Part shown: positions 1 to 64,000 of the stretch, one piece after another | Position numbering within the stretch: position 1 is the first letter of the stretch | Layout of the letters: each line of letters begins with the position of its first letter | IMG/VR virus record: IMGVR_UViG_3300012942_000032 | Location: 58,282-122,281 of that record | DNA: 64,000 nucleotides | Source: a virus | Lineage: Duplodnaviria; Heunggongvirae; Uroviricota; Caudoviricetes | Direction: 5' to 3' (one strand) | Translations under genes and position numbers: made by a program | The notes under the pieces: model-generated | The model's input: the letters and a program-made list of their open reading frames with translations, nothing else | Told to the model about the DNA's origin: nothing | The model's database searches: none

Positions 1-113
1 CCGCAGCAGCTAGAGCACGAGCAGCAACGGTATGAGCACCAGTAGGGCTATTGAAGTCGTCATAGACAGCATTCAGTTCAGCAAGCAGGGTTTCAGCGGT
101 ATCAGTACTCATA
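1..113 (-). CDS. hypothetical protein, partial (runs off window start)
   Basis: Minus-strand ATG at 111-113 opens a frame (MSTDTAETLLAELNAVYDDF...) that continues past position 1. Confidence 0.35.
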
Positions 114-122
114 ATCAATTCC

Positions 123-389
123 TTAGCAAGTAGACGGTTGCCACCAGGTGATCTCACCATCGGCAGGATTTACATCATCAATATACATTCCAGCGGCACG
201 AGCAATGTTGTAGATGACATCATAGAGATCATCTTGATCATCGTTATCAACACCAAGATTGGGAATCGTAGAGATCAATTCCTCTACCTTCTTAATCTTT
301 TCAAACTTCTGAGAATTCAACTCAGAAATCTCTTTATGAACCTTATTCAGATCAGCAATGATGGAATCACCATTCACAGTAGACATCAT
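123..389 (-). CDS. hypothetical small acidic protein (88 aa)
   Basis: ORF track; part of the co-oriented minus-strand gene chain. Confidence 0.5.
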   Translation of the reverse strand: MMSTVNGDSIIADLNKVHKEISELNSQKFEKIKKVEELISTIPNLGVDNDDQDDLYDVIYNIARAAGMYIDDVNPADGEITWWQPSTC

Positions 390-400
390 GTTTCCTTATT

Positions 401-485
401 TGGTACCCAGGAAGGGACTCGAACCCTCACGCCGAAAGGCGGCAGATTTTAAGTCTGCTGTGGCTACCAATTACACCACCTGGGC
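401..485 (-). tRNA. tRNA-Leu (anticodon TAA)
   Basis: The reverse complement folds as a cloverleaf: acceptor GCCCAGG/CCTGGGT, anticodon stem GCAGA/TCTGC with loop CTTAAAA, long variable arm CGCCTTTCGGCGTG, T-arm GGGTTCGAGTCCC, encoded CCA. Confidence 0.85.
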
Positions 486-645
486 ATATTCAATTAACAG
501 CCGCTGTCGTACCAGTCGGATTCTTCCCATTCATCCTCAGGACCAGAATACTGCCCACTCTGGACTTCGCTCAAAATCCTGTCAAGGGTATCGCCCCTTG
601 CAATCAAAAGATCTGTATCTCGATCTGAAATCGTAATACTCATTA

Positions 646-906
646 TCAACACTCCATCGAAGAAGGAACCCAATGTGTAAAAGAAACACCATCAGGTGAT
701 ACATGAACGTAACACTTCTCACCTAAAGAATTTGAAGCATTATTTGCATAGGTCTCAATATCCCACGCCAAATAAGGCTCTTTCAGATCTTCATAAGTGA
801 AATCTTTCAAGATCATTTCGAGCTCAATCATTTTCTGATCCTTGAGCTCTTGTAGCTCTCTAGTAAAAGCAAGGAGCTTGTTTACTTTAGGCTGAAAAGT
901 GTTCAT
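646..906 (-). CDS. hypothetical protein (86 aa)
   Basis: ORF track; stop abuts the tRNA cluster. Confidence 0.5.
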   Translation of the reverse strand: MNTFQPKVNKLLAFTRELQELKDQKMIELEMILKDFTYEDLKEPYLAWDIETYANNASNSLGEKCYVHVSPDGVSFTHWVPSSMEC

Positions 907-925
907 GATTAAACTCTCAAAGAAT

Positions 926-1000
926 TGGTACCAGGTGCAGGGATCGAACCTGCGACAGCCGACTTGTAAGGTCGGAACTCTACCGCTGAGCTAACCTGGC
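926..1000 (-). tRNA. tRNA-Val (anticodon TAC)
   Basis: The reverse complement gives GCCAGGT acceptor, anticodon stem CCGAC/GTCGG with loop CTTACAA, T-arm GCAGGTTCGATCCCTGC, CCA. Confidence 0.85.
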
Positions 1001-1414
1001 TTAAATCAGTTTATTCTTCTTGGCATTCTGATAAGAAATACCCGTGGAATGAATTTCGCCGTTCTTATAGTGAACCCTGACTGGACGTTCATCTTCAGGA
1101 CAAAATTCTGAGATGTATTCGTCCACACTCACATGCTTATCCTTAGTCTTTCCATGCCAGCACCAAAGAGTAGGAAATTCCGAATGACCGTCATCATCCC
1201 AGGGTTGGCTCCAACGATCTCCACAACAGTCACAATCTTGTCCAGACGCGCAACCATTGAAGTAGATACCAATACGTTCTGCTACAGAAAGAGCATCTTC
1301 CAGATCAATTGCTTCGATCAAAACTTTTTCTGCGACTTCATCATCGTAATGAAAATGACCGCCACTGTTATTTTGATCGAAAATATACCACTTTAATTGT
1401 GCCAATTCATTCAT
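1001..1414 (-). CDS. hypothetical Cys-rich protein (137 aa)
   Basis: ORF track; a CxxC and CDCC cluster suggests metal binding. Confidence 0.55.
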   Translation of the reverse strand: MNELAQLKWYIFDQNNSGGHFHYDDEVAEKVLIEAIDLEDALSVAERIGIYFNGCASGQDCDCCGDRWSQPWDDDGHSEFPTLWCWHGKTKDKHVSVDEYISEFCPEDERPVRVHYKNGEIHSTGISYQNAKKNKLI

Positions 1415-1436
1415 GATGTATTCTCACAGAGAAATT

Positions 1437-1521
1437 TGGTGCGGATGGAGGGACTCGAACCCACACGCCTTGCGGCGCCTGCTTCTAAGGCAGGTGCGGC
1501 TACCAATTACGCCACATCCGC
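1437..1521 (-). tRNA. tRNA-Leu (anticodon TAG)
   Basis: The reverse complement gives GCGGATG/CATCCGC acceptor, anticodon stem CCTGC/GCAGG with loop CTTAGAA, long variable arm, T-arm GGGTTCGAGTCCC, CCA. Confidence 0.85.
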
Positions 1522-1559
1522 TAATGTCTAAACATTGTAACATGAAGTCTGCTAATTGC

Positions 1560-1784
1560 AATTCTATTTATGATTCAATAGCAAACTTTTAGGAATTAGT
1601 GCCGGTGATTGGATTATAAGGACACCGGCGAAACCCCAGTCTATTGCTTAGGCTGCGAGAGCCACCGCGTAGACGTCGTCATTAGCTGCGACATTTTTGG
1701 TTTTTGCTGTTATTTTACATCGGAACGCCCCGATGGATTGTTCAGTCTATATCTACGCCAGAGTCGATATCCGTTAACATCCCC
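1560..1784 (-). ncRNA. ssrA: tmRNA-like coding piece (GGGG acceptor 5' strand, tRNA-like D-analog, tag reading frame)
   Basis: Minus-strand RNA begins GGGGAUGUUAACGGAUAUCGAC (compare E. coli GGGGCUGAUUCUGGAUUCGAC). A PK1-like GGGGCG...GUAAAA...GCAAAAA follows. The resume-like AAUGUC GCA then opens the frame GCA GCU AAU GAC GAC GUC UAC GCG GUG GCU CUC GCA GCC UAA, giving ANDDVYAVALAA-stop, a canonical ...ALAA degradation tag. A CCGGTG...CACCGG hairpin lies downstream. Confidence 0.65.
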
Positions 1785-1818
1785 ATAGGTGCTCGAAGCT
1801 AATTCCGAGCAGCTTGAA

Positions 1819-1895
1819 TTTGGTGGAGATGGCGGGAGTCGAACCCGCGTGTTCCGACGCTTACTTCAACATCTGAGAAATTTCTTTCTCTACAA
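1819..1895 (-). ncRNA. ssrA: tmRNA-like acceptor piece (T-arm, acceptor 3' strand, CCA); 5' boundary approximate
   Basis: Minus-strand GCGUCGGAACAC-GCGGGUUCGACUCCCGC-CAUCUCC-A-CCA resembles the E. coli tmRNA 3' end. Its 3' strand CAUCUCC pairs with GGGGAUG of the coding piece through a G3:U70 wobble. It lies 5' of the coding piece on the same strand. Confidence 0.6.
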
Positions 1896-2493
1896 TCATT
1901 CCTTTATTTACTTCAGCTAAGGAAGTAAATGAATTTTCATACATCAAACGCCTTTCTTTTGCAAAAGAACCTTCATCTAGATTCACTAGACAGCCGCCTT
2001 TACCTGCAATTCCAAAGATATCTATCAATTTTGATTCTAAAGAAAGAGCTTCTAATTCTGTCAAGCCGTCTTTAATTATTTCTACACAAATTTCTTGTCC
2101 GTATTGATTTAGCAATTGACGGATTTTCCTATGCCCGCCATTACGGTTCAAATCATAAGCTCTGTTACCACATCCTTTGCCTACATAAAAAGGCATTTTC
2201 GTTGCGCCGAATGTAGCTAGACAAGAAGTTCTAAAATCTTTTTCTACCGCAATTCTACTATTAGGTTTACAATGTGTATAAACATAATAGATTGGATTTT
2301 CATCCAATGATAATGATTGATAAACTCGACTAATATCAGTATCTATAATAGACATGCAATCTGCGAATTTCCTTCTAAAAGAAGCCCTTTTAGATTCGCC
2401 GGATTTAACATTTCCTAGATACGTCTTAACAATATTAAGAGCTTTCTTGATAGATTCGATATCTTCAGTATCAAATACTACCTTCTTTTTCAT
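1861..2493 (-). CDS. GIY-YIG family homing endonuclease (Seg/I-TevI-like), free-standing
   Basis: The motifs PIYYVYTH ... PFYVGKGCGNRAYDLNRNGGHRK ... ICVEII match the GIY / YIG / Arg / Glu signature. The stop codon lies 1 nt from the tRNA-like T-arm. Confidence 0.75.
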   Translation of the reverse strand: MKKKVVFDTEDIESIKKALNIVKTYLGNVKSGESKRASFRRKFADCMSIIDTDISRVYQSLSLDENPIYYVYTHCKPNSRIAVEKDFRTSCLATFGATKMPFYVGKGCGNRAYDLNRNGGHRKIRQLLNQYGQEICVEIIKDGLTELEALSLESKLIDIFGIAGKGGCLVNLDEGSFAKERRLMYENSFTSLAEVNKGMIVEKEISQMLK

Positions 2494-2680
2494 CTCAATA
2501 TTCTTTCTTGTTCGAAAACCATTTACCTACGAAATTCAAAGTAGGAACTGAAATCAATTTTACAAGTTCCTTGCCGTCTTCTTCGCAGAAGTGCGGCTCC
2601 TCAGATTCTGCAATCGACATTCTCTTTTCGTAGACTCGATCGCACTTCGGACAATGAAAATCATACCATGGCATGTTCTA

Positions 2681-2914
2681 TCAATCTTCCCTTACTACAA
2701 CAGGGCCCACATAGGTAGCCTGAATATAGTAATCAGGAGCAGTGGGAGAAGAACAGTATTTAGTATTCGTTTCTTCTACGTTCTTAAGAGCAAGTTCTTC
2801 AGACAAGAAATCAGTGTTCCAGCTATCAGAACCCCAGCCGCGCTCTGATTCATAAAACGAAACTCTGTACTTGATCTTTTCCATTATGTTGCCTTCTCTG
2901 GATACCAGAACCAT
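2681..2914 (-). CDS. hypothetical protein (77 aa)
   Basis: ORF track. Confidence 0.4.
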   Translation of the reverse strand: MVLVSREGNIMEKIKYRVSFYESERGWGSDSWNTDFLSEELALKNVEETNTKYCSSPTAPDYYIQATYVGPVVVRED

Positions 2915-3123
2915 TGAACATGCGTTATATCAGCATCAAACCTGCGCCAGTGAACCTCGCTTGGTTTAACTGTTATGGGATAAATTTTACTTGAAGTTCC
3001 AAGCTTTGCATAGCCCAGTTTATCAGACAGTTTCTTACTTTTAACGAGCTTTAAGAATTTCTTCAGATCCATCTTTTCTGAAGTATATTCTTGCTCTTTG
3101 AAGAACTTGAAAGCCATTACCAT
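2884..3123 (-). CDS. hypothetical basic protein (79 aa)
   Basis: ORF track. Confidence 0.4.
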   Translation of the reverse strand: MVMAFKFFKEQEYTSEKMDLKKFLKLVKSKKLSDKLGYAKLGTSSKIYPITVKPSEVHWRRFDADITHVQWFWYPEKAT

Positions 3124-3323
3124 TTACCTAATGGGCAGGTAGACTGAGCATATTTTACCTTTGCAGGAAGATAGCATCCACATTCGCCACATTGTTTCAG
3201 GAGTTTACGAAATTTATCACACGTCACACAAATAGACATGCGCCTATTTTGATCTGCCTCTGGAGCATAAACAATGTTGCCAGAGACGGCATCTTTTGCT
3301 AGATCTATAATTCCATACGCCAT
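3117..3323 (-). CDS. hypothetical zinc-ribbon protein (68 aa)
   Basis: CVTC...CGECGC...C cysteine pairs. Confidence 0.45.
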   Translation of the reverse strand: MAYGIIDLAKDAVSGNIVYAPEADQNRRMSICVTCDKFRKLLKQCGECGCYLPAKVKYAQSTCPLGKW

Positions 3324-3332
3324 CAGAAGATC

Positions 3333-3608
3333 TCAAAATAATGAAAATAAACCTTCTAGATTGAAGGTAGAATCTTGTCCATAATGTGATTTGCGCATCG
3401 CCAGACGAATAAGCTTCTGATCATCTGTCAAGAAGGAGAGTGCTTCATGTACTCCAGAGATTCCACACATGGGTTTATCTATGTTTGAAACATAATGATC
3501 ATTTGCAACATTCATCAGTTTATCAATCAAGGCATCTTTATCTTCTTCAGGAGGTGCTTCTTGAGTTTGAGGATTAAATCCCAATTTGTAACGCGACATA
3601 TCTCTCAT
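3333..3608 (-). CDS. hypothetical protein (91 aa)
   Basis: ORF track. Confidence 0.45.
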   Translation of the reverse strand: MRDMSRYKLGFNPQTQEAPPEEDKDALIDKLMNVANDHYVSNIDKPMCGISGVHEALSFLTDDQKLIRLAMRKSHYGQDSTFNLEGLFSLF

Positions 3609-3826
3609 TAAAAATTCTCCCTTAGAAGACGCCCAATATGATATGATTGTGGATTCTTGTAGACGATCCTCTTCTGTTCTGAATTACCACAACAGAAATT
3701 GGTTTGAGCTTCTTTCAGAATAACATCTTCATCTTGCTTCAAAATCTTGATGATTTCTTCTGCAATCGCAATTTGTCTATCAGTTAAAGCCACGCCAAGA
3801 ATCCACCAGACGCATTTCAATATCAC
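3608..3826 (-). CDS. hypothetical protein (72 aa)
   Basis: ORF track. Confidence 0.4.
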   Translation of the reverse strand: MILKCVWWILGVALTDRQIAIAEEIIKILKQDEDVILKEAQTNFCCGNSEQKRIVYKNPQSYHIGRLLRENF

Positions 3827-4130
3827 GACCCTTCTTGATTAGAGTATCTTCATCAAGATAGAAGGCATTGCACGTCATCCAATACTTTCCATTGTCACCC
3901 ATTACAGACATCGAGAAAATTCCCTTCTCGCCTTCTTTGGCAATGGAAGGATCTCGTGTAACAGAAATCTCTACAGGTTTAACTTCATTGGTTTTACTCC
4001 TACACTTAGGAGCACCAAAGACTGTAGGGCGGAACCAGGTTTCTAGGCCGCCCTTGCTAACCACAGAAGATTTTTCAAACTTGTTCTTTTCTAACCATTC
4101 AATGTATGTCATACTGCTAGTCCTCTTCAA
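3780..4130 (-). CDS. hypothetical protein (116 aa)
   Basis: ORF track. Confidence 0.45.
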   Translation of the reverse strand: MKRTSSMTYIEWLEKNKFEKSSVVSKGGLETWFRPTVFGAPKCRSKTNEVKPVEISVTRDPSIAKEGEKGIFSMSVMGDNGKYWMTCNAFYLDEDTLIKKGRDIEMRLVDSWRGFN

Positions 4131-4150
4131 CTAGCAGTATTTAATGGAGG

Positions 4151-5110
4151 TTAGTCTTTCTTAAAAGGTTTCACTCGATCTTCAGAGACAGCCTTCCAGA
4201 AACGCTCGACATATTCCTGGTCGTACATCCCCAGAACCGTGTAATAGTTCTCCCAGGAGAATTCACGGAACCAACCAGATGTGATCGAAGTACATACCTT
4301 CATCAGAGCAGTATTAAATGCTCGCTTACGACCTTCTTCGTCCTTGATATCGAAAGGAATGATTGCACGTTCCAAAGAAAGAACATAACTCTCCTCCAAG
4401 GTTGCCAAAAGCTGCCAAGTCTTCGGCATCTTGAAGAACATATCCTTGGAAGTAAAGACTTCTGCACTGTCAGGCTTGAACTTGTCGTATGCAGGAGTAT
4501 CCAGATGCTTCACTGCTTCATGAATACTGTCATGATCATAGACATAATCAATGTTGTCATCCGAGAAGAAATTCTTCTTAGAGACATTGAGCTTCGGATG
4601 ACTGTAGGTGTAGGTTGCCTTTATGCGTTTCTTGTACCATTTCTTCCAGGACTTAGGAATTTCGCAACCTAGTTTCCTGAGCATATGGATATCAGACATC
4701 GTCTTCAAGAAATGCGGAGAGTTCTTGAGATAACGATGAGACATCTTCAGCATGTAGAGAACATTCAACGAAGGTACCAGGATGGTGAAATCGCCCTTCA
4801 GAATGATCTTTGTCTCGGTGTCTGCATGCACAAGCCCGATGAACTCTTCCGCCATCGAACCTTCCCATGCAAGCTCTGCCTCATAAACAAAGACAGATTT
4901 CTCGTCAGGATCAAAGACCTTGGCGCACATCTTGTCGCCATCTTTCAGAGGTTCTGCTTTCACAATTACCTTTCGATCTGTCAGGCAAGACTTCACGTAG
5001 GTAATGAAATCTTCAGGAGTGCAAACTAGATCGCAATCCAGTTTCTTCCTGTTTACTTCAATTCCATGAGCCCGCAGGGCATCAGATCCCATCAAAACCA
5101 CAGTGTTCAT
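4151..5110 (-). CDS. putative Pol-beta-superfamily nucleotidyltransferase-like protein (319 aa)
   Basis: The N-terminal VVLMGSDALRAHGIEVNRKKLDCDLV fits the hG[GS]x(9-13)DhD motif. A candidate third acidic residue sits in GLVHADTETKIIL. A helical C-terminal domain follows. Confidence 0.5.
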   Translation of the reverse strand: MNTVVLMGSDALRAHGIEVNRKKLDCDLVCTPEDFITYVKSCLTDRKVIVKAEPLKDGDKMCAKVFDPDEKSVFVYEAELAWEGSMAEEFIGLVHADTETKIILKGDFTILVPSLNVLYMLKMSHRYLKNSPHFLKTMSDIHMLRKLGCEIPKSWKKWYKKRIKATYTYSHPKLNVSKKNFFSDDNIDYVYDHDSIHEAVKHLDTPAYDKFKPDSAEVFTSKDMFFKMPKTWQLLATLEESYVLSLERAIIPFDIKDEEGRKRAFNTALMKVCTSITSGWFREFSWENYYTVLGMYDQEYVERFWKAVSEDRVKPFKKD

Positions 5111-5297
5111 GACGATCCTCAGAATTCACACCCAGAATTTTGCCAATAGGGGACATCAGCGTCTCCGTAAAGGCTTTCAAGCTTGATGTTCAGAATTTTC
5201 GCATCTTCAGATTCCATGAAGATGCGCAATTCCTTGATCAGAAGGTTAATGTGATTAACCTTATCGAAGACTTCTTTTTACCTTTTCGTAGTCCATA

Positions 5298-5567
5298 TTA
5301 GCAGTTCTGATCAGATGCGTACCAGAAGTCTTCTACCAGCACATCAGTGTCTGCAGACGAAGACCAACCGTAGTGATTGATGCCAAGTGGATCGTAATTG
5401 ATCTCACCTGGGAGATCTTTCATGTCTCCATCTTTCCAGTCAGTCCTGGAGTTAATCTCATCAACCAGTTCAGCTTTCATTTGATTGATTTTGTTGATCT
5501 TCTCCTTTACATCCAGAAGAAAATCTTTCTGATCCTGTTTCAGATCATTGAATGGGATAGAACTCAT
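5298..5567 (-). CDS. hypothetical acidic protein (89 aa)
   Basis: ORF track. Confidence 0.45.
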   Translation of the reverse strand: MSSIPFNDLKQDQKDFLLDVKEKINKINQMKAELVDEINSRTDWKDGDMKDLPGEINYDPLGINHYGWSSSADTDVLVEDFWYASDQNC

Positions 5568-5660
5568 TCTTCTACTCCGAAGTATTTGTGATCGTTGGCT
5601 GCTTCTGTAGGCCAGGGCATAGGCAGGATTGCCCGCATCAGACGTCCCTTGACACAGATA

Positions 5661-5885
5661 TCAATTTTCCAGACTTTCTGCTTTTCTTCCACGGTGCGCC
5701 TCGATTACTTTGTCCGCATTAGGCCAAGAACCGTCTACTATCGCTTTGTAGTAATCCAGTTCAAAATCCAGACTCTCGTACTGCTCACAGAGTTCGTCCC
5801 AGAATTTCCTTTCTTCAGGATCCTCGATCTTCTTGAGGTGTTCTTCGTATTCATCGAGACGCTGACACACGGTACAATCACACAT
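5661..5885 (-). CDS. hypothetical protein (74 aa)
   Basis: ORF track; CxxC at the N-terminus. Confidence 0.45.
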   Translation of the reverse strand: MCDCTVCQRLDEYEEHLKKIEDPEERKFWDELCEQYESLDFELDYYKAIVDGSWPNADKVIEAHRGRKAESLEN

Positions 5886-6225
5886 CGCATTCTCCAGCTT
5901 CTATGATACTTTCTAGTCTTCTGATTTCAGTGCGAAGATCTTCTACCTCAGATTCCAGACGTCTGATATCAAAACGAACTTCATCTAATTCAGATTCTAT
6001 TTGATCCTTATCTTTCACTGCTTCTCTTAGCGCATCACGAAGTTTGAAGGTACCTACATCTTTGATCGTCTCACAGAGCTCATCCATAGCAGAATTAAAG
6101 ATAGCTTCATTCTCTGGAGTAATCAGAACATGAAGTTTATCCCATGCATCAACAAATGCTTGCTCTACACCAGGACAAGTCTCAGGACAATAACCAAAGA
6201 CTTCTCTTTCCAAATAACGATTCAT
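5878..6225 (-). CDS. hypothetical coiled-coil protein (115 aa)
   Basis: ORF track; repeated DIRRLESEVEDLRTEIRRLESI heptads. Confidence 0.45.
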   Translation of the reverse strand: MNRYLEREVFGYCPETCPGVEQAFVDAWDKLHVLITPENEAIFNSAMDELCETIKDVGTFKLRDALREAVKDKDQIESELDEVRFDIRRLESEVEDLRTEIRRLESIIEAGECDV

Positions 6226-6233
6226 CGGAATTC

Positions 6234-6422
6234 TCAGACCAAAGTCATTTGATGCTCTTGAAATTTCATTTCGTAAGCATCTAACACATCATAATCAAAT
6301 TCGATTTTAAGAACAGCTTTGAGGAATCCTAAACTGTCTGAGACTTTAGAGGTCCACCTTGTGTTACCTTCCTTATCTCTAATCTTAAGCCTATAGAGCT
6401 TGAAAAGATTTTGAGCAGACAT
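6234..6422 (-). CDS. hypothetical protein (62 aa)
   Basis: ORF track. Confidence 0.4.
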   Translation of the reverse strand: MSAQNLFKLYRLKIRDKEGNTRWTSKVSDSLGFLKAVLKIEFDYDVLDAYEMKFQEHQMTLV

Positions 6423-6478
6423 AAGATTCCCCTGACTCTACAATGATATTATTGCAGGTTTCTACAGGTCTGTCAAGA

Positions 6479-7600
6479 TTAATATGTGAATGGTGCCGTT
6501 GGAGGAGTGAAATCAGAAGTATATCTAGATATACCTGATGTAATACGAAATTCGTCTATATACCCGCTAAAGAACTCATTTAGGTTTTCATGACCACCAA
6601 TTTGATTTATATTCCAAGAACTAGAGTCATTTCTAACAGAAACTTGATCAATACCATTTAAATAAAGTCTAATTTCTCCTGAAATTCTACAAAGTGCTAC
6701 ATGAAACCATTCATTTAGAGGATATGAATTAGAGGTAATTCTATCAGAAGCATCATATAATACGACGCAACCGTCTTTTAGATATAATCCATATGTGTTG
6801 TTATAAATGGATAGAGTTTGATACTTTCCAGATTCTCCAATAGTTGTAGAATAAACCCATAATTCTATTGTAAAATCTGAAGGTAAATTAATCGGATCAG
6901 GATATGCTTGAAGATATGAAGAATTAAAAAAGAAACTTCCAGAACCAAATTTCTTATTATTGTGGCTAATTGTTGACCCATTGGTCACATCTGAAAGAAC
7001 CCATGATTCACCATATAAATCAGATAATGAAAATCCATCTATTTTATCAAAATGAAGGAGCGATTTAGTATATGAGAATATAATCTTTACATCTATCAAA
7101 CAATAATCTGTTGTTATAGGAGTGGAAATTTTCAAAGTAAAATTAGAAACTCCTTCGCTTGATATTGCCCCAGAAACAATCAGATTATCATCGTCAATGG
7201 AAAAATTTATTCCAGAATCTTCAGGCCCAGATACAATAGACACAGAGTAAGGTCCAGGAGTACCAGTTATGGATTTGGTGACGTCAACTGAATTTCCTAA
7301 AGGGATTGTCCCTAAATCAAGTAGTGGACCACCATCAACCACAACAGGCATTGCATAAGGAGCTCTACGTGAAGAAATTACATCATCAAGAATATCTCCA
7401 CCTCTGGCAATAATGTCAAAGACAGAATCCATATCAAGATTAGAAAATCTCCAGGTTCCATCAGAAAAGCTCTGAGTAGTTCCACACCATTCAGAGTTAA
7501 AATAAAGATCAATTGTTGTTACAAAAGGAGTACCATTACGGCTAACAATGTTAGGTGAGTCTCCTCCAAGATATCCAGTTCCTGATGGGGGCGAAATCAT
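6479..7600 (-). CDS. LamG-like (concanavalin A-like lectin/glucanase) domain protein; paralog of the plus-strand structural LamG proteins
   Basis: The C-terminal ...EWFHVALCRISGEIRLYLNG...GYIDEFRITSGISRYTSDFTPPTAPFTY is nearly identical in protein sequence to the C-terminus of 15690..16982. Confidence 0.7.
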   Translation of the reverse strand: MISPPSGTGYLGGDSPNIVSRNGTPFVTTIDLYFNSEWCGTTQSFSDGTWRFSNLDMDSVFDIIARGGDILDDVISSRRAPYAMPVVVDGGPLLDLGTIPLGNSVDVTKSITGTPGPYSVSIVSGPEDSGINFSIDDDNLIVSGAISSEGVSNFTLKISTPITTDYCLIDVKIIFSYTKSLLHFDKIDGFSLSDLYGESWVLSDVTNGSTISHNNKKFGSGSFFFNSSYLQAYPDPINLPSDFTIELWVYSTTIGESGKYQTLSIYNNTYGLYLKDGCVVLYDASDRITSNSYPLNEWFHVALCRISGEIRLYLNGIDQVSVRNDSSSWNINQIGGHENLNEFFSGYIDEFRITSGISRYTSDFTPPTAPFTY

Positions 7601-8040
7601 AGTTTAGATGCTGCTCCTACGGCTAAACGATCACATTCTTCATTATACTTATGACCTGCATGACCCTTTACCCAAGTCCATTTAATTCTGTGAGGTCGTG
7701 CAACTCTGATCAGTTCCTTCCAATAATCTGGATTCTTCACATCCTTGAAGTTCTTCTTAATCCAACCTGGCAACCATTCAGAAGCACCTTTCACAACGTA
7801 ATTGGAATCTGTGACTACCTCAACGAAAGCAGGATCAGAACCAATGTACTTGAAAGCTTCAATGACCGCAGTAATTTCCATCTGATTGTTCGTCGCACCC
7901 TTTACACCTCCAGAACCTTGATAGGTATTAAATTCATCATTTTTAGGGACACAGATAAATGCCCAACCACCACGAGCATGAGGTTTACCGTTATCTAGGG
8001 AAGAACCATCAGCATAGAGTGTATAGTGTTTCATGATCAA
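7597..8040 (-). CDS. rnhA: ribonuclease H, type 1 (RnhA-like)
   Basis: Carries the LYADGSS...GGWAF...NNQMEITAVIEA...VVTDSNYVV...WVKGHAGHKYNEECDRLA catalytic D/E/D/D signature. Confidence 0.85.
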   Translation of the reverse strand: MIMKHYTLYADGSSLDNGKPHARGGWAFICVPKNDEFNTYQGSGGVKGATNNQMEITAVIEAFKYIGSDPAFVEVVTDSNYVVKGASEWLPGWIKKNFKDVKNPDYWKELIRVARPHRIKWTWVKGHAGHKYNEECDRLAVGAASKL

Positions 8041-8279
8041 ATTTCTCTATCAGGTGGAGTTGCAACCTTATACATTCCAAGCATCTCCTTAACTTTTTCA
8101 AGTCTCAAAGTAGCCTGAGGAAATGTTCTGATTGATTTTGCATGCTGTTCAACATAAAGACTGATCTCTTCTAGATCTAGAAGAAACTTTGCAGCTTTGA
8201 TATTTCCAACCGACGATTTGGATCTTGTGATGGTGTCCTTTACAAGTCTAATCTTCTTTTCAATATTACTCGGCTGCAT
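8037..8279 (-). CDS. hypothetical protein (80 aa)
   Basis: ORF track. Confidence 0.45.
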   Translation of the reverse strand: MQPSNIEKKIRLVKDTITRSKSSVGNIKAAKFLLDLEEISLYVEQHAKSIRTFPQATLRLEKVKEMLGMYKVATPPDREI

Positions 8280-8442
8280 GATCTTTAAACATTCTATCTA
8301 GTAACAGGTTAAGTCTTTCCATTTCATAAACAGCGAGTTGAAGTAACCAAATACAATCGTCTTTATTCTCAGGAATCATTCCTAAAGGATTTTCCTCATT
8401 TCTTTCACAAAATTTCATATCTTTCTCCTATATGAGCGCACA

Positions 8443-9363
8443 TTATATGCGAGTACGCTTGTTTCTGCTACCCAAGGGATTAATAGTGATTCTACAATTC
8501 TTGACGCCTTTGTCTGAACGATCTGTCTTGTAGACGGCATACAAGGTGGGTTCGTATTCTCCCAAAATCTCGTCCCCATTCTCGTATGTGTGCGCAGACC
8601 CTTGAATTACAAAAGCTTTCTTAGAAAAATTCCAAACAAGCTTCACATCACCCTGAAGGACTAACTGGACATTATCACGTCCATATTCCTGACCATAGTT
8701 CTTACCGTACACCGAAACAACTTTCAATCTTGTATCTTGAAACTCACGGAACAAAGTCGTCCCTGCAACAAGACCTCTGGGATAAAGTTTTTCAATATCA
8801 CGAGCAAAACGATTGATGTGTTCGTTATAAGCCATGAACGTATCTGACAAACCAGACACTCCGCCCCATTGCTGGAAGTGAATAGGCTTAGATCCGTGCT
8901 TATGGGAGATCCAGATACACTCTTCTCCATTACCGTTGATCAGATGAAAATCTGCTTTAGGTGTACCAGGAGTGCTTTCTGCATGGGAGATATGATGTAC
9001 TTGTCCGCACACATAAACAGGAACAAGTCCAGTTGAGAACTCGCATCTATCAGTGTTATGAAGATGTCTGTTAAGGGCATTCAAAGCATCATTTTCACGC
9101 TTCAAACCATTTCCCTTACCTCCAAATTCAGATGTCTTAGCTAAGTCTGAAAGCTTATACTCGTTACCCTCATGATCGTAAAGACGAAACTGTCTAAACT
9201 CATCTTGAGTTGCATCTAAGATACGAAAGCGTCTAGTGAAATGATGAATTAGTACATTGGCACCATTCATTAATTCGAAGGGAGACTGTTCTTTAATCTT
9301 CTTAAGAATTAACTCTCTACGCCATGTGTATTTGCAGATCTCTGCTGGACTTAACGACTTCAT
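8443..9363 (-). CDS. hypothetical protein (306 aa), possibly a PD-(D/E)xK-type nuclease
   Basis: ORF track. The weak motif ADFHLINGNGEECIWISHK resembles D...E.K. No confident family assignment. Confidence 0.5.
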   Translation of the reverse strand: MKSLSPAEICKYTWRRELILKKIKEQSPFELMNGANVLIHHFTRRFRILDATQDEFRQFRLYDHEGNEYKLSDLAKTSEFGGKGNGLKRENDALNALNRHLHNTDRCEFSTGLVPVYVCGQVHHISHAESTPGTPKADFHLINGNGEECIWISHKHGSKPIHFQQWGGVSGLSDTFMAYNEHINRFARDIEKLYPRGLVAGTTLFREFQDTRLKVVSVYGKNYGQEYGRDNVQLVLQGDVKLVWNFSKKAFVIQGSAHTYENGDEILGEYEPTLYAVYKTDRSDKGVKNCRITINPLGSRNKRTRI

Positions 9364-9914
9364 AATCTACTCCATTGATTAACAAGAATTTAGTTCTTTA
9401 GAACAAATGAACTAAACTAATGCTCAGGAGTGATTTGAAGTCACACTTTGGCTATCTACACCAAAGTGTTTGGAAAAGGCGTCAGTCTGCGACCCTCATC
9501 ACATTAGTACACAGAGTGAGTAACTTCTAAACTCAGGACGTGGGAATCGGCAACGCCCTATACTCTGACACTGGTCTCTCGCGAGAATTCCGCCAGAGAG
9601 TTATCCTTGATCTAATGAGAATAACCCTCACACCTGTTGCCGTGCCGCAGAGCAGGTCATACTTTGATCGCATGTCAAACGATCTTTCATTCACTTATAT
9701 CTAGTTGGTCGCGTTGCGCATATACCAACCCGAAAGTCGAGCTTACGTTGCGAGTTACCAACGATTAGACTTTCTCATCTTTTTCATAATGTAAGCAAGG
9801 ATTCACATCCTTGCGGAAGTTAAGGCGTATTGTATGCGATAATTCACACAATGCAAAGAGCAAGTTTCATAACAGAACCAAAGAATGTGAATACTTGCTA
9901 CGCTGCACGCTTGC

Positions 9915-9960
9915 GCAGTAGCAGCACGCGCAACGCACAAAACCGCACGCACACGGGATC
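9915..9960 (+). repeat. GC-rich intergenic repeat family member (AGCAGCAC...AACCGCACG...GGGATC)
   Basis: Shares the AACCGCACG core and a GATC-ending tail with the copies at 18311-18370 and 22321-22370. Confidence 0.6.
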
Positions 9961-10046
9961 TCCACATTGTAAGTGCTTGTTTTTATTATGCGGATTTTGG
10001 GATTTTTGCGTACACAAGCAAACCAAACAGATCCTGCAGTCAGCAG

Positions 10047-10082
10047 AAAGGCGCAAAGTTTCCAATGCGCCTTTCTTTTGTT
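10047..10082 (+). terminator. rho-independent terminator-like hairpin (AAAGGCGCA-loop-TGCGCCTTT followed by CTTTTGTT)
   Basis: A 9-bp GC-rich stem followed by a T-run on the plus strand. Confidence 0.5.
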
Positions 10083-10377
10083 ACTGATTCTTTTCGTCGT
10101 TTGTTTTCTGGAGCAATTCTTCTTCGTGTTTCTGCTCGCCACCTACTCTTGCGGCAGCCAAGATTCGATACCACGAAGTAACATTGACTCCATGAAAGCT
10201 CTTGTCGATCGCACCCTTCATTGCAGCATCTTCTTCGCCACGCATGTGCCTCATCAGAGCATATTCGATCACCATTGTAGTTTCCGGTGAATCGTATCCA
10301 CATTCTTTGAGGGCACGGAGTCCTGCTGCAACATTGATGCGATCGACGTTGTGTCCAGGAATTAGACCAACTCGCAT
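10081..10377 (-). CDS. hypothetical protein (98 aa)
   Basis: ORF track; lies in a region of elevated GC. Confidence 0.45.
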   Translation of the reverse strand: MRVGLIPGHNVDRINVAAGLRALKECGYDSPETTMVIEYALMRHMRGEEDAAMKGAIDKSFHGVNVTSWYRILAAARVGGEQKHEEELLQKTNDEKNQ

Positions 10378-10380
10378 AAT

Positions 10381-10773
10381 CTACTCCTGCACCTTCCAGC
10401 CCCAGGCGATGCAGCCGAAACGAACATCGAGATCTATATCGTCTTTGCCCTTGATGCCCGATTCATCCGTAATGGAAATGAGTTCTTCACCGTCTTGGAT
10501 GTAGTTGAAAACCCAGAGAGGAACCAGCCACTGATTCTCGTCCCAGCGACCAAAGCCCAGCCGCGTCAAAGCCACCGGATCGGCTGCGCGGAGTTCTTCG
10601 ATCGTGATGCGCCTGGACAGTGTTCCGGTTTCCTTGCCCTTCCAGACATCACGAATCTGTTTCCTGGCAAAAGCGTCCGTCCAGGACTCGTAGGCGGCAC
10701 CTTCTGCGGCTTCCGCCAACAAGCAAAGCTGGATGTGTGCCAGGTAGTTCTCGAGAGTGACCTTGTTATCCAT
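10381..10773 (-). CDS. hypothetical protein (about 130 aa; internal start MDNKVTLENYL... preferred)
   Basis: ORF track 10381..10953. The upstream 60 codons are Arg-rich and low-complexity and overlap the next ORF. Confidence 0.45.
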   Translation of the reverse strand: MDNKVTLENYLAHIQLCLLAEAAEGAAYESWTDAFARKQIRDVWKGKETGTLSRRITIEELRAADPVALTRLGFGRWDENQWLVPLWVFNYIQDGEELISITDESGIKGKDDIDLDVRFGCIAWGWKVQE

Positions 10774-10787
10774 TTTCTTTCCTCTGT

Positions 10788-10985
10788 TTATGAAAGATGA
10801 TTCACTCGACGATCTGTCGATTCTTTCCAGTGATAAGCCCGTTCGTTCCTGCCTTGATTGGGCCGCCAAATGTTTTCTGCTTCGTCGAGCTTGGGCTCGT
10901 TTTCGAACCAAAACCACTCGCCATTGCGATCCATTGCCATGTAGTTTGCCCAACTAGGGGCATGTCGCCATTCAGGCTTCATCAT
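10788..10985 (-). CDS. hypothetical protein (65 aa)
   Basis: ORF track. Confidence 0.35.
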   Translation of the reverse strand: MMKPEWRHAPSWANYMAMDRNGEWFWFENEPKLDEAENIWRPNQGRNERAYHWKESTDRRVNHLS

Positions 10986-11130
10986 GATCTTTTACTCCAT
11001 GAAGTTGTCCACCAATGTTGTTTGCAGGAAGCCAGCAGTATCGAGCAAGATCTTTGTTCTTGCTATCATCAACCCAAATACCATCTTCCAGCTTGATTGC
11101 TCTTTTACAGTGCTCACAGATCGTTTTCAT
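10972..11130 (-). CDS. hypothetical zinc-finger-like small protein (MKTICEHCK...)
   Basis: CxxC at the N-terminus; internal ATG of track ORF 10972..11175. Confidence 0.4.
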   Translation of the reverse strand: MKTICEHCKRAIKLEDGIWVDDSKNKDLARYCWLPANNIGGQLHGVKDHDEA

Positions 11131-11140
11131 GATTGTCCCT

Positions 11141-12232
11141 TTAAGCGTACAGCCGAACCATACGCTTCCAATCACCGTTCGGATTGCTTGCGCGCAGGTT
11201 CAACCCTCGAACCAGCTTGCGCAAATTGATGCTGATACTGTTCCTGCTTTCCCTGAGAGCATCGACGACTTCCAACCTTTCCTGCTTCGAGAGATACAAT
11301 CCATCTTCCAGATCCACATTCATGCAGATCTTTTCCATCATTTCCAGTACTTCATCATCCGTGGGATCGATATTGATCATCAGTGCGCGTGTTCGCAGCG
11401 CGCCATCGGGATCGAGCCTGTTGATAGACAGATTGCTAATGAAGATCACTTTACCAGTGAACTCGAAGTGAGATGGCATGAATCCTGCTTCGATATCTTC
11501 TTCTGTGATGGTCTCGGGATCCATCAGATTCTTCGAAGACTTTGTCCATACCAGCTTCCGTACTTTCTTGGTATCGGTTGCTGCTTTGAACAAGTTTCGG
11601 GAATCGAGATCTGCCAGACTGCCATCACTGTCGTCAAACACCAGAATGTCATCTTTGTGCTTGAACATCAGTTTGTAGAGTCCGCTGGGGCTTGAAGTGC
11701 CCGTATTCTTGAAGTAACCCTCACCATCAGACATTCCGAGTTGGGCAAGAGTTTCTTCCACGACATGCGATTTACCAACGCCACCACGACCTGCAACAAA
11801 GCAAGCGTTAGACGCTCCGCACACGGTGAGATTAACCAGAGTCCTGAGATCTTCCAGTTGCTCATCGTAGGGCATTTTGCTTGCGTTGGGATTGATTCGC
11901 TCGACGCCCTCTTCTTGATTGCTTTGCGCAAAATGGGGCGGAGCTTGTGTAGAAGAGCTTTGGCGGGATGCTTGTGCAGGTCTGCTACCTGCAATACCCA
12001 TGTCGAAAAGAATTTGTTGCTTGTTATGGAGCAATTCATTGATATCAGTAACACTACCAATGAAAACAACATCTCGACCCTGTTTACCGAACAAGTGCGA
12101 GAAGTTTCTGCGCAGATGATTCATTACTCTACTTCTGCGCCCTGTGCTCCATTCCGAAACATTCAGCCTTTGTCCTGGTTCCAGTGCTGCTAGTGCATCG
12201 TTGAAAATCTGATCGAAGACATCATTTAACAT
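11141..12232 (-). CDS. P-loop NTPase (Walker A GRGGVGKSH, Walker B ILVFDDSDG)
   Basis: AAGGAG RBS 7 nt upstream of the ATG of MLNDVFDQ. Walker A and B motifs present. Sits in an island of about 50% GC. Confidence 0.65.
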   Translation of the reverse strand: MLNDVFDQIFNDALAALEPGQRLNVSEWSTGRRSRVMNHLRRNFSHLFGKQGRDVVFIGSVTDINELLHNKQQILFDMGIAGSRPAQASRQSSSTQAPPHFAQSNQEEGVERINPNASKMPYDEQLEDLRTLVNLTVCGASNACFVAGRGGVGKSHVVEETLAQLGMSDGEGYFKNTGTSSPSGLYKLMFKHKDDILVFDDSDGSLADLDSRNLFKAATDTKKVRKLVWTKSSKNLMDPETITEEDIEAGFMPSHFEFTGKVIFISNLSINRLDPDGALRTRALMINIDPTDDEVLEMMEKICMNVDLEDGLYLSKQERLEVVDALRESRNSISINLRKLVRGLNLRASNPNGDWKRMVRLYA

Positions 12233-12381
12233 CAACGGCTCCTTATTATGGATTGCGTGCTGGGTCCTGTGTCCCTGCTTGTGCATATATTATTGCATTA
12301 TCAAGTGATGCTGTCAATCAACCTTTCATGGTTTTACCACAGAAATTTCAGTGAACTTGTGATAGTAAATCTGATCTATGA

Positions 12382-12410
12382 TTGACATTCCTGTTTCATG
12401 AATCTATAAT
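12382..12410 (+). promoter_or_regulatory. sigma70 consensus promoter TTGACA-17-TATAAT
   Basis: Exact TTGACA(12382-12387), 17-nt spacer, TATAAT(12405-12410). A 12-bp hairpin plus T-stretch follows at 12424-12465 before the GNAT gene. Confidence 0.6.
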
Positions 12411-12475
12411 CAGCATTTTATTGTTGGTTAGAGCAGATTTTAGCTTCTAACCAACACTTTTCTGCACCTTACAGT

Positions 12476-12877
12476 ATGGAAGATATAATGAATAGTGTTT
12501 ATAGATACAACATCTATAATGTTCCAGACAAAATTCTTGTCCAATGTCTCCAAATGTTTAAGAGTACTATTACTCAAGACTTTGTCCGTTGCAAGAAAAC
12601 AAAACCTAATGATGCCTGGGTATTTCCTTTCGTTTGTTCTGACAATTGGAATAAATGGGAAGTCTATGGTTGGGGTCTGTTGGAATTTGAAGATGATACA
12701 GGAATCATTCAAATCTTTGTAGATGAAGATCATCGTCGTATTGGAGTAGGTAAAGAAATCTTTAAGCAAATGGAAGAATTTACTCTGATTCATGGAAAGA
12801 AGATAGGATATTTTGTTTCTGATAAGGAATCAAAGCATTTCTTTGGATCCATGGTAAATAAAGCATCAAATGTATGA
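12476..12877 (+). CDS. GNAT family N-acetyltransferase (133 aa)
   Basis: Motif A IQIFVDEDHRRIGVGKEIFKQMEEF (Q/R-x-x-G-x-G/A). Confidence 0.7.
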   Translation: MEDIMNSVYRYNIYNVPDKILVQCLQMFKSTITQDFVRCKKTKPNDAWVFPFVCSDNWNKWEVYGWGLLEFEDDTGIIQIFVDEDHRRIGVGKEIFKQMEEFTLIHGKKIGYFVSDKESKHFFGSMVNKASNV

Positions 12878-12886
12878 GTTATTTCA

Positions 12887-14725
12887 ATGGCTGGATTTAA
12901 AACTTCTATTCTAGACAAATCGCCAGTTCTATTTCTGACATTCGATGGAGATTCTTTCGATTCTGCTAGGCGAACTCTGACTGCGGTTCCTGCTCAGATC
13001 ATAGATGAATCTGGTCTAGGAAATAATGCTATCTTTCATGATGATGGTCTGAGTCCAGATTACTTTGGTTATAGAATGGGCATGCCATCAATGGTAGATC
13101 TAGAACCTGCCGATCAATATTCAATGTCATTTGGATATTATGGTGCTCAGCCTTTACATCCATCTATTTGGGCGAAAACATATCTAGAAGTTCCGCATGC
13201 AGATTCCTTCCAATTTCCTAATTATGGAAGTTTTTCTGTAACAGCAATGATCAATAAAGCTTCTAATGAAAATACCTTTAGAAACTATTATTCATCAAAC
13301 TGGAATACGAATACCCTTACCAGACCTATTATCAGAAAAGGTCTGGCTTTCAAATTAGATTACATTGATCCTTGGTCAGGAAATGATTATCTCCAAGTCA
13401 CCTATCCTGCAGGCACTTTGACTTGGAATGTTTACACAGATGGAACATTCTTTGGAAAGAATATGTTTGTTGCATTCTCCTGGAATGTTCAACAGCAACC
13501 TAATGGGATCTATTCTGCTACTGCAACTCTTTGGGTGAATGGAATCGTTGTCGCAACAAAGTCCCATACGTTCTTAGATACCTATCCTGCATCTAATGTT
13601 TCTAGTCCATGGGAGATTGCAGGAACTGCCGCAGCAAGCCCTAATGGTAACAATTATGATGATAGACAGACAAGTTCACTTGTTTTAGATCAAATTGCTG
13701 TCTATCAAGATCCATTGACAGATGACGATATTCTTTTCTTATTCAAGAAGATCAGAAGCTATGAGAATATGGTTATTGCTCATAGACCGTCCCAATTCTG
13801 GACACTTGGAGATCTAGAGTCTCAGACAAGTAATTCTATGGTACCTTTGGTAGGTTCCCTGACCGGAAAATATCTAGGCGGAACTGCTCGTATTCTAAGA
13901 CAGCAGACTGGTCCAACGAATATTGTCAATAGTTCAGGGACCAGATTCCAGGCAGGTGGTGTAGCAGTAGTTCACGATTCAAGTAATGATGCAAATCCAA
14001 TCTTTAATCCATCTGGTGATTATACAATTGAATTTTGGTTTACAGCCGAGAATGGTGATCAGAGTGTAATGATGTCAATGCAGTCTGACAATTATCCATT
14101 TACTGGTATGCTCATTCAAATGAATACAAAACAGGATGTGTATTCTAATGGAATGATTCAGTTTAAGGTAACAGATAGTTATACAGTGAGCACAAGGGAT
14201 CTAAAAGATGATAACATCAATAGATTCCAATTTAATGATGGCTATTGGCACCATTGCGTAGCTATTAGAAGAGGATCTAATATTGAGCTTTGGTTAGATG
14301 GCGTCCTTCATAATACCACATCTGCACCTGTAGGGACAATTGATAATTCTGGTCAGCTTTATTTGATGGGTATGATGCCTGGAGAATTGAATACGACTGG
14401 TTGTATGTCTGAATTTGTTCTTTACAATTATGCTCTTGCACCAGCAATGATCAGAGCTCATTATTCATATGCTCTGGTTTATCGTATTCATGGTCAGGTT
14501 ACCTTGCAGGGCGTTCCTTATCAAGCAAACGTCAGAGTTTATAATCATGAAAGTGGTGAGCTAATTAAGACAATTCAGTCCAATCAATCAGATGGTAATT
14601 ATCTGATTGATCTTTATGATAATTCGTTGATTGATTTGATGGTTTTAAATACACAAGATAGAAATGTGAGATATCGTGCCTATGGTCCGATTACTCCAGC
14701 AGAATATGAGGATCTACCTGCATGA
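12887..14725 (+). CDS. structural-like protein with two LamG-like domains and a C-terminal beta-sandwich (612 aa)
   Basis: LamG_3-type endings LVLDQIAVYQDPLTDDDI and MSEFVLYNYALAPAMI. Confidence 0.7.
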   Translation: MAGFKTSILDKSPVLFLTFDGDSFDSARRTLTAVPAQIIDESGLGNNAIFHDDGLSPDYFGYRMGMPSMVDLEPADQYSMSFGYYGAQPLHPSIWAKTYLEVPHADSFQFPNYGSFSVTAMINKASNENTFRNYYSSNWNTNTLTRPIIRKGLAFKLDYIDPWSGNDYLQVTYPAGTLTWNVYTDGTFFGKNMFVAFSWNVQQQPNGIYSATATLWVNGIVVATKSHTFLDTYPASNVSSPWEIAGTAAASPNGNNYDDRQTSSLVLDQIAVYQDPLTDDDILFLFKKIRSYENMVIAHRPSQFWTLGDLESQTSNSMVPLVGSLTGKYLGGTARILRQQTGPTNIVNSSGTRFQAGGVAVVHDSSNDANPIFNPSGDYTIEFWFTAENGDQSVMMSMQSDNYPFTGMLIQMNTKQDVYSNGMIQFKVTDSYTVSTRDLKDDNINRFQFNDGYWHHCVAIRRGSNIELWLDGVLHNTTSAPVGTIDNSGQLYLMGMMPGELNTTGCMSEFVLYNYALAPAMIRAHYSYALVYRIHGQVTLQGVPYQANVRVYNHESGELIKTIQSNQSDGNYLIDLYDNSLIDLMVLNTQDRNVRYRAYGPITPAEYEDLPA

Positions 14726-15690
14726 CAGCTTTTACTTGGAATACTCCTGCTCCACCTAGTCCCATGAGTGCAAATCTCTTGAGTAACTGGGTGACTTTGT
14801 TTCAAGATGTTGATGCTAGAATGCTTGCAGCTGGGTTTGTTCAGACTGCTGATACTGGCCAATTAGATATATCGACAATTTCATCATTCTTAAGTAACTC
14901 TGGAGATTTCTTCTACGGTTACAAGATGTATGCTTTGAATGATTCCTTGCAAGATACTTTGCCTGTCTATATCAAGGCGGAATTTGGTTCTGGACCAGCT
15001 GGTAATGCTACTTCAAACTCCGCCTACGTCACACCAAAAATTAGATGGTCTTTCGGAGTATCTAATTATCCTATTCTCCCATCAGATGGATCGGGAAATC
15101 TATCAAGCGCTATTGGTACTGGCACACATCCAAGTACCTCCACCAATGGTGGAGGTACTTTTAGTACCTCCACCAATGTGACTTCTTATTGCACCTACAA
15201 TGAAAATCTAGGTTTTTACTCATTGATTTATGGGCCTGGAATGATTGGAGCATTACAAGGTCTGGGAACTTGGTTCATTCAAAGAACAATTGATGAAACA
15301 ACAGGCCTTCCAAATGCAGATGGAGTGTGCATCTATTACATCAATAATACAACAGGTTCTTCGACTACAACCGGGCAAGCAATAAATTCTATTTTCACTA
15401 GCAGTTCTTATACTTCAGGTGTATCAACCTCGTGGGCACAAAGAGTAGGAGGAATAGCAAATACACAAGAAGGAACTACCGTGTATCTTCAGAGAGCATG
15501 GATGTTATCTCCTCGCCAAAGACCTTGTTATGGTTTAGCTACCTACAATAATTCTAATCTCTCTGCTGGCTCACAATTTCCTCTTCAAACTCTAGGTACA
15601 GAAACTAATAATTTCGTCGCCCTTGGCTCTCTTAGTGGATATCCGGACGGAAGTGGTTTAAGCGCCTCCTTTGCTATGCTTTTTGAATAA
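14722..15690 (+). CDS. hypothetical structural-like protein, Ser/Thr/Gly-rich (322 aa)
   Basis: ORF track; translationally coupled (ATGA overlap) with its neighbours. Confidence 0.6.
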   Translation: MTAFTWNTPAPPSPMSANLLSNWVTLFQDVDARMLAAGFVQTADTGQLDISTISSFLSNSGDFFYGYKMYALNDSLQDTLPVYIKAEFGSGPAGNATSNSAYVTPKIRWSFGVSNYPILPSDGSGNLSSAIGTGTHPSTSTNGGGTFSTSTNVTSYCTYNENLGFYSLIYGPGMIGALQGLGTWFIQRTIDETTGLPNADGVCIYYINNTTGSSTTTGQAINSIFTSSSYTSGVSTSWAQRVGGIANTQEGTTVYLQRAWMLSPRQRPCYGLATYNNSNLSAGSQFPLQTLGTETNNFVALGSLSGYPDGSGLSASFAMLFE

Positions 15691-16982
15691 TGACTGACTA
15701 TATCATCTCAAGCCCATCTAATACTTCACTTTCTGGAGTTCTTAGAGACGCAAAATTATCTTTCTCCCTAGAAAATAGAACTTTCTTTAGGGGAAACGGA
15801 TACTTCGCTGGAAAGATTTTAGATTCCAACAATCATCCTCAAGAAGGTGCGACTGTACAGATCTGGCACAGAGCAACGAATAGCCTTGTAGGAACGACTG
15901 TAACAGATGATAATGGTGATTATACCTTTGTCAATGTTCCGGTTGGTGAGATGTTTGATCTGATTGCTATCGATCCAACCGGAAAATGGGAAAGAAAAGT
16001 ATCTTCAAGTAGATACCCTCAATCAGGTTGGTATCCTGATTTGACGATGACGACTAGAGGAAGATATCTTTATGATCTTGGAGAAAAAGTAAACCAAGAC
16101 GCCAGAGGTTTTGGTGGTAATGGTTCTTATGCTTACACAATTGATAATTCCACTGAAGGTTTGATCTGTGATGGATCATCAGGTCACATCACAAGTGATC
16201 CTCTGTCTGTGTCAGGTGAAATAATTGAATATAATGTTACGGTTGGAGATGGATCAGGAAAAACTTTAAGCAAACCAATGTCATTCAAAACGTATGATGA
16301 TCCATATCATAGCTCTGTTGTTAGTTTGATGCATTTTGATGGCCTGTACTCTCCAACTGTTTTTACAGACGAATTGAATAATTCTTGGGTTAGAGGCGGT
16401 ACGCCTGTTATAAGCAATGCCAGTCCTATCTTCGGAGTAGGTAGCTATTATTCTTCGTCTACTTCTGCTAATAGAATCACATGGACGTGCGGTTCTGCTC
16501 CTGTTTTAGGAGACGGAGATTTTACACTTGAATGTTGGTTTATTCCTAAAGTTCTAACTTCTGCTTCCCAATGGCTAGGAATTGTTAATAGGAGAGTATC
16601 GAATACTAATGCATCTTGGTCTCTTTATCAAGATCAGAATAATGCAGGTATCAATTTTGGAATAACATTCACAGGTCAAGTAACTGATCTAACCTATTCT
16701 AAATGGACAACACCTCTTGTCTTGAATACGATATATCATTTGGCGGTATGCAGAGTAGACAATATTATCACACTGTATGTCAATGGTGAAGCAGGAAATA
16801 CAATTGATGTAGGCACATCAGCAGAATATAAATCTACTAATTCTATAGTTCTTGGTGCATTGGACACTTCCGGTGGAGCATCATCTATAAATGGTTACAT
16901 TGATGAAATGAGAATCACGCAAGGTGTTGCAAGGTACACTTCTAATTTTACTCCACCTACTGCTCCATTCACTTTGAACTAA
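15690..16982 (+). CDS. structural-like protein with carboxypeptidase-regulatory-like N-domain and C-terminal LamG domain (430 aa)
   Basis: FAGKILDSNNHPQEGATVQIW...DDNGDYTF is CarboxypepD_reg-like. The C-terminus is GYIDEMRITQGVARYTSNFTPPTAPFTLN. Confidence 0.7.
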   Translation: MTDYIISSPSNTSLSGVLRDAKLSFSLENRTFFRGNGYFAGKILDSNNHPQEGATVQIWHRATNSLVGTTVTDDNGDYTFVNVPVGEMFDLIAIDPTGKWERKVSSSRYPQSGWYPDLTMTTRGRYLYDLGEKVNQDARGFGGNGSYAYTIDNSTEGLICDGSSGHITSDPLSVSGEIIEYNVTVGDGSGKTLSKPMSFKTYDDPYHSSVVSLMHFDGLYSPTVFTDELNNSWVRGGTPVISNASPIFGVGSYYSSSTSANRITWTCGSAPVLGDGDFTLECWFIPKVLTSASQWLGIVNRRVSNTNASWSLYQDQNNAGINFGITFTGQVTDLTYSKWTTPLVLNTIYHLAVCRVDNIITLYVNGEAGNTIDVGTSAEYKSTNSIVLGALDTSGGASSINGYIDEMRITQGVARYTSNFTPPTAPFTLN

Positions 16983-17003
16983 TAGATGATTATTCAGTCA
17001 AAA

Positions 17004-17035
17004 GAATAGGGGCGATCAAGCCCCTATTCTTTTCA
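17004..17035. terminator. bidirectional rho-independent terminator between convergent genes
   Basis: AGAATAGGGGC-gatcaa-GCCCCTATTCT, an 11-bp perfect stem flanked by AAAAG on one side and TTTTC on the other. Confidence 0.75.
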
Positions 17036-17257
17036 GACAGCAGTCAATCCGTAACGATTGCTCTTCACGAACCTTCCATTATCCTTCATCGCTTTGAGCA
17101 GTTCTGCCAAAGCTCCTTCATAGCGATGACGCACTTCAGGATAATCATCGTCGATGACTGCGACCTGATTGTGATTCTTCAGAGCCTTCGAGAATTCGTT
17201 AGCAGCAGCGAATTCCTTACTCTGAAGTTCCATTCGTTTCAGGATATCATCGCTCAT
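17033..17257 (-). CDS. hypothetical protein (74 aa)
   Basis: ORF track. Confidence 0.5.
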   Translation of the reverse strand: MSDDILKRMELQSKEFAAANEFSKALKNHNQVAVIDDDYPEVRHRYEGALAELLKAMKDNGRFVKSNRYGLTAV

Positions 17258-17259
17258 GA

Positions 17260-17544
17260 TCAGTCCTGGTGCCGATGAACGATTTGTTCGATGATGTCAC
17301 CGTACTTGGCATCCTTGGTAATCGGCATCGTGTAACTGCGAGGCACACCATTCGCTTTGGTGCCGCTCTTGATGATGCGACCTTCGACGATCTGCCGACC
17401 GCGTGCCTTGTTGAAGCGATCGCGTTCGTTGCAGACTGCGATGGCATAGGTCACCGTGTCGTCGTTCCAGTTCCGACGATAGCCGATTGTGGCACGTCGA
17501 CCGAAATCCTGACCCAGGTGGGCATACTTGATCTTGTCTTCCAT
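17260..17544 (-). CDS. hypothetical protein (94 aa)
   Basis: ORF track. Confidence 0.5.
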   Translation of the reverse strand: MEDKIKYAHLGQDFGRRATIGYRRNWNDDTVTYAIAVCNERDRFNKARGRQIVEGRIIKSGTKANGVPRSYTMPITKDAKYGDIIEQIVHRHQD

Positions 17545-17545
17545 C

Positions 17546-17710
17546 TCTACTCCTTTGTGGCGGTAACGCCGTTAAGTTGCGCCTTCACCCTTTCGATCAG
17601 CTCAGTTGTGATCTGAACTCCCACAGGGTCTTTGTTAGCCTTCTCCAACAGGCGTTTGTTGGCCAAGGCGTCTACTACATCTTCCAAAAGCTCTTTCAGA
17701 TCTTCGTTCA
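17546..17710 (-). CDS. hypothetical small protein (54 aa, MNEDLKELLEDVVDALANKRLLEK...)
   Basis: Below the ORF-track threshold but exactly fills the gap between flanking minus-strand genes. Confidence 0.4.
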
Positions 17711-17944
17711 TAGCTCATTCGACATATAGTCGCCTTTGTGAACATAGACCTTGATAAGATCATTGCCATAGGCACAGAATTGATCGAATACGAAGCAATT
17801 CTTTTTGGTTCCGTTAGTGAATTTCTTCTCCTGCCAGTAGCCTGGAATTTCTTCCATCATCTTTCCAGCAAGCGAATTACTCACTTCTGCAACCAAAGCA
17901 CCTCCTTCATGACTCCTGATGTACATCATCAATATCCTTCCCAC
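17708..17944 (-). CDS. hypothetical protein (78 aa)
   Basis: ORF track. Confidence 0.45.
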   Translation of the reverse strand: MGRILMMYIRSHEGGALVAEVSNSLAGKMMEEIPGYWQEKKFTNGTKKNCFVFDQFCAYGNDLIKVYVHKGDYMSNEL

Positions 17945-18132
17945 TGTTCATTGCAGTCTTCGCAGTCATAAGCTGCATTCAGATGAATGCCATCAGGAAC
18001 ACATCCTACGCATTTGATGTTGGTACCAGAACATCGGGGACACATCTTGCCCTTACAGACGGTATCCCTTTGGTCTTCTGTGAATGTCCACTCGCTAGGT
18101 CTACTTGGCATTTTCTCTGCACCAGGATTCAA
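17929..18132 (-). CDS. hypothetical zinc-ribbon protein (67 aa)
   Basis: CKGKMCPRC...CVGC...CEDC cysteine pairs. Confidence 0.5.
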   Translation of the reverse strand: MNPGAEKMPSRPSEWTFTEDQRDTVCKGKMCPRCSGTNIKCVGCVPDGIHLNAAYDCEDCNEQWEGY

Positions 18133-18349
18133 ATTCTTCTTGTTGACGATCGTAAATCTCTTTGATCTTGTCGTCGGATGCTTCTAGCCTATATTCAGCG
18201 AGCTTCTGACGACAATCAGAAATTGGGAGGTCGCATGCCCAACAGTGTTCTATCAATTTTTCCGCATCAGAAAGTTTCATGATGGTATCAATCGTTGGCT
18301 GTATTGCGTGCAAGTGTAGCACAACAGCGCAGGGAGTGCAAAACCGCAC
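18101..18349 (-). CDS. hypothetical protein (82 aa)
   Basis: ORF track. Confidence 0.45.
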   Translation of the reverse strand: MRFCTPCAVVLHLHAIQPTIDTIMKLSDAEKLIEHCWACDLPISDCRQKLAEYRLEASDDKIKEIYDRQQEEFESWCRENAK

Positions 18350-18370
18350 GTAGCTGGGAAAATAGTGATC
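18311..18370 (+). repeat. GC-rich intergenic repeat family member (AGCACAACAGCGCAGGGAGTGCAAAACCGCACGTAGCTGGG...GTGATC)
   Basis: Shares the AACCGCACGTAGC core with 22321-22370. Confidence 0.6.
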
Positions 18371-18378
18371 TTTTCACA

Positions 18379-18460
18379 GAAAGCGCGCTGCAAAATCAAT
18401 GACTTACACGGTGGTCAAATCAGCGATTTTTGCAGCGCGCTAACATGCGCTTTCAGTTTT
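18379..18460 (+). terminator. long GC-rich hairpin (AGCGCGCTGCAAAA...TTTTGCAGCGCGCT) with trailing T-run
   Basis: A 14-bp stem nested in an outer GAAAGCGC/GCGCTTTC stem, followed by AGTTTT. Confidence 0.45.
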
Positions 18461-18584
18461 ACCAGAACTTTCCTATGAAATGGATCACCACGCAAATCAG
18501 GCCTACGAACAGGGCGATGCACACCACAGCCCAGATCGCAGTGATCAGTTCAACCAACGTGAAACCCTTCTGGAACTTCTTCAT
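18459..18584 (-). CDS. prepilin-like (type IV pilin N-terminal motif) mini-protein, 41 aa
   Basis: MKKFQKGFTLVELITAIWAVVCIALFVGLICVVIHF carries a canonical G|FTLVEL prepilin cleavage/methylation motif plus a hydrophobic helix. It is the internal start of track ORF 18459..18680. Confidence 0.45.
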   Translation of the reverse strand: MKKFQKGFTLVELITAIWAVVCIALFVGLICVVIHFIGKFW

Positions 18585-18597
18585 TACCTGCTCCTGA

Positions 18598-18810
18598 TTA
18601 CGAAAAACGCCCTTTCGGACGGTTGTCAAGGGAAACCTGATGTTTCTTAGCCTTCCCAAAATTGAAGAATCGACGGCCATCTTCCGTGTAGTACCTGGTT
18701 CCAGTCTTGTCCTTCCTGAACATCATTCCATGGGGAAGACCTTTGTTGCCGAAGGTCACTTCCATCTTCACGTTCAGGATATTGAGGGTGGTACGGAACT
18801 GGCGCGTCAT
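18598..18810 (-). CDS. hypothetical basic protein (70 aa)
   Basis: ORF track; preferred over the overlapping 18647..18877 frame. Confidence 0.4.
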   Translation of the reverse strand: MTRQFRTTLNILNVKMEVTFGNKGLPHGMMFRKDKTGTRYYTEDGRRFFNFGKAKKHQVSLDNRPKGRFS

Positions 18811-19022
18811 GAGATAAAGCTCTCGATGCTGATTTCGACGCCGTCGCTGTTCTTGAACTTCTCACCACGATGAACAATGGTGTAGACTGCGCCCCTGATG
18901 TTCAGGTTCTTGAGAAACCCTTCCAACATCTCACCTGCCGCGTCCGCACCTTCCCTCATGTACTTGGCGACAAAGTTCTGCGAAGTCGCATTCTTGTCGG
19001 GAATCTCGATCGTTATTTTCAT
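18807..19022 (-). CDS. hypothetical protein (71 aa)
   Basis: ORF track. Confidence 0.45.
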   Translation of the reverse strand: MKITIEIPDKNATSQNFVAKYMREGADAAGEMLEGFLKNLNIRGAVYTIVHRGEKFKNSDGVEISIESFIS

Positions 19023-19053
19023 TTCTTGCCCCTGTTAAATCGGAAAGGCTATC

Positions 19054-19302
19054 TTATCGCTCTGGCATCAAATTGATTTGGAGCGATTTCTGTACGAAAC
19101 TCTGATCATCGATCATTTCAACCATTTTCTTAGGATCGCAGTGATCAAGATAATCGTCGAAAGGATCAAGAACACTTCCTGCACATCCATCCCACACGAT
19201 GTTAGGATTGTGTGCAGCAACCCAACCTAAGGCACCTACTATCACCCTCAGTTGGTTCTCGGTCATCCTGACCTCTACGATTTCGTTTCTGATATCACTC
19301 AT
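19054..19302 (-). CDS. hypothetical protein (82 aa; internal start MSDIRNEIVEV...)
   Basis: Track ORF 19054..19542. The N-terminal extension overlaps the neighbouring gene in another frame. Confidence 0.45.
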   Translation of the reverse strand: MSDIRNEIVEVRMTENQLRVIVGALGWVAAHNPNIVWDGCAGSVLDPFDDYLDHCDPKKMVEMIDDQSFVQKSLQINLMPER

Positions 19303-19735
19303 CTTCTTCGGTCTCTTCGCTCGCAGTCCACACGAAGGAAGGCCAGTAGACGATGTAGTCTCGGCCCAGGTTGTCGTAACGTGCCCCTGTGATTCCGAAT
19401 TGAGCAGCCCGCTCGATGATCTTGATGGGATCTTCCCCAGAGATGCCGTAGCAGCGTTCACCGTACATGCACCTGCCGGAATAACCCTCATAGATCGAAA
19501 CATCTTCCGCGTCTCCTTGAAGCGACTCCACCACCTCATCAAAAAGGTTCTTGATGAAATCCTTGTTTTCCTTTTCGTCGCTCCTGGAAATCCGCCTCAG
19601 ACCATGAGTAAGATGGTCGATGCTGTTCTGTATCTCGTCTTTCGACTCTTCCAGCTCTTCAAGAAACTCCACGGCTTGCACCTCGCGTTGTTTTGCCCAT
19701 GCGTTTATAATAACGCAATGCAAGCGTGGAGTCAA
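19295..19735 (-). CDS. hypothetical acidic protein (146 aa)
   Basis: ORF track. Confidence 0.5.
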   Translation of the reverse strand: MTPRLHCVIINAWAKQREVQAVEFLEELEESKDEIQNSIDHLTHGLRRISRSDEKENKDFIKNLFDEVVESLQGDAEDVSIYEGYSGRCMYGERCYGISGEDPIKIIERAAQFGITGARYDNLGRDYIVYWPSFVWTASEETEEDE

Positions 19736-19764
19736 GTGAAGAAGTTAATTATCAGTGATATACG

Positions 19765-19986
19765 TCACTGATTCTTCTGATCGTATTCTTCCACGATTTT
19801 CTTGATCGTTTGCAGGTGCTGACCTTGGGAATAATATAGGTCGCCAGAAGTCTTGAAGACTAGATCACGAGTCTCCAAAGAACGCATCGTTGCGGGAAGA
19901 ACATCAAGTTCAGAGATCGACCTGGGGGTATTGTCGATCTTGCGGAGGGCTTCGATTTGAAGCTCGGTGAGGGGTTTAGCAGCCAT
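19765..19986 (-). CDS. hypothetical protein (73 aa)
   Basis: ORF track. Confidence 0.45.
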   Translation of the reverse strand: MAAKPLTELQIEALRKIDNTPRSISELDVLPATMRSLETRDLVFKTSGDLYYSQGQHLQTIKKIVEEYDQKNQ

Positions 19987-20161
19987 GACACATCTCCAGT
20001 GATAAGATACCCTTCCAAGGAGGGTACGTCCTTCCCCTGTTTTGAGATGTTATTGGTATCGGGGAAACTGGATGCGCTTCTTGATAACGAAGAAGAGGCC
20101 AACCAGGTCAAGAACCAAGACAGCATAAATCGCAATCAGAAGCGCATCCATTGACTTTCTC

Positions 20162-20485
20162 CTACTTGACAGCCTCGAGCAAGGAAGGAGCAACCTTCCA
20201 ATTCATGCCATTCTCTGCCTTGACCTGCACCGTCTTAGCATTGATCTTCTGAACGGTGCCACGAACATGCATCTGCTTCTTGGCAGAATAGAACATGACA
20301 CGATCATTGACCTTGAAGAGCTTGGCGGTCTGGTACTGCAAAGAGTTCCAGCGCTCCTTGATGGCGGCATTGATCTGAGTAAGATCGTCCGTCGTCATAC
20401 TATTGGTGCGATCGAGGATGGTGTTGACAATCTGAGAAGTATTCATGAAACACCTTTGGTTTGGATGAAGGTTGTTGGGCTCCAC
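20162..20485 (-). CDS. hypothetical protein (107 aa)
   Basis: ORF track. Confidence 0.45.
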   Translation of the reverse strand: MEPNNLHPNQRCFMNTSQIVNTILDRTNSMTTDDLTQINAAIKERWNSLQYQTAKLFKVNDRVMFYSAKKQMHVRGTVQKINAKTVQVKAENGMNWKVAPSLLEAVK

Positions 20486-20530
20486 CTATAAGCAAGTGTA
20501 ACGCAAACAAGCGAAGATAAAAAGAAATTT

Positions 20531-20779
20531 CTAAGAGTTATGATCAATCCTTGAGGCGACCATAGCCCTTGCTGTCGCCTCGTCTGCATTGTAAAGCTTG
20601 TCGCAGAAGAAACGATCTTGTCGGCACTTCTCCAGCTTCATGTATGAATAGAAGGCCTGACCCCAACGCAGAGCTGTATTCCTGTGCCTGAACGCATCCA
20701 CGCGACTCTTAGGGAACATGAGCATGATCTGCTCCTTTGATTTCTTCCGTGACACGAACCAGATCTTCCAGAGTGACAT
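20531..20779 (-). CDS. hypothetical protein (82 aa)
   Basis: ORF track. Confidence 0.4.
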   Translation of the reverse strand: MSLWKIWFVSRKKSKEQIMLMFPKSRVDAFRHRNTALRWGQAFYSYMKLEKCRQDRFFCDKLYNADEATARAMVASRIDHNS

Positions 20780-21038
20780 CCAAGAAGAAGACGATACCTC
20801 GATTCCATGTTCTGGTGTACTTGCCCATGAAGTTTTCCAGGGTCAGAGGATCAACCTTCTTCAGATCTTCTGGTGTGATTGCAAACGAATGGACAGTCTT
20901 GCTTTTGAGGATGCTTCCCACCAGATGAACGATATCAGGAAGAGCAATGTCATAGGTGTCAGACACAGGGTAGTGAGCAGCCTTGAAAGAGACGCACATA
21001 TCCTTCAGTTTGGCAACGATGTCATCTTGCAGACTCAT
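20709..21038 (-). CDS. hypothetical protein (about 109 aa, start MSLQDD...)
   Basis: Track ORF 20709..21065, with the internal start preferred. Confidence 0.45.
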   Translation of the reverse strand: MSLQDDIVAKLKDMCVSFKAAHYPVSDTYDIALPDIVHLVGSILKSKTVHSFAITPEDLKKVDPLTLENFMGKYTRTWNRGIVFFLDVTLEDLVRVTEEIKGADHAHVP

Positions 21039-21241
21039 GATCTTCTCCTTACTGTTCCGTACCATTGATTGTCATGAAAACTGATCGAACCTATTAGAGG
21101 ATGACCTTCAGAGTCCTTTCCTTCCCAGTGTGCCTTGACGGGTTCCAGACCTTGATCCCGTAAGAACAGACGAACGTACTGAAGATTATCATCCTTGTAT
21201 TCTATGATTCCATTCTTTTTGACTACACCTAAGAAAGGCAC
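21035..21241 (-). CDS. hypothetical protein (68 aa)
   Basis: ORF track. Confidence 0.45.
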   Translation of the reverse strand: MPFLGVVKKNGIIEYKDDNLQYVRLFLRDQGLEPVKAHWEGKDSEGHPLIGSISFHDNQWYGTVRRRS

Positions 21242-21492
21242 TCGACTCTCCCCAACCTATTCATCAGCCGCGCAGACTTCGGTTCGTGCTTCGCGGTATT
21301 GATGGAACAGATTGTGAAGTCATTCCTGTGGAGCAACCTTCCAAGACGGTTCTCAATGCAATGCACGCAGAGCATTCCAATCTTGGTCGTGACAACAGAT
21401 AACCAAACCTCATCCTTAAGGTAATAGTGTTCGTAGATCTTTCCTGTATCAACTTTGCAATCCAGACACAGGAACTTAGACCTAGATTTCAT
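21229..21492 (-). CDS. hypothetical zinc-finger protein (87 aa)
   Basis: CLDC...CVHC cysteine pairs. Confidence 0.45.
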   Translation of the reverse strand: MKSRSKFLCLDCKVDTGKIYEHYYLKDEVWLSVVTTKIGMLCVHCIENRLGRLLHRNDFTICSINTAKHEPKSARLMNRLGRVECLS

Positions 21493-21625
21493 TTCTTGTC
21501 TTCCTTGCCAGGACAGGGAGCATTCATTGCCTTAGACGTGGCAGAGTTCTTCAGATTGATCAGACCACAGCGTCCACAGAACATGAAAGACATCTTGTGA
21601 GTGATCTTGAACCAGATATGACTTT

Positions 21626-21892
21626 TCATTTGACAATCCTGCTGTTCATGGCAACCATTTCTTGCACCAGAAGAAGATCAAAGTCGTCTGTCGTAGGGGC
21701 AGCCGCAATGACATTGAAACCGTGTTTCGTGAGGTAGTTGGCAGCAGTGACCACCATATCACGTGCCTCATAGTCGAAGGGGATTGTGATGCGATCACCA
21801 GGATGTCTGCATGAATACATCCTGATCCGCGCTCCTCGTTTGGAAGTAGGACCAATCTTCTTTACTTTGATCGCATGAAGATTAGGAAACAT
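21626..21892 (-). CDS. hypothetical protein (88 aa)
   Basis: ORF track. Confidence 0.45.
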   Translation of the reverse strand: MFPNLHAIKVKKIGPTSKRGARIRMYSCRHPGDRITIPFDYEARDMVVTAANYLTKHGFNVIAAAPTTDDFDLLLVQEMVAMNSRIVK

Positions 21893-21903
21893 TCTTTCTC
21901 CCC

Positions 21904-22212
21904 TTATTCTGGAATTTTGATCTTCACAGAATGATCATTGAAGTCGACAGTCATCAGGATGTCCCACTCATCCTCAAACGGAATGATGTAAGGATCTTCA
22001 TCCATCATGACCAACTCAATCACTTTGCAACCAGGTTCCCACTTCCAATTCGGCGCCCAGTGAGCCCAATCAAATTTGATAGCATCCAGGATGCAGCTTC
22101 CAAGACATCTTTCTTCCTTCAGCACCCAGGTATTCTTCTCGGGATAGGATTCTTTGATACAATCCTTGCCGAAAATCCTTTCTATCAGATCTCTACCGTA
22201 CATGGCGTGCAC
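21904..22212 (-). CDS. hypothetical Trp-rich protein (102 aa)
   Basis: ORF track. Confidence 0.45.
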   Translation of the reverse strand: MHAMYGRDLIERIFGKDCIKESYPEKNTWVLKEERCLGSCILDAIKFDWAHWAPNWKWEPGCKVIELVMMDEDPYIIPFEDEWDILMTVDFNDHSVKIKIPE

Positions 22213-22320
22213 CTGCTTGCCTGTTATCCATGCTTTATACTAACATGATCCATTATGGAATAGCAACTGAAGATTTAGACTATCTGTGATATAGATCTTC
22301 TGTTAGAATCTTCAATACTT

Positions 22321-22370
22321 TGCACACTAGCAGCACACAATCCCTGCAGAACCGCACGTAGCAGGATGAT
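22321..22370 (+). repeat. GC-rich intergenic repeat family member (TAGCAGCACACAATCCCTGCAGAACCGCACGTAGCAGGATGATC)
   Basis: See the repeat-family finding. Confidence 0.6.
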
Positions 22371-22465
22371 CGTCTCCAAATGTTTACAAAAGCGCATTAC
22401 AAAACAACGACTTGCGCTGACAATAGTCATGAAAATGCGCGCACAAAATGCACGCGCAGTTCCTG

Positions 22466-22696
22466 TTAATTCGTTTTCAGATCAGCAAGCTTGGCGAGGA
22501 ACTCGATCTCTTGCCTTCCTTGTTTCTTCAACCAGTCCAGAGTGCGACGATGATTGGACGGAATAGCTCTGGCGGCAGGACGACCACGATAGGTATATTT
22601 GTACTCCGCATCTTTCAGAGTACCATCCGCATGATACCATGCCCTGCATTTCTCCCAGGCAAGCATGAAGCTTCCGTCTTGGAAGTTAACCTTCAT
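22466..22696 (-). CDS. hypothetical protein (76 aa)
   Basis: ORF track. Confidence 0.45.
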   Translation of the reverse strand: MKVNFQDGSFMLAWEKCRAWYHADGTLKDAEYKYTYRGRPAARAIPSNHRRTLDWLKKQGRQEIEFLAKLADLKTN

Positions 22697-23010
22697 TAGT
22701 TCCTTCCTCGAGGAGCATTGATCAGGTTGCGCACCTCCTGGATGGCAAGGATATCGACGAGGTAATCCAGATCAATGCTGACGTGCGTCATTTCTACAAC
22801 GTCAACCAAGATCAGAACAGACTTCTCTTCCAGATGAAGCTCTGTGGCGCGCATATCATCCAGAAAGATTTCCAGACGAGCAGCAACCATAGCGGTCAAC
22901 ATCTGTTCAGACGACACGTTTTCCATTATTATTTGCTCCTTGAGGGCAACAAAGACCTCAGGTGAATGATTGCTTCTTCCCTGATAACGAATTCCCTTAC
23001 GGTGAACCAC
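22696..23010 (-). CDS. hypothetical protein (104 aa)
   Basis: ORF track. Confidence 0.4.
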   Translation of the reverse strand: MVHRKGIRYQGRSNHSPEVFVALKEQIIMENVSSEQMLTAMVAARLEIFLDDMRATELHLEEKSVLILVDVVEMTHVSIDLDYLVDILAIQEVRNLINAPRGRN

Positions 23011-23144
23011 TTCTTCGAAAGGAGTCGATCCAGAGAGGAATGAGTGATCAGACCATCCGTCTCCTCCTTGATCTGTTCGATGTCATCCTCGACTTCATCT
23101 TCCGTTACCCTGAAGTGGAGACCCTGAGGAGTGATATTGATCAT
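22929..23144 (-). CDS. hypothetical acidic protein (71 aa)
   Basis: ORF track. Confidence 0.4.
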   Translation of the reverse strand: MINITPQGLHFRVTEDEVEDDIEQIKEETDGLITHSSLDRLLSKKWFTVREFVIREEAIIHLRSLLPSRSK

Positions 23145-23488
23145 TTCAGATCCTCCTCAAGAAGGTTGATGGCCAGGAGTTCCAGAGAACGTTCTTCTTC
23201 AGACCAGAGGTGTGGGAAGCTCGTCACATGGTTGCGAAGTGCCTGGAGATCCTCCTTCTGATAGTCGGTGCCCAGAACATCAATGGCGATCTCCTGAGCC
23301 CTTTCCAGAACCTCGATCTGTGAGTTCACAAGCATCTGGTCGAGGAGTTCCCTGGCAGCATCCATATGAACACTCACTGAATGACTCCGGAAACACGGAA
23401 CCAGAAGATGCAGCTTACCACTGCCCACATGAAAGCAATGAAGCCCCAGCGGTTGAGGAGTCGACGACAGTCCCGATTGAACCGCCAT
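23141..23488 (-). CDS. hypothetical protein (115 aa)
   Basis: ORF track. Confidence 0.45.
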   Translation of the reverse strand: MAVQSGLSSTPQPLGLHCFHVGSGKLHLLVPCFRSHSVSVHMDAARELLDQMLVNSQIEVLERAQEIAIDVLGTDYQKEDLQALRNHVTSFPHLWSEEERSLELLAINLLEEDLK

Positions 23489-23521
23489 TGGAAACGAACA
23501 AAACCAGTGCGACGAATCATG

Positions 23522-23728
23522 TCAGCTGATCCTCTTGATGTAGATGTCCTGATCGTGCCCCACAAGCATCTCCTGCCCTGCTTGCAGATCAGCGATCAGA
23601 TCGACTTCTGATTCCGAGTAGTCAGTCATCTCGAACACCTGCTGGAGCGAGAGACCACAGTCTCGGCGATTGACTGTACCACCAGACCGATCTTCCATCG
23701 TGTAGCGTTTCATAAACAGATACCTCAC
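23522..23728 (-). CDS. hypothetical protein (68 aa)
   Basis: ORF track. Confidence 0.4.
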   Translation of the reverse strand: MRYLFMKRYTMEDRSGGTVNRRDCGLSLQQVFEMTDYSESEVDLIADLQAGQEMLVGHDQDIYIKRIS

Positions 23729-23997
23729 TCGCTGATATCAATCATCAGAGGAACATCTTCTTCCTCAAAGTAATCAGAGACATCGCCCCAGGTAACCTGA
23801 ACAGCAATGTTCTCCACCAGTTCCTGCTTGATCGCTGTCCGATCGTCAACCCTGACACACATCGTCTCCGGCAGTCCATCAACCTTCAGTTCCGCCTGCA
23901 AGAGATCGTAGATGACAGCCAGTTGGGCTTCCGTCAGACGCAGATCATATACCTTGTTCATGTTCGTGCCCCTACTTGTAACGCATCCTGAAGCCAA
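23725..23997 (-). CDS. hypothetical protein (90 aa)
   Basis: ORF track. Confidence 0.45.
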   Translation of the reverse strand: MASGCVTSRGTNMNKVYDLRLTEAQLAVIYDLLQAELKVDGLPETMCVRVDDRTAIKQELVENIAVQVTWGDVSDYFEEEDVPLMIDISE

Positions 23998-24235
23998 GTG
24001 CTTCTACACACTCGGACATAGAAATCGAATCACAAAAGCCCTGGAACCGACCCTCCGCCCTGCTCGCATACCACTTGAACACAACATCGGAAATGTATCC
24101 CTGAGAAACAGCAGCCTGTGTTACCAGCGCCACCTGAATCCCATCCTCGAGCAAGTACGCCTTACCCTTCCCTACATTTTCGATCGTATAGTTCATGTCT
24201 ACCTCAAGAAGCGGATTGCCTACAACGTATCCCAT
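23972..24235 (-). CDS. hypothetical protein (87 aa)
   Basis: ORF track. Confidence 0.45.
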   Translation of the reverse strand: MGYVVGNPLLEVDMNYTIENVGKGKAYLLEDGIQVALVTQAAVSQGYISDVVFKWYASRAEGRFQGFCDSISMSECVEALGFRMRYK

Positions 24236-24835
24236 GCGCTTATACTAGCACACAAGCAAAAGAAAGCAAGTGAAGATTTGAACTATCGTAGAACTCTGTC
24301 TAACTTACTTCGTCTAACTTACTTCTTAGGTACCTTACTCAGTTCAGATCTCCGAACACGAAGAGCTTTCCCATCACAAAAGATCGCCGCCCAACCCGGC
24401 TCCTTAAACTTCATACCCTGAATGACCTCGACCTTCCGCCCCTGATACATCTTCATCACCAACCGTGCCATACCCCATCACCTCCTGTAGTCCTGTGTCA
24501 ACATATGATGCAGTTCCTCCGCAATAGATAACAGAGCAAGCGCATTAGCATCTAACTTTTTCTCAAATGCCTTCTCTTTCATCTTAAACAACTTCTTCCG
24601 CAACACATGAAGCTGACGAACTTTCCGTTCCTGTAAGTCCATAACCACTCCCTCGCCCTAAAAGGTAAAGACATACTAAAAGAACATTCAGAAGAAAGCA
24701 AATAGAATCTAAGAAGTATCGTAGACACAATACTACACAAGCCCAGCACCAATATAGAACCTACGATGTAACGCGCTATAACAGCGCACAAGCAACGCGC
24801 ATCCCAACAGCAATACAGCAGCACACCCTTATACC

Positions 24836-24864
24836 TCCCTGCGCTTGTAGCGCGTTATAAAAGC
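24836..24864 (+). repeat. 29-bp direct repeat copy 1 (TCCCTGCGCTTGTAGCGCGTTATAAAAGC)
   Basis: Repeated at 26256-26284 with one mismatch; contains a GCGC-ttgta-GCGC mini-hairpin. Confidence 0.7.
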
Positions 24865-25229
24865 TCTCCAGTTTCGTCTGCAACTCACTCCGTCTTCACT
24901 ACGCTCGATTCTGCTTCGTCTACAACAATAGAATACGATCATTTATATTGCATTCATTGATAACGATCAAAAGGTCAGAAAGTGATGAAGATGGTCAAAA
25001 TTATATGATCTGTTCTCCTGACGTGCCACTCAAAAGAAAAGGAGCACAAAGGCCCCTAAGGAGTAGGTGTGGTGTGATACTACAAGGAGAGGAGTGAGAA
25101 GCAACAGGACTTAGATCATACACTAAGAGTGGTGTTGTGATCAGACCAAAGGTGCTATGGGTTCAGAAGTGGAACCAATCAGGCGACGATCACCAAGCTC
25201 ACCAAAGCTATCCTTTCTAAGAACCCAGT

Positions 25230-25595
25230 CTAGCCTTCCTCTCCAAACATCAGATCATAGAAGCGTTGCCAGTCACACTCCGCGAAGGTGGTGAGCTTAC
25301 ATTGTTTCATGCAACCAACAGGAGTGAGTACAACGTAGGAGATCAGGTCTGCCATACGTGCGAGCATTTCGTCCTTGTTGTGTACTATCTGATCAGGAGC
25401 ATGCTCGTAGGTAAAGGTGAGGAATCGATCTTGTTCTTCAGGAGAGGTGAAGGTGATAAAGGTCATAGCACCTCTGCCATCGTTGTGTATCTCTGCGACC
25501 TTTTTGTTGTTGCGGGTGAGGTGGTAGCGATAGGCGATCCCATTCCGAGTTTCCATATCGGAGTAGGAGGCGATTGAGTAGCCGTTAGTGATCAT
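25230..25595 (-). CDS. hypothetical protein (121 aa), elevated GC
   Basis: ORF track; translationally coupled (ATGA) to the upstream gene. Confidence 0.5.
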   Translation of the reverse strand: MITNGYSIASYSDMETRNGIAYRYHLTRNNKKVAEIHNDGRGAMTFITFTSPEEQDRFLTFTYEHAPDQIVHNKDEMLARMADLISYVVLTPVGCMKQCKLTTFAECDWQRFYDLMFGEEG

Positions 25596-25789
25596 AGGAC
25601 GAAGGAGAAGATGTGGTTGTCGGAGTTGGTGGGAGTCTGGAGAACATCCCCGAACATTTTGATCAGTAGATCGTTGGAGCAGGAATCGGGATCAGCTTCT
25701 GTTTCGGGAATAGGAGCCTGAGAGGAATTGGAGAGCGCGTGCATGAGGACAGCGATCTGATTGGAGGACAGGCGGATGTTGTAGTTCAT
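25592..25789 (-). CDS. hypothetical small protein (65 aa, start MNYNIRL...)
   Basis: Track ORF 25592..25825; AAGAGG lies upstream of the internal ATG. Confidence 0.4.
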   Translation of the reverse strand: MNYNIRLSSNQIAVLMHALSNSSQAPIPETEADPDSCSNDLLIKMFGDVLQTPTNSDNHIFSFVL

Positions 25790-25803
25790 GTGACCATTAC
25801 CTC

Positions 25804-26023
25804 TTAGGAGTGGAAGGCGTGCCAAGCGCCAGTGATGTAGGAGATGGTACCGACGATCTCCACACCTTCATAAAGATCGTCCTCTGAGAAGGAGCGCATA
25901 GCTCCTGTTTGGATAGCTTTCAAATCTTCAGGAGTGAGGTCTTTGATAGAGGTGACATTGAAACGCTCCAGATACCACTTCACACCGTCTTCGATGTTTT
26001 TGCGTACATCATGCAGGAAAGTC
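25804..26023 (-). CDS. hypothetical small protein (73 aa, start MTFLHDV...)
   Basis: Track ORF 25804..26106; AAGAGG RBS 7 nt upstream of the internal ATG. Confidence 0.45.
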
Positions 26024-26255
26024 ATTCTATTGCCTCTTAGGTGTGCATTGGGAGCATTGCGTCCCTGTATGCACATACTAGCACGCTGCGCACACAGGGC
26101 AAGCATTACATGCGATCTGCATCTATGAAAGTTTAGGAGTAGGTGGTGTGCTGCTATGCGCGGGAGCGTGCTAGTGTACGTGGTGCCTTAGACGCACGCT
26201 GCGCCCGTATAAGCGCGTCCCTGCCGTCCCGTGTGCTAGTGTAGTCCCGTACAGT

Positions 26256-26284
26256 TCCCTGCGCTTGTAGCGCGTTACAAAAGC
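26256..26284 (+). repeat. 29-bp direct repeat copy 2 (TCCCTGCGCTTGTAGCGCGTTACAAAAGC)
   Basis: See copy 1. Confidence 0.7.
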
Positions 26285-26409
26285 CCTTCAGTTCCACTTC
26301 CAAAGAGGAGTAGGAGCACATACGAGGAGGGCAAGGTGGTGCTGAAATAGAGGTGGCAAGAAAGGGAGCATCTCTGCTCCCGATCCTGCTTGCTTGTTGT
26401 GCTGCCGTA

Positions 26410-26913
26410 TTACGCTTCGGCGGACTCGGTCTTCGGAAGCGAACGTGCCGTCTTCAGACCCAGGTTGGCCAGCACCTCGTTCTTGTCGATCTTGCTCACG
26501 TCCCCGATGAAGCGCACGTTGCGGCCGCTCTTCTCGAAGTCTTTCGCGTACAGCTTCCGGATGGTCTGCATCATGCGCACCTTGCGCCCCGCCTTCCACT
26601 CGGTGAGCGTGTCGCCGGCCTGCAGCGCCTGGATGGCCATGTCGAAGACCACGTCGTACTCGGGGTTCTTCGTGCGCTCGGTCTGCTCCGCCGCTTCCTG
26701 CTTGGGAGCTTCCGCTTCCGGCTTGCTGAACGTGACCGTCAAGCTGTTCTCGCCGGCTTCGAACGAGGCACCTTCGAGCTGCTCCAGCGCCTTCTGCGCT
26801 TCGGCGGGATCGACCTTGCTGATCTTGTAGCCGTCGTCGCCGTGCTTGCGCACGCGGTCGAAGGACACGTTGCTGGACTTGAGGTTGGTGCTGATGTCGG
26901 TGGTGGTGTACAT
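26410..26913 (-). CDS. hypothetical protein (167 aa) encoded in a DNA segment of about 62% GC
   Basis: AAGGAG RBS 7 nt upstream. Third-position GC is strongly elevated and unlike the rest of the phage. The overlapping plus-strand ORFs are antisense artefacts. Confidence 0.65.
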   Translation of the reverse strand: MYTTTDISTNLKSSNVSFDRVRKHGDDGYKISKVDPAEAQKALEQLEGASFEAGENSLTVTFSKPEAEAPKQEAAEQTERTKNPEYDVVFDMAIQALQAGDTLTEWKAGRKVRMMQTIRKLYAKDFEKSGRNVRFIGDVSKIDKNEVLANLGLKTARSLPKTESAEA

Positions 26914-26998
26914 GGTGTTATCTCCTTTGCGTGCTAGGGCGGAATTGCCCTTGCTTAGTTGGGGGAAGTTAGCGCGTTGCTCCCTGTCCCTTATGCTT

Positions 26999-27026
26999 AG
27001 TATACGTCTGCGCTTTTGCAGGGCAA
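26999..27026 (-). promoter_or_regulatory. candidate sigma70 promoter (TTGCCC-16-TATACT) for the GC-rich gene
   Basis: Seen on the reverse complement about 80 nt upstream of the ATG at 26913. Confidence 0.4.
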
Positions 27027-27168
27027 GCGTTTTTTTGAACTTTTATAGGCGCGTTCAGCTTGCGTTTAGGAAAGCTTTTGCGTGCGCAGTTTGTAACGAA
27101 CGCGCACGCGCATAACACAAACGCGCTAGGGCTGTCAACGGTTCTCCAAAAAATAATTTTTGCAAGAC

Positions 27169-27197
27169 TTGACACGCCGTTTGCTTTATGCTATGCG
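27169..27197 (+). promoter_or_regulatory. candidate promoter TTGACA-17-TATGCG, preceded by GCAAGACTTGAC
   Basis: Exact -35; weak -10. Confidence 0.35.
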
Positions 27198-27246
27198 CTA
27201 GAAGCCGGGGCAAGGCACTAACACAAAACAGAGGGCAACGCAAGAC

Positions 27247-27275
27247 TTGACGGGAGGGATGCGGCATGCTATACT
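27247..27275 (+). promoter_or_regulatory. strong candidate promoter TTGACG-17-TATACT, preceded by GCAAGACTTGAC
   Basis: Near-consensus -35/-10 with a 17-nt spacer; second copy of the GCAAGACTTGAC box. Confidence 0.55.
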
Positions 27276-27344
27276 AGGCGACCCCCCTGATGGATGTAGA
27301 TCTTGGTCTGAAGCTACAATACCGCCTTAAGGGCCAAGCCATCT

Positions 27345-27530
27345 TTGACTCGCTTCCAATATCACTATGTTCATTCCCAGTATCACTTCTAGAAATATTG
27401 ACTCGCTCCCAATTTACTAGAAAACAGTTACCCGGATCAATACTGGTTTTGACTCGCTCCCAATTTCACTATGTTCATTCCCAATTTACTAGAAGGGGCT
27501 TCGCCTACTCGCAAACAGTTACCCGAGGCT
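27345..27530 (+). repeat. array of three about 50-bp direct repeats, each starting TTGACTCGCTYCC and containing 11-bp CCCAATTTCAC-type sub-repeats (iteron-like)
   Basis: TTGACTCGCT at 27345, 27398 and 27449. Five CCCA(A/G)T(A/T)T(C)AC boxes, some about 20 bp apart. AAACAGTTACCCG(G/A)(A/G) occurs twice. Confidence 0.6.
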
Positions 27531-27565
27531 TTTACAAAATCTGGTATAAAATTTCCAGAATGTAG

Positions 27566-27784
27566 CTACTCCCCAGCTAACCTGATATCAGTTCCCAGCG
27601 GTCCGTATCTACGATTGAGATAAATTTTCAGCTCTACTTTCTTCTCGTCCAAAATCTTAATCGCAGCTACAATATCCTCTGTAGACTTTCCCTTAGTAAA
27701 CTGATGCACACAATCATTAAGCAGATGTCTGAACTTTGATAGTTTCATAACATAATCGTTAGTGATAAGCAAATACAATAACAC
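27566..27784 (-). CDS. hypothetical protein (72 aa)
   Basis: ORF track. Confidence 0.45.
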   Translation of the reverse strand: MLLYLLITNDYVMKLSKFRHLLNDCVHQFTKGKSTEDIVAAIKILDEKKVELKIYLNRRYGPLGTDIRLAGE

Positions 27785-27816
27785 ATATATTATTCAGAGA
27801 TTTAAAATATCTTCTG

Positions 27817-28083
27817 TCATACTATTGTTATTCTCTTTTGAGCATTCTTGGGAAACAGGGCCGCGGACTCAAGTTCATCCATATCAATAAAGGTATCTGC
27901 CTGGACAGGTTTTCCATTGATATGAAGTGCCTGGTTCTTTATCCAACGAGCAAGCTCAGAGTTGGAGGCAACCTGCTTGGGATTTTCTTTTGACCAGAAT
28001 CCAGGGGATCGGAAATTATGAACAGTTCGGAGCCATTGAAGAGCTTTCATCTTGGGTGCCTCCCTGAGGAATAAACAGACCAT
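27817..28083 (-). CDS. hypothetical protein, possible S4-like RNA-binding fold (about 88 aa)
   Basis: ELARWIKNQALHINGKPVQ is a weak S4-domain resemblance. Confidence 0.35.
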   Translation of the reverse strand: MVCLFLREAPKMKALQWLRTVHNFRSPGFWSKENPKQVASNSELARWIKNQALHINGKPVQADTFIDMDELESAALFPKNAQKRITIV

Positions 28084-28243
28084 GGGCATATCTAAAACCT
28101 GCAATGAACGTGCTCAGATGTCTCTGATAATCGTTCCTCAGGTGCAGCTTAGAACCTTCAGAACATTCGAGTTCCTCGATACCAGCTGCACTTAAATTAT
28201 AAAACCTTTCAAAGGCTTCTACAAGTTTATCATAGGCTTCCAT
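28016..28243 (-). CDS. hypothetical protein (75 aa)
   Basis: ORF track. Confidence 0.4.
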   Translation of the reverse strand: MEAYDKLVEAFERFYNLSAAGIEELECSEGSKLHLRNDYQRHLSTFIAGFRYAHGLFIPQGGTQDESSSMAPNCS

Positions 28244-28256
28244 TGTATGAACTCTC

Positions 28257-28487
28257 TTAGATCTTTACAGGAAACTGATCTTGGTTAATTGTGATTGGTT
28301 TATGATTCGGCTCTTGAATCTTATGGAACAAGGTTGGTACAAATGGAGCAAAGATCTTTCCTTCTCTGATTACAATGATTGAGTAGTTCCAATCTTGACC
28401 ATCGAAGATTGCTCCAATATACAGACCATCGTTCTTAGGCTTTGTTGATGTCCAGAATTGCATGATGTTTACACCGTATAGAAACAA
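28257..28487 (-). CDS. hypothetical protein (76 aa)
   Basis: ORF track. Confidence 0.45.
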   Translation of the reverse strand: MFLYGVNIMQFWTSTKPKNDGLYIGAIFDGQDWNYSIIVIREGKIFAPFVPTLFHKIQEPNHKPITINQDQFPVKI

Positions 28488-28654
28488 TTTTCTAAGATAT
28501 AGTTGATCAGAGCATCTCTGGCATCCTGAGCCTCAGAAACATACTTGCCCCAAGACTTGTCTGAACAAAGTTGGTCGTGTCTGGCACTCTGCCTATCTTG
28601 GATCTTATACTCAAAAATCTGAATAAGATCTTCTAATGTAGTTTGACTAAGCAT
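28469..28654 (-). CDS. hypothetical protein (61 aa)
   Basis: ORF track. Confidence 0.4.
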   Translation of the reverse strand: MLSQTTLEDLIQIFEYKIQDRQSARHDQLCSDKSWGKYVSEAQDARDALINYILENCFYTV

Positions 28655-28952
28655 CTTTCCACCTGAGAATCTTGAAAATTGATTTGATCTTTTGAAAGAA
28701 TCCGTTTACAGGAGTTCCATGATCTTTAGAAGAATGAATATCGTCCATCCAGGCATTTCGCGCTTTCAGCGCCCGCTCAATTCTTTCAACTGACCAAGTC
28801 TTGCAGTTTTCAGGAACATCATGATTGCTGTAGACTGTTTTCCAGACAGGGAAATCTCCATGATTCTCAACTTCTAAGAACTTATGGTCATCAAAAATGC
28901 TGAATTGCCTCAGACCATATTTTCCATCTGCAAACTTAACGATCTTAGCCAT
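28647..28952 (-). CDS. hypothetical protein (101 aa); paralog of 29221..29541
   Basis: Shared N-terminus MAKIVKFADGKYGLR / MKLVSFNNGFWGLR. Confidence 0.5.
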   Translation of the reverse strand: MAKIVKFADGKYGLRQFSIFDDHKFLEVENHGDFPVWKTVYSNHDVPENCKTWSVERIERALKARNAWMDDIHSSKDHGTPVNGFFQKIKSIFKILRWKDA

Positions 28953-29202
28953 TTTGGAAGGCCTTACGTGCTTTATCTGCTCTGGATAAAATCGGAGGAA
29001 CTTTGGTACGAATAGATTCGAAAAGTTCGATCAAACCCTTCTCATAAGGTTGCATATAAGACTTTCCCAGATGATCGTAGAATACTTTCAGGAAGCTTTC
29101 GTGTCCGTATCCAACAAGTGCATCTAGGGCTCGCAATTCCTGTTCGTTAAAAGTCATCGTTGCTGAGACTTCAACCTTAGGTTGCTGAGTAATCTGAGCC
29201 AT
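28945..29202 (-). CDS. hypothetical protein (85 aa)
   Basis: ORF track. Confidence 0.45.
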   Translation of the reverse strand: MAQITQQPKVEVSATMTFNEQELRALDALVGYGHESFLKVFYDHLGKSYMQPYEKGLIELFESIRTKVPPILSRADKARKAFQNG

Positions 29203-29220
29203 TTAGCTACAATCCCCTAG

Positions 29221-29541
29221 TTAAGCTGCTTTACCAACGAGTTTCGCCAGACGATTACGAATTTTCTCGCAGAACCCTGGCAGCACAACATCTTGAACTT
29301 TGCCGTATTTGTTCTTCTTACTATCTTCGATATTTTGCTTCGTTTCCTGATATCGCTCAACAGATCTACGAACTGTATCTTCAGGAAACTGGCAATCAGC
29401 AAAATGATAATCACTTCTGGCACGCCAATTAAGTGCACCACTCTTTAGATCTACAAGATCAAGATATTGATAGAGACCTGGAATACAAAGAACATTCCGA
29501 CGAAGTCCCCAGAAACCATTATTGAAGCTGACAAGTTTCAT
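29221..29541 (-). CDS. hypothetical protein (106 aa); paralog of 28647..28952
   Basis: See above. Confidence 0.5.
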   Translation of the reverse strand: MKLVSFNNGFWGLRRNVLCIPGLYQYLDLVDLKSGALNWRARSDYHFADCQFPEDTVRRSVERYQETKQNIEDSKKNKYGKVQDVVLPGFCEKIRNRLAKLVGKAA

Positions 29542-29593
29542 TCTATTTCCTAAAAGAAGGGAGTAGAGAAAACTCTACTCCCTTATGCCGATA

Positions 29594-29836
29594 TTAAAGA
29601 TCGTCCGAATACTCAAGAGTCTCAATTGCGCTCTCAAGAGAGGAACTTACTTCCTGCCAAGCACTTACATTCTCTTGATAGACTTCAATCTCAGCTTCTG
29701 CTTCTTCGATCTTGGTATCAAGCTCTTCCTTCTTGGCGCGCAGATCATCAAGCAGATCCTGGCGGAAAGACTTCGCAATCTTAATTAGACGTCCCATTAT
29801 TATCTCCTGTATTCCTGATATTTGTGACAATGACAA
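29594..29836 (-). CDS. hypothetical coiled-coil protein (80 aa)
   Basis: ORF track. Confidence 0.45.
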   Translation of the reverse strand: MSLSQISGIQEIIMGRLIKIAKSFRQDLLDDLRAKKEELDTKIEEAEAEIEVYQENVSAWQEVSSSLESAIETLEYSDDL

Positions 29837-30042
29837 AGAGGATCAAAAATTGTACCTGTATCTTCCCACCAAGCATCCCTGTTATTGTAACTCCTCATAT
29901 ATTGTTCCTGACATTGGTGGCATGTCAAACAATAACGTCGATATGGATTCCTTTGATCATATCTGAATACTTTACCTTTGAAAGCTACTAAGAATGAAAC
30001 AAGGATTGTAATTCCAATCAGAATCCATATCATGATTATCAC
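29800..30042 (-). CDS. hypothetical membrane/Cys-rich protein (80 aa)
   Basis: N-terminal hydrophobic segment; CLTCHQC...CHC. Confidence 0.45.
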   Translation of the reverse strand: MIIMIWILIGITILVSFLVAFKGKVFRYDQRNPYRRYCLTCHQCQEQYMRSYNNRDAWWEDTGTIFDPLCHCHKYQEYRR

Positions 30043-30881
30043 CAGCTGCTAGAATCCATGCTCGATCCAGTGTCGAAGCTTGACGAACTTCCGAAGTCAA
30101 AGCTACTGCTAGAAGATGAACTATCAGAACCCCAACTCGAATCAGAGCTAGAACTTGAGCTTCCAAAGTCGAATCCAGAAGAGCTACTCGAAGAACTGCT
30201 TCCGTAATCAAAGCTTGAATCTGAACTACTCTTAGAGTATCGTCCAGTTGCTGCACTAATTGCTTCGTCTGCTAGAGCGCCAACAACCATACCCTCTACA
30301 AAATGTGAAGAACTACTTGGTGCTGGGCTAGGAGCAGAATAATAAGGTTGAGGAACAGAAATAGGACGCTGGTAACCTGGGCGTGCTGCAACAAGTCCCG
30401 CTGGGCTGACCGAAGCTGTTGGAGCAGGTGAAGTAACCGTATAAGACTGTTCTTTCTTCTTCTTTCGCTTGAAGAAGTACACCGCAATTACCACAAGAGC
30501 AAGTAGACCAAATCCCACATAAAGACCAGGATGACCAGACTGAACATTCTGATGGTAGACTGGTTCTTGAACCAGTGCATGATGCTCAACGGGTGCAGCA
30601 GGAACTGGATTCACTGCCTGTGCATAATTCACTTTACTATACAATTCGTTATAGATCTGGAGATTTGCAGCATAGCTATGACTGGGATCAATGGTATCAG
30701 CATGTTGAAGAGCAGTCTTTGCTTCTCCAATATGACCGAGCTTACCTTCTACTTGTGCCAAGTAGTACCAACCCTTAGCAGAATTGGGATGCTCTTGAAG
30801 GCCCGCTTGCAAATCATGTTCTGCAGCTACCCAATTCTGTTGCTGAATTTCATTTGTGATTCGTTGCATCGAAACTGGCAT
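30039..30881 (-). CDS. TPR-like N-domain, single TM helix, Ser-rich low-complexity C-terminal protein (280 aa)
   Basis: KGWYYLAQVEGKLGHIGEAKTALQHADTIDPSHSYAANLQ is TPR-like. LYVGFGLLALVVIAVYFF is the TM helix, followed by KRKKKKE and then SSSSSS repeats. Confidence 0.55.
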   Translation of the reverse strand: MPVSMQRITNEIQQQNWVAAEHDLQAGLQEHPNSAKGWYYLAQVEGKLGHIGEAKTALQHADTIDPSHSYAANLQIYNELYSKVNYAQAVNPVPAAPVEHHALVQEPVYHQNVQSGHPGLYVGFGLLALVVIAVYFFKRKKKKEQSYTVTSPAPTASVSPAGLVAARPGYQRPISVPQPYYSAPSPAPSSSSHFVEGMVVGALADEAISAATGRYSKSSSDSSFDYGSSSSSSSSGFDFGSSSSSSDSSWGSDSSSSSSSFDFGSSSSFDTGSSMDSSSW

Positions 30882-30960
30882 AATGTATCCTTCAAAATTG
30901 TTTCTTATGGTTAAATTCTAGCACAGCCTAAGTGGTTTGTCTATATCAAACACAATAGCT

Positions 30961-31188
30961 TTATGGGCTTGGGTAGGCGTCCTCGCCTTTAAGACCGTGA
31001 GCTTCAGCATACCTGATTCTTGATTCTGCGGTGAGTGCAGCAAGAAGAGTTGATTCATCCACAAGCGATGTACTCCAGACAAAAACTCCTCCTCCAATCT
31101 CATCGGAAAAGTATTCTCTTCCACCTACTGAATCCTCTTTAACGAAAAGCGCGCAACCATTGGGAAGATTTGCGATATGTTTCATCAA
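30961..31188 (-). CDS. hypothetical protein (75 aa)
   Basis: ORF track. Confidence 0.45.
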   Translation of the reverse strand: MMKHIANLPNGCALFVKEDSVGGREYFSDEIGGGVFVWSTSLVDESTLLAALTAESRIRYAEAHGLKGEDAYPSP

Positions 31189-31406
31189 TATTTCTCCCTA
31201 AAATTCTTTATGAAAGAATCCGTTATTTCATCTTCATGCTCTTTGTAATAATCAGCAAGCTTACATGCAAGCTCATGATCATCAATGCCAAGAATGGATG
31301 CAATCTTAGATCTAATTTGGGATGCTGATGATCTTGCAATCATTTCTTCAGAAAGAGATCTGATCAAATCACAAGCATAGGTATAAGGATATCTGGTATC
31401 GGTCAT
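31185..31406 (-). CDS. hypothetical protein (73 aa)
   Basis: ORF track. Confidence 0.45.
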   Translation of the reverse strand: MTDTRYPYTYACDLIRSLSEEMIARSSASQIRSKIASILGIDDHELACKLADYYKEHEDEITDSFIKNFREKY

Positions 31407-31460
31407 AAATCACCTAAAAAGAAAGGGGATCGATGGATCCCCTTTCTGGGATGTTTCAGA

Positions 31461-32318
31461 TTACTTCTGTTCAGGAATCTGGTACATCATGTTCGTACCA
31501 CTGCCCAGTTGGGTCTGCGGCAGATGACCATCCCACTTCTCGATCCAGTTCAGCTCAACGACGCCCGGATTGTCGTGCATCGCCTTACCACGCATCGCAA
31601 TAGCCTGAGCTTCGGCGGTTGCGAGCTTGAGCTTCGCCTGGGCCTGACCATCTGCCACTGCAACTTCCTTCTGGGCTTCGGCTTGTGCCTGGGCGACTTC
31701 GTTCTCACGCTGCTGAGCCATCTGGGTGGCCTGGATCTTCGCATTGATCGAGTTCACGACGTTCTGCGGCAGTCGCAGATCTCCGATCCAGTAGACCTTC
31801 TCGATCACGATACCCTTCGAACCCATTTCGTGCTGGACTTCACCTTGTACCTTGGAGATCAGATCTGCCTTACCCTTACCGTAGACAGATTCGATGCCCA
31901 TCGTACTCGCTTCGGTTACCAGAGCATCACGAACCATGTTGCGTAGATAGACATGGGTGATCTCGTCGATGCCCTTCCGATAGGTCTGGAACAGCTTCGT
32001 GACTTTCGTCGGATCGATATGGTAAGTGATGCCCACGTCAGCGTTGACACTCAGACCCTCGACGGTCTGGAATGAAAGCGATTCGTCACCATCGTCACCC
32101 TTCTGCTGCCACGTGTAGGTCTGGGTGAAGGTCGGAAAAGTGTAGAGTTCCTGATTCCACGTCAACCAGTAACGTCCCGGAGGAAGTTCTTGTGTCTGTA
32201 CGCCTTTGTCGCCGCCATACAGATTGAACTTGACACCGACATTACCTGCAGGTACCTTGGAGCAGGCAGCCAGCATCATGATGCAAAGCAGACCTACTAC
32301 CTTCAGTAGATTCTTCAT
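31461..32318 (-). CDS. SPFH/Band-7 (prohibitin/HflKC-like) domain lipoprotein
   Basis: Lipoprotein signal MKNLLKVVGLLCIMMLAAC followed by an SPFH core and a C-terminal coiled coil (AQAQAEAQKEVAVADGQAQAKLKLATAEAQA). The start is taken at the internal ATG of track ORF 31461..32489. Confidence 0.65.
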   Translation of the reverse strand: MKNLLKVVGLLCIMMLAACSKVPAGNVGVKFNLYGGDKGVQTQELPPGRYWLTWNQELYTFPTFTQTYTWQQKGDDGDESLSFQTVEGLSVNADVGITYHIDPTKVTKLFQTYRKGIDEITHVYLRNMVRDALVTEASTMGIESVYGKGKADLISKVQGEVQHEMGSKGIVIEKVYWIGDLRLPQNVVNSINAKIQATQMAQQRENEVAQAQAEAQKEVAVADGQAQAKLKLATAEAQAIAMRGKAMHDNPGVVELNWIEKWDGHLPQTQLGSGTNMMYQIPEQK

Positions 32319-32515
32319 GGATTTTCCTTTTTGGTTGTGTGAAAACGGATGATTTTGTAGAACCAGTAGAACAACATCACGAACGACAATACACCAATTC
32401 CGAACGCAATCCAAGATGTCGTCGAAATCAGAGTAGGTGAAACGCTCATTACCAGGAGTGCATAGAGCACGATCCACAGAAAATTGCAATATGCTTGACG
32501 CTTGAAGAAGTTCAT
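32315..32515 (-). CDS. small two-TM membrane protein (66 aa) upstream of the SPFH gene
   Basis: Hydrophobic segments LWIVLYALLVMSV and IAFGIGVLSFVMLFYWF; overlaps the SPFH start. Confidence 0.5.
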   Translation of the reverse strand: MNFFKRQAYCNFLWIVLYALLVMSVSPTLISTTSWIAFGIGVLSFVMLFYWFYKIIRFHTTKKENP

Positions 32516-32524
32516 GATTTCCCC

Positions 32525-32809
32525 TTAGAAAGGAAGGTCAGTTCGTTTTGGGATCAATTTAGATCTTTGTTCGTAACTGACGATTTTATAGACCTTGCTT
32601 ATGTCAATACCGAAATGTTCAGCTATCTTAGGAGCTTTCCATCCTGCAAACTCTTTCAGAGCTCTTATCTGCAAAATTTGCACGTCGGAAAGTACCTTCT
32701 CCTTTTTAGGCTTTTTAAGTTTCGCAGAAGTCAATTCCTCTGCTCTAACCTTCAAGGCAACTTTTAGAAGTCCTTTGTTTAATTTGAGGCTTGCGTGTAT
32801 GTTCTGCAT
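32525..32809 (-). CDS. HTH-domain DNA-binding protein (94 aa)
   Basis: SDVQILQIRALKEFAGWKAPKIAEHFGIDISKVYKI has a helix-turn-helix character. Confidence 0.45.
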   Translation of the reverse strand: MQNIHASLKLNKGLLKVALKVRAEELTSAKLKKPKKEKVLSDVQILQIRALKEFAGWKAPKIAEHFGIDISKVYKIVSYEQRSKLIPKRTDLPF

Positions 32810-32870
32810 GTTGACTTAACCTGCTGTCGTGGCACAGTTTACAGGAAATCAACAATGTGTCAACAGGTTC

Positions 32871-33158
32871 TTATGATTGCTTACGTGTTTTCAAGATGTC
32901 GTCGATCAAGAAACCCAAAACAGATTGGGCACTGTTTCTTTCTGCAGAATCGAGAAGTGCAATTCCACCATGAACAGGATGAAACACGGTAATTCCGTTT
33001 TCCACTCTTGCCAACTGCCAGCCCATGTTCTTTAAATCTGTGTATGCGCTATGTGCAACTTCAGGAAATGTGACTGACTGCTCTTTCATAAACTTGACCT
33101 CATAATGTTTGTGCAGCTTCCGCCAAGTTAGTTTAATTGTTTGCAATAGGAGAATCAA
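32871..33158 (-). CDS. hypothetical protein (95 aa)
   Basis: ORF track. Confidence 0.45.
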   Translation of the reverse strand: MILLLQTIKLTWRKLHKHYEVKFMKEQSVTFPEVAHSAYTDLKNMGWQLARVENGITVFHPVHGGIALLDSAERNSAQSVLGFLIDDILKTRKQS

Positions 33159-33188
33159 GCACTTTCAATGGTAAATATAACATAATTC

Positions 33189-34400
33189 ATGGTGATTAAT
33201 ATGTTGACACAGACAAGAACTAAAATCTATACAGATCAGACTCCTGGAATTCCGTTAGTTAATTCTAATCCAGGAACTCTTGTTACAATGCTAGATGCCG
33301 TTCTAGTAAACGGTTTCAATTCTAAATCTATTGAAAATTTCGTTCTTTCAAGTGGTGTAGCAACTATCACTTCGACTTCTCATGGATATGTTTCTCTTCA
33401 AGCAGGTACGCCAGATCAATATTTTCCAGTAATTCAGATTGTAGGTCTAGACCCTGCTCTAGATGGTCAATACAGAATTCAGAGTATTCCTGACGCTAAT
33501 ACTATCACTATCAATGTTGATTCCCCTGATAAGACTTTGACAAGTACAGGATCATTTCAATTCGCACCAGCTGGATGGTCTATTGCCTACACAGATAATT
33601 CTCATAAAAGAGTATATCGTCAGATAAACGTTCAGGGTTCCAGATTCTATCTAAGAATCGACGATTCCAAATCTAGAGCTTTGATCACTGTCTATAAAAC
33701 CATGACGGACATAGACACCGGAACATGGCCTGTGCCTGCAACATCTCAATCTGCAGATAATCAACTAGAATGGGGTCATGTTGTATATTCATCTTCTGGT
33801 CCATCCAAATTCTTCAATATCTTTGCAGATGATTTGATTTTCTATTTGTTCATGGAAAATCCAAATGCAAACCAATTTGACACTAACAATTATGTTGCTA
33901 TGGTTTTCGGAGATATTATCACTCTCAATGAGAGTGATAATACCGCTTGTGTCATTTCTGGTGCAGTTACCAAAAACTACACTGGAGAGAACGTATGGAG
34001 ATATTATGGTTTTACTACCAATTCAACTACTGGAAATTATTTGGTAGATGATCCAAATGCTGCTGCATCTACTCCTTTAGCATCAATGGTTCTTTACAAT
34101 ACAGGAAGGCCCATCCTTCCTTTTCAAGATCCGTTCACACAAACCATTACATACACTTCGTTGTATCTCGGAGATACAACGAACAACTCAATTAGGGGCA
34201 TTGTACCTGGCATGTACGATCCTTGGTTTATTACTCCACATAATGGTAATAATTCAGGTTCGTTACCATCGCCAGTGACCAATAGATCAGTCATTCCTTT
34301 GGATGATCAAAATTATGGCATATTGACATATTCTGCAACGACAGATTCAGATAGAGCATTTGGTTCAGCTTTAGTTTTCTCAGGTAGTGATTGGCGATGA
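33189..34400 (+). CDS. virion structural protein (baseplate/tail-fibre module), 403 aa
   Basis: First gene of the plus-strand late operon; ATGA-coupled to the next gene. Confidence 0.6.
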   Translation: MVINMLTQTRTKIYTDQTPGIPLVNSNPGTLVTMLDAVLVNGFNSKSIENFVLSSGVATITSTSHGYVSLQAGTPDQYFPVIQIVGLDPALDGQYRIQSIPDANTITINVDSPDKTLTSTGSFQFAPAGWSIAYTDNSHKRVYRQINVQGSRFYLRIDDSKSRALITVYKTMTDIDTGTWPVPATSQSADNQLEWGHVVYSSSGPSKFFNIFADDLIFYLFMENPNANQFDTNNYVAMVFGDIITLNESDNTACVISGAVTKNYTGENVWRYYGFTTNSTTGNYLVDDPNAAASTPLASMVLYNTGRPILPFQDPFTQTITYTSLYLGDTTNNSIRGIVPGMYDPWFITPHNGNNSGSLPSPVTNRSVIPLDDQNYGILTYSATTDSDRAFGSALVFSGSDWR

Positions 34401-36379
34401 TTATCAATGAATTATTTCAAAGTGGAAATATCAAAATCGCAGGAGAATCGTATCTGCGAGGAACCATCCTGAAAGAACCAAATAGATCGTATAAAGATTT
34501 TGCTGTTTATTTGGTTGACAATTATACACCATCTATTCTTTTGACAAAAAGAATAGATGGTGATGGCACATTTACGATCTATAATCTAAATGCTCAAGTC
34601 GATTACACCTTGTTAGCAAAAGATAGAAAATATCAATTCAATGATATCGTCTATACCAATGTCCAACCTATTCCGTATCAATTAACTTTAGAAAATAATC
34701 TACAAATTTCTGAAGATAGTACCAGAGTAAATGGCTCTATCAAAATTAACAATGGTCTGGGCCCATTTACTCTATCTCAAATTAGTGGTTCTATTCCTGA
34801 CGAATTTGTATATGCTATTGACGACGGGGAGGGGGGGGGACCTGAAATTATAATTCAAGGTTCAGGTAATATTTCACAATCATATGAATCATGGATTAAA
34901 ATTACATCAGCGAATGGGTATTCAAAGGTTATTCCAGTTTATATTGATCCCTTTGGTACCACAGGAAACATCAAGAATTTCACTGGTGAACAATTGAAAT
35001 GTAATTTTCAGAATTCTAGAAATAATATTCTTGCTTCGGCGCCTGTTGCTTACTGGAATTTTAATGATGCTGCTGGTAGCACTTCTATCGCAGATTATGG
35101 ATCAGGTGGTAATCCTCTGGTAATTACGGGATCAAGTGTTGCTCTTCAAACAAACGGATACTATAGTGAAACAGGTCAATCTGTGTTCCTTAATGGGTCA
35201 GCAGGTTATCTTAAACCTGCATCTTCTACAACCTTCCAATATCTAGGTGATATCAGCGTCTTTGCATGCTTCAGTTTGAATAGAATTCCTACTGGTTCGC
35301 AATATATTTCTCTTATGGATTGCTATGCTTCAGGTGAAACTGAAGCAGTAAATGCAACATTAAATATAGAAATTTTCCCTGCCTTTTTGAAAGTATTTCA
35401 CGAAAATGGTGCTGGTGTAGATACAAATATCCAAATTGCATATCAATGGCAAGCAGGTGTTCCGTATCAAATATTCATTTGCCGAGATACAACCTTACTA
35501 AGATATGCTGTCTACATCAATGGAGATTTTCTAGGATATTATTCATATATCAATAATCCTACTGGCGGCACGACCAGCACTTTAGCAGTAGGTTTTACGC
35601 CCGTTTCTGATACCAATGCAAATAATGCTCTTATTACTATTGATGAGCTTGCATATTGGCAACGATATCTTTCTCAAGAAGATATTCAGAACATGGTTGC
35701 TTTCAATGAAAGCAACGTAGATTGGTCAGGAACAACCATTAAATCTAGGCTGAGATTCGATGACGATGTTGTAGGTTCATCATCAATTACAGATGATTAT
35801 TCTAATACATGGACAGTTAATGGAGTAGGTTTTGCAACTGTTTCTGCTGATGGTTATAAAGGAAATTGTCTATATTTTCCTGGTGGTATTGCGGGGAATG
35901 TCTTGTCTTCTACACCTTGGACATCGATAGGAACTCAGGATTGGTGCATTCAATTCTTCATGAAAATGTCTCAGACGACTCAGACTTCTAGAACAATCAT
36001 TGATTTTAGACCTACAAATAGTAATGGATCTTATCCTTGGATAGGTTTCGATAATAGTAATAATTTTGCATTCTATTATCAATCTGCCTATCAAATTACT
36101 ACACCTAATCCAGCTGATGATAAATGGCATCACATTGCATGCACTAAGAATAAAGGAGTAATTCGTTTATTCTTAGATGGAAATTTAGTAGGAGCATATT
36201 TTAATTCTTCTACATGTCCAGATTCTAGCACTGTGCGATTAGGTGTTTCTTCAACTGGTGCAGGTAATACTTTAGCATCAGCTTTTCTGGGATATGTAGA
36301 TGAAATTAGAGTAGATGTGGGAAATGCGATCTACACCAAAAATTTCACACCTTCATTGCCATATGGAGCAGAAATCTGA
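34397..36379 (+). CDS. structural protein with C-terminal LamG-like domain (660 aa)
   Basis: The C-terminus GYVDEIRVDVGNAIYTKNFTPSLPYGAEI is homologous to the other LamG tails. Start taken at the ATG overlapping the upstream stop. Confidence 0.65.
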   Translation: MIINELFQSGNIKIAGESYLRGTILKEPNRSYKDFAVYLVDNYTPSILLTKRIDGDGTFTIYNLNAQVDYTLLAKDRKYQFNDIVYTNVQPIPYQLTLENNLQISEDSTRVNGSIKINNGLGPFTLSQISGSIPDEFVYAIDDGEGGGPEIIIQGSGNISQSYESWIKITSANGYSKVIPVYIDPFGTTGNIKNFTGEQLKCNFQNSRNNILASAPVAYWNFNDAAGSTSIADYGSGGNPLVITGSSVALQTNGYYSETGQSVFLNGSAGYLKPASSTTFQYLGDISVFACFSLNRIPTGSQYISLMDCYASGETEAVNATLNIEIFPAFLKVFHENGAGVDTNIQIAYQWQAGVPYQIFICRDTTLLRYAVYINGDFLGYYSYINNPTGGTTSTLAVGFTPVSDTNANNALITIDELAYWQRYLSQEDIQNMVAFNESNVDWSGTTIKSRLRFDDDVVGSSSITDDYSNTWTVNGVGFATVSADGYKGNCLYFPGGIAGNVLSSTPWTSIGTQDWCIQFFMKMSQTTQTSRTIIDFRPTNSNGSYPWIGFDNSNNFAFYYQSAYQITTPNPADDKWHHIACTKNKGVIRLFLDGNLVGAYFNSSTCPDSSTVRLGVSSTGAGNTLASAFLGYVDEIRVDVGNAIYTKNFTPSLPYGAEI

Positions 36380-36418
36380 TTGTAAATATGAATTAGATTA
36401 ACCAAGGATTCTGAAATA

Positions 36419-38935
36419 GTGAGCGGCTATATTCCACCAATTGGTAATTCAGTCGCTTTCACTTTCAGCGATGATTATCAGGCACCGGTAGGAAATCAAG
36501 TAGTCTTTGATTTCACATTAGTGCCTGTTCTCTTGGGAGAAACATCGCTCTTTGACGGTTCCTCGATTAATGCTTCATTATTGTGCGGTACCTGGGTCTA
36601 TAAAGATGGTAATAAGATCAAATTTGATCTTCAAGACTCATGGGCAAGTATAGACGGAAATAAGATCTCTCTGAAATGGGATTGCCCTTACCTGGTTATT
36701 GACTGTCCAGAGATGTGGCACGATCTTCCGGGTGATGCAATTGATTTTGACTTTGATTTGCTTTATATTGATAGTATTCCTGGCGATCAGATTAACTTCA
36801 ATTTCACTTGCGAAACTAATCAGCCGTCACAAGATATAATTCTTGGTTCTATTCTTGGATATGCAGGGGATTCGTTAACTGCAAAGATTCAAGAAACCTT
36901 CAATATCACATTCTACGAAGGTGCAGAATATATTCCGAATATTGAATTCGTGAATATCTATCTGCCGATGGAATTTGATGAAGGGTCGACTTTATTTGCA
37001 GATTTGTCAGCTTCTCCATACTTCACAGCAAGTGCAAGAGGCGGCGGCGCATTTGCGGCAGATATTACTCCTTCTCTTATTGCGTACTTCACGCCTCAAT
37101 TCCTTGAAGGCGCAGAGGCAGATTTATCTGATATTTGGACTCAAGTTTCATTTGATGTCAATATCGGTGATGGTGCAGATCTTGTTGGGATTCTGAGCAC
37201 AAGACCTAGTGCAGATCTTGAAGCAGATGCCTTTGATGGTGCTTCATCACAATCTTCATTAACTACTGCGGTACTATTCAATCTAAATCCTCTTGATGGA
37301 TCAGAAGCATCATTTGATCTAACAACGATCATCAATGATGGTATGCCATGTCAGGCATTTGAAGGATCAGAAGTTGATTTTGATCTTTATAATGTTCCTG
37401 GCTTTATTCTGCAAGCTCTTGATGGATCAGAAGTTGATTTTGATCTTTCTGCAACATATTCTCTTACCGCAGAAGCAGACGATGGATCGGTGTTTGTTGC
37501 AGATATTACACCTAATCCGAATGTACCTTTTGGAATTCAATTCTATGAAGGTGCAATTGCTTCATGTGACTTAGCAACCACCGTTTCGTTCCAGTTTGAA
37601 TCAGATGAAGGTGCAATTCTAAGCGGTGATGTAACCACACGTCCTGCTCAAAGTTGGTCATTTGAGTTTGATGATGGCGCAATTCTAAGTGGTTCTCTAA
37701 ATGCAGGCGCACAGAACTTCATCTTCTACACATATGATGGAGCTTCTTTTGTTGCAGACTTCACTCCAAACCCATCACCATCAATGGTACTGCAATTCCT
37801 CGATGGTGCTACTGCTTCTGTAACGATTTCTTATGCTGCAAATCTAGGAAACTTTAACTTCTTAGATGGTTCTATTGCAAACATTACATCACTTGGCATA
37901 GATCCTATCATCTATGTCTACGATGGTGCAGAAGTTTCATTTGAACTAGCGACTCAAAATACATTCTCCTTTGGAATGTACGATGGAGGCATTGGTTCAT
38001 TAGATATTGAACTGCATCCTTCACAGGGTCTGGGTCTATTCACAGCATTTGAAGGTGCTACTTTAGAATTCGGCGCTCTAGCTACACTTATCAGCTCACA
38101 TCTATCAGTCGTATTCAGGAATAGTTACGTCACAAGAGCTGATATTGATAGTGGAACTGATTTTGATCTTACAACTGATGCTTGCTGTGGTCTAAGGGAC
38201 AATTCTGGTGCCTATGTTGATATCGGTCTAGCAGAAGCACCTGACTGGCACTATTATGGTTACAAGCAGATCTTTACTGTTGATCTTTCATGCAGACCTA
38301 GATTTGCAGTAAACTTTGCCGAAGGAGGAGAGCTAACTCTCAAGGATTATTCTGCCTATTTCAATTTTGATTTTGCAGATGGATCAGAAGGTAAGCTTGT
38401 TGCATTTGATCAAGATCTTAAGATCAGATTGTGTAAAGGTAACTTCATTCCAGATGGTGACAACATCATTGTGGAATTGACCACTGTAGATACAGAAGAT
38501 TGCGAAGTTAATTTTGCATACGAAGGATCTACTCTAGAAGCAGTTCTAGCAAATTATGTTCAAGAAGCTCCGTCAATGTATGATGGTGCACATTTTGATG
38601 CTGATATTACTGTCGATCATCCTTGGTTCTTCCAATTCTGGGATGGTGCAGCATTAACAATGAAGAACTTCCCAGCAGAGTTACCTGTAAATATGCGCGA
38701 TGGCGCTTCTGCTTCGTTTACGTTTGCATCAGAGGGATGGTATGCGGCAGAAGGTGCTGCTCTTACATGCAGCGGTCTATCTACAGATTACGATGTAGAA
38801 TTCTTAGAAGTAGGCTGTCTAGATAACGAATATATTCCTACAAACGAAAATGGCGATCCTGAGCCAGAATTAGCAAGAACGACTCCTATGGAAATGGATC
38901 CGTTCTATCATGAATTGAAAGCAAGGTGTTACTAA
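36419..38935 (+). CDS. acidic tandem-repeat structural protein (838 aa), GTG start
   Basis: About 20 repeats of a roughly 20-aa unit with a hydrophobic-x-(D/E)-G-(A/S)...(D/E)-hydrophobic pattern. Exact 24-bp DNA repeats sit at 37363 and 37423. Confidence 0.6.
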   Translation: MSGYIPPIGNSVAFTFSDDYQAPVGNQVVFDFTLVPVLLGETSLFDGSSINASLLCGTWVYKDGNKIKFDLQDSWASIDGNKISLKWDCPYLVIDCPEMWHDLPGDAIDFDFDLLYIDSIPGDQINFNFTCETNQPSQDIILGSILGYAGDSLTAKIQETFNITFYEGAEYIPNIEFVNIYLPMEFDEGSTLFADLSASPYFTASARGGGAFAADITPSLIAYFTPQFLEGAEADLSDIWTQVSFDVNIGDGADLVGILSTRPSADLEADAFDGASSQSSLTTAVLFNLNPLDGSEASFDLTTIINDGMPCQAFEGSEVDFDLYNVPGFILQALDGSEVDFDLSATYSLTAEADDGSVFVADITPNPNVPFGIQFYEGAIASCDLATTVSFQFESDEGAILSGDVTTRPAQSWSFEFDDGAILSGSLNAGAQNFIFYTYDGASFVADFTPNPSPSMVLQFLDGATASVTISYAANLGNFNFLDGSIANITSLGIDPIIYVYDGAEVSFELATQNTFSFGMYDGGIGSLDIELHPSQGLGLFTAFEGATLEFGALATLISSHLSVVFRNSYVTRADIDSGTDFDLTTDACCGLRDNSGAYVDIGLAEAPDWHYYGYKQIFTVDLSCRPRFAVNFAEGGELTLKDYSAYFNFDFADGSEGKLVAFDQDLKIRLCKGNFIPDGDNIIVELTTVDTEDCEVNFAYEGSTLEAVLANYVQEAPSMYDGAHFDADITVDHPWFFQFWDGAALTMKNFPAELPVNMRDGASASFTFASEGWYAAEGAALTCSGLSTDYDVEFLEVGCLDNEYIPTNENGDPEPELARTTPMEMDPFYHELKARCY

Positions 38936-40254
38936 TGGCGACATGCCTTCAGAGTATTACGAACATTGTGAATGCTGGACAGATTGATTCTGTCCCTGAG
39001 CTTTCACCTAATACTCTGACACCTATTTCTTTTGGTTCAACTGCCAACCAATTATTTCTCTTAAAACTTCCTATCTTTCAGACCATTAGCTTTCAATTAG
39101 TCTTGGTTCCCGCGGGTTCTGGCACAAATATTTCTGTAACAGCAGAGATCTATGTTCTAAATTCTGATAATTCTGTTACATCACAGGGATCTATTCTGAT
39201 CAGTGATCTAAACAGTGCATTCAATAAAGATCTCCAAGCAGGAACATATTTTCTATGTCTTAGAACTACTGTAGGTTCGTTTACAGGAACGATTTTAGCT
39301 TCATTTACGGGTTATCCTACTACATCATTCTTCACGTTCTTGATGTATGATGGTTCCGTTGCATCTTATCAATTCGATAACACAAGACCTCCTAGACCTT
39401 GTGACGAACCTTTATTCTTTGAATTACTCGATGGTACTTTGCCGCCTGGTATTGCAATGAATGCCCTAGGTAAACTTTCTGGAATTCTCCCTAATCTAGA
39501 TTGCATCGACGATACAAAAGATCTTTCTCCTTCTCAGAATTGGTATCAAGAAGAAATGGATGGGTCATTTACTCCTTGGGGAAAACAATGGAGATTTAAA
39601 GTCAAAGTATATCTCCAAGATTATCCTGATTCATATGATGAAGATTGGTTTTGCATCAGAGTAGTTAATAACTGGTCTTTCGACAGAGATAATTTTCTTT
39701 CTCAGATGCCATTTACTAATGTGAGAACTGTCCAGGTAGTAGAACAACCCAAAACTCTACCTGAAATTTGTTTTGAGCCTTGTGAGATTCAGGCCCCTGA
39801 AGATTTTAACCCAATCCCCTTAAAAGATCAGTGTTCTGCTTGTTCTGATCCCAATGTGGAAACTGATGTTACTCTAATTCAAATACCAAAGCAGGTTGCA
39901 TCTGTTCCTGTAACAGAATTGCCATTGTGGTATGTTGTAAATCAGGGTAAGTTTTTTGCTTCTGAAGAAGTGAATAAATTTATTGGTAATCTAGAAAATT
40001 CATATGCTTTCAAACTTTTGTTAGCTCAAGCAGGTTTAATTGATCCGGTTCAGTCAGAAGAAGATGCTGCTAAAACTGCTGTCAATGTCTCAGAATTCAA
40101 TAATTTTGTTCAAATTTCTGTTTCGTCATTAGTAGATGGACGTAATACAACAGATCTAGATGCAATGATGCTTCAATGGAGAGATGAGCAAAATCAAAAA
40201 TTGCCTATTACTCTATCATCATATGATGGTTCACTAATGACGGTAAAAATCTAA
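38935..40254 (+). CDS. virion structural protein (439 aa)
   Basis: TAATG coupling with the upstream gene. Confidence 0.55.
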   Translation: MATCLQSITNIVNAGQIDSVPELSPNTLTPISFGSTANQLFLLKLPIFQTISFQLVLVPAGSGTNISVTAEIYVLNSDNSVTSQGSILISDLNSAFNKDLQAGTYFLCLRTTVGSFTGTILASFTGYPTTSFFTFLMYDGSVASYQFDNTRPPRPCDEPLFFELLDGTLPPGIAMNALGKLSGILPNLDCIDDTKDLSPSQNWYQEEMDGSFTPWGKQWRFKVKVYLQDYPDSYDEDWFCIRVVNNWSFDRDNFLSQMPFTNVRTVQVVEQPKTLPEICFEPCEIQAPEDFNPIPLKDQCSACSDPNVETDVTLIQIPKQVASVPVTELPLWYVVNQGKFFASEEVNKFIGNLENSYAFKLLLAQAGLIDPVQSEEDAAKTAVNVSEFNNFVQISVSSLVDGRNTTDLDAMMLQWRDEQNQKLPITLSSYDGSLMTVKI

Positions 40255-40481
40255 TGGCTGATCTTCCTACAATTTGTCAACCATGCCCTGAACAACCAGA
40301 AATTCAATTGGTTTCAGAGTTGCCTTCATCTATGTGCCCTTGCCCTGAACCAGCGCCTGATGACAATTCCGCTATTCTTCCTACAATTACAACAATCACT
40401 GTCACCGATGATTGTTTTCAGAGTATGCTCTACAATATGACATCAGTCAAGTTCTGTAATATAGGTCCTAAGGCTTGTTAA
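40254..40481 (+). CDS. small Cys/Pro-rich protein (75 aa) preceding the PAAR gene
   Basis: CQPCPEQPE...CPCPEP motifs; TAATG coupling. Confidence 0.5.
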   Translation: MADLPTICQPCPEQPEIQLVSELPSSMCPCPEPAPDDNSAILPTITTITVTDDCFQSMLYNMTSVKFCNIGPKAC

Positions 40482-40506
40482 ATACAGAGTATTCTAGGAG
40501 AAATAA

Positions 40507-40794
40507 ATGGGATTGCCCGTAGCACGAATCCAAGATATGTGTTCTGGTCATGATTGTCATAGCCCCAGACCTGCTATTCAGGGTTCTGTAAACGTCTTCG
40601 TTAACAAAAGAGGTGTTAATGGGATGGGCGATATGTGGGCTGTTCATTGTTGCGATGACTGTCATCCAGGTAATACTGCTGCAGGTTCTAGTTCTGTTTT
40701 CGTAAACGGAAAAGAAGTAGGTAGAATAGGCGATCAAATTTCATGCGGAAGCGTCATTATGACAGGATCCGCAAACGTATTTGCAGGTGGGTAA
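40507..40794 (+). CDS. PAAR-repeat spike-tip protein (gp5.4-like)
   Basis: Cys/His ligands (CSGHDCHSP, HCCDDCHPG) and beta-strand repeats SSVFVNGK / ANVFAGG typical of PAAR. Confidence 0.75.
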   Translation: MGLPVARIQDMCSGHDCHSPRPAIQGSVNVFVNKRGVNGMGDMWAVHCCDDCHPGNTAAGSSSVFVNGKEVGRIGDQISCGSVIMTGSANVFAGG

Positions 40795-41195
40795 TGGCAA
40801 CAAATGTAAAATCGAGTCCAATCTATAGTGATCTGGATTTATCATTCCAGCCTCATCCTTTGACTGGAGATCTTCCACCTAAAGTAAATGTGGATGCTAT
40901 CAGACGATCTGTAAAAACTCTTTTCTCTTTAGAACCTTTCGATATTCCTTTCGAGCCTAACAAACAAGCAGGCCTAAAAGATCTGCTATTCGAACCAAGT
41001 TCACACCTAACAGAAGTAGCAATCAAAACCAAACTTGAATATATTTTCAAGAAAATAGAAACAAGAGCAAATCTAATCAGTATTGATGTTGAAGCTTCGG
41101 ATGATGACCTAGGTTACAATATTACTGTTACCTACAATATCAAATCCATTATGCAAGCAGATACTTTCAATTTCTATGTCGAGAGAGTTCGATAA
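40794..41195 (+). CDS. 25: baseplate wedge protein gp25-like (GPW/lysozyme-like fold)
   Basis: MATNVKSSPIYSDLD... aligns with the T4 gp25 N-terminus MANINKLYSDIDPE. The length of about 133 aa fits. Start taken at TAATG. Confidence 0.7.
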   Translation: MATNVKSSPIYSDLDLSFQPHPLTGDLPPKVNVDAIRRSVKTLFSLEPFDIPFEPNKQAGLKDLLFEPSSHLTEVAIKTKLEYIFKKIETRANLISIDVEASDDDLGYNITVTYNIKSIMQADTFNFYVERVR

Positions 41196-42998
41196 ATGAA
41201 GAATCTTCCAGTACAAACATTAAACTTCCTTGACATCAAGACAAACTTTACAAGTTTCTTGAAAGGAGATCCTTTCTATAAGGATTTCAATTTTGATGCT
41301 TCTGGCATTTCATCTCTACTTAATATCTTAGCATACAATTCGCATTATATTGGGTTCTATACCAAGATGATGTTAGATGAAAGCTTTGTTGATTCTGCTC
41401 ATACCAGAATTGCAATGCTTTCTCATGCTAAAAGAACTGGATATGTTGTCAAAGGAAATAGAAGTGCTAGAGCTGATATTCAATTAGCTATCTCTATGGA
41501 TCCAGCAGATGAACCCATCAGCGGTATCATTGTAATTCCTAAGGGCTCGTCATTTAAGGCTACAAATTCTACCCAAGATACCAGAGTCTTTCAGGTAATT
41601 GATGATGTGACGGTGTATGATAGATCTGTAGTAGATGGAAAAGTGATCTATACTTCTCCAGTATTCACAATCTACGAAGGATCTGCTGAAACTTGGACAT
41701 TCACTGTAGATAACACCGATACAAATCAGCGATTTGTAATCAAGGATTTTGATATTGATGTTGATACGATCAGAGTCAATGTAAGAGATCATGCAGGAAG
41801 CGATAATCTAACAGAATTCCAGTTAGCTGATGATATTTTTGAGATTGATGGCACCAGCAATGTATTCTTTTTTACTACAAATGAGGATGGTTATTACCAA
41901 ATCTTCTTTGGTAATGGAGTATTTGGTGTAAAACCTGATAACAATAATGTAGTCGAAGCAACCTATGTTTCTACATCAGGCGAAGATGGAAACGGAGCTA
42001 AGGCATTCAGTTATACTCCGCCTGCTGCTGATCCTACAGATGATTACAATATTGGTAACTATTCTGATTTTACCGTAACCACAATTTCAGCATCTTCAGG
42101 TGGAATGGAACCAGAAACTGTAGATTCTTTACGTTTCACAATTCCATATCATACCAGACGTCAGAATAGAATTGTTACAGAAAGCGATTATCAATCTGTG
42201 CTCCTGAGTGAGTTTAGAAATATTGATAGCATTAACGTTTGGGGCGGCGAAAAGAATACTCAGAGACAATATGGTAAGATCTTCATTTCAATCAAACCAA
42301 AATATTCAGATGCTCTAACATCAAGCGCCAGAAATGAAATTGCAACATCAATCATTTCTAAGTATGGTGTTGTAGGAGTAGACCCAATCTTTGTTGATCC
42401 GGAATTCATCAATGTAGATCTTACTGTAAAGGCAAAGATTGATACCAGAAAGACTAATAAATCTCTTGGTGAGATTGAAAAACTGATTTTAGATAGAGTT
42501 TCTGAATTTAATTCTGATAATTTGAATAGATTCAATGAAACTCTATCAGATGTCAATATGCTTGATTATTTGAAAGATGGGGAAGATGAAATTGTTTCCA
42601 TCTATGATACCAAAGTTCTAAGAAAGAGTATGAATATCATTCCAAAATCAACTGCTGCAAATGATTTGATCTTTGGTAACGGAATTAACTTAGGTGTTTC
42701 GTCAAGTACCTTTACATATTCAGGTAATATATGTCAGTTTAAAGATGATCCTTCATTAGCAGATGATCATCTTTATATCTACACGAATAGCTCTAAGCTT
42801 CTAACAAAGGCGTTTGGAACTGTTGATTATGATACTGGAGAAATCACATTCTCACTTCCTGCGGCTGCGGTAATGGTAGGATATGAAAATCAGACATCTG
42901 CGGTAATTGAGTTTACTGTCACACCTCAAACACCTGACATTGATACCTATCTAAATAACATCACACGCATTGCGACAACAAGAGTTATCCTATCGTGA
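41196..42998 (+). CDS. 6: baseplate wedge protein gp6-like
   Basis: The N-terminal LNILAYNSHYIGFY region resembles the T4 gp6 LCDLLAYNTLYIQQF region. It follows gp25 as in cyanomyovirus-type gene order. Confidence 0.65.
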   Translation: MKNLPVQTLNFLDIKTNFTSFLKGDPFYKDFNFDASGISSLLNILAYNSHYIGFYTKMMLDESFVDSAHTRIAMLSHAKRTGYVVKGNRSARADIQLAISMDPADEPISGIIVIPKGSSFKATNSTQDTRVFQVIDDVTVYDRSVVDGKVIYTSPVFTIYEGSAETWTFTVDNTDTNQRFVIKDFDIDVDTIRVNVRDHAGSDNLTEFQLADDIFEIDGTSNVFFFTTNEDGYYQIFFGNGVFGVKPDNNNVVEATYVSTSGEDGNGAKAFSYTPPAADPTDDYNIGNYSDFTVTTISASSGGMEPETVDSLRFTIPYHTRRQNRIVTESDYQSVLLSEFRNIDSINVWGGEKNTQRQYGKIFISIKPKYSDALTSSARNEIATSIISKYGVVGVDPIFVDPEFINVDLTVKAKIDTRKTNKSLGEIEKLILDRVSEFNSDNLNRFNETLSDVNMLDYLKDGEDEIVSIYDTKVLRKSMNIIPKSTAANDLIFGNGINLGVSSSTFTYSGNICQFKDDPSLADDHLYIYTNSSKLLTKAFGTVDYDTGEITFSLPAAAVMVGYENQTSAVIEFTVTPQTPDIDTYLNNITRIATTRVILS

Positions 42999-44548
42999 CA
43001 CAGACAATTCTACCAGTAATCAAAGGTAGATTCCAGAGCTTTGTAAAGGATGATTATCCTAATTTTGCAAAGTTTATGGGGGACTACTTCAAATGGTTGG
43101 AGCAGGATAATAATTTCCTGCAGATTGTCAACGACTGGAGGTCCAATACTGAACCTTCAAACAATGTAGAACCTTATATCACTGCAATTCTAGAAGATGT
43201 AGGTTTTGATATCAACCAAGATATTTCAATTCCTAAATCTACTTTATTGCATTTCATGAAAGATTTCTATCTTGCAAGAGGTAGCACGCAATCATTTGAA
43301 TTCTTATTCAGAGTTCTCTTTGCTGATGATACAATTAAGATCAGATATCCTCGAGAAAATCTTCTTATTCCTTCATATGCAGAATACGGAGAGAAATTCT
43401 ATGTCTATCTGAGTGCGAACAATGTAGGATCTAGAGATTATCTTGCAATTCTTCAAAATCTTACAGAATTATCAGGTACTCTAACAGGTCTTACTTCTAA
43501 GGTTGTTGTATCCGTAGAATCAATCACGCCTATTTTAGGTAACAGCAAGACATATCTAGAAATTGAAATTCTGAAATCTATTGGTGATTTTATTGTTGGA
43601 GAGAATGTTTCTCTAACAGTAGGGGACAATCAGATTGTAGAAGTTATTCAGAATGTTTCATCAGTTGATATTCATGCAGGTGGAAGCGGGTATCAACTAA
43701 ATGATCCTGTCATCGTGAGTCATGCTCAGATTACATCTAACGGATATGTCAGTAAAATCAGCTCAGGTGGTATTGATTCTTTAACGATTACATCTGCAGG
43801 AACAGGTTATACAGTTGGTGATTTGATTCTTGCTAGAAATGTAACAAATCAAGATGGTTCAGGATTCAGTGCTCAAGTATCTGCGGTGGGTAATAATGGT
43901 GAGCTTCAATCTTATATCGTTCTGTGCCCAGGATATGGATATACAATTCTTCCTGAGATTACTGTAAAAAGACAAGAAACAGGAACATTTACAGATGCTA
44001 TCATTGAACCGTTAAGTTCTCAGATTGGTAGCATCCAAAATATCACGTTCTTAGGAGCAAATGTAGATTTTGATGAAACTGCAACCGTAGAAGTTTCATC
44101 AATCACAGGAACGGGCGGATCATTAATCTTAAACTCTGTTTCTACTTTTGGAATTAGTGATTGGGACAATGATAGAGGATTCATAGGTGAGAATTCTACC
44201 ATCATTGACAGTGATAAATATCAGCAATATTCATATGAGATCATTTCATCGATCAGCCCCTCTAGATATTTGACAATTGTAGATGATTTGCTTCATCCAG
44301 TCGGATATGTTAGATCGGCAGTTATTGAAATTGAATCAAGTGTTGTTCTAAATACACCAAAATCAACAAGTTCTGGTTCTATTATCACAGATATTACCTT
44401 CTTGTCTGATTCCCCTGATGATGATTTCATAACTTCAGAAGATGGAATATTGATTATCATCTCTGAGCCAGATTCCGACACTCTGGTAACAGATATCGGC
44501 GACACAATTGTTACAGATCAAGGCGAGGTGATTGAGCTGAGCCACTGA
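42995..44548 (+). CDS. structural protein with Ig-like GYT repeat (517 aa), GTG start
   Basis: Contains ITSAGTGYTVGDLIL and CPGYGYTILPEITV repeat units. Confidence 0.55.
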   Translation: MTQTILPVIKGRFQSFVKDDYPNFAKFMGDYFKWLEQDNNFLQIVNDWRSNTEPSNNVEPYITAILEDVGFDINQDISIPKSTLLHFMKDFYLARGSTQSFEFLFRVLFADDTIKIRYPRENLLIPSYAEYGEKFYVYLSANNVGSRDYLAILQNLTELSGTLTGLTSKVVVSVESITPILGNSKTYLEIEILKSIGDFIVGENVSLTVGDNQIVEVIQNVSSVDIHAGGSGYQLNDPVIVSHAQITSNGYVSKISSGGIDSLTITSAGTGYTVGDLILARNVTNQDGSGFSAQVSAVGNNGELQSYIVLCPGYGYTILPEITVKRQETGTFTDAIIEPLSSQIGSIQNITFLGANVDFDETATVEVSSITGTGGSLILNSVSTFGISDWDNDRGFIGENSTIIDSDKYQQYSYEIISSISPSRYLTIVDDLLHPVGYVRSAVIEIESSVVLNTPKSTSSGSIITDITFLSDSPDDDFITSEDGILIIISEPDSDTLVTDIGDTIVTDQGEVIELSH

Positions 44549-44565
44549 TACCATAAGGTACTCTA

Positions 44566-46101
44566 ATGTCAGACAAGGTTAGTTCAAATATCAAACCGTA
44601 TCTGGTTTCTAGTCTGATTCAGACTCTTAGAAACAATCCTGCTCCAGGTTGGAAAAAGCTTACCCCTTATACTTTAGGTACGCAAGTATCTAATTCTGGT
44701 AAGGTATATGCAGCTATTCAAAATGGTGTCTCTGGAATTACTCCTCCTTCACAAAATTCTGGATTGTTTCTAGATGGAACAGTCCAATGGATCTATGTAG
44801 GTCAGATCAATAATCAATCAGATATTTCGAGTAATATCTACCTTGGAATTGGTGATATTGAAGAATGGGCGGATCCTAATAATCCAGATACTCCTACAAC
44901 TGGATCAGAGTCAGAATCGTTTGTCCTGAACAATCTAATTACTCTTATTAAAGTAACTCCTACCAATGTTCGTCTGGGTTTAAAAATCAATATCTGGACT
45001 GAAAATACTGTTTATTCTCAGTTTGATAGCTCTAAAGATCCTTCAGAATATGATTCTGCTCATCCTTTGTATGTTGTGATTGGATCAGATGTTTATAAGT
45101 GCATCGACAATGCTGAAGGTGCTCCTTCTACTGTAAAACCAACAGGAACATCACTGAATCTAATTCGTTTAGCAGACAAGTATGTCTGGAAGTATATGGG
45201 TTCAGTCTCTTCTTCAGATTCTGTAACTTTCCAGACTACTCAGTACATTCCGGTGGTCTACAAGACGTCTAATGATGGCTCAACTCAATGGGCTGTTCAG
45301 CAGGCTGCACTTGAAGGCTCATTGTCAACCTTTGGCGAGGTATTCTCAAACAATGAAGCTTTTACAACACCTTCTGTATCTATTCAAGGCTCTGGTAGTG
45401 GGGCTATTGCTGCTTTTGATTTGTCACCTTCTGGACTAATCCAGCATCTCTATATTACAAATCCTGGAACAGGTTATGATCAGAACACTTTTGCTATTGT
45501 AAAAGAAACTTCTGCTGCTGGTTCGGGTGCATCTGTAGATGTTCAAATTGCAGATGGTGTTGTTTCTATCAATGGCTCCGTAACTCCAGGCACGAATTAT
45601 GAAGAAGCTTGTCTAGTAATCATTGGTGATGGTTCTGGGGCAGTTGGTCAAGTTACTGTTGCAGGTGGACAGGTGACTAATGTAACGATTACGGATGGTG
45701 GTTCTGGATATACATGGGCAGAAGCATTTATTATTCCAGGTTCCGCCGGTGCAGTATCCCAGGCGATTTTAGCACCTCTGCAGGGACACGGAAGCAATAT
45801 CATCACAGAATTGTGTGCAAATACTCTTCTGATGTCATTTAAGATTACAAATAGTGATACAGATTATATTACTGATGTAGATTACAGACAAATTTCTCTT
45901 CTGAGTTCAATCCAACCTGATCAGAATTCTGTATCAAATGCTAATATGTTCATTGGACCATCACATCCAGAATATAATTCGTCAACCTCACTCAATAAGT
46001 ATAGTATCGGAAGTGGTTATATGCTCTATTTGAACAATGTTCCAGTGATTGAGCATACATACTCACAAGAAGAAACTCTAAAAATTGCGATTGAATTTTA
46101 A
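44566..46101 (+). CDS. structural protein with Ig-like GYT repeats (511 aa)
   Basis: Contains ITNPGTGYDQNTFAIV and VTITDGGSGYTWAEAFII. Confidence 0.55.
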   Translation: MSDKVSSNIKPYLVSSLIQTLRNNPAPGWKKLTPYTLGTQVSNSGKVYAAIQNGVSGITPPSQNSGLFLDGTVQWIYVGQINNQSDISSNIYLGIGDIEEWADPNNPDTPTTGSESESFVLNNLITLIKVTPTNVRLGLKINIWTENTVYSQFDSSKDPSEYDSAHPLYVVIGSDVYKCIDNAEGAPSTVKPTGTSLNLIRLADKYVWKYMGSVSSSDSVTFQTTQYIPVVYKTSNDGSTQWAVQQAALEGSLSTFGEVFSNNEAFTTPSVSIQGSGSGAIAAFDLSPSGLIQHLYITNPGTGYDQNTFAIVKETSAAGSGASVDVQIADGVVSINGSVTPGTNYEEACLVIIGDGSGAVGQVTVAGGQVTNVTITDGGSGYTWAEAFIIPGSAGAVSQAILAPLQGHGSNIITELCANTLLMSFKITNSDTDYITDVDYRQISLLSSIQPDQNSVSNANMFIGPSHPEYNSSTSLNKYSIGSGYMLYLNNVPVIEHTYSQEETLKIAIEF

Positions 46102-46110
46102 GGTGAAATA

Positions 46111-49100
46111 ATGTCCAGATTAGATCTAAATAGATCTCCTTATTTTGATGACTTCGATCCGTCGAAGAATTACATGCGTATCTTGTTTCGCCCTGGACGT
46201 CCAGTTCAAGGACGTGAACTGAACCAGATTCAAAGCACGCTTCAAAATCAAATTGAGCAGTTCGCAAACAACATCTTTAAGAATGGCTCTATCGTAAGTA
46301 ATGCTCGCAGTTCGCTGGTAGCTAAAGCTTACGCTCGTCTGATGGAAAATACCGCAGACACAAATGTCGTGGTTGATATTGAACAATTTGCAGAAGGTAC
46401 TCAACTTAAGGGCGATGTTTCTGGTATTACTGCTACCCTAGTAAAATCTGTGAATGCAGATTCTGTAGCTGGTGATCCTCCGACAATCTACATCGTTTAT
46501 ACTGGGACTGCTATTGATGGAAAAACATCTAGCTTTATTCCAGGTGAAACTGTCAGTGTTTATGATGAAAATAATCTACCAGTTTATAAGGTAACTGTTC
46601 GTTGTCCAAGCTGTCCTGGCTCATCTCTATCAGATACAATTCCACCTACCGGTTCAGGGCAAATCTTCACTGTAGATGAAGGTGTGTTCTATTACGAAGG
46701 AATGTTTGTTCAGTGTGCTCGTCAGGATATCATTGTTCTGAAGTACATGCTGAAGGATTCTGATGGAAACGTAACGAATAGCGTTCCGTGCAAACTAGGT
46801 CTAGATTTTGTTCAAAGCATTGTGACCTATGAAGATGATCCATCTCTTTTAGATCCTGCTCTTGGATATCCAAATAGTACAGCGCCAGGTGCTGATCGCT
46901 ATAAAGCAGACCTAGTACTGACAAAGAGATCATACGATGCCGAGGATGGTGATAATTTCATCCTGCTATGTCGTGTTGGCGATGGAATGACAATTGAGTA
47001 CATGAAGTCGGGCAGTGAATACTCGGCAATCATGGATGAAATTGCAAAGAGAACTTATGAAACTTCTGGTGATTACACTATTACTCCTTTCAAAGTTTCT
47101 TTCTATAATTCACTGAAGTCATCAGACACTGATACACTAGGTTGGTCAACAACTGGTGATGCTGATTCTTTGATTGCTCTTGTTACTCCTGCCACTGCTT
47201 ATGTGAAGGGTTATAGAGTACAAACGATTTCTAACACTCCTGTTCAGTTTAGAAAAGCGAGAGATACAAAGAAGATTGGATCTTTCATTAAGCGTTTCGA
47301 TGAAAGAACTTATGTGATGATGCAACCTAAGGGTTCCGCTGGAATCTGGCCTAATGCTGCGACAGATGTATCTTTGATTGGTTCTAATACTGTTACCATG
47401 TTTGATGGTCCAGTGGTAAGCAACTCTACAAGTGGCAATGCAATTGGTACATTCCAGGTTTCGGACATGGTTCTGGTTTCTGGAGATCCTACTCTTGGAA
47501 CTGCTACCTACAAATATTACATCTACAATCTGAATATCACTGTTGCAGGTAAGAAACTTTCAGATGCACAGAGCTTCGGAAACGCTGGATCTCAATTCGT
47601 TGCTGCCGCAGTAACGGATACTACTTCTGGTCTATTTGAACTTTACAATTCAAATCAAAGTGCTCTGATCTACAAGATTGATCGTGATAATATCAAGACT
47701 CTAAGAGATAACGACAATAATCAGAATGGTTCTATCAGCGTAATTGTTCGTAAGAAACTGACAGGTACTCTGAATAGCACAGGTTCGGTAACCTTTAACT
47801 CTACTACGAATGAATTTTACGAACCATTCGATAATACAATGATCGTCTATACCACGGATGGATCGGGTAATATCCATCCCGTGAACTTGCTTGCGAGCAT
47901 GGTAGATGATGATCCTACTGCTCTAACTCTAAATCTAGGAAGTGCATATCAAGGTCAAAGCGTTACAGTTCTGACAAGCGTCTTAATGACCAATCAGAAA
48001 GAAAAGACAAAGACTCTAACTGCAACTAGCTTCCAAACAAATACTGCTCCTAGCTTCAGTGTAGGCGATATCATTCCTCTAGGGAAGGGAGATGCTTGGG
48101 CTCTAACAAGTGTTCAAGTCATTAACCCTGCAGATGCGAATTTCACTCCTGTAGATGTCACTTCAGAATATTCGTTGAATACTAACATCAATGATTATGG
48201 TTATTTTGAGTCGACAATCACCAGAGTAAAAGCAGGTTCCTTGAGCCCTAACAGTAACTTCAGATTGCTGATTAGCTTTACCTATTTTGATCATTCTGGA
48301 ACTGCTGGTTACTTTACGATCGATTCTTATGCTTCAGCATTAAACGATCCTACAAGTGGTGTAACATACGAAAATCTACCTACCTATGTATCGAGTAATC
48401 AGACTTCATACCCAATTGCGTCTAGTTTTGATTTCCGTCCTTTAATTGTAGGAACCGACGCAATTAGTGCTCTGCCGCCTGCTAATGCAACGACAGCAAT
48501 TTTTGATATTGAATATTATCTGCCACGTACAGATCTTCTTCAGATTAACAAAGATGGTGTCTTGTATGTTAAGGAAGGTATCTCAAGCGAGAGCCCAGTA
48601 CCTCCTACAACTGATAATAATGCGATGGCTCTGTACCAAATTTGGCAGAAGCCTTATGTGTATTCATTGAATGATGTAAGCACCAAGTACATCGAGAACA
48701 AGCGTTACACCATGAGAGATATTGGTGGTCTAGAAAGCAGAATTGCAAATCTAGAATACTACACCTCTCTGACTCTACTTGAGCAGAGTGCAGCAAATAT
48801 GAGTATCAAGGATAGTAGTGGCCTTGATCGATTTAAGAATGGTTTCATTGCTGATAACTTCAGCGATTTCCAAGCTGCTGATCTAACAAACGTAGAATTC
48901 CGCGCCGCCGCCGATAGAACACAACAAGAACTTCGTGCTCAATTCAAGACACGTAACAAGAAGCTTGCTCTGAACATTCAGAAATCATTGAATGTAAAGA
49001 TGATGGGTAATGTTGCGATGCTTCCATTCACCGAAGTAGTGATTGATCAGAATCCTTATGCGACAACGCATCTGAGTATCAATCCATATTTCCAGTATTG

Positions 49101-51906
49101 TCAGCGAGGAACACTTGTTCTGTCACCTAACACTGATACTTGGACTAACGATACTGCTCTACCTAAGGTAACTGTGGATGTCGATACTGGTGTTCAAGCC
49201 TTCCAACAACTTGCGAATGCAACTGGTGTGTTAGGGACTGATTGGGGTTCATGGGTAGATCAGAACAGAACTATTCTGCAATCTTCATCTCAGAGCACTT
49301 CTACGGCAAATAATAATGGCGTAAAAACCACAACTGCTACAACAACCACGACAACTAATCTGGTTGCTACTACTTCGACAAGAACTGGTACTGCGACAAC
49401 CGTTGGTTCAAGAACTGATACCTACGATATCGGTGACGTTGTTAAGGATGTACAGATCATTCCTTACATGAGATCTGTTGTGGTAGAATTCTATGCTACA
49501 AAGATGAAGCCTAATACCATTGTGTATCCATTCTTTGATGGAACCGATGTATCTGCTAATTGCCGTAACACTGGATTCCAACTAACGTCTGCTAATGCTT
49601 CAACAAATGCTCAACTTGTCGCATATGGAAGTCCGTTAATCACTGATGGAAATGGCGAACTTCGTGGTGAATTTAAGATTCCTGATAACACATTCTTCAC
49701 TGGTGAAAAGACCTTTAAGCTGACTGATGATGAAACTAACTCAGGAAATCCTGATTTAGAATCAACTTCTGCAGATACTACATTCTTCTCAGGTGGTCTT
49801 GATGTTACAACTCAAGACACTACCTTGAATGTGATCAGCCCAACGTTCAACAAATCACAAGTTTCTCAAAGCAATACAACGACAACGACAGAAACAAGTC
49901 GTCAAACATCTGTTGTGACTACATTGAACCCTGATCCGATCTCACAGAAGTGTGGAAATATTCCAGAACATACTTCTTCTTTCAGAAAATGTTCGTGTGC
50001 TATTAGCCCATCTTCATGGCAATGTCATGATCCTGTAGCCCAAGGTCTGCAAACGACTTCTGAAATGGTTGTGACCGCAGTAGGTGTATTCTTTAAAGCT
50101 GCCGATCCTATCGGTGATAGCTTGTTCTTACAGATTCGTGATATGGTAAATGGTTATCCTGGTCAGAATATCCTAGCCCAGAAGAACTTTACTTCAAGCG
50201 ATCTTCAGTTATACATTTCTGATGATTCTGCAAAGGAATTTAAGGTAACATTTGATACACCTGTGTACCTAGAAGGAAATAGTCAGTATTGTTTTGTGGT
50301 AGGTGGTTACTCACCTAATACTAGAATTTGGATCTCTACTCTTGGTCAAGAAGTAGTGAACATGCCTGGTACAATTGTTCAAGAATCTCCAACTGGTCAA
50401 TCAAGTTTCCGTTCTTTAAATGGTGATACCTGGAATGCTGAACAGACTCAAGAGATCAAGTACAATCTATATGCGGCTAATTTCACAGAAAACACAATGA
50501 CACTTGTGTTTGAGAATAGCCAAGATATGAACACCTGGCCTCTAGATGATAATCCGTTTGAATTTGAATCTGGAAGCAATCAGATGCGTGTGTATGCACG
50601 TGATCATGGATTTACTGAAAATGATCGTATTAGTATTTCTCTATTTGATGATCAAACGATCTCAATCCAAGCGACGGATTTCCCACCTCAAGTAGGTCAA
50701 ACAATCCATACGATTACAGGTCACGCAATAATCGCGAGTGTAACACCTGATCCTTCATCTGGAGCAAATTACTACAAGATCACTGTCAATCAGTCTTATG
50801 GTTTATTCCTAAATGGTCAACAATACACCGCAGATCCTATGAACAAGACAGTAAGAGACAATTATCTTGTTACTGCAATTGGTTCTGTGAAACCAGCAAG
50901 TTACCAATTGAATGAATGCTTCGGTTACTTCCGTCAAGATGCCTATACGAACAAGTATCCGGGTGGAAGCCTTGCAGGTATTCCTCTAGATCAGATCAAT
51001 ACTCAATTGATTGTAACTGCGGTTGATAGCCAAGACACATTCATCGTTCAACTTTCAAGTGTTGCAAATGTTTCTGGCCGTTACGGTGGAACTGGTGTTG
51101 TTTCATACGATTTCAACGAAAAATATGATGTGTTCAACATTTCAGGTGCCCGTACTGCTTACAGAGCAACAGAAAACTGGACAATGACAGGTATTGGACA
51201 CGGAAAGACTTCTAGCCCATTTGCAAGTTCTAATTATGCTCAGCAACCTGCAATCAGTTTCACAATTGGTGAAGACCGTTACATGGACCAGCCGTTCAAG
51301 ATTGCTTCTGCAAATAACGAGCAAAGAGTTCTTGGTTCTGATGGTAAATCTGTAGCGGTTCAATGCGTATTCAGTTCTGCTGGTAATGCAGTATCGCCTA
51401 TGGTAAACTGCGACACATTTAGCATCACAACAATCAGTAACAGAACAGAATGGATTGATGCAGCATCATACAATGTGGCACCTAATGCTACAGGTAGATT
51501 GATTGCTGAAACTGATGGTTATAGAGGTGTTGAATCATATAAGTACGTTACACGAAACATTTTGCTTCAAAACCCAGCAAATGATTTGTATATCTATTTT
51601 GACGTTTATAAGGATCTAAACGCTGATTTTGATGTATACGTTAAGCGCACTTCGGTTTATGATAACAGAAATGTAGATGATATTCCTTGGTTGTTAGTTG
51701 ATCAACTCGATAAATCACATTCATCAGTTGATTTGACAGATAGAGTTGAATATACAGTTCAATGTTCACAAGCAATCTCGGATTGGTTAGATACAAATGG
51801 TGAACCAGAACCTTTCACAGCTTTCAAGATCAAGCTTGTAGGACGTGCAAAGAATTCAGCTCATCCTGTATTGTTTGCAAATCTACGCGGTATTGCGGTA
51901 ACGTAA
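46111..51906 (+). CDS. giant virion structural protein (1931 aa), probably a fibre/baseplate-associated protein
   Basis: I recall the N-terminal YFDDFDPSKNYMRILFRPGRPVQGRELNQIQ motif from giant structural proteins of marine T4-like phages, but cannot confirm it here. Thr-rich linkers (TTATTTTTTN) suggest a multi-domain fibre. Confidence 0.6.
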   Translation: MSRLDLNRSPYFDDFDPSKNYMRILFRPGRPVQGRELNQIQSTLQNQIEQFANNIFKNGSIVSNARSSLVAKAYARLMENTADTNVVVDIEQFAEGTQLKGDVSGITATLVKSVNADSVAGDPPTIYIVYTGTAIDGKTSSFIPGETVSVYDENNLPVYKVTVRCPSCPGSSLSDTIPPTGSGQIFTVDEGVFYYEGMFVQCARQDIIVLKYMLKDSDGNVTNSVPCKLGLDFVQSIVTYEDDPSLLDPALGYPNSTAPGADRYKADLVLTKRSYDAEDGDNFILLCRVGDGMTIEYMKSGSEYSAIMDEIAKRTYETSGDYTITPFKVSFYNSLKSSDTDTLGWSTTGDADSLIALVTPATAYVKGYRVQTISNTPVQFRKARDTKKIGSFIKRFDERTYVMMQPKGSAGIWPNAATDVSLIGSNTVTMFDGPVVSNSTSGNAIGTFQVSDMVLVSGDPTLGTATYKYYIYNLNITVAGKKLSDAQSFGNAGSQFVAAAVTDTTSGLFELYNSNQSALIYKIDRDNIKTLRDNDNNQNGSISVIVRKKLTGTLNSTGSVTFNSTTNEFYEPFDNTMIVYTTDGSGNIHPVNLLASMVDDDPTALTLNLGSAYQGQSVTVLTSVLMTNQKEKTKTLTATSFQTNTAPSFSVGDIIPLGKGDAWALTSVQVINPADANFTPVDVTSEYSLNTNINDYGYFESTITRVKAGSLSPNSNFRLLISFTYFDHSGTAGYFTIDSYASALNDPTSGVTYENLPTYVSSNQTSYPIASSFDFRPLIVGTDAISALPPANATTAIFDIEYYLPRTDLLQINKDGVLYVKEGISSESPVPPTTDNNAMALYQIWQKPYVYSLNDVSTKYIENKRYTMRDIGGLESRIANLEYYTSLTLLEQSAANMSIKDSSGLDRFKNGFIADNFSDFQAADLTNVEFRAAADRTQQELRAQFKTRNKKLALNIQKSLNVKMMGNVAMLPFTEVVIDQNPYATTHLSINPYFQYCQRGTLVLSPNTDTWTNDTALPKVTVDVDTGVQAFQQLANATGVLGTDWGSWVDQNRTILQSSSQSTSTANNNGVKTTTATTTTTTNLVATTSTRTGTATTVGSRTDTYDIGDVVKDVQIIPYMRSVVVEFYATKMKPNTIVYPFFDGTDVSANCRNTGFQLTSANASTNAQLVAYGSPLITDGNGELRGEFKIPDNTFFTGEKTFKLTDDETNSGNPDLESTSADTTFFSGGLDVTTQDTTLNVISPTFNKSQVSQSNTTTTTETSRQTSVVTTLNPDPISQKCGNIPEHTSSFRKCSCAISPSSWQCHDPVAQGLQTTSEMVVTAVGVFFKAADPIGDSLFLQIRDMVNGYPGQNILAQKNFTSSDLQLYISDDSAKEFKVTFDTPVYLEGNSQYCFVVGGYSPNTRIWISTLGQEVVNMPGTIVQESPTGQSSFRSLNGDTWNAEQTQEIKYNLYAANFTENTMTLVFENSQDMNTWPLDDNPFEFESGSNQMRVYARDHGFTENDRISISLFDDQTISIQATDFPPQVGQTIHTITGHAIIASVTPDPSSGANYYKITVNQSYGLFLNGQQYTADPMNKTVRDNYLVTAIGSVKPASYQLNECFGYFRQDAYTNKYPGGSLAGIPLDQINTQLIVTAVDSQDTFIVQLSSVANVSGRYGGTGVVSYDFNEKYDVFNISGARTAYRATENWTMTGIGHGKTSSPFASSNYAQQPAISFTIGEDRYMDQPFKIASANNEQRVLGSDGKSVAVQCVFSSAGNAVSPMVNCDTFSITTISNRTEWIDAASYNVAPNATGRLIAETDGYRGVESYKYVTRNILLQNPANDLYIYFDVYKDLNADFDVYVKRTSVYDNRNVDDIPWLLVDQLDKSHSSVDLTDRVEYTVQCSQAISDWLDTNGEPEPFTAFKIKLVGRAKNSAHPVLFANLRGIAVT

Positions 51907-52103
51907 TGAAAGAAAAAGTTCGAGATTATCCAGGTCTGGTTAAAGTTGATAGAGCCTTTGTAGTCAATACAAACGATACTGAATACAGAAAAGCTCTTGC
52001 AAGGAACAAACAACAAAAGAAGTTAGAGGGCATGGATGCCCGCTTGACTTCCTTAGAAGGAAAATTGGATCAAATCCTATCACTCTTAGGAGCAGGTAAA
52101 TGA
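51906..52103 (+). CDS. hypothetical small protein (65 aa)
   Basis: ORF track; lies between the giant gene and gp13. Confidence 0.45.
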   Translation: MKEKVRDYPGLVKVDRAFVVNTNDTEYRKALARNKQQKKLEGMDARLTSLEGKLDQILSLLGAGK

Positions 52104-52366
52104 CTTCTACAAACCCTAACTGGGCAGAAATGTCCGACGATTTAAAAATCATCGAAATGATGGCGGACGGTTTTGACCACGTGGATACTAAGATTCAAGC
52201 AATTACTCAGGATATCCAAGATATCAGAGAATCGTTATCTAGTCTAGAGACAATGTTAGGTGATCCTTCTAGATTAAATGATAAGAGTATTGTTGACACT
52301 CTAAATACAATTGTAGAAATGCTTGAAACTACTCAAGCGAATGTGTCAGCTTCTCAACAGAAATAA
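52100..52366 (+). CDS. hypothetical small acidic coiled-coil protein (88 aa)
   Basis: ORF track. Confidence 0.45.
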   Translation: MTSTNPNWAEMSDDLKIIEMMADGFDHVDTKIQAITQDIQDIRESLSSLETMLGDPSRLNDKSIVDTLNTIVEMLETTQANVSASQQK

Positions 52367-52374
52367 GGTAGATT

Positions 52375-53121
52375 ATGGCTGTTACCAGAATTACATCTAG
52401 AGATCAGCTAAAGGACTATGCGCTTAGGGCTCTTGGTGCACCTGTTCTTCAGATCAATGTAGATGACAACCAGCTTGAAGATAGAATTGATGATGCACTG
52501 GATATGTTCTGGGAATATCATGCTGATGGTGCTATCCGCACTTTTGTGAAATACGAACTAACCCAAGATGATTTTGATAGAGAATATCTTCAGTTACCTG
52601 ATGGTATTTTATCTGTTATGAGAGTTCTGTCCGTTGATAATCAGAAAGCTTTGATTAATCTGCAATATCAGATGTTCATTACAGATATCATGAATATCAA
52701 ACAGATCACAACTGGCGGTATTAACGGATATGTTCTGACAAATAGCTATCTGAATATGATTAATGATTTCTTTTCTTATGAAAGAGTCGTTAGTTTTAAC
52801 AAGCATCGAGATCAATTAAGAATTGATACTGATTGGTCAACCTATAATGTAGGCGATATTCTTCTTGTTGAGTGTTATATCATTCAAAATCCAGAAGAAT
52901 ATGGTGAGACCTACAACAATTATTGGTTAAAACAGTATGTGATTGCCCTATTCAAGAAGCAATGGGGTCAGAATTTAATGAAATTCTCAGGTGTCAACTT
53001 ACCTGGTAACATTCAGGTAAATGGCAGAGAGATTTACGAAGAAGCTAAAGATGAAGTCAAGGATCTAGAAGATCGTTTGAGAAACGAATTTCAATATCCT
53101 TGCGATTTTTTTATCGGTTGA
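52375..53121 (+). CDS. 13: neck protein gp13-like
   Basis: ALRALGAPVLQINVDDNQLEDRIDDALDMFWEYHADG aligns with the T4 gp13 [37 protein letters not shown]. Confidence 0.75.
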   Translation: MAVTRITSRDQLKDYALRALGAPVLQINVDDNQLEDRIDDALDMFWEYHADGAIRTFVKYELTQDDFDREYLQLPDGILSVMRVLSVDNQKALINLQYQMFITDIMNIKQITTGGINGYVLTNSYLNMINDFFSYERVVSFNKHRDQLRIDTDWSTYNVGDILLVECYIIQNPEEYGETYNNYWLKQYVIALFKKQWGQNLMKFSGVNLPGNIQVNGREIYEEAKDEVKDLEDRLRNEFQYPCDFFIG

Positions 53122-53136
53122 TGCGAGTAATTCTTA

Positions 53137-53769
53137 ATGGCCACGAATAAGTATTTCAACCGATTAAAGCAAACTTCAGAACAAGATCTTTTTGAAGATA
53201 TGGTAATTGAATCCATCCAACAATCTGGTGTGGATGTTTGGTATATCCCAAGAGAAAATCTAGAAGTTGATCCTATTTTAGGTGAACCTACACAATCTAC
53301 TTTCAGAGAAGCTTTCTTGATTGAAGCATATCTTCCTGAAGGTGGACAAATGGATGGTCAACAAAATCTGATGTCTAAGTTTGGTTTTAGAATGAATCAA
53401 ACTATTGATATGATCATTTCTAAGAGACGTTGGGCTGAAATTGGAACTGGATTTCCTCGTCCACGTGAAGGTGATCTAATCTATATTGGGGATTCTCAGA
53501 ATTCATATTCTTCATTCTTGAACACATTCTTTGAGATCAATCAGGTCTGGTACACAAATCCTGACTGGCAATTTGGTCGTCATTTCACATACAAGATGAT
53601 GTGCGAAGTCTTTACCTACTCTTATGAGAAGTTTCAGACTGGTGTTACGACCATTGATGATATGCAGCTTCCAAATATGGACATTGTAGACATGGCGATC
53701 AATGAAGCCTTAGAGCAACAAAAGCCGTCTGTAGTGATTGACAAAAGCAATCCTTTTGGTGATTTCTAA
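53137..53769 (+). CDS. 14: neck protein gp14-like
   Basis: Position between gp13 and gp15; size compatible. Confidence 0.55.
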   Translation: MATNKYFNRLKQTSEQDLFEDMVIESIQQSGVDVWYIPRENLEVDPILGEPTQSTFREAFLIEAYLPEGGQMDGQQNLMSKFGFRMNQTIDMIISKRRWAEIGTGFPRPREGDLIYIGDSQNSYSSFLNTFFEINQVWYTNPDWQFGRHFTYKMMCEVFTYSYEKFQTGVTTIDDMQLPNMDIVDMAINEALEQQKPSVVIDKSNPFGDF

Positions 53770-54512
53770 TGGTAAGAAATATCTTCTATTATGGCACTAC
53801 AAAAAAGATCATCGTCGGATTTGCATCTTGTTTCGATGATATTCGTTATGTAGATGGTCATGGACAAACTATCTTGGTTCCTATCCATTATTCGCCTAAA
53901 GAAAAATTCATTGAATTGATCCAAGCAAATCCTGATTTTGACAATACGAATTTTGATATTACTCTACCTCAGATGGGTTTTGAGATTACAGATATCAAAT
54001 TTGATTCATCACGACATACAAATCCATTGTCAAAAATTGATGATGTAGATTCTACTTCTGGCGAACAATATATGTTCAACAGAGTACCTTACAATTTTGA
54101 AGTTAGCCTTTACATTGCAGCAAGAAGATTTGAAGATTCCTTGAAGATTGTGGAACAAATTATTCCTTTCTTTACGCCCGAATTAACAATTACGATCAAT
54201 GATAAAGAAGATTATAATCTTCAGACGAATGTTCCTATCATTTTAAATGATGCTCAATTCGACATTGATTATGAAGGTTCGTTCAATACCAAGAGAACCA
54301 TTACTTGGACTTTGAATTTTACAGTGAAAGGATTTTATTACTCAAATCCAAGAGATGCAAAGCGTATTAAGCAATCAATTGTTGAATTGCATAACGAAGA
54401 TTTCGATCGTTATTTCACAAAATATACGGCAACTGTAGATCCATTTGAAGCTACTCCATCTGAACCGCATACTATTGTAGAAACTACTGAAACGGTATTA
54501 AATGATGACTGA
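53769..54512 (+). CDS. 15: tail sheath stabilizer/completion protein gp15-like
   Basis: VPIHYSPKEKF and IVEQIIPFFTPE motifs match T4 gp15 (VPITYASKEHF, IVEQILPYFQP). Confidence 0.75.
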   Translation: MVRNIFYYGTTKKIIVGFASCFDDIRYVDGHGQTILVPIHYSPKEKFIELIQANPDFDNTNFDITLPQMGFEITDIKFDSSRHTNPLSKIDDVDSTSGEQYMFNRVPYNFEVSLYIAARRFEDSLKIVEQIIPFFTPELTITINDKEDYNLQTNVPIILNDAQFDIDYEGSFNTKRTITWTLNFTVKGFYYSNPRDAKRIKQSIVELHNEDFDRYFTKYTATVDPFEATPSEPHTIVETTETVLNDD

Positions 54513-54966
54513 TGCAATCTCAAAATCACTAGGTGTTGCTGAACCTAAGCAATTGATGTCTGCAGAAACAGAAGTCGCACGAGTGACCGATGTAACAAGA
54601 ACCCTTGTTGATGCAAAGAAGGAAAATCAAACTTCTGATTATGAAGATGCAAGAACTAATATCAAGTCTATCATTAAAGACTCTATGTCATTAGTTCCTG
54701 ATCTAGTTAATCTGACCAGAGAAGCATATAGTGATAAGATGTATAAAGCTGCTGCTGAATTCCTTGCTACTTTAGCAGATCTAAATGTTTCTCTAGTAGG
54801 TTTATCGGAAACAAAAGAAGTTTCTTCTTCGCAAAAAATTAAACCTGAAGAATCTAAACCTCAAGAAAAACGTGAAGTTAAGGTCTTCATTGGAACTACA
54901 GAAGAGATGCTAGACCGAGTTTCTTCACAAGAGAAGTTGCCTGTCCAAATTCAAGACAATGTTTAA
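54502..54966 (+). CDS. 16: terminase small subunit gp16-like
   Basis: Acidic protein of about 154 aa immediately upstream of the large terminase, as in T4-like order. Confidence 0.5.
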   Translation: MMTDAISKSLGVAEPKQLMSAETEVARVTDVTRTLVDAKKENQTSDYEDARTNIKSIIKDSMSLVPDLVNLTREAYSDKMYKAAAEFLATLADLNVSLVGLSETKEVSSSQKIKPEESKPQEKREVKVFIGTTEEMLDRVSSQEKLPVQIQDNV

Positions 54967-55431
54967 GGGATGGGTTACTCAATCCCATTAGCTCCCTTGT
55001 GACGATACTAGATCGTTCAGTTATTTGCTTTTCTTCCCAGAAAAGCTCACTAGCGACAGGAGCTCATTTTCTCGTCAGAGTTTCATTACTATCCTGTCTG
55101 TCAGTCTCATGCAATCCCAGTTCGGCTGGCACCTGAAAATTGCATTACCTAACACGTTTCAAACGGTTAGTCTGACACCTTTGTCGGAGATATAATCTCC
55201 CTAGCATATAGATGATGACTAGTAACCTGTCTATATACTACCCGTTTCGGTAAAACCCTAATGGTGCAAGCGGGGTTTCATCTGTTGGCTGCGCTACTCC
55301 GGGTCACTCCGTTAACTTTTGGGCTCGGACGAGTGATGAGTTTCTTAAATATTCTAGTCTTTCAGTCTTTAAACAGGAGCAATGCTAACTTCTAATCATG
55401 CGTTTGCATAGTCTGAGTTAGATAATGTATC

Positions 55432-57012
55432 ATGGAATACGATTTCATTAAAGAGAATAGCTATAATGGCAACGGCAAACTTAAAAAAGCCGGTGTCAGA
55501 ATGGAAATCACTGCAGAAGAACAACAAGAGTTCATTAAATGTAGAGATGACTTTTTCTATTTTCTAGAGACATATTGTAAGATCATTTCTCTGGATGAAG
55601 GTCTAGTAAATTTCAAACTTTATCCATATCAAAAGAAAATGATGAAAATGATGGAGGATAATCGTTTCAATATCTTCCTTCTTCCTCGCCAGATGGGTAA
55701 GACAATCACTGTTGCTGCTTACCTTTGTTGGTGTGCAATTTTCAATAGACGTTTCAATATTGCTATTCTTGCTAATAAAGCTGAACAAGCAAGAGAAATT
55801 ATGTCTCGTCTTCAATTGATGTACGAAGAACTTCCTTGGTTTCTTCAACCTGGCGTCAAGACTTGGAATAAAGGTGACATTTGGTTGGGAAACGGCTCAA
55901 AAGTATTTACCGCAGCAACCACTGGTTCATCTGTTCGTGGTAAGTCGCTGAACATTGTTTACCTTGACGAATTTGCATTCGTAGAAAATGATGTTGAGTT
56001 CTATACTTCTACCTACCCTGTTATTACATCAGGTAAGAAGACTAAAGTAATTATTACCTCCACTCCTAATGGAATGAATCTGTTCTATAAGCTTTGGACA
56101 GATGCAATGGAAGGTAGAAGTGCATACAAACATCTTCAAGTACATTGGTCTGAACATCCCAATCGCGATGAATCCTGGAAACAAGATCAGCTTCGCAATA
56201 TGGATGAGAAGCAATTCAATCAGGAATTTGGTTGTCAATTCTTGGGGTCTACAGACACTTTGATTTCAGGTCATAAGCTTCAACAATTAACCTTTGTAGA
56301 AGCAATTGGCGGTGATGAAAAGTTCTTTAAAATCTATTCTCAACCAGAGAAAGATCGATCTTATGTAATCACCACTGACGTATCAGAAGGTATTGCAAAG
56401 GATTATTCTGTCATCAATGTCTTCGATGTAACTGAAGCTCCTTACAAACAGGCAGCAATCTATAGAAGCAACATTGTTCCCCCATTGCTACTTTCAGAAG
56501 CTCTATTCAGAATTGCGAATATGTATAACTCTGGAGTCGTAATTGTAGAAAATAACAATATGGGTTCTGATGTTTGTAATTCACTCTGGAATGACTATGA
56601 GTATGAAAATATGCTCATTACCAGGAACAAGAACAATGAAAGCTTAATCAGAGAAGGTCGTCAATCTAACGTAGGCATTAGGACCACGAATAAAACAAAG
56701 TTGATTGGATGCTCTTCTTTGAAATCACTGATCGAAAGTAATACATTAGTGATCTATGATTTTGAAACCGTCAAAGAATTAACGACGTTTATCAAAAAAG
56801 GTAAATCATACGAAGCTGAAAAAGGTAAGAATGATGACATTGTCATGTCAATGGTCTTATTTGCATGGTTCGTTCATCAACCATACTTTTCAGAAATGGT
56901 AGATCTAAACGTAAAAGCATTAACCAAGGACAATCTGTACGATGAGTATTCCATCTGTTTAGGCTTTTTTGCAGATGGAACGGAAACAGACAATGATTCA
57001 TTCATATGGTAA
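55432..57012 (+). CDS. 17: terminase large subunit gp17
   Basis: KCRDDFFYFLETYCKI, Walker A-like LPRQMGKTIT, IVYLDEFAF, and the ITSTPNGMNLFYKLW RNase-H-fold nuclease segment all align with T4 gp17. Confidence 0.9.
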   Translation: MEYDFIKENSYNGNGKLKKAGVRMEITAEEQQEFIKCRDDFFYFLETYCKIISLDEGLVNFKLYPYQKKMMKMMEDNRFNIFLLPRQMGKTITVAAYLCWCAIFNRRFNIAILANKAEQAREIMSRLQLMYEELPWFLQPGVKTWNKGDIWLGNGSKVFTAATTGSSVRGKSLNIVYLDEFAFVENDVEFYTSTYPVITSGKKTKVIITSTPNGMNLFYKLWTDAMEGRSAYKHLQVHWSEHPNRDESWKQDQLRNMDEKQFNQEFGCQFLGSTDTLISGHKLQQLTFVEAIGGDEKFFKIYSQPEKDRSYVITTDVSEGIAKDYSVINVFDVTEAPYKQAAIYRSNIVPPLLLSEALFRIANMYNSGVVIVENNNMGSDVCNSLWNDYEYENMLITRNKNNESLIREGRQSNVGIRTTNKTKLIGCSSLKSLIESNTLVIYDFETVKELTTFIKKGKSYEAEKGKNDDIVMSMVLFAWFVHQPYFSEMVDLNVKALTKDNLYDEYSICLGFFADGTETDNDSFIW

Positions 57013-57060
57013 ATATGATAGAATAATTTGAAAGTACGTCCTTGAATTAGGAGAAAATAG

Positions 57061-59031
57061 ATGGCTTCATCTCAAACAAGCCCAGGCGTAGTGGTTCAGG
57101 AAACTGATTTAACCAACTTCGTTGCTAGTGTTGGCACCTCGGGCGGTGCATTTGTAGGCGGTTTTGCATGGGGTCCTGTAGAACAGTACACAACTCTAGC
57201 TAGTGCAACCGACCTAGAAGCTCAATTTGGTAAGCCAGATGACACTAATTATGTCGATTGGTTCTCGGCATCAAACTTCCTTAGCTATACTGGTCAGCTA
57301 ATTCTTGTCCGTGTTGTTGATGAGAATGCGCTGAATTCGTCAGATGACGGTGATGGTATTCTGATTAAGAATGATAATGATTTCCAGATTGTTAGCTCAA
57401 CTGGACCAACTGGTGTGCATTTTGCTGGTAAGTTCCCAGGCACTCTTGGTAACTCACTAGGTGTGTATGCTTGTGATGCTACTGGATTTGATACTTGGCA
57501 GTACAAGGGTTCATTTGACTCTGCTCCAGGCACTTCAGAAGCTGCTGCTGCTGTAGGCGCAAGCAATGACGAACTTCATGTCGTTGTGGTAGATCTTCAT
57601 GGTAAGTTCTCAGGAACTCCAGGTAGTGTTCTAGAATCTTTCGCATACCTTTCAAAAGCAAAGGATGCAAAGGATATCAACAATGCTCCTAACTACTATG
57701 TCAACGTTCTGAATAGATCCTCACAATACATTCGTGCTCTTACGGCACTGAATGGTGAAAGCGGTTCAGCTGGTGGTGCTGTTACTTCAGTGACTGTAAC
57801 AGATGCTGGTTCTGGATACACAGATGCTACGGTTGCTTTTAGTGCTCCTCCTGCAGGTGGCGTTCAAGCAACTGGTACGGTTCAACTAGATGCTGGTGCT
57901 ATTACAGGTGTGACGATTACCAATCCTGGTAAGGGTTACACGGCTGCTCCTACAGTGACGATTACTGGTACAGGCGGAACCGGTGCAACTGCGACAGCCG
58001 CAGTGAGTGCAATTGTTACGACTGTTGATTGGGGAACTGCTCTTATTGTTGCTGGTGTGCCTTCTGCTTACTCAAGCCTGGCTGCTCCTGTTTCCATGCC
58101 GCTGACTGGTGGTGTTGATAGCACTTCAATTGGTTCACAAGAGCTGATCACTGGCTACTCAATGTTCGAGAATGCAGAGCAGGTTGATGTAAGCTTGATC
58201 TTTGTGGGTTCAGCAGGCGGCGATGATGAAATGGACACTGTTGTTCAATTTGTGATTGACAATGTTTGCGAATCCAGAAAGGATTGCATGGTATTCTTCT
58301 CACCAAAGCTAACTGACGTGCTGAATGTGACTCAGAGCGCTGCTGCAACCAATGTTGTTGCAACTCGCAATCTGATTGCTCGTTCTAGCTCATATGCAGT
58401 TATGGATAGTGGATGGAAGCTACAGTATGACGTCTATGCTGACAAGTACCGTTGGATTCCTCTGAATGCCGATATTGCTGGTCTTTGCGCTCGCGTAGAT
58501 ACCACAAATGATGCTTGGTGGAGCCCTGCAGGATACAATCGCGGTCAGATCAAGAATGTTGTATCTCTTGCATTCAATCCGAACAAGACCTCACGAGATG
58601 CAATCTATAAGGTTGGAATTAACCCTGTGGTTACTTTCAATACTGATGGAACTATTCTTTATGGAGATAAGACGCTTCTAGGAAAGAATAGTGCATTCAG
58701 CTTCATCGGAACACGTCGTCTGTTCATCTTGCTTGAGAAGACAATTAGCGGTGCTGCAAAGTATTCACTATTTGAATTCAATGATCAGTACACGCAGGCT
58801 GCTTTTGTGAACATGGTTGAGCCTCAGCTTCGTACAGTGAAGGGTCGCCGCGGTATGGAAGACTACCGTATTGTTTGCGATAGCTCAAATAACACTGATG
58901 CAGTGATCCAGGCAGGTCAGTTTGTTGGATCAATTTTCATCAAGCCTCAATATAGCATCCAATGGGTGCAACTGAACTTCGTAGCAGTACGTCGTGAAGT
59001 GAGCTTCGATGAAGTCGTAGGCGTTGTTTAA
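57061..59031 (+). CDS. 18: tail sheath protein gp18
   Basis: The N-terminal SPGVVVQETDLTNFVASVGTSGGAFVGGFAWGP aligns with the T4 gp18 SPGIELKETTVQS...GKFQWGP. The protein is about 656 aa. It carries an inserted GYT-repeat segment. Confidence 0.9.
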   Translation: MASSQTSPGVVVQETDLTNFVASVGTSGGAFVGGFAWGPVEQYTTLASATDLEAQFGKPDDTNYVDWFSASNFLSYTGQLILVRVVDENALNSSDDGDGILIKNDNDFQIVSSTGPTGVHFAGKFPGTLGNSLGVYACDATGFDTWQYKGSFDSAPGTSEAAAAVGASNDELHVVVVDLHGKFSGTPGSVLESFAYLSKAKDAKDINNAPNYYVNVLNRSSQYIRALTALNGESGSAGGAVTSVTVTDAGSGYTDATVAFSAPPAGGVQATGTVQLDAGAITGVTITNPGKGYTAAPTVTITGTGGTGATATAAVSAIVTTVDWGTALIVAGVPSAYSSLAAPVSMPLTGGVDSTSIGSQELITGYSMFENAEQVDVSLIFVGSAGGDDEMDTVVQFVIDNVCESRKDCMVFFSPKLTDVLNVTQSAAATNVVATRNLIARSSSYAVMDSGWKLQYDVYADKYRWIPLNADIAGLCARVDTTNDAWWSPAGYNRGQIKNVVSLAFNPNKTSRDAIYKVGINPVVTFNTDGTILYGDKTLLGKNSAFSFIGTRRLFILLEKTISGAAKYSLFEFNDQYTQAAFVNMVEPQLRTVKGRRGMEDYRIVCDSSNNTDAVIQAGQFVGSIFIKPQYSIQWVQLNFVAVRREVSFDEVVGVV

Positions 59032-59051
59032 GATAGAAAGAAATAAAAGAA

Positions 59052-59079
59052 GCCCGTCTTGATGGCGGGTTTTCTTTTG
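59052..59079 (+). terminator. rho-independent terminator after the sheath gene
   Basis: GCCCGTC-ttga-TGGCGGG followed by TTTTCTTTT. Confidence 0.6.
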
Positions 59080-59117
59080 ACTAAATAAAAAGAAATTCAA
59101 AGTTGGAGATATCTCAG

Positions 59118-59660
59118 ATGAGTGCTGACATTCATTCGTTTCTTGCAAATTTTCAAGGCGGCGGCGCTCGTCCTAACCGCTACGAAGTAGTTCTTACTTT
59201 CCCTGCTGGTGTTCCTGGTGGTATTTCGGCTTCTATTAAGGCTGGTTTTACTTGTAGAGCTGCATCTATCCCTGCATCAAATATGGGCGTTGTAGATGTT
59301 CCGTATAAGGGACGTCAAGTTAAAGTTCCTGGCGATAAGGTATGGGATGATTGGACTGTCCAAATTCTTATTGATAATGATTTTGCGACTCGCTCAGTAT
59401 TTGAGAAGTGGCATGATCTTATTTTAGGATTTGATAGCAACGTCGCATCCGCTGGTTTCGTTAACCCTGCTAATGCTTATGCTAGAGCTCAGGTTAATGC
59501 ACTTGATCGTTATGATCAGATTATTCAGACTTATGTTGTAGATGGTATGTTCCCGACTCAAGTTGGTGAAATTACTCTAGCATATGATGCTAACGATCAG
59601 ATCATGGAACAACAGGTTACATTTGCAATCAATGGTTGGTCATCAGACGTTACAACCTAA
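59118..59660 (+). CDS. 19: tail tube protein gp19
   Basis: ARPNRYEVVLTF and DDWTVQIL match T4 gp19 ARPNLFQVEISY and DDWTVTVM. ATG at 59118 preferred over the TTG at 59103 used by the track. Confidence 0.85.
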   Translation: MSADIHSFLANFQGGGARPNRYEVVLTFPAGVPGGISASIKAGFTCRAASIPASNMGVVDVPYKGRQVKVPGDKVWDDWTVQILIDNDFATRSVFEKWHDLILGFDSNVASAGFVNPANAYARAQVNALDRYDQIIQTYVVDGMFPTQVGEITLAYDANDQIMEQQVTFAINGWSSDVTT

Positions 59661-59671
59661 GAAGATAACAC

Positions 59672-59717
59672 ACCCGCCTCGCCTCTCTTTGAAGCGCAAA
59701 TAGGCGGGTCTTCTTGA
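59672..59717 (+). terminator. terminator-like hairpin after the tube gene
   Basis: CCCGCCT...AGGCGGG followed by TCTTCTT. Confidence 0.5.
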
Positions 59718-59746
59718 ATAAATAATGGAAAGTCTTAAAGGAATAT

Positions 59747-61360
59747 GTGATGGAGCTTTTCGGCTACGAACTTAAAAAGAAGAAAGTCTCTAATCCGTTA
59801 GAGACATTTCAAATCGACAGAGAAGATATTGCGTCAGATGCAGTAATTGTTTCTGATGGTCCTGTCGATGGCTCTGGAATGTCGGTATTCAGCTATGATG
59901 CTACATCCATTCCTGGCGATGAAATTGAACTTATCTCAACATACAGATCAATTTCCCTTTCTTCTGAAATTGATGAAGCTTTGCAGGAAATCAGAAACGA
60001 AGTATTCATTTTCGATGTTCCCGGCAAGAGGGCATTTGAAATTGACTTCAAAGATGAACCTACGTCACCTTCATCTTCGATCAAAAAGAAGATTACAGAA
60101 GAATTTCATAATCTTTATAATGTAGTGAATTTTGACGAACGTGGGCTATCATATTTTGATGATTGGTATATTGATAGCAAGCTCTATCTTCATAAGATCA
60201 TTGACAGTAAGCAACCTAAGCTAGGTATTCAGAAAGTTGTGGCAATTGATCCTCTGCGAATTCGCAGAGTGAAGTTCATGCCTAAGTCTGATGCTAATGG
60301 TGTCTATGACATCTCCAAAGTTCAAGAATGGTATATCTATTCTAATCACTTTGCCAAGAATATTATGCCTGGAACTATTACTCCTATTGAGTTTGGTTCT
60401 GAAATTGCAGGTCTAAGAATTAAACCTGATGCTATTTGTTATACAGATAGTGGTGTAATTGATAGAGCAACAGGCAAGACAATCGGATATCTAAGAAAGG
60501 CAATCGTTCCTTATAACAATCTGCGAATGATGGAAGATGCAATGTTAATCTTCCGCGTTGTTCGTGCTCCTCAACGTCGTGCGATCTATATTGACGTCGC
60601 GGGTATGCAGAAGAACAAAGCTGAGCAGTACATGAAGGATATGATGTCTCGCTTCAAAAATAAGATGGTTTATGACAGCAAGACAGGTCAACTTGCTGAT
60701 CGTCGCAATGTCATGTCTATGCTTGAAGATTATTGGTTACCACGTCGTGACGGCGGTAAGGGAACTGAAATCGAGACAATTGATGGCCAGAATGCTCAAG
60801 ATATCATGGATGAAGTAGAATATTACAGAGACAAGTTATGGCGCGCTCTAAATGTTCCTCGTTCAAGATTTGGACAAGATGATGCGCCATCTTTCCCATT
60901 TGGTAAGGGTATTGAAATCCAAAGAGACGAATATCGTTTTAGAAAGTTCTTAGATAAGATTAGATCAAGATTCTTGATGTTTATGAAGGATCTTCTGAAG
61001 ACTCAACTTATCTTGAAGAATATTATTACACCTGATGATTGGGATCAGATCAGTAAATCCATTGTTTGGACTTTCACGGAAGATAATGCTTTCGTTGAAT
61101 ACAAAGAGTCAGAAATCTTAAATAATAGGTTAGTAACCTTAAATCAAATTCAACCGTATATTGGAAAGTTCTTTTCCCAAGAATGGATTAAAAAGAACGT
61201 TCTTCGTCAGACAGACCAAGAAATTTCTGATATGCAGACTCAAATGGATAGTGAGCCTCCTTATGATATAGGTCTACCTGGAAGTGAGGACGGTCCACCG
61301 GGTGGTAGCTCAGAACCGATCCAAGATACAGACACAGATACAGGAAGCGATAATGACTAA
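59747..61360 (+). CDS. 20: portal vertex protein gp20
   Basis: YFDDWYIDSKLYLHKIID, LEDYWLPRRDGGKGTEIETIDG, KLWRALNVPRSRF and DEYRFRKFL align with T4 gp20 ([38 protein letters not shown]). Confidence 0.9.
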   Translation: MMELFGYELKKKKVSNPLETFQIDREDIASDAVIVSDGPVDGSGMSVFSYDATSIPGDEIELISTYRSISLSSEIDEALQEIRNEVFIFDVPGKRAFEIDFKDEPTSPSSSIKKKITEEFHNLYNVVNFDERGLSYFDDWYIDSKLYLHKIIDSKQPKLGIQKVVAIDPLRIRRVKFMPKSDANGVYDISKVQEWYIYSNHFAKNIMPGTITPIEFGSEIAGLRIKPDAICYTDSGVIDRATGKTIGYLRKAIVPYNNLRMMEDAMLIFRVVRAPQRRAIYIDVAGMQKNKAEQYMKDMMSRFKNKMVYDSKTGQLADRRNVMSMLEDYWLPRRDGGKGTEIETIDGQNAQDIMDEVEYYRDKLWRALNVPRSRFGQDDAPSFPFGKGIEIQRDEYRFRKFLDKIRSRFLMFMKDLLKTQLILKNIITPDDWDQISKSIVWTFTEDNAFVEYKESEILNNRLVTLNQIQPYIGKFFSQEWIKKNVLRQTDQEISDMQTQMDSEPPYDIGLPGSEDGPPGGSSEPIQDTDTDTGSDND

Positions 61361-61868
61361 AGGTATTGAAGCAATCCGTGAATCAGTTAAAAAGGGTGAT
61401 TCATACCATGCCATCACAGGTCTTTGTGAGGAAATTGCTCAAAGAGTTTCCATGGTAACTCCTATGTCTCTGGTTCAAAGAGATCCTAAGAGAGATAATG
61501 AAGGTGTTGCAATTGCAGATCATGGACATCTTGGTAATGGTCCAGGAAAAGCTTTTCTAGATCCTCTTGAATTTGCTGCTCTTACAATTAAAGAGACTGC
61601 TCGTCAACAATTTGGTTCTGATGATGGAACTTACAAAGATGGTATCCTGACTCTAGAACTTCGTGCTGTTCAGGCTGCCAAGGAATTTGCTGCTTGGCTA
61701 GATGATAGCCCTTTAGTGTATGGTTATCTTCTAGATGTTACTAGAAATGATAAGAATAAAGGTATTGAAAAGAGAGCTCCTGTTCTTAATTTAGATGATA
61801 TTACCAACGATACAAGCATCTTTTATTTCACATTTAGAATTGCTGTAGGGGAGGATCTTTTGGTATGA
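61353..61868 (+). CDS. small prohead-core-region protein between portal and protease (gp67/gp68-position), 171 aa
   Basis: ATG at 61353 within track ORF 61284..61868; positional analogy only. Confidence 0.45.
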   Translation: MTKGIEAIRESVKKGDSYHAITGLCEEIAQRVSMVTPMSLVQRDPKRDNEGVAIADHGHLGNGPGKAFLDPLEFAALTIKETARQQFGSDDGTYKDGILTLELRAVQAAKEFAAWLDDSPLVYGYLLDVTRNDKNKGIEKRAPVLNLDDITNDTSIFYFTFRIAVGEDLLV

Positions 61869-62539
61869 TTATCCTTGTAGAGCAATATGATGAATTTGAT
61901 TGCGAGGTTCTAGAAGAACAAACTTCTGCTGGTAAGAAAGATAAGAAGTATGTGATTCAAGGAATCACAATTCAGTCTAATGTGAAGAATAGAAACGGTC
62001 GCGTCTATCCAGAAGAAATTGTGGATGGAGAAGTAGGACGTTACATTAAGGATGTTCTGAATAAGAATAGAGCTGTGGGTGAGTTAAATCACCCTGCCGC
62101 GGAAAATCCTAAGATCAATTATGAGAGAGCTTCGCATAAATTTGAAACCCTTACTAAGGATGGTTCAAATTGGCATTCTAGAGCGGTAGTAACAAAGAAG
62201 ACTCCTATGGGCTCTATTGTTGCTGGGCTTATGGATGAAGGTGTCCAGATGGGCATCAGTTCTCGTGCAGTAGGTTCTACTAAGAAGCAACATGATGGAA
62301 CAAAAATTGTCCAAAAAGATTTTCATCTGATTACACCAGGAGACATTGTCTCTGATCCATCAGCACCTGATGCATATCTAACAAACCTTATGGAAGATAA
62401 GGAGTGGGTATGGGCTAATGGGCTACTTATTGAAAAAGAAGTAGAAATCAAAGATGAAGTAAATAAATTAGCCAAAACTAAAATGCTGAATGAAGAGAAC
62501 ATGTTGAGATTGTTCAATCACATTCTCTCACAGATCTAA
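61865..62539 (+). CDS. 21: prohead core protease gp21
   Basis: VKNRNGRVYPEEI, GELNHPAAENP, GISSRAVGS and SDPSAPDAYLT match T4 gp21 VVNRNKRLYPKRI, GELNHPPRANV, GVSSRGLGS and WGPSAPDAWVT. Confidence 0.85.
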   Translation: MIILVEQYDEFDCEVLEEQTSAGKKDKKYVIQGITIQSNVKNRNGRVYPEEIVDGEVGRYIKDVLNKNRAVGELNHPAAENPKINYERASHKFETLTKDGSNWHSRAVVTKKTPMGSIVAGLMDEGVQMGISSRAVGSTKKQHDGTKIVQKDFHLITPGDIVSDPSAPDAYLTNLMEDKEWVWANGLLIEKEVEIKDEVNKLAKTKMLNEENMLRLFNHILSQI

Positions 62540-62550
62540 GGAGCAAAGTA

Positions 62551-63303
62551 ATGAAGTTGAATGAAGAAATCACAGGTCTTCTAGGCGAGGAAAATCTTGC
62601 TGAGGAAACTGCTGTGAAGCTCGCAGCACTTGTTGAGAGTCATGTGGCAGCTAAGCTAGAAGAAAAGACAACTGGTCATGCTGCTGAAATTCAGGCTCTG
62701 AATGAAGCTCATGCTGAAGAAATCACGGCTCTACGTACAGAGCTAACTGAACAAGCAAATTCTTATGCAGAATATGTGAAGGAAGAAGTTTCAGAAAAGA
62801 TCAGCGAATATGTTGATGCTGCTGTCTCGAAGTATGTCACAGAAAATGAAGAAAAGTTTGCGAAGCTAGATAAATTTGATCGCATTGAAAAGTCATTTGA
62901 ATTGATTAAAGAAGCATTTGAAAATAATGGTTTTGATGTCAAAGAAGATGCAGTTTCAAGCAAACTACAAGAAGACGTCGATGCTGCTACGGCTGCCTAT
63001 GGTCACCTGTTTGAACAGAATAAGGAACTGAAGGAACTACTGCAAGAAGCACAGATGGAAAATATTTTCAATACCAAGACAATCTCACTTTCTGACACTC
63101 AGAAGGAAAAGGTAAAGGCACTTGCTGAAAGTGTTCAGTTTGAAGGTGTTGATCAGTTCGGAAAGGCCCTAGATTTGATCGTGTCACAGGCAGTCAGTAA
63201 GTCTTCCGAGAATCAAGGTTCACTGAATGAGGATACTCAGGACGTGATTCCTGCTGTAAAGCCAATCTCGGACAAGATGAAAAAGTACATCGATCGTCTG
63301 TGA
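62551..63303 (+). CDS. 22: prohead core scaffold protein gp22
   Basis: Acidic, alanine- and glutamate-rich coiled-coil protein of 250 aa between gp21 and gp23; AAGGAG RBS. Confidence 0.75.
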   Translation: MKLNEEITGLLGEENLAEETAVKLAALVESHVAAKLEEKTTGHAAEIQALNEAHAEEITALRTELTEQANSYAEYVKEEVSEKISEYVDAAVSKYVTENEEKFAKLDKFDRIEKSFELIKEAFENNGFDVKEDAVSSKLQEDVDAATAAYGHLFEQNKELKELLQEAQMENIFNTKTISLSDTQKEKVKALAESVQFEGVDQFGKALDLIVSQAVSKSSENQGSLNEDTQDVIPAVKPISDKMKKYIDRL

Positions 63304-63317
63304 TAAATTAGTTTTTC

Positions 63318-63325
63318 TATAAATA
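63318..63325 (+). promoter_or_regulatory. T4-type late promoter TATAAATA upstream of the major capsid gene
   Basis: Exact TATAAATA about 40 nt upstream of the gp23 ATG. Confidence 0.6.
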
Positions 63326-63366
63326 GAATTGAATAACGAATATTGAGATTTGTTGAGGAGAAAACG

Positions 63367-64000
63367 ATGTCTCTAGAAGTATTAACAGAGAAGTGGGATG
63401 GCGTCCTTAATTCGGACAAGCTGCCTAAAATTGACAGCCAACTGAAGGTAAGAACAACTGCCCAGCTTCTGGAAAACCAGGAGAAGTTTCTTGCTGAGGC
63501 ATCAAACGTTGCCGGCGGAATTGAGAACTTCGACCCTGTTCTGATTAGCTTGGTTCGCCGTCTTGCTCCTAAGCTTATTGCTTATGATGTATGTGGTGTG
63601 CAGACGATGTCAGGTCCGACCGGACTGATCTTCGCTCTACGTGCTCGCTACACAGGACGTAATGGTGCAACTCCTGGAACTGGTTCAGGATCTGATACGC
63701 CTCAGGGTGGTTCAGAAGCTCTGTTCTATGAAGCCAATACTGCTTACTCGGGTGCTGGTTCGCATAGCGGAGACAATCCGTGGGCAGTTGGTTACTCTAC
63801 TGGTACTGGTATGGATCTTGCCGATGGTGAGTCAAATGCCTGGGCTGCAATGGGTGTGACCATCGAGAAGAGCAATGCTGTTGCTAAGACTCGTCAGCTA
63901 CGTGCAGACTACTCGCTAGAACTGGCACAAGACCTTCGTGCAATTCATGGTCTGGATGCTGAAGGTGAGCTGACCAACATTCTGTCGTCAGAAATCATTG
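63367..64000 (+). CDS. 23: major capsid protein gp23, 5' partial (continues beyond window)
   Basis: MSLEVLTEKWDGVLNSDKLPKIDSQLKVRTTAQLLENQEKFLAE...FDPVLISLVRRLAPKLIAYDVCGVQTMSGPTGLIFALRA is the T4 gp23 N-terminal pattern. Not in the ORF track because there is no stop within the window. Confidence 0.85.
   Translation, partial: MSLEVLTEKWDGVLNSDKLPKIDSQLKVRTTAQLLENQEKFLAEASNVAGGIENFDPVLISLVRRLAPKLIAYDVCGVQTMSGPTGLIFALRARYTGRNGATPGTGSGSDTPQGGSEALFYEANTAYSGAGSHSGDNPWAVGYSTGTGMDLADGESNAWAAMGVTIEKSNAVAKTRQLRADYSLELAQDLRAIHGLDAEGELTNILSSEII

Follow-up and report, generated by a model that had tools for sequence, protein, structure and literature searches.

The tail genes and their repeat segments

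The window, that is, the whole stretch of 64,000 nucleotides that was analysed, belongs to a T4-like phage and contains a tail sheath gene and, upstream of it, two genes for baseplate wedge proteins, all of which carry a repeat module (Table 1). The conserved N- and C-terminal core of T4-type contractile sheaths (domains III and IV; Phage_sheath_1 and Phage_sheath_1C) was present in the sheath, which aligned with T4 gp18 in hhalign with an E-value of 3.6e-82. When the solved T4-type sheaths were compared by phmmer, the best match was the sheath of Klebsiella phage KP1 (9ev2, 3.6e-84), and T4 gp18 (9mkb) gave 1.2e-81. The 511-aa protein showed a weak match to Pfam Phage-Gp8, and its residues 194-261 and 346-511 were aligned with T4 gp8 by BLASTP; the part from about residue 403 is C-terminal to the module. 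The 517-aa protein, the GTG start of which overlaps the stop of a gp6-like gene, matched Pfam Baseplate_wedge at its N terminus, and its residues 23-112 and 412-438 corresponded in BLASTP to residues 663-755 and 862-888 of T4 gp7. The BLASTP alignments placed the module as an insert relative to T4 gp8 in the 511-aa protein and relative to T4 gp7 in the 517-aa protein.

Table 1. Genes that carry the module, with the module segments and their half-repeat motifs (residue numbers refer to the G-x-G-Y position)
Feature	Position	Strand	Length or residues	Half-repeat motifs	Match
gp7-like baseplate wedge gene	42995..44548	+	517 aa		phrog_26741 (6.5e-133), baseplate wedge phrogs
Module region of the 517-aa protein	43652..44011	+	~220-339	three: HAGGSGYQ (GSGY 230); ITSAGTGYT (GTGY 269); CPGYGYT (GYGY 313)	sheath-module HMM, 1e-11
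gp8-like baseplate wedge gene	44566..46101	+	511 aa		phrog_438 baseplate wedge subunit (2.8e-61)
Module region of the 511-aa protein	45355..45774	+	~264-403	three: ITNPGTGYD (GTGY 301); VTPGTNYE, degenerate (GTNY 342); VTITDGGSGYT (GSGY 379)	sheath-module HMM, 2.9e-17
Tail sheath gene, gp18 homologue	57061..59031	+	656 aa		Pfam Phage_sheath_1 (1.9e-18), Phage_sheath_1C
Sheath module	57772..58020	+	~238-320	two: VTVTDAGSGYT (GSGY 250); TITNPGKGYT (GKGY 290)	HMM envelope 237-318

The motifs quoted in the original prediction for the sheath and the two adjacent proteins were all found, on the plus strand. In total, there are eight half-repeats, and their spacing is 37-44 residues across the three proteins. 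The sheath motifs lie within residues 235-300, where they had been placed, but the module itself extends over about residues 238-320. The odd number of half-repeats in the two wedge proteins sits awkwardly with the two-half barrel described below.

An HMM trained solely on the module segments of 110 sheath homologues was run against every six-frame ORF in the window (421 in all). It matched the sheath (E 1.5e-31) and the two wedge proteins and no other ORF, the 511-aa protein by overlapping stretches. The presence of a discrete module common to these three virion proteins was thereby confirmed, and the loss of similarity in profile comparisons that had been named as a refutation did not occur. 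A second HMM, for which 800 modules were taken from unrelated giant proteins, matched the same three proteins of the window.

G, T, A and V are abundant in the segments, and the low-complexity filter of BLAST removes most matches, as might suit a chance or compositional likeness of Gly/Thr/Ala-rich linkers with no domain behind it. However, the 511-aa segment scored 62 bits and the 517-aa segment 47 bits, as against at most 9.6 and 12.9 bits, respectively, in 1000 composition-preserving shuffles of each; in addition, the motif spacing is conserved, the fold is predicted with confidence and the insert has sharply defined ends. The ORF search, the module-only model and the shuffling refuted a resemblance by chance or low complexity, the probability of which is considered negligible. 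Recent intragenomic duplication of the module was likewise rejected because blastn matches among the three module-coding segments were limited to motif-coding stretches of about 24 nt.

The sheath cassette and its predicted fold

The module lies in the domain II region of the sheath, and comparison of its boundaries with those in related sheaths established that it is a true insert, as had been proposed. The sheath homologues P0071, P0085 and P0096, which are 61-65% identical to the sheath and 576-580 aa long, have neither the module nor its motif. At this one insertion site, the sheaths form a length series from 576-580 aa (no motif) through ~656 aa (two motifs) and ~737 aa (about four) up to 1038 aa. 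The sheath module is a clean cassette with sharp boundaries and a variable copy number. Because such similar sheaths do without it and others carry more copies, the module is probably dispensable for sheath assembly and contraction. The mean pairwise identity of the module (55%) was the same as in the remaining exposed region, and no signature of diversifying selection was found in it.

The AF2 model of the full sheath had a mean pLDDT of 87, and that of the module alone had a pLDDT of 89.9. Six strands were predicted in the sheath module (residues 241-251, 255-260, 271-277, 280-288, 298-304 and 307-315), with pLDDT values of about 90-95 in the full sheath and of about 90-98 when the isolated module is included, and the module-only model contained no α-helix. 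The module is predicted to be a six-stranded β-barrel of ~80 residues that consists of two halves of ~40 residues, and in each half-repeat a long strand is predicted to be followed by a tight G-x-G-Y loop and by two more strands.

Known families and structures were searched for relatives of this model. Foldseek of the module model against the PDB gave no match (best E 1.6), and phmmer of the module against PDB sequences gave only noise (E≥0.7). In Pfam, which was searched with the whole proteins, multi-copy sheath homologues and 45 isolated modules, no module family was matched except PF22639 by the 517-aa copy. No NCBIfam model matched the module, and neither its sequence nor its fold matched a carbohydrate-binding module (CBM) family.

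The original prediction regarded the module as Ig-like. An Ig-like β-sandwich decoration that binds carbohydrate, as in Hoc or BIg domains, would fit its all-β, surface-located, promiscuous and copy-number-variable character. Ig-like phage accessory domains (Hoc, BIg and FN3-type domains and extra sheath domains) are likewise small, all-β, exposed, horizontally shuffled and dispensable, and they likewise occur in many virion protein classes with a presumed accessory role in adhesion. Many extra sheath domains have been reported to be Ig-like, and an adhesion role has been proposed for them (Evseev et al. 2022, PMC9230969). However, the predicted topology of the module is 2 × 3 strands and not a seven- to nine-stranded Greek-key β-sandwich. 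The window proteins matched no Ig, FN3 or BIg sequence family, and one of the 45 modules gave a weak match to Big_9 (E 0.036). As judged here from the AF2 models, the predicted fold is not Ig-like, and the domain searches and the modelling, which yielded no meaningful Ig or FN3 match in sequence or structure, spoke against the earlier assignment. A carbohydrate-binding Ig-like decoration is considered very unlikely.

Relation to domain I of T4 gp18

Domain I of T4 gp18 (Pfam PF22639, Gp18_dom_I; residues 98-188 of PDB 3FO8/3FOA) contains the motifs TISTPGSNY and INIPTGKNY, which are 41 residues apart, as against 40 in the sheath module, and has the same two-half layout. The isolated 517-aa module matched PF22639 with an E-value of 4.2e-7 and 30.3 bits, above the gathering score of 27 bits; the whole protein scored 21.8 bits. 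The 511-aa module gave no match to PF22639, and neither did any of the 45 sheath modules, even at E≤10. An HMM of T4 domain I built here matched the 517-aa ORF as the only one in the window (E 2.3e-8). Scored with this HMM, 1087 unrelated modules averaged 4.1 bits and the controls, which were shuffled or reversed, 0.2-0.3 bits; at least 8 bits were reached by 106 of the modules and by 1-3 of the controls. Conversely, when the module HMM was used for scoring, 10 of 11 domain I sequences of the T4 type ranked higher than every decoy from the window. In hhalign, the module alignment and an 11-sequence alignment of T4 domain I were matched over 20 columns (E 0.004, probability 9%); the motif was aligned, without significance, and the same was found with T4 gp18 alone.

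Because sequence evidence, weak as it was, was obtained in both search directions, T4 probably has a related domain at a different site. Domain I of T4 gp18 is most likely a diverged member of the module family with another insertion point. In hhalign, T4 residues 97-190 face a gap between sheath residues 97 and 98. Domain I is inserted after T4 residue 97, about 140 residues earlier in the chain than the sheath module, which follows residue ~237. Furthermore, domain I carries an α-helix, whereas the module has none, and, unlike domain I, the module differs in copy number and is present in the gp7-like and gp8-like proteins as well. Foldseek gave no link between the module and domain I. The sheath region had been described as absent from T4 gp18; this holds for the position, since nothing is inserted there in T4, but not for the family, of which domain I appears to be a diverged member.

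Carriers of the module and its possible role

The module family comprised 22,170 clusters (50% identity) at E≤1e-3, of which 1,353 were still matched at E≤1e-30, and single proteins had as many as 39 module copies. Phage carriers included tail fibres, an endosialidase, β-helix tailspikes, gp5-like hubs and P22 gp10-like proteins, and a PilX_N protein encoded in a type IV pilus-like operon was a cellular carrier. For this very large family, neither Pfam nor NCBIfam has a model, and no close structure has been solved. Its spread across phage structural proteins and the variable copy number in sheaths agree with the earlier idea of a mobile module grafted onto several virion proteins. In a tblastn search of phages with a 95-aa module, 11 records were found, the number being restricted by the low-complexity filter. 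Full-text literature searches for the motif and for domain I of gp18 or its Pfam family returned nothing relevant.

The most satisfactory explanation, which we regard as probable, is that an accessory barrel of ~80 residues was acquired by three tail proteins in separate insertions at surface-exposed places, by the sheath in its domain II region and likewise by the gp8-like and gp7-like wedge proteins, and that T4 domain I is its likely kin. Judging from the insertion site and from T4, the module would project outward from the tail and baseplate and would take no part in contraction. By analogy, it may serve as an exposed, dispensable and non-catalytic docking or adhesion knob, the conserved GxGY loops of which would make weak, reversible contacts. 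The partner of the knob could be host-surface polymers or the phage's own fibres, as with T4 domain I and the retracted long tail fibres.

A more specific role would be that the modules of all three proteins keep the phage's own fibres folded along the tail and baseplate until host contact, just as domain I does in T4. In T4, domain I stands out from the sheath, is free of contacts between subunits and binds both the baseplate and the long tail fibres in their retracted state; the G106S substitution in gp18 inhibits fibre retraction (PMC3004832). It was verified by residue numbering that this position is the first Gly of the T4 GSNY motif. Moreover, the three module carriers line the exterior of the tail and baseplate. 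However, close sheath homologues lack the module, homology to T4 domain I is itself a matter of probability, and the module also occurs in the fibres, tailspikes, hubs and pilus-operon protein mentioned above and in giant proteins with 30-40 copies. Because of these other carriers, a generic rather than a specific role is favoured, and dedicated fibre docking appears doubtful.

Structural cement or a spacer was also considered, in which the modules would touch adjacent subunits and lend stability to the sheath, in its extended state, and to the baseplate, or would simply add bulk and reach. Stabilisation by extra sheath domains has been discussed (Evseev et al., PMC9230969), the module is conserved like the adjacent exposed region and is not hypervariable, and long tandem arrays elsewhere suggest use as a spacer. 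However, the occurrence of similar sheaths with 0, 1, 2 or more copies at one site speaks against a fixed lattice contact, and so does the lack of inter-subunit contacts of T4 domain I (PMC3004832). This explanation is regarded as unlikely.

Extra domains of sheath and baseplate proteins are thought to tune adsorption and virion stability, and most of them are filed as 'Ig-like' or are unannotated. The accessory barrel described here is distinct, extremely common and not captured by the Pfam and NCBIfam models searched. If its family were named, segments of tens of thousands of phage structural proteins could be annotated, many giant 'hypothetical' proteins among them. Through its probable kinship with domain I of T4 gp18, the family would gain its only experimentally characterised member, from which a testable idea for the GxGY loop follows, and the natural series of sheaths with different copy numbers is a ready-made experiment on the role of such decorations. 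It may tentatively be supposed that extracellular β-barrel repeats of 2 × 40 residues form an unnamed superfamily of more than 20,000 clusters in phage fibres, spikes, hubs, wedges and sheaths and in pilus-associated proteins of bacteria, with T4 domain I as a diverged member and GxGY as a general ligand- or fibre-docking site. If this were true, the retraction of T4 fibres would be one particular instance of a mechanism of adhesion that is widespread.

A 16-kb block of the window had no nucleotide-level match among GenBank phages in megablast. At the protein level, the sheath was 56-64% identical to those of Xanthomonas phages BUDD and X1, Acidovorax phage ACP17 and Stenotrophomonas Moby-like phages, and the gp7-like and gp8-like proteins were 35-43% identical over nearly their full length. 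In the records of these phages, the proteins bear no annotation beyond 'tail sheath' or 'baseplate wedge protein', and the module is unmentioned; the window comes from an uncultured relative. Phage BUDD shares the gene order, and its modules occupy the same positions, including that in the orthologue of the 511-aa protein.

The module and its place in the tail gene block

A discrete, mobile and dispensable module of about 80 residues, two GxGY-motif halves predicted to form a non-Ig beta-barrel, was shown to be inserted in three tail proteins, namely the gp18-like sheath and the gp8-like (511-aa) and gp7-like (517-aa) baseplate wedge proteins. The mobile domain on several virion proteins suggested in the original prediction was thus upheld; the observation behind it was confirmed and its interpretation supported in part.

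The three genes belong to the structural block of a T4-like myovirus (40.7-61.4 kb, + strand). No nucleotide-level match was found among GenBank phages. By protein, the nearest cultured relatives were Xanthomonas phages BUDD and X1 (sheath identity 64%); the identity was 62% for Acidovorax phage ACP17 and 56% for Stenotrophomonas Moby-like phages. The gene order of BUDD, the sole relative compared in this respect, was the same as that of the window.

Features of the window
Feature	Position (nt)	Strand	Details
gp25-like gene		+	first of block
gp6-like gene	41196-42998	+
517-aa protein gene	42995-44548	+	half-repeats at aa 230, 269, 313 (n=3)
511-aa protein gene	44566-46101	+	half-repeats at aa 301, 342, 379 (n=3)
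CBM_5_12 match	44650-44733		511-aa protein residues 29-56, E 0.063
1931-aa DUF4815 protein gene	46111-51906		after 511-aa gene; DUF4815 E 1e-57
Neck genes, then terminase			between DUF4815 and sheath genes
Sheath gene	57061-59031	+	half-repeats at aa 250, 290 (n=2)
Tube gene	59103-59660	+	after sheath
abiF RNA motif	59673-59709	+	RF03085, 39.4 bits (gathering 37), E 0.0012
Portal gene	59747-61360	+	after tube
tRNA-Leu(taa)	401-485	-
tRNA-Val(tac)	926-1000	-
tRNA-Leu(tag)	1437-1521	-
Permuted two-piece tmRNA	1648-1884	-	RF04321 (Rfam), 63.7 bits (gathering 47)
tmRNA*, ARAGORN call	1557-1914		tag peptide AKTKNVAANDDVYAVALAA

The 1931-aa protein also matched gp7 domain V weakly, and T4 gp7-like features appear to be divided between it and the 517-aa protein. 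The N-terminus of the 511-aa protein, outside the GxGY module, matched phrog_19864 and, weakly, the chitin/cellulose-binding CBM_5_12 family; it could be a second, putative grafted binding element. The marginal abiF match between the tube and portal genes may be a mere intergenic hairpin or terminator. The tmRNA, which is uncommon in phages, was adjoined by the three tRNA genes.

Every motif quoted in the original prediction was present in the window proteins, and eight half-repeats were counted across the three, each built around a G-x-G/N-Y core and spaced at 37-44 residues. An HMM built only from the module segment of 110 sheath homologues was run against 421 six-frame window ORFs of at least 50 aa and matched exactly three of them: the sheath (1.5e-31), the 511-aa protein (2.9e-17) and the 517-aa protein (1e-11). 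A second HMM, built from 800 modules of unrelated proteins, gave the same three-protein result. The true segments of the 511-aa and 517-aa proteins scored 62 and 47 bits, as against maxima of 9.6 and 12.9 for 1000 shuffles each. Because the matches were limited to three proteins and the shuffles scored far lower, composition was ruled out as the source of the similarity, which persisted in profile comparison.

The full sheath was modelled with AlphaFold2 from a 120-sequence alignment (mean pLDDT 87, pTM 0.80). The module strands were predicted at residues 241-251, 255-260, 271-277, 280-288, 298-304 and 307-315, with block pLDDT of about 87-95. Modelled by itself from 45 sequences, the module again had six strands and no helix (pLDDT 89.9). 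In each predicted half, a long strand led through the GxGY loop into a second strand, and a further loop joined this to a third. The residues that never varied in the sheath module alignment were the G and the Y of each motif. The fold had been claimed to be Ig-like; the predicted 2 x 3 strand arrangement is instead a non-Ig beta-barrel.

Insertion in the sheath and wedge proteins

Among 120 sheath homologues, length tracked motif count: sheaths of 576-580 aa had no motifs, those of ~652-674 aa had two, those of ~726-749 aa about four, and those of 827-1038 aa more. In the alignment, the 576-580-aa sheaths, 61-65% identical to the window sheath, were without window residues ~238-319, and the additional copies in longer sheaths sat at one site, the same as in the window. 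The proposed insertion into the sheath was borne out in that related sheaths differ by the presence and number of copies at this site. Considering that close homologues are without the segment, the module is dispensable for sheath function in these relatives.

T4 gp8 aligned to the 511-aa protein on either flank of the module. The C-terminal part of T4 gp7 (663-755 and 862-888) aligned to residues 23-112 and 412-438 of the 517-aa protein, and the module falls between these stretches. Both modules are thus inserts relative to T4 gp8 and gp7. In the BUDD orthologues, modules were at identical positions. At the DNA level, the three copies had in common only motif-coding stretches of ~24 nt; this ruled out a recent duplication among the three genes and marks the acquisitions as old.

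A hypothetical protein of BUDD (ON758385.1, 135590-135760), also found in X1 (152957-153127), contained a 56-residue module stretch with 70% identity to the module of the window sheath; its gene is distant from the tail block.

Module family and relation to T4 gp18 domain I

An exhaustive profile search over 1.84 billion cluster representatives recovered 22,170 proteins at E<=1e-3, of which 9,007 reached E<=1e-10 and 1,353 reached E<=1e-30. The best-scoring proteins had 700-7,300 aa and up to 39 matched stretches. Searches of Pfam and NCBIfam with the repeats gave no match. PHROG families matched via the module only were virion structural, baseplate wedge, tail fibre, head closure Hc2 and hub/lysozyme. 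A Foldseek search of predicted viral structures gave 41 matches at E<=1e-3, with TM-scores (normalised to query) mostly of 0.6-0.8, including P22 gp10-like proteins, endosialidase, beta-helix tailspike, cyanophage gp5-like hubs, long and short tail fibres and wedge subunits. One carrier, P0264 (contig L013, 1287-3791; 834 aa), combined a pilin N-terminus of the PilX_N type with seven copies of the module, and its gene neighbours (N_methyl pilins, T2SSE, T2SSF, PilM/PilN) form a type IV pilus/T2SS-like operon, which indicates that cellular surface appendages also use the module. At the locus L014 15236-18857, another carrier, P0130 (1732 aa, 15 copies), adjoins the gene for a 6277-aa protein with ddrB-ParB, SNF2 helicase and sigma-70 region 2 matches; its 37-kb contig, otherwise unannotated, may represent a large mobile element or a jumbo phage.

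Domain I of T4 gp18 is inserted in domain II, and protrudes from the tail without inter-subunit contacts; its binding partners are the baseplate and the retracted long tail fibres, and fibre retraction is inhibited by mutations G106S, S175F and A178V (PMC3004832). Like the module, it is laid out in two halves, IDYTISTPGSNY and KIKKINIPTGKNY, with a spacing of 41 residues. In the numbering of that paper, which omits the initiator Met, G106 is the GSNY motif's first Gly. The Pfam family of this domain, PF22639, covers T4 residues 96-188 (E 5e-37) and matched the isolated 517-aa module (E 4.2e-7, 30.3 bits; gathering score 27 bits). An HMM of 11 Straboviridae domain I sequences matched a single window ORF, that of the 517-aa protein (E 2.3e-8), in three tandem stretches in motif register. 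On 1087 modules of unrelated giant proteins, it gave a mean of 4.1 bits versus 0.2-0.3 for shuffled or reversed sequences, with 106 modules versus 1-3 controls reaching at least 8 bits. Conversely, an HMM of unrelated modules ranked 10 of the 11 T4-type domains above all window decoys and aligned over its full length to T4 residues 101-172. The absence of alpha-helix from the module counted against kinship; PF22639 matched 0 of 45 sheath modules, and hhalign of module and domain I was not significant. On balance, a distant homology of the two seems fairly probable.

The sheath family aligned to T4 gp18 with E 3.6e-82 (hhalign). Domain I fell opposite a gap between window sheath residues 97 and 98, whereas the module occupies residues 238-320, within the C-terminal portion of that sheath's domain II region. 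The segment had been described as absent from T4 gp18, which holds for an insert at the module site, but a probably related domain lies elsewhere, as would be expected if modules of one kind had been grafted repeatedly and independently. Three sheaths of 1004-1038 aa (P0101, P0117, P0118) had an extra ~150-residue insert, unrelated to the module, after window residue 97 (columns 101-250 of sheath alignment A1). As this is exactly the T4 domain I site, that site is also a recurrent insertion hotspot.

Proposed role and novelty

Phage structural proteins are known to shuffle domains. Extra domains on phage sheaths are also well known (PMC9230969). Four points are new here. The module belongs to a very large family for which Pfam and NCBIfam have no model, and it is probably related to T4 gp18 domain I. 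It sits at another site of the sheath than domain I does and also in the gp7-like and gp8-like proteins, and its copy number forms a series. A literature search found no published description of the module.

The module would be exposed on the sheath exterior and wedge periphery, because its sheath insertion is in the domain II region, solvent-exposed in T4, its other host proteins are peripheral wedge proteins, it is dispensable, and its carriers elsewhere are all external. It is proposed to act as a non-catalytic docking or adhesion knob via its conserved GxGY loops. Candidate partners are host-surface polymers, in generic adhesion, as favoured by the breadth of carriers, or the phage's own fibres, as favoured by the T4 precedent. 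Mean pairwise identity was 55% for the module, 54% for the neighbouring exposed region and 65% for the core; ordinary purifying selection acts on the module, which is not hypervariable.

What the first reader, a model, noticed from the sequence alone, without database searches (positions are those of the whole stretch)
54967..55431. 466-bp ORF-free structured gap between terminase small and large subunit genes
In T4-like phages genes 16 and 17 are normally adjacent or overlapping. Here they are separated by 466 bp with no ORF longer than about 20 codons. The gap contains several stable hairpins (GGGATGGG...TCCCAT, AAACCC...GGGGTTT, GGAGAT-ata-ATCTCC). It could be a packaging-related signal region or a small structured RNA. 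It could also be the remnant of a mobile element such as a degraded intron or HEG footprint.
Basis: seen in the sequence. Interest (0 to 1): 0.55.

Follow-up and report, generated by a model that had tools for sequence, protein, structure and literature searches.

The report
Conserved structured RNA between terminase genes
The 465-base gap between the small and large terminase genes of this T4-like phage is not spacer: it carries a roughly 380-base folded RNA matching no catalogued family, conserved as well as the neighbouring genes, followed by the large terminase gene's own late promoter.

Summary
The gap is real (54967-55431, 465 nt). It lies between a small terminase gene (terS; PHROG hit) and a large terminase gene (terL; Pfam hit).

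It is non-coding. No ORF is conserved, substitutions show no codon periodicity, and indels are not multiples of three.

Positions about 54964-55345 on the + strand fold into at least 12 helices, including a probable pseudoknot. In four related metagenomic phages, 92% of pair cells stay paired. 25 pairs carry compensatory changes, against 1-6 in slid controls. Nucleotide identity is 80-82%, versus 78% for terL and 66-69% for terS.

Immediately 3' lies a late-promoter-like TAAATA box (55346-55351) and a poorly conserved 80-nt terL leader. The RNA therefore sits upstream of terL's promoter.

Rfam 15 gives no match, including group I and II introns and pRNA.

The whole TerL clade has a 0.4-0.8 kb gap here; outgroups have overlapping or closely adjoining genes, or inserted genes, instead. 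In most relatives the slot holds a different pseudoknotted RNA, here called 'type-B'. Type-B also occurs as a free-standing copy elsewhere, including in this window at 9437-9790.

Most likely reading: a late-expressed RNA that folds on its own. Its function is unknown. A degraded intron or homing-endonuclease (HEG) remnant is not supported.

The parts
54502..54966 (+). Terminase small subunit gene (gp16-like, 154 aa). Its stop codon TAA (54964-54966) is the first base triplet of the RNA's basal helix.
   Evidence: PHROG phrog_445 and phrog_735 'terminase small subunit', E 5e-11. tblastn to the terS of relatives. Position directly after gp15.
54964..55345 (+). Conserved structured RNA, called 'W-type' here, about 380 nt.
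   Evidence: Alignments A4 and A8 with L022, L024, L028 and L045. 92-93% of pair cells are paired. 23-25 pairs have compensatory changes, against 1-6 in slid controls, and 0 of 500 shuffles reach the observed values. Nucleotide identity 80-82% versus terL 78% and terS 66-69%. Fold z = -3.1. No Rfam match.
54964..54999 (+). 5' hairpin. Outer helix UAAGGGA/UCCCUUG, inner helix AUGGG/CCCAU, invariant loop GUUACUCAnU.
   Evidence: AUGGG/CCCAU becomes AUGAG/CUCAU in L024. There is a matched one-base deletion on both strands of the outer helix in L022, L028 and L045.
55001..55017 (+). Hairpin GACGA/UCGUU.
   Evidence: helix 4: 100% paired, 2 pairs with compensatory changes.
55026..55047 (+). Hairpin with invariant UCCC loop.
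   Evidence: helix 5: 5 of 8 pairs with compensatory changes.
55055..55098 (+). Long hairpin GACAGGA/UCCUGUC with a variable interior.
   Evidence: helix 6: 97% paired, 5 of 7 pairs with compensatory changes.
55099..55177 (+). Candidate pseudoknot strand pair UGUCAG (55099-55104) with CUGACA (55172-55177).
   Evidence: helix 7: 100% paired, and G-C becomes A-U in L028 and L045. It competes with the local pairings 55099-55105/55125-55131 and 55174-55177/55182-55185 seen.
55124..55290 (+). Long-range helix GGCUGGCA (55124-55131) with UGUUGGCU (55283-55290). It crosses the previous helix.
   Evidence: helix 8: 97.5% paired, one covarying pair, three invariant G-U pairs.
55186..55200 (+).
   Evidence: helix 10: all 4 counted pairs have compensatory changes (GUGC/GCAC in L022, ACGCA/UGCGU in L024, GAUGC/GCAUC in L028).
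55207..55235 (+). Hairpin closing the nearly invariant 13-nt loop GAUGACyAnnAACC.
   Evidence: helix 9: 5 of 8 pairs with compensatory changes.
55239..55278 (+). Two adjacent hairpins: UACC-cguuuc-GGUA (55239-55252) and AAACCC/GGGUUU (55253-55278).
   Evidence: helices 10 and 11. Helix 11 is 100% paired with 5 of 6 pairs changed on both sides (CCUCUC/GAGAGG in L028).
55292..55335 (+). 3' hairpin with the invariant apical sequence UAACUUUUGGGCUC.
   Evidence: helices 12 and 13: 94-100% paired, with only one-sided (G-U) changes.
55346..55351 (+). Late-promoter-like box TAAATA (context cuuTAAATAuu), 86 nt before the terL start.
   Evidence: The same box sits 17-73 nt upstream of other late genes. 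7 of 17 + strand copies in 33000-63400 lie in the 6% of that stretch that is intergenic. It is conserved in L022 and L024. Similar boxes lie upstream of terL and gp18 in relatives. Inferred from sequence, not mapped.
55352..55431 (+). Leader of terL. Poorly conserved, with no clear Shine-Dalgarno sequence.
   Evidence: 58-67% identity to L022 and L024, 31% to L028. Sequence shown.
55432..57012 (+). Terminase large subunit gene (526 aa).
   Evidence: PF03237 and PF17289.
9437..9790 (+). A copy of the other RNA ('type-B'). In most related phages type-B fills the terS-terL slot. Here it stands alone, on the strand opposite to its neighbouring ORFs.
   Evidence: nhmmer profile of alignment A6, E 9e-27, full length. 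Sequence. Pseudoknot GGAAU/AUUCC directly before the invariant GCCA. No Rfam match.

Best explanation
WHAT IT IS (shown). The gap has two parts.
- Part 1, about 54964-55345 on the + strand, is a sequence that folds as RNA into a compact multi-helix structure. It has at least 12 helices and probably a pseudoknot. The structure is kept by selection in every relative that has this sequence type.
- Part 2, 55346-55431, is a late-promoter-like TAAATA box plus a short, weakly conserved leader for terL.

HOW IT MOST LIKELY WORKS (inferred).
- The RNA is transcribed late, as the 3' continuation of the neck/terS (gp13-gp16) message. No promoter of its own and no intrinsic terminator are visible.
- terL is then expressed from its own late promoter. 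The terS/terL gene overlap seen in outgroup phages has been given up here.
- Three things point to a discrete RNA that folds on its own and acts through its tertiary structure, by binding a protein or nucleic acid or possibly by catalysis, rather than as a leader of terL. Its loops are invariant. Its fold is complex. And in sister phages the same slot holds another RNA (type-B) that also exists as a free-standing copy, opposite in orientation to its neighbours.
- The fixed placement next to the terminase genes would give it late timing. Whether it has a direct role in packaging is open.

Confidence by step:
- It is a selected RNA structure and not a gene or spacer: about 0.9.
- terL has its own promoter downstream of it: about 0.7.
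- It acts as a discrete RNA rather than in cis on terL or terS: about 0.45. The overall confidence below follows this weakest step.
For: Conservation and covariation:
- A4 (4 sequences): 93% of pair cells paired. 23 pairs changed on both sides, against 2-5 in slid controls and 9.8 +/- 2.2 in shuffles (0 of 500 reach the observed value).
- A8 (5 sequences, with the pseudoknot): 92.4% paired, 25 pairs against 1-6.

Strand: many invariant G-U pairs would be A-C on the other strand. Fold z = -3.1 on + and -1.9 on -.

Selection: RNA identity 80-82% (3' half 84-87%), against terL 78%, terS 66-69% and promoter plus leader 58-67%.

Not coding.

Own promoter for terL: TAAATA is enriched about tenfold in intergenic DNA and lies upstream of late genes here and in relatives.

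Clade-wide slot: every relative examined with TerL 57-88% identical whose terS-terL junction is in hand has a gap of about 0.4-0.8 kb. RSP15 and phiM12 have overlapping or abutting genes, and Cr30 has genes inserted. TerL tree.

Independence from terL:
- Type-B RNA fills the slot in IME-SM1, X1, L010, L011, L025, L027, L034, L038, L040 and L041.
- It also occurs away from the terminase genes, on the strand opposite to its neighbours: IME-SM1 and Moby second copy, L039, and this window at 9437-9790.
- A sigma-70-like promoter lies upstream of the IME-SM1 second copy.
Against: - No transcript data exist, so the ends, processing and stability of the RNA are all inferred.
- Only five sequences of this type are known. 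They form three lineages and all come from metagenome assemblies. Covariation statistics on so few related sequences are indicative, not a formal test.
- Some helices have competing alternatives (versus 95).
- No promoter or terminator flanks the RNA. It may never exist as a separate molecule and could act only in cis.
- A long-range pairing between 55143-55154 and the region just before the terL start codon is possible (helices 7-8). That would favour a cis role.
- The argument from type-B is by analogy. The W-type RNA is not detectably homologous to type-B.
Confidence: 0.45

Rival explanations
1. Cis-acting control element of terL or terS expression. On read-through transcripts from the upstream late operon, the structure would pair 55143-55154 with 55415-55427. 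This would mask the weak translation start of terL, so that only transcripts from the nearby late promoter are translated. Alternatively it acts as a 3' barrier that stabilises the terS message.
For: - RNAalifold predicts the long-range helix, and it has 3 pairs with compensatory changes (helices 7-8).
- terL lacks a clear Shine-Dalgarno sequence, whereas gp18 has AGGAG.
- No terminator separates the RNA from terL.
- The slot lies exactly where outgroups have terS/terL gene overlap.
Against: - This helix is the weakest of all, at 79-88% paired. It has two mismatches in L022 and is largely broken in L028.
- The leader partner is the least conserved part of the gap.
- A local hairpin in the leader competes for the same bases (seen in the sequence).
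- A barrier or mask does not need about 12 helices and invariant 9-14-nt loops.
- The RNA that fills the same slot in sister phages also works away from any terminase gene.
Confidence: 0.25
2. The W-type RNA is a strongly diverged descendant of the type-B RNA that occupies the same slot in sister phages. This would make it one fast-evolving family rather than two. It is an evolutionary statement and is compatible with either functional reading.
For: - Same slot, same strand, similar size (about 380 against about 330 nt).
- Both are pseudoknotted.
- In the TerL tree, W-type phages are nested inside the clade whose other members carry type-B.
- ACP17 (L002) has a third, barely recognisable variant that keeps only the first type-B hairpin.
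Against: - Neither direction of profile HMM search finds the other type, even at E<=10.
- A covariance model of the type-B 3' half scores at noise level in the gap (5.7 bits, E 0.66).
- The type-B signatures are absent from the gap: the pseudoknot followed by the invariant GCCA, and the ACACCUGUUGC...GCAGAGCAGGUC hairpin.
- The window phage keeps a normal type-B copy elsewhere.
Confidence: 0.3
3. DNA-level packaging signal. The conserved sequence would be a pac-type site bound by the small terminase next to its own gene, and the RNA folding would be incidental.
For: - Pac sites of P22 and SPP1 lie in or beside terS (general knowledge, not tested here).
- Long invariant stretches occur in the 3' half.
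- The position next to terS is fixed across the clade.
Against: - Compensatory changes on both strands of at least 10 helices, strand-specific G-U pairs, and crossing (pseudoknot) helices are not expected for a double-stranded DNA site.
- The most variable parts keep their pairing while changing sequence completely, for example 55186-55200 and 55253-55278.
- Sister phages have a different sequence in the slot, and a second copy of it about 60 kb away in the opposite orientation.
Confidence: 0.06
4. Remnant of a mobile element: a degraded group I or II intron, or the footprint of a homing endonuclease gene.
For: Mobile insertions are active in this clade. terL is interrupted by 1-1.35 kb insertions with an endonuclease-like ORF in L011, L040 and L045. 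L024 has a NUMOD3-like gene after gp18.
Against: - No intron family matches at E<=10 in the gap, or at E<=5 in the relatives' gaps.
- There is no ORF remnant.
- Both flanking genes are complete, and the terS stop lies at varying distances from the conserved 5' end.
- The element is conserved at least as well as terL, with compensatory changes. That is the opposite of decay.
- A P7/P3-like pairing considered along the way coincides with the late promoter box.
Confidence: 0.03
5. A small protein gene that was missed.
For: An ATG ORF (55261-55395, 44 codons) is partly kept in L022 and L024 as 31 codons.
Against: - It lies in the most conserved RNA stretch, which explains why it persists.
- It is absent in L028, where the underlying helix is fully swapped by compensatory changes.
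- It has no ribosome-binding site and no family match.
- The gap shows no codon periodicity, and its indels are not multiples of three.
Confidence: 0.02

Closest known systems
The 'type-B' RNA defined here. About 330 nt. Found in the terS-terL slot of Stenotrophomonas phages IME-SM1/Moby/Mendera (Menderavirus), Xanthomonas phage X1 and several metagenomic phages, and as a second copy elsewhere. Not in Rfam.
   Same: Same genomic slot, same strand and similar size. Both are pseudoknotted, found in the same phage clade, absent from Rfam and of unknown function.
   Different: No detectable sequence or structure homology. Type-B has three signatures that the gap lacks:
- A hairpin loop that pairs with the five bases before an invariant GCCA. 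All 13 sequences keep at least 4 pairs, with 11 different pairing sequences.
- An ACACCUGUUGC...GCAGAGCAGGUC hairpin.
- An ACGUCG...CGACG hairpin.
Large 'orphan' structured RNAs linked to phages and prophages (GOLLD RF01998-type, ROOL, and HEARO, OLE, raiA as other large bacterial ncRNAs)
   Same: Several hundred nucleotides long. Many helices with covariation. Invariant loops. Phage-borne. No known function.
   Different: No covariance-model match to any of them. Smaller than GOLLD or ROOL. Not next to tRNA genes. Fixed position between the terminase genes of a lytic T4-like phage.
phi29 packaging RNA (pRNA, RF00044)
   Same: A phage-encoded structured RNA associated by function (pRNA) or by position (here) with the DNA packaging machinery. 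Two invariant loops here are complementary to each other: GGGUUA at 54972-54977 and UAACUU at 55313-55318, or UAACC at 55222-55226. This recalls the loop-loop contacts of pRNA.
   Different: - No Rfam match.
- Two to three times larger.
- T4-type terminases are not known to need RNA.
- The loop complementarity is invariant, so it is untested by covariation.
- pRNA is encoded at a genome end, not between terminase genes (general knowledge).
Group I introns of T4-like phages (td, nrdB, sunY; RF00028)
   Same: Size range. Pseudoknotted fold. Occur in T4-like phages.
   Different: Not inside a gene. No match to RF00028 at E<=10. No conserved exon context. Flanking genes intact.
Candidate cis-regulatory structured RNAs upstream of large terminase genes reported from IMG/VR (PMC10690425)
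   Same: That survey lists candidate structured RNAs that lie consistently upstream of a putative large terminase family.
   Different: Those candidates are upstream of psiM2_ORF9-type terminases and are not described further. Patterns from the W-type RNA find no true member in IMG/VR. Identity with any of those candidates could not be checked.

Membership tests
Group I intron (RF00028) | Match to the conserved catalytic core (P3-P8 pseudoknot, P4-P6, P7 G-binding helix), as captured by the covariance model. | tested here: not met
   No hit at E<=10 in 54800-55600. None at the gathering score in the whole window. None at E<=5 in eight relatives' loci.
Group I intron (RF00028) | Interrupts a gene, so that flanking exons join into one reading frame or RNA. 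| tested here: not met
   terS and terL are each complete. The terS stop lies 0-14 nt from the conserved 5' end, at varying positions.
Group II intron | Domain V/VI hairpins and 5' GUGYG (Rfam group II models). | tested here: not met
   No Rfam hit. No GUGYG at the 5' end.
Small self-cleaving ribozymes (hammerhead, twister, pistol, hatchet, HDV-like and others in Rfam) | Match to the family covariance model. | tested here: not met
   Catalysis itself is not testable here.
phi29-type pRNA (RF00044) | Match to the covariance model. | tested here: not met
   No hit.
phi29-type pRNA (RF00044) | Binds the portal or packaging ATPase and is needed for packaging. | not testable with these tools
   Needs biochemistry or genetics.
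Type-B phage RNA (defined here) | Hairpin loop pairing with the five bases before an invariant GCCA, the ACACCUGUUGC...GCAGAGCAGGUC hairpin, and the ACGUCG...CGACG hairpin. | tested here: not met
   In the gap there is no nhmmer hit at E<=10. Covariance model R1 gives noise only. No GCCA occurs in the RNA. The same tests are met at window 9437-9790.
Riboswitch or 5' leader of terL | Lies between the promoter and the start codon of the regulated gene. | tested here: inconclusive
   The only promoter-like element (TAAATA, 55346-55351) lies 3' of the structure. Read-through transcripts would still contain it, because no terminator is present. The promoter is inferred, not mapped.
Riboswitch or 5' leader of terL | Match to a known riboswitch class. 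| tested here: not met
pac site (terminase recognition DNA) | Bound and cut by terminase, and a preferred end of packaged DNA. | not testable with these tools
   No read data. The contig starts inside the element (L029, L030, L037) are better explained by assembly breaks at a repeat: L037 starts inside the 41-nt stretch shared by the two type-B copies.
Protein-coding gene | A conserved open reading frame with codon-like substitution pattern. | tested here: not met
tRNA or tmRNA | Cloverleaf or tRNA-like domain. | tested here: not met
   ARAGORN and Rfam find tRNAs and a tmRNA only at 401-1914.

The most novel reading that the evidence does not exclude
The W-type RNA, and in parallel the type-B RNA of sister phages, could be a new class of large functional phage RNA. 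It might be a ribozyme, or an RNA partner of the T4-type packaging or late-gene machinery comparable in role to phi29 pRNA. That would explain why a whole clade of T4-like phages gave up terS/terL gene overlap to hold a roughly 0.4 kb RNA exactly there. Nothing found here excludes this: the fold is complex, the loops are invariant, two loops are mutually complementary, and no known family matches.
Probability: 0.08. Interest if true: 0.9.

Novelty: new variant of a known kind. Interest (0 to 1): 0.62.

Why it matters
Structured RNAs larger than 300 nt with complex, covariation-supported folds are rare, and many of those whose function is known are ribozymes or parts of core cellular machinery. 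This one has a fixed address between the two terminase genes of a clade of T4-like phages. Cultivated members of that clade include the Stenotrophomonas Menderaviruses, Xanthomonas phage X1 and Acidovorax phage ACP17.

The finding gives three things:
- A new RNA family with no database match.
- A second family (type-B) with an unusually well supported pseudoknot, present in up to two copies per genome. Because it occurs in cultivated phages, it can be studied by genetics at once.
- A correction for annotation: these 0.4-0.8 kb 'empty' gaps are not spacers.

If the RNA proves to act with the packaging or late-expression machinery, it would change the picture of T4-type terminases as protein-only systems. 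If it is only a cis element, it is still a clear case of gene overlap between terS and terL being replaced by an RNA module plus a separate promoter.

Tried and rejected
- Group I intron reading. GAUGACUAG-UAACC (55214-55226) and AAAUAUUCUAGUC looked to me like the R/P7-P3' and J8/7-P7' elements of group I introns, and GACUAG/CUAGUC becomes GACCA/UGGUC in L028. Rejected. The 3' partner is the TAAATA late-promoter box found upstream of other late genes. RF00028 gives nothing. The 5' partner sits in the loop of a covarying hairpin (helix 9).

- gp16-gp17 fusion by splicing. Rejected, because the terS stop codon lies at varying positions upstream of the conserved 5' end.

- Direct DNA similarity. 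blastn against 50,697 phage records finds only terL. MAFFT and blastn against IME-SM1 and ACP17 gaps find no alignment.

- Homology to type-B. Tested with nhmmer in both directions and with covariance model R1. Negative.

- A second W-type copy in the window. blastn and nhmmer find none.

- More W-type members. Three IMG/VR pattern scans gave only chance matches. The metagenome scan with TerL gave only type-B or partial loci. DNA for the 85%-identical relative P0003 could not be fetched.

- Kissing-loop and pseudoknot partners of the invariant loops (GGUUA with UAACC or UAACU). They are complementary in all five sequences but never vary, so they remain untested.

- Terminator at the 3' end of the RNA. 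None found, and there is no U-tract.

- Literature. Neither a full-text search for structured RNAs near phage terminase genes nor the vB_SmaM_Ps15 (Menderavirus) genome paper turned up a description of this RNA.

- Two genome-collection hits to the type-B pattern (L042, L043) lie inside ORFs and do not match the profile. They are chance matches.
Full report
1. THE OBSERVATION

The window carries a T4-type morphogenesis block on the + strand. The order is gp13, gp14, gp15 (PF16724), a 154-aa ORF at 54502-54966, a gap, terL at 55432-57012 (PF03237, PF17289), then the tail sheath gene. The 154-aa ORF is the small terminase. It matches PHROG phrog_445 and phrog_735 at E 5e-11 and resembles the terS of relatives.

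The gap is 54967-55431, 465 nt. ORFs of 44-56 codons exist. None has a family match and none is conserved. Substitutions against three relatives fall evenly over the three codon positions (33/31/33, 31/36/31, 60/58/56). Indels are 1, 2, 5, 11, 14 and 22 nt.

G+C rises to 0.42-0.455 in the gap, from 0.33-0.39 around it.

2. THE GAP IS A CLADE-WIDE FEATURE, NOT AN ACCIDENT

Every relative examined whose TerL is 57-88% identical, and whose terS-terL junction is in hand, has a gap of 417-778 nt between terS and terL. These are:
- Stenotrophomonas phage IME-SM1 (507 nt)
- Xanthomonas phage X1 (497 nt)
- Ten metagenomic contigs

More distant T4-like phages differ. RSP15 has overlapping terS and terL, phiM12 has an abutting extra terminase-like gene (gp17.2) between them, and Cr30 has genes inserted. 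In a TerL neighbour-joining tree the gap-bearing phages form one clade, with those three outside.

3. THE GAP CONTENT IS UNDER SELECTION AS AN RNA STRUCTURE

Four contigs carry the same sequence type as the window, which I call W-type. They are L022/L023 and L024 (TerL 88%), L028 (61%) and L045 (its TerL is 89% identical to that of L028).

Against L022 and L024, the stretch 54964-55345 is 80-82% identical, and its 3' half 84-87%. The comparison values are terL 78%, gp18 74-78%, gp15 69-74% and terS 66-69%. The last 86 nt of the gap are only 58-67% identical.

RNAalifold and explicit pair counting give a consistent picture. On four sequences, 93% of pair cells are standard pairs. 23 of 90 pairs change on both sides, against 2-5 when partners are slid by 1-3 columns and 9.8 +/- 2.2 in shuffles (0 of 500 reach the observed value). 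On five sequences, 92.4% are paired and 25 of 77 pairs are compensatory, against 1-6.

Several helices are completely rewritten while staying paired:
- 55055-55061/55092-55098: 5 of 7 pairs
- 55253-55258/55273-55278: AAACCC/GGGUUU becomes CCUCUC/GAGAGG
- 55186-55200: GGAGAU/AUCUCC becomes GUGC/GCAC, ACGCA/UGCGU or GAUGC/GCAUC
- 55207-55214/55228-55235

Many invariant G-U pairs fix the strand as +, the sense strand of the flanking genes. The fold energy agrees: z = -3.1 on + and -1.9 on -.

Two helices cross, which would make a pseudoknot: 55099-55104 with 55172-55177, and 55124-55131 with 55283-55290. Each rests on a single covarying pair, and both compete with local alternatives. I call the pseudoknot probable, not shown.

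Long loops are nearly invariant: GUUACUCA, UCCC, GAUGACyAnnAACC and UAACUUUUGGGCUC.

With five sequences in three lineages these numbers are strong indications. They are not a formal statistical test.

4. WHERE THE RNA ENDS, AND HOW TERL IS EXPRESSED

The motif TAAATA, usually as GGTAAATAT, sits 17-73 nt upstream of late genes in this window. It also lies upstream of gp18 and other genes in the relatives. 7 of its 17 + strand copies between 33000 and 63400 lie in the 6% of that stretch that is intergenic. It matches the T4 late-promoter type TATAAATA (general knowledge).

One copy lies at 55346-55351, directly after the conserved structure and 86 nt before the terL ATG. It is conserved in L022 and L024. 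Related boxes (TAAATA, TAAGTA, TAATTA) lie 40-90 nt upstream of terL in the other relatives.

So the structured part is about 54964-55345, and terL most probably has its own late promoter. No sigma-70-type promoter or intrinsic terminator flanks the RNA on the + strand. The next late-type box upstream is at 52302, before gp13. The RNA is therefore most simply the 3' continuation of the gp13-terS message. All of this is inferred from sequence.

5. WHAT IT IS NOT

Rfam 15 finds only tRNAs, a permuted tmRNA and a borderline abiF hit in the window. It finds nothing in the gap even at E<=10, and nothing in eight relatives' loci at E<=5. This covers group I and II introns, small ribozymes, pRNA, riboswitches, GOLLD, ROOL, HEARO, OLE and raiA.

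A group I reading that I entertained was dropped. The supposed J8/7-P7' is the late promoter box, and the supposed P7 5' strand is the loop of a covarying hairpin.

A gp16-gp17 fusion intron is excluded by the variable position of the terS stop.

Mobile insertions do occur in this clade, but inside terL, not in the gap.

6. THE SAME SLOT HOLDS A DIFFERENT RNA IN MOST RELATIVES, AND THAT RNA IS ALSO IN THIS WINDOW

In IME-SM1, X1, L010, L011, L025, L027, L034, L038, L040 and L041 the slot contains a roughly 330-nt element I call type-B. It has conserved blocks and strong covariation: 21 of 37 alifold pairs are compensatory.

Its hallmark is a pseudoknot. The loop of one hairpin pairs with the five bases immediately 5' of an invariant GCCA. 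All 13 sequences keep at least 4 pairs, using 11 different pairing sequences such as GGGAG/CUCCC, GGAAG/CUUCC, GGGUG/CACCC, GGAUU/AAUCC, GAGAC/GUCUC and GUCAU/AUGAC.

Menderaviruses carry a second type-B copy about 60 kb away. It lies on the strand opposite to its neighbouring genes, near a nicotinamide phosphoribosyltransferase gene. A sigma-70-like promoter lies upstream. L039 shows a similar stand-alone copy.

A profile of type-B hits this window at 9437-9790 (+) with E 9e-27 over its full length. The site is a roughly 0.7 kb ORF-poor gap between minus-strand ORFs, and Rfam does not match it.

The two-copy repeat explains why contig L037 starts inside the element. L029 and L030 also start inside it, but there the cause was not checked.

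Type-B and W-type are not detectably homologous, by profile HMM in either direction or by a covariance model of the type-B 3' half. W-type lacks the GCCA pseudoknot module. W-type phages are nested within the type-B clade. So W-type is either a replacement or a descendant diverged beyond recognition.

7. MECHANISM

Shown: a selected RNA fold on the sense strand. It is conserved like a core gene and sits in a slot that the whole clade reserves for a large structured RNA.

Inferred: late transcription by read-through, and separate promoter-driven expression of terL.

My preferred reading, at about 0.45, is a discrete RNA that acts through its tertiary structure. The reasons are the invariant loops, the complexity of the fold, the weak conservation of the linker to terL, and the fact that the slot-mate RNA of sister phages functions away from terminase genes and in either orientation.

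The main rival, at about 0.25, is a cis role on terL translation or terS message stability. It is supported by a weak long-range pairing to the terL start region and by the lack of a terminator.

A DNA-level pac site (0.06), an intron or HEG remnant (0.03) and a missed gene (0.02) are poorly supported.

8. NOVELTY

I found no Rfam family or paper describing either RNA. A survey of IMG/VR mentions unnamed candidates upstream of another terminase family. Identity with those could not be checked, and W-type is absent from IMG/VR.

I rate the finding as a new family within the known kind 'large orphan structured phage RNAs'. It has an unusual and fixed genomic address.

Noticed in passing
window 9437-9790 (+): A full-length copy of a second, unrelated pseudoknotted RNA ('type-B', about 350 nt). 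It lies in an ORF-poor gap between minus-strand ORFs 8443-9363 and 10081-10377. In most related phages this RNA sits between terS and terL. It has no Rfam match.
   Followed up: yes
window 9790-10090 (+): Downstream of the type-B copy there is about 290 nt more without a convincing ORF. It includes a G+C-rich stretch (9900-9960). It ends in a strong hairpin, GAAAGGCGCA...UGCGCCUUUC, followed by UUUUGUU (about 10046-10085), which looks like a + strand intrinsic terminator. The scan tool did not list this hairpin, probably because its loop is 10 nt. A phage RNase H gene (PF00075) lies nearby at 7597-8040 (-).
   Followed up: partly
L036 2922-3246 (IME-SM1 record 138442-144642, reverse complement); also Moby (L033) and all 12 other full-length Menderavirus records listed: Menderaviruses carry two paralogous type-B copies, about 62-69% identical with compensatory changes. 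One lies between terS and terL. The other is about 60 kb away, near the nicotinamide phosphoribosyltransferase gene, on the strand opposite to its neighbours. That copy has a sigma-70-like promoter upstream (L036 2806-2834).
   Followed up: yes
L029 start, L030 start, L037 start: Three independent contigs begin 125-170 nt upstream of terL, inside the RNA. L037 starts exactly within the 41-nt stretch shared by the two type-B copies, so this is an assembly break at a repeat rather than a genome end. L029 starts inside a W-type RNA, which hints that the L028-like phage may also have a second related copy.
   Followed up: partly
L011 3493-4565; L040 about 5834-6917 (-); L045 about 2515-3864 (L044 515-1864): The terL gene of three relatives is interrupted by a 1.0-1.35 kb insertion. 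In L045 it carries a 309-aa endonuclease-like ORF and the upstream piece ends ...PRQYGK|CSS..., which looks like an intein or intron with a homing endonuclease. Several TerL homologues of about 870 aa carry LAGLIDADG or Hom_end domains.
   Followed up: partly
L024 6666-7304: A 212-aa gene with a faint NUMOD3 hit (homing-endonuclease-like) is inserted between the tail sheath and tail tube genes. It is absent at that place in the window and in L022.
   Followed up: no
window 401-1914 (-): A cluster of three tRNA genes (Leu-UAA, Val-UAC, Leu-UAG) and a circularly permuted (two-piece) tmRNA gene with tag AKTKNVAANDDVYAVALAA. Permuted tmRNAs are typical of alphaproteobacteria, some betaproteobacteria and cyanobacteria, which may hint at the host.
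   Followed up: no
window 59673-59709 (+): A borderline Rfam hit to the abiF RNA motif (39.4 bits, gathering score 37), between the tail tube gene and the next late gene. The sequence (CCCGCCU...AGGCGGGUCUUCUU) also reads as an intrinsic terminator. It is conserved in L022.
   Followed up: no
L011 2026-2215; also L010, L025, L027, L034, L038, L018 just downstream of terS: The variable 5' part of type-B gaps contains a recurring motif, (C)GCTTCGCTC. In L011 it lies within an almost perfect inverted repeat of about 40 bp. Its function is unknown. It is not present in the window's gap.
   Followed up: no
window 51907-52374: A second apparent 468-nt gap in the late block, before gp13, is not empty. 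It is filled by two tightly packed small ORFs (65 and 88 aa) and a TAAATA box at 52302. Within the gp13-gp18 stretch examined, the terS-terL gap is the only large ORF-free interval. Another 488-nt interval at 40255-40742 was not examined.
   Followed up: partly
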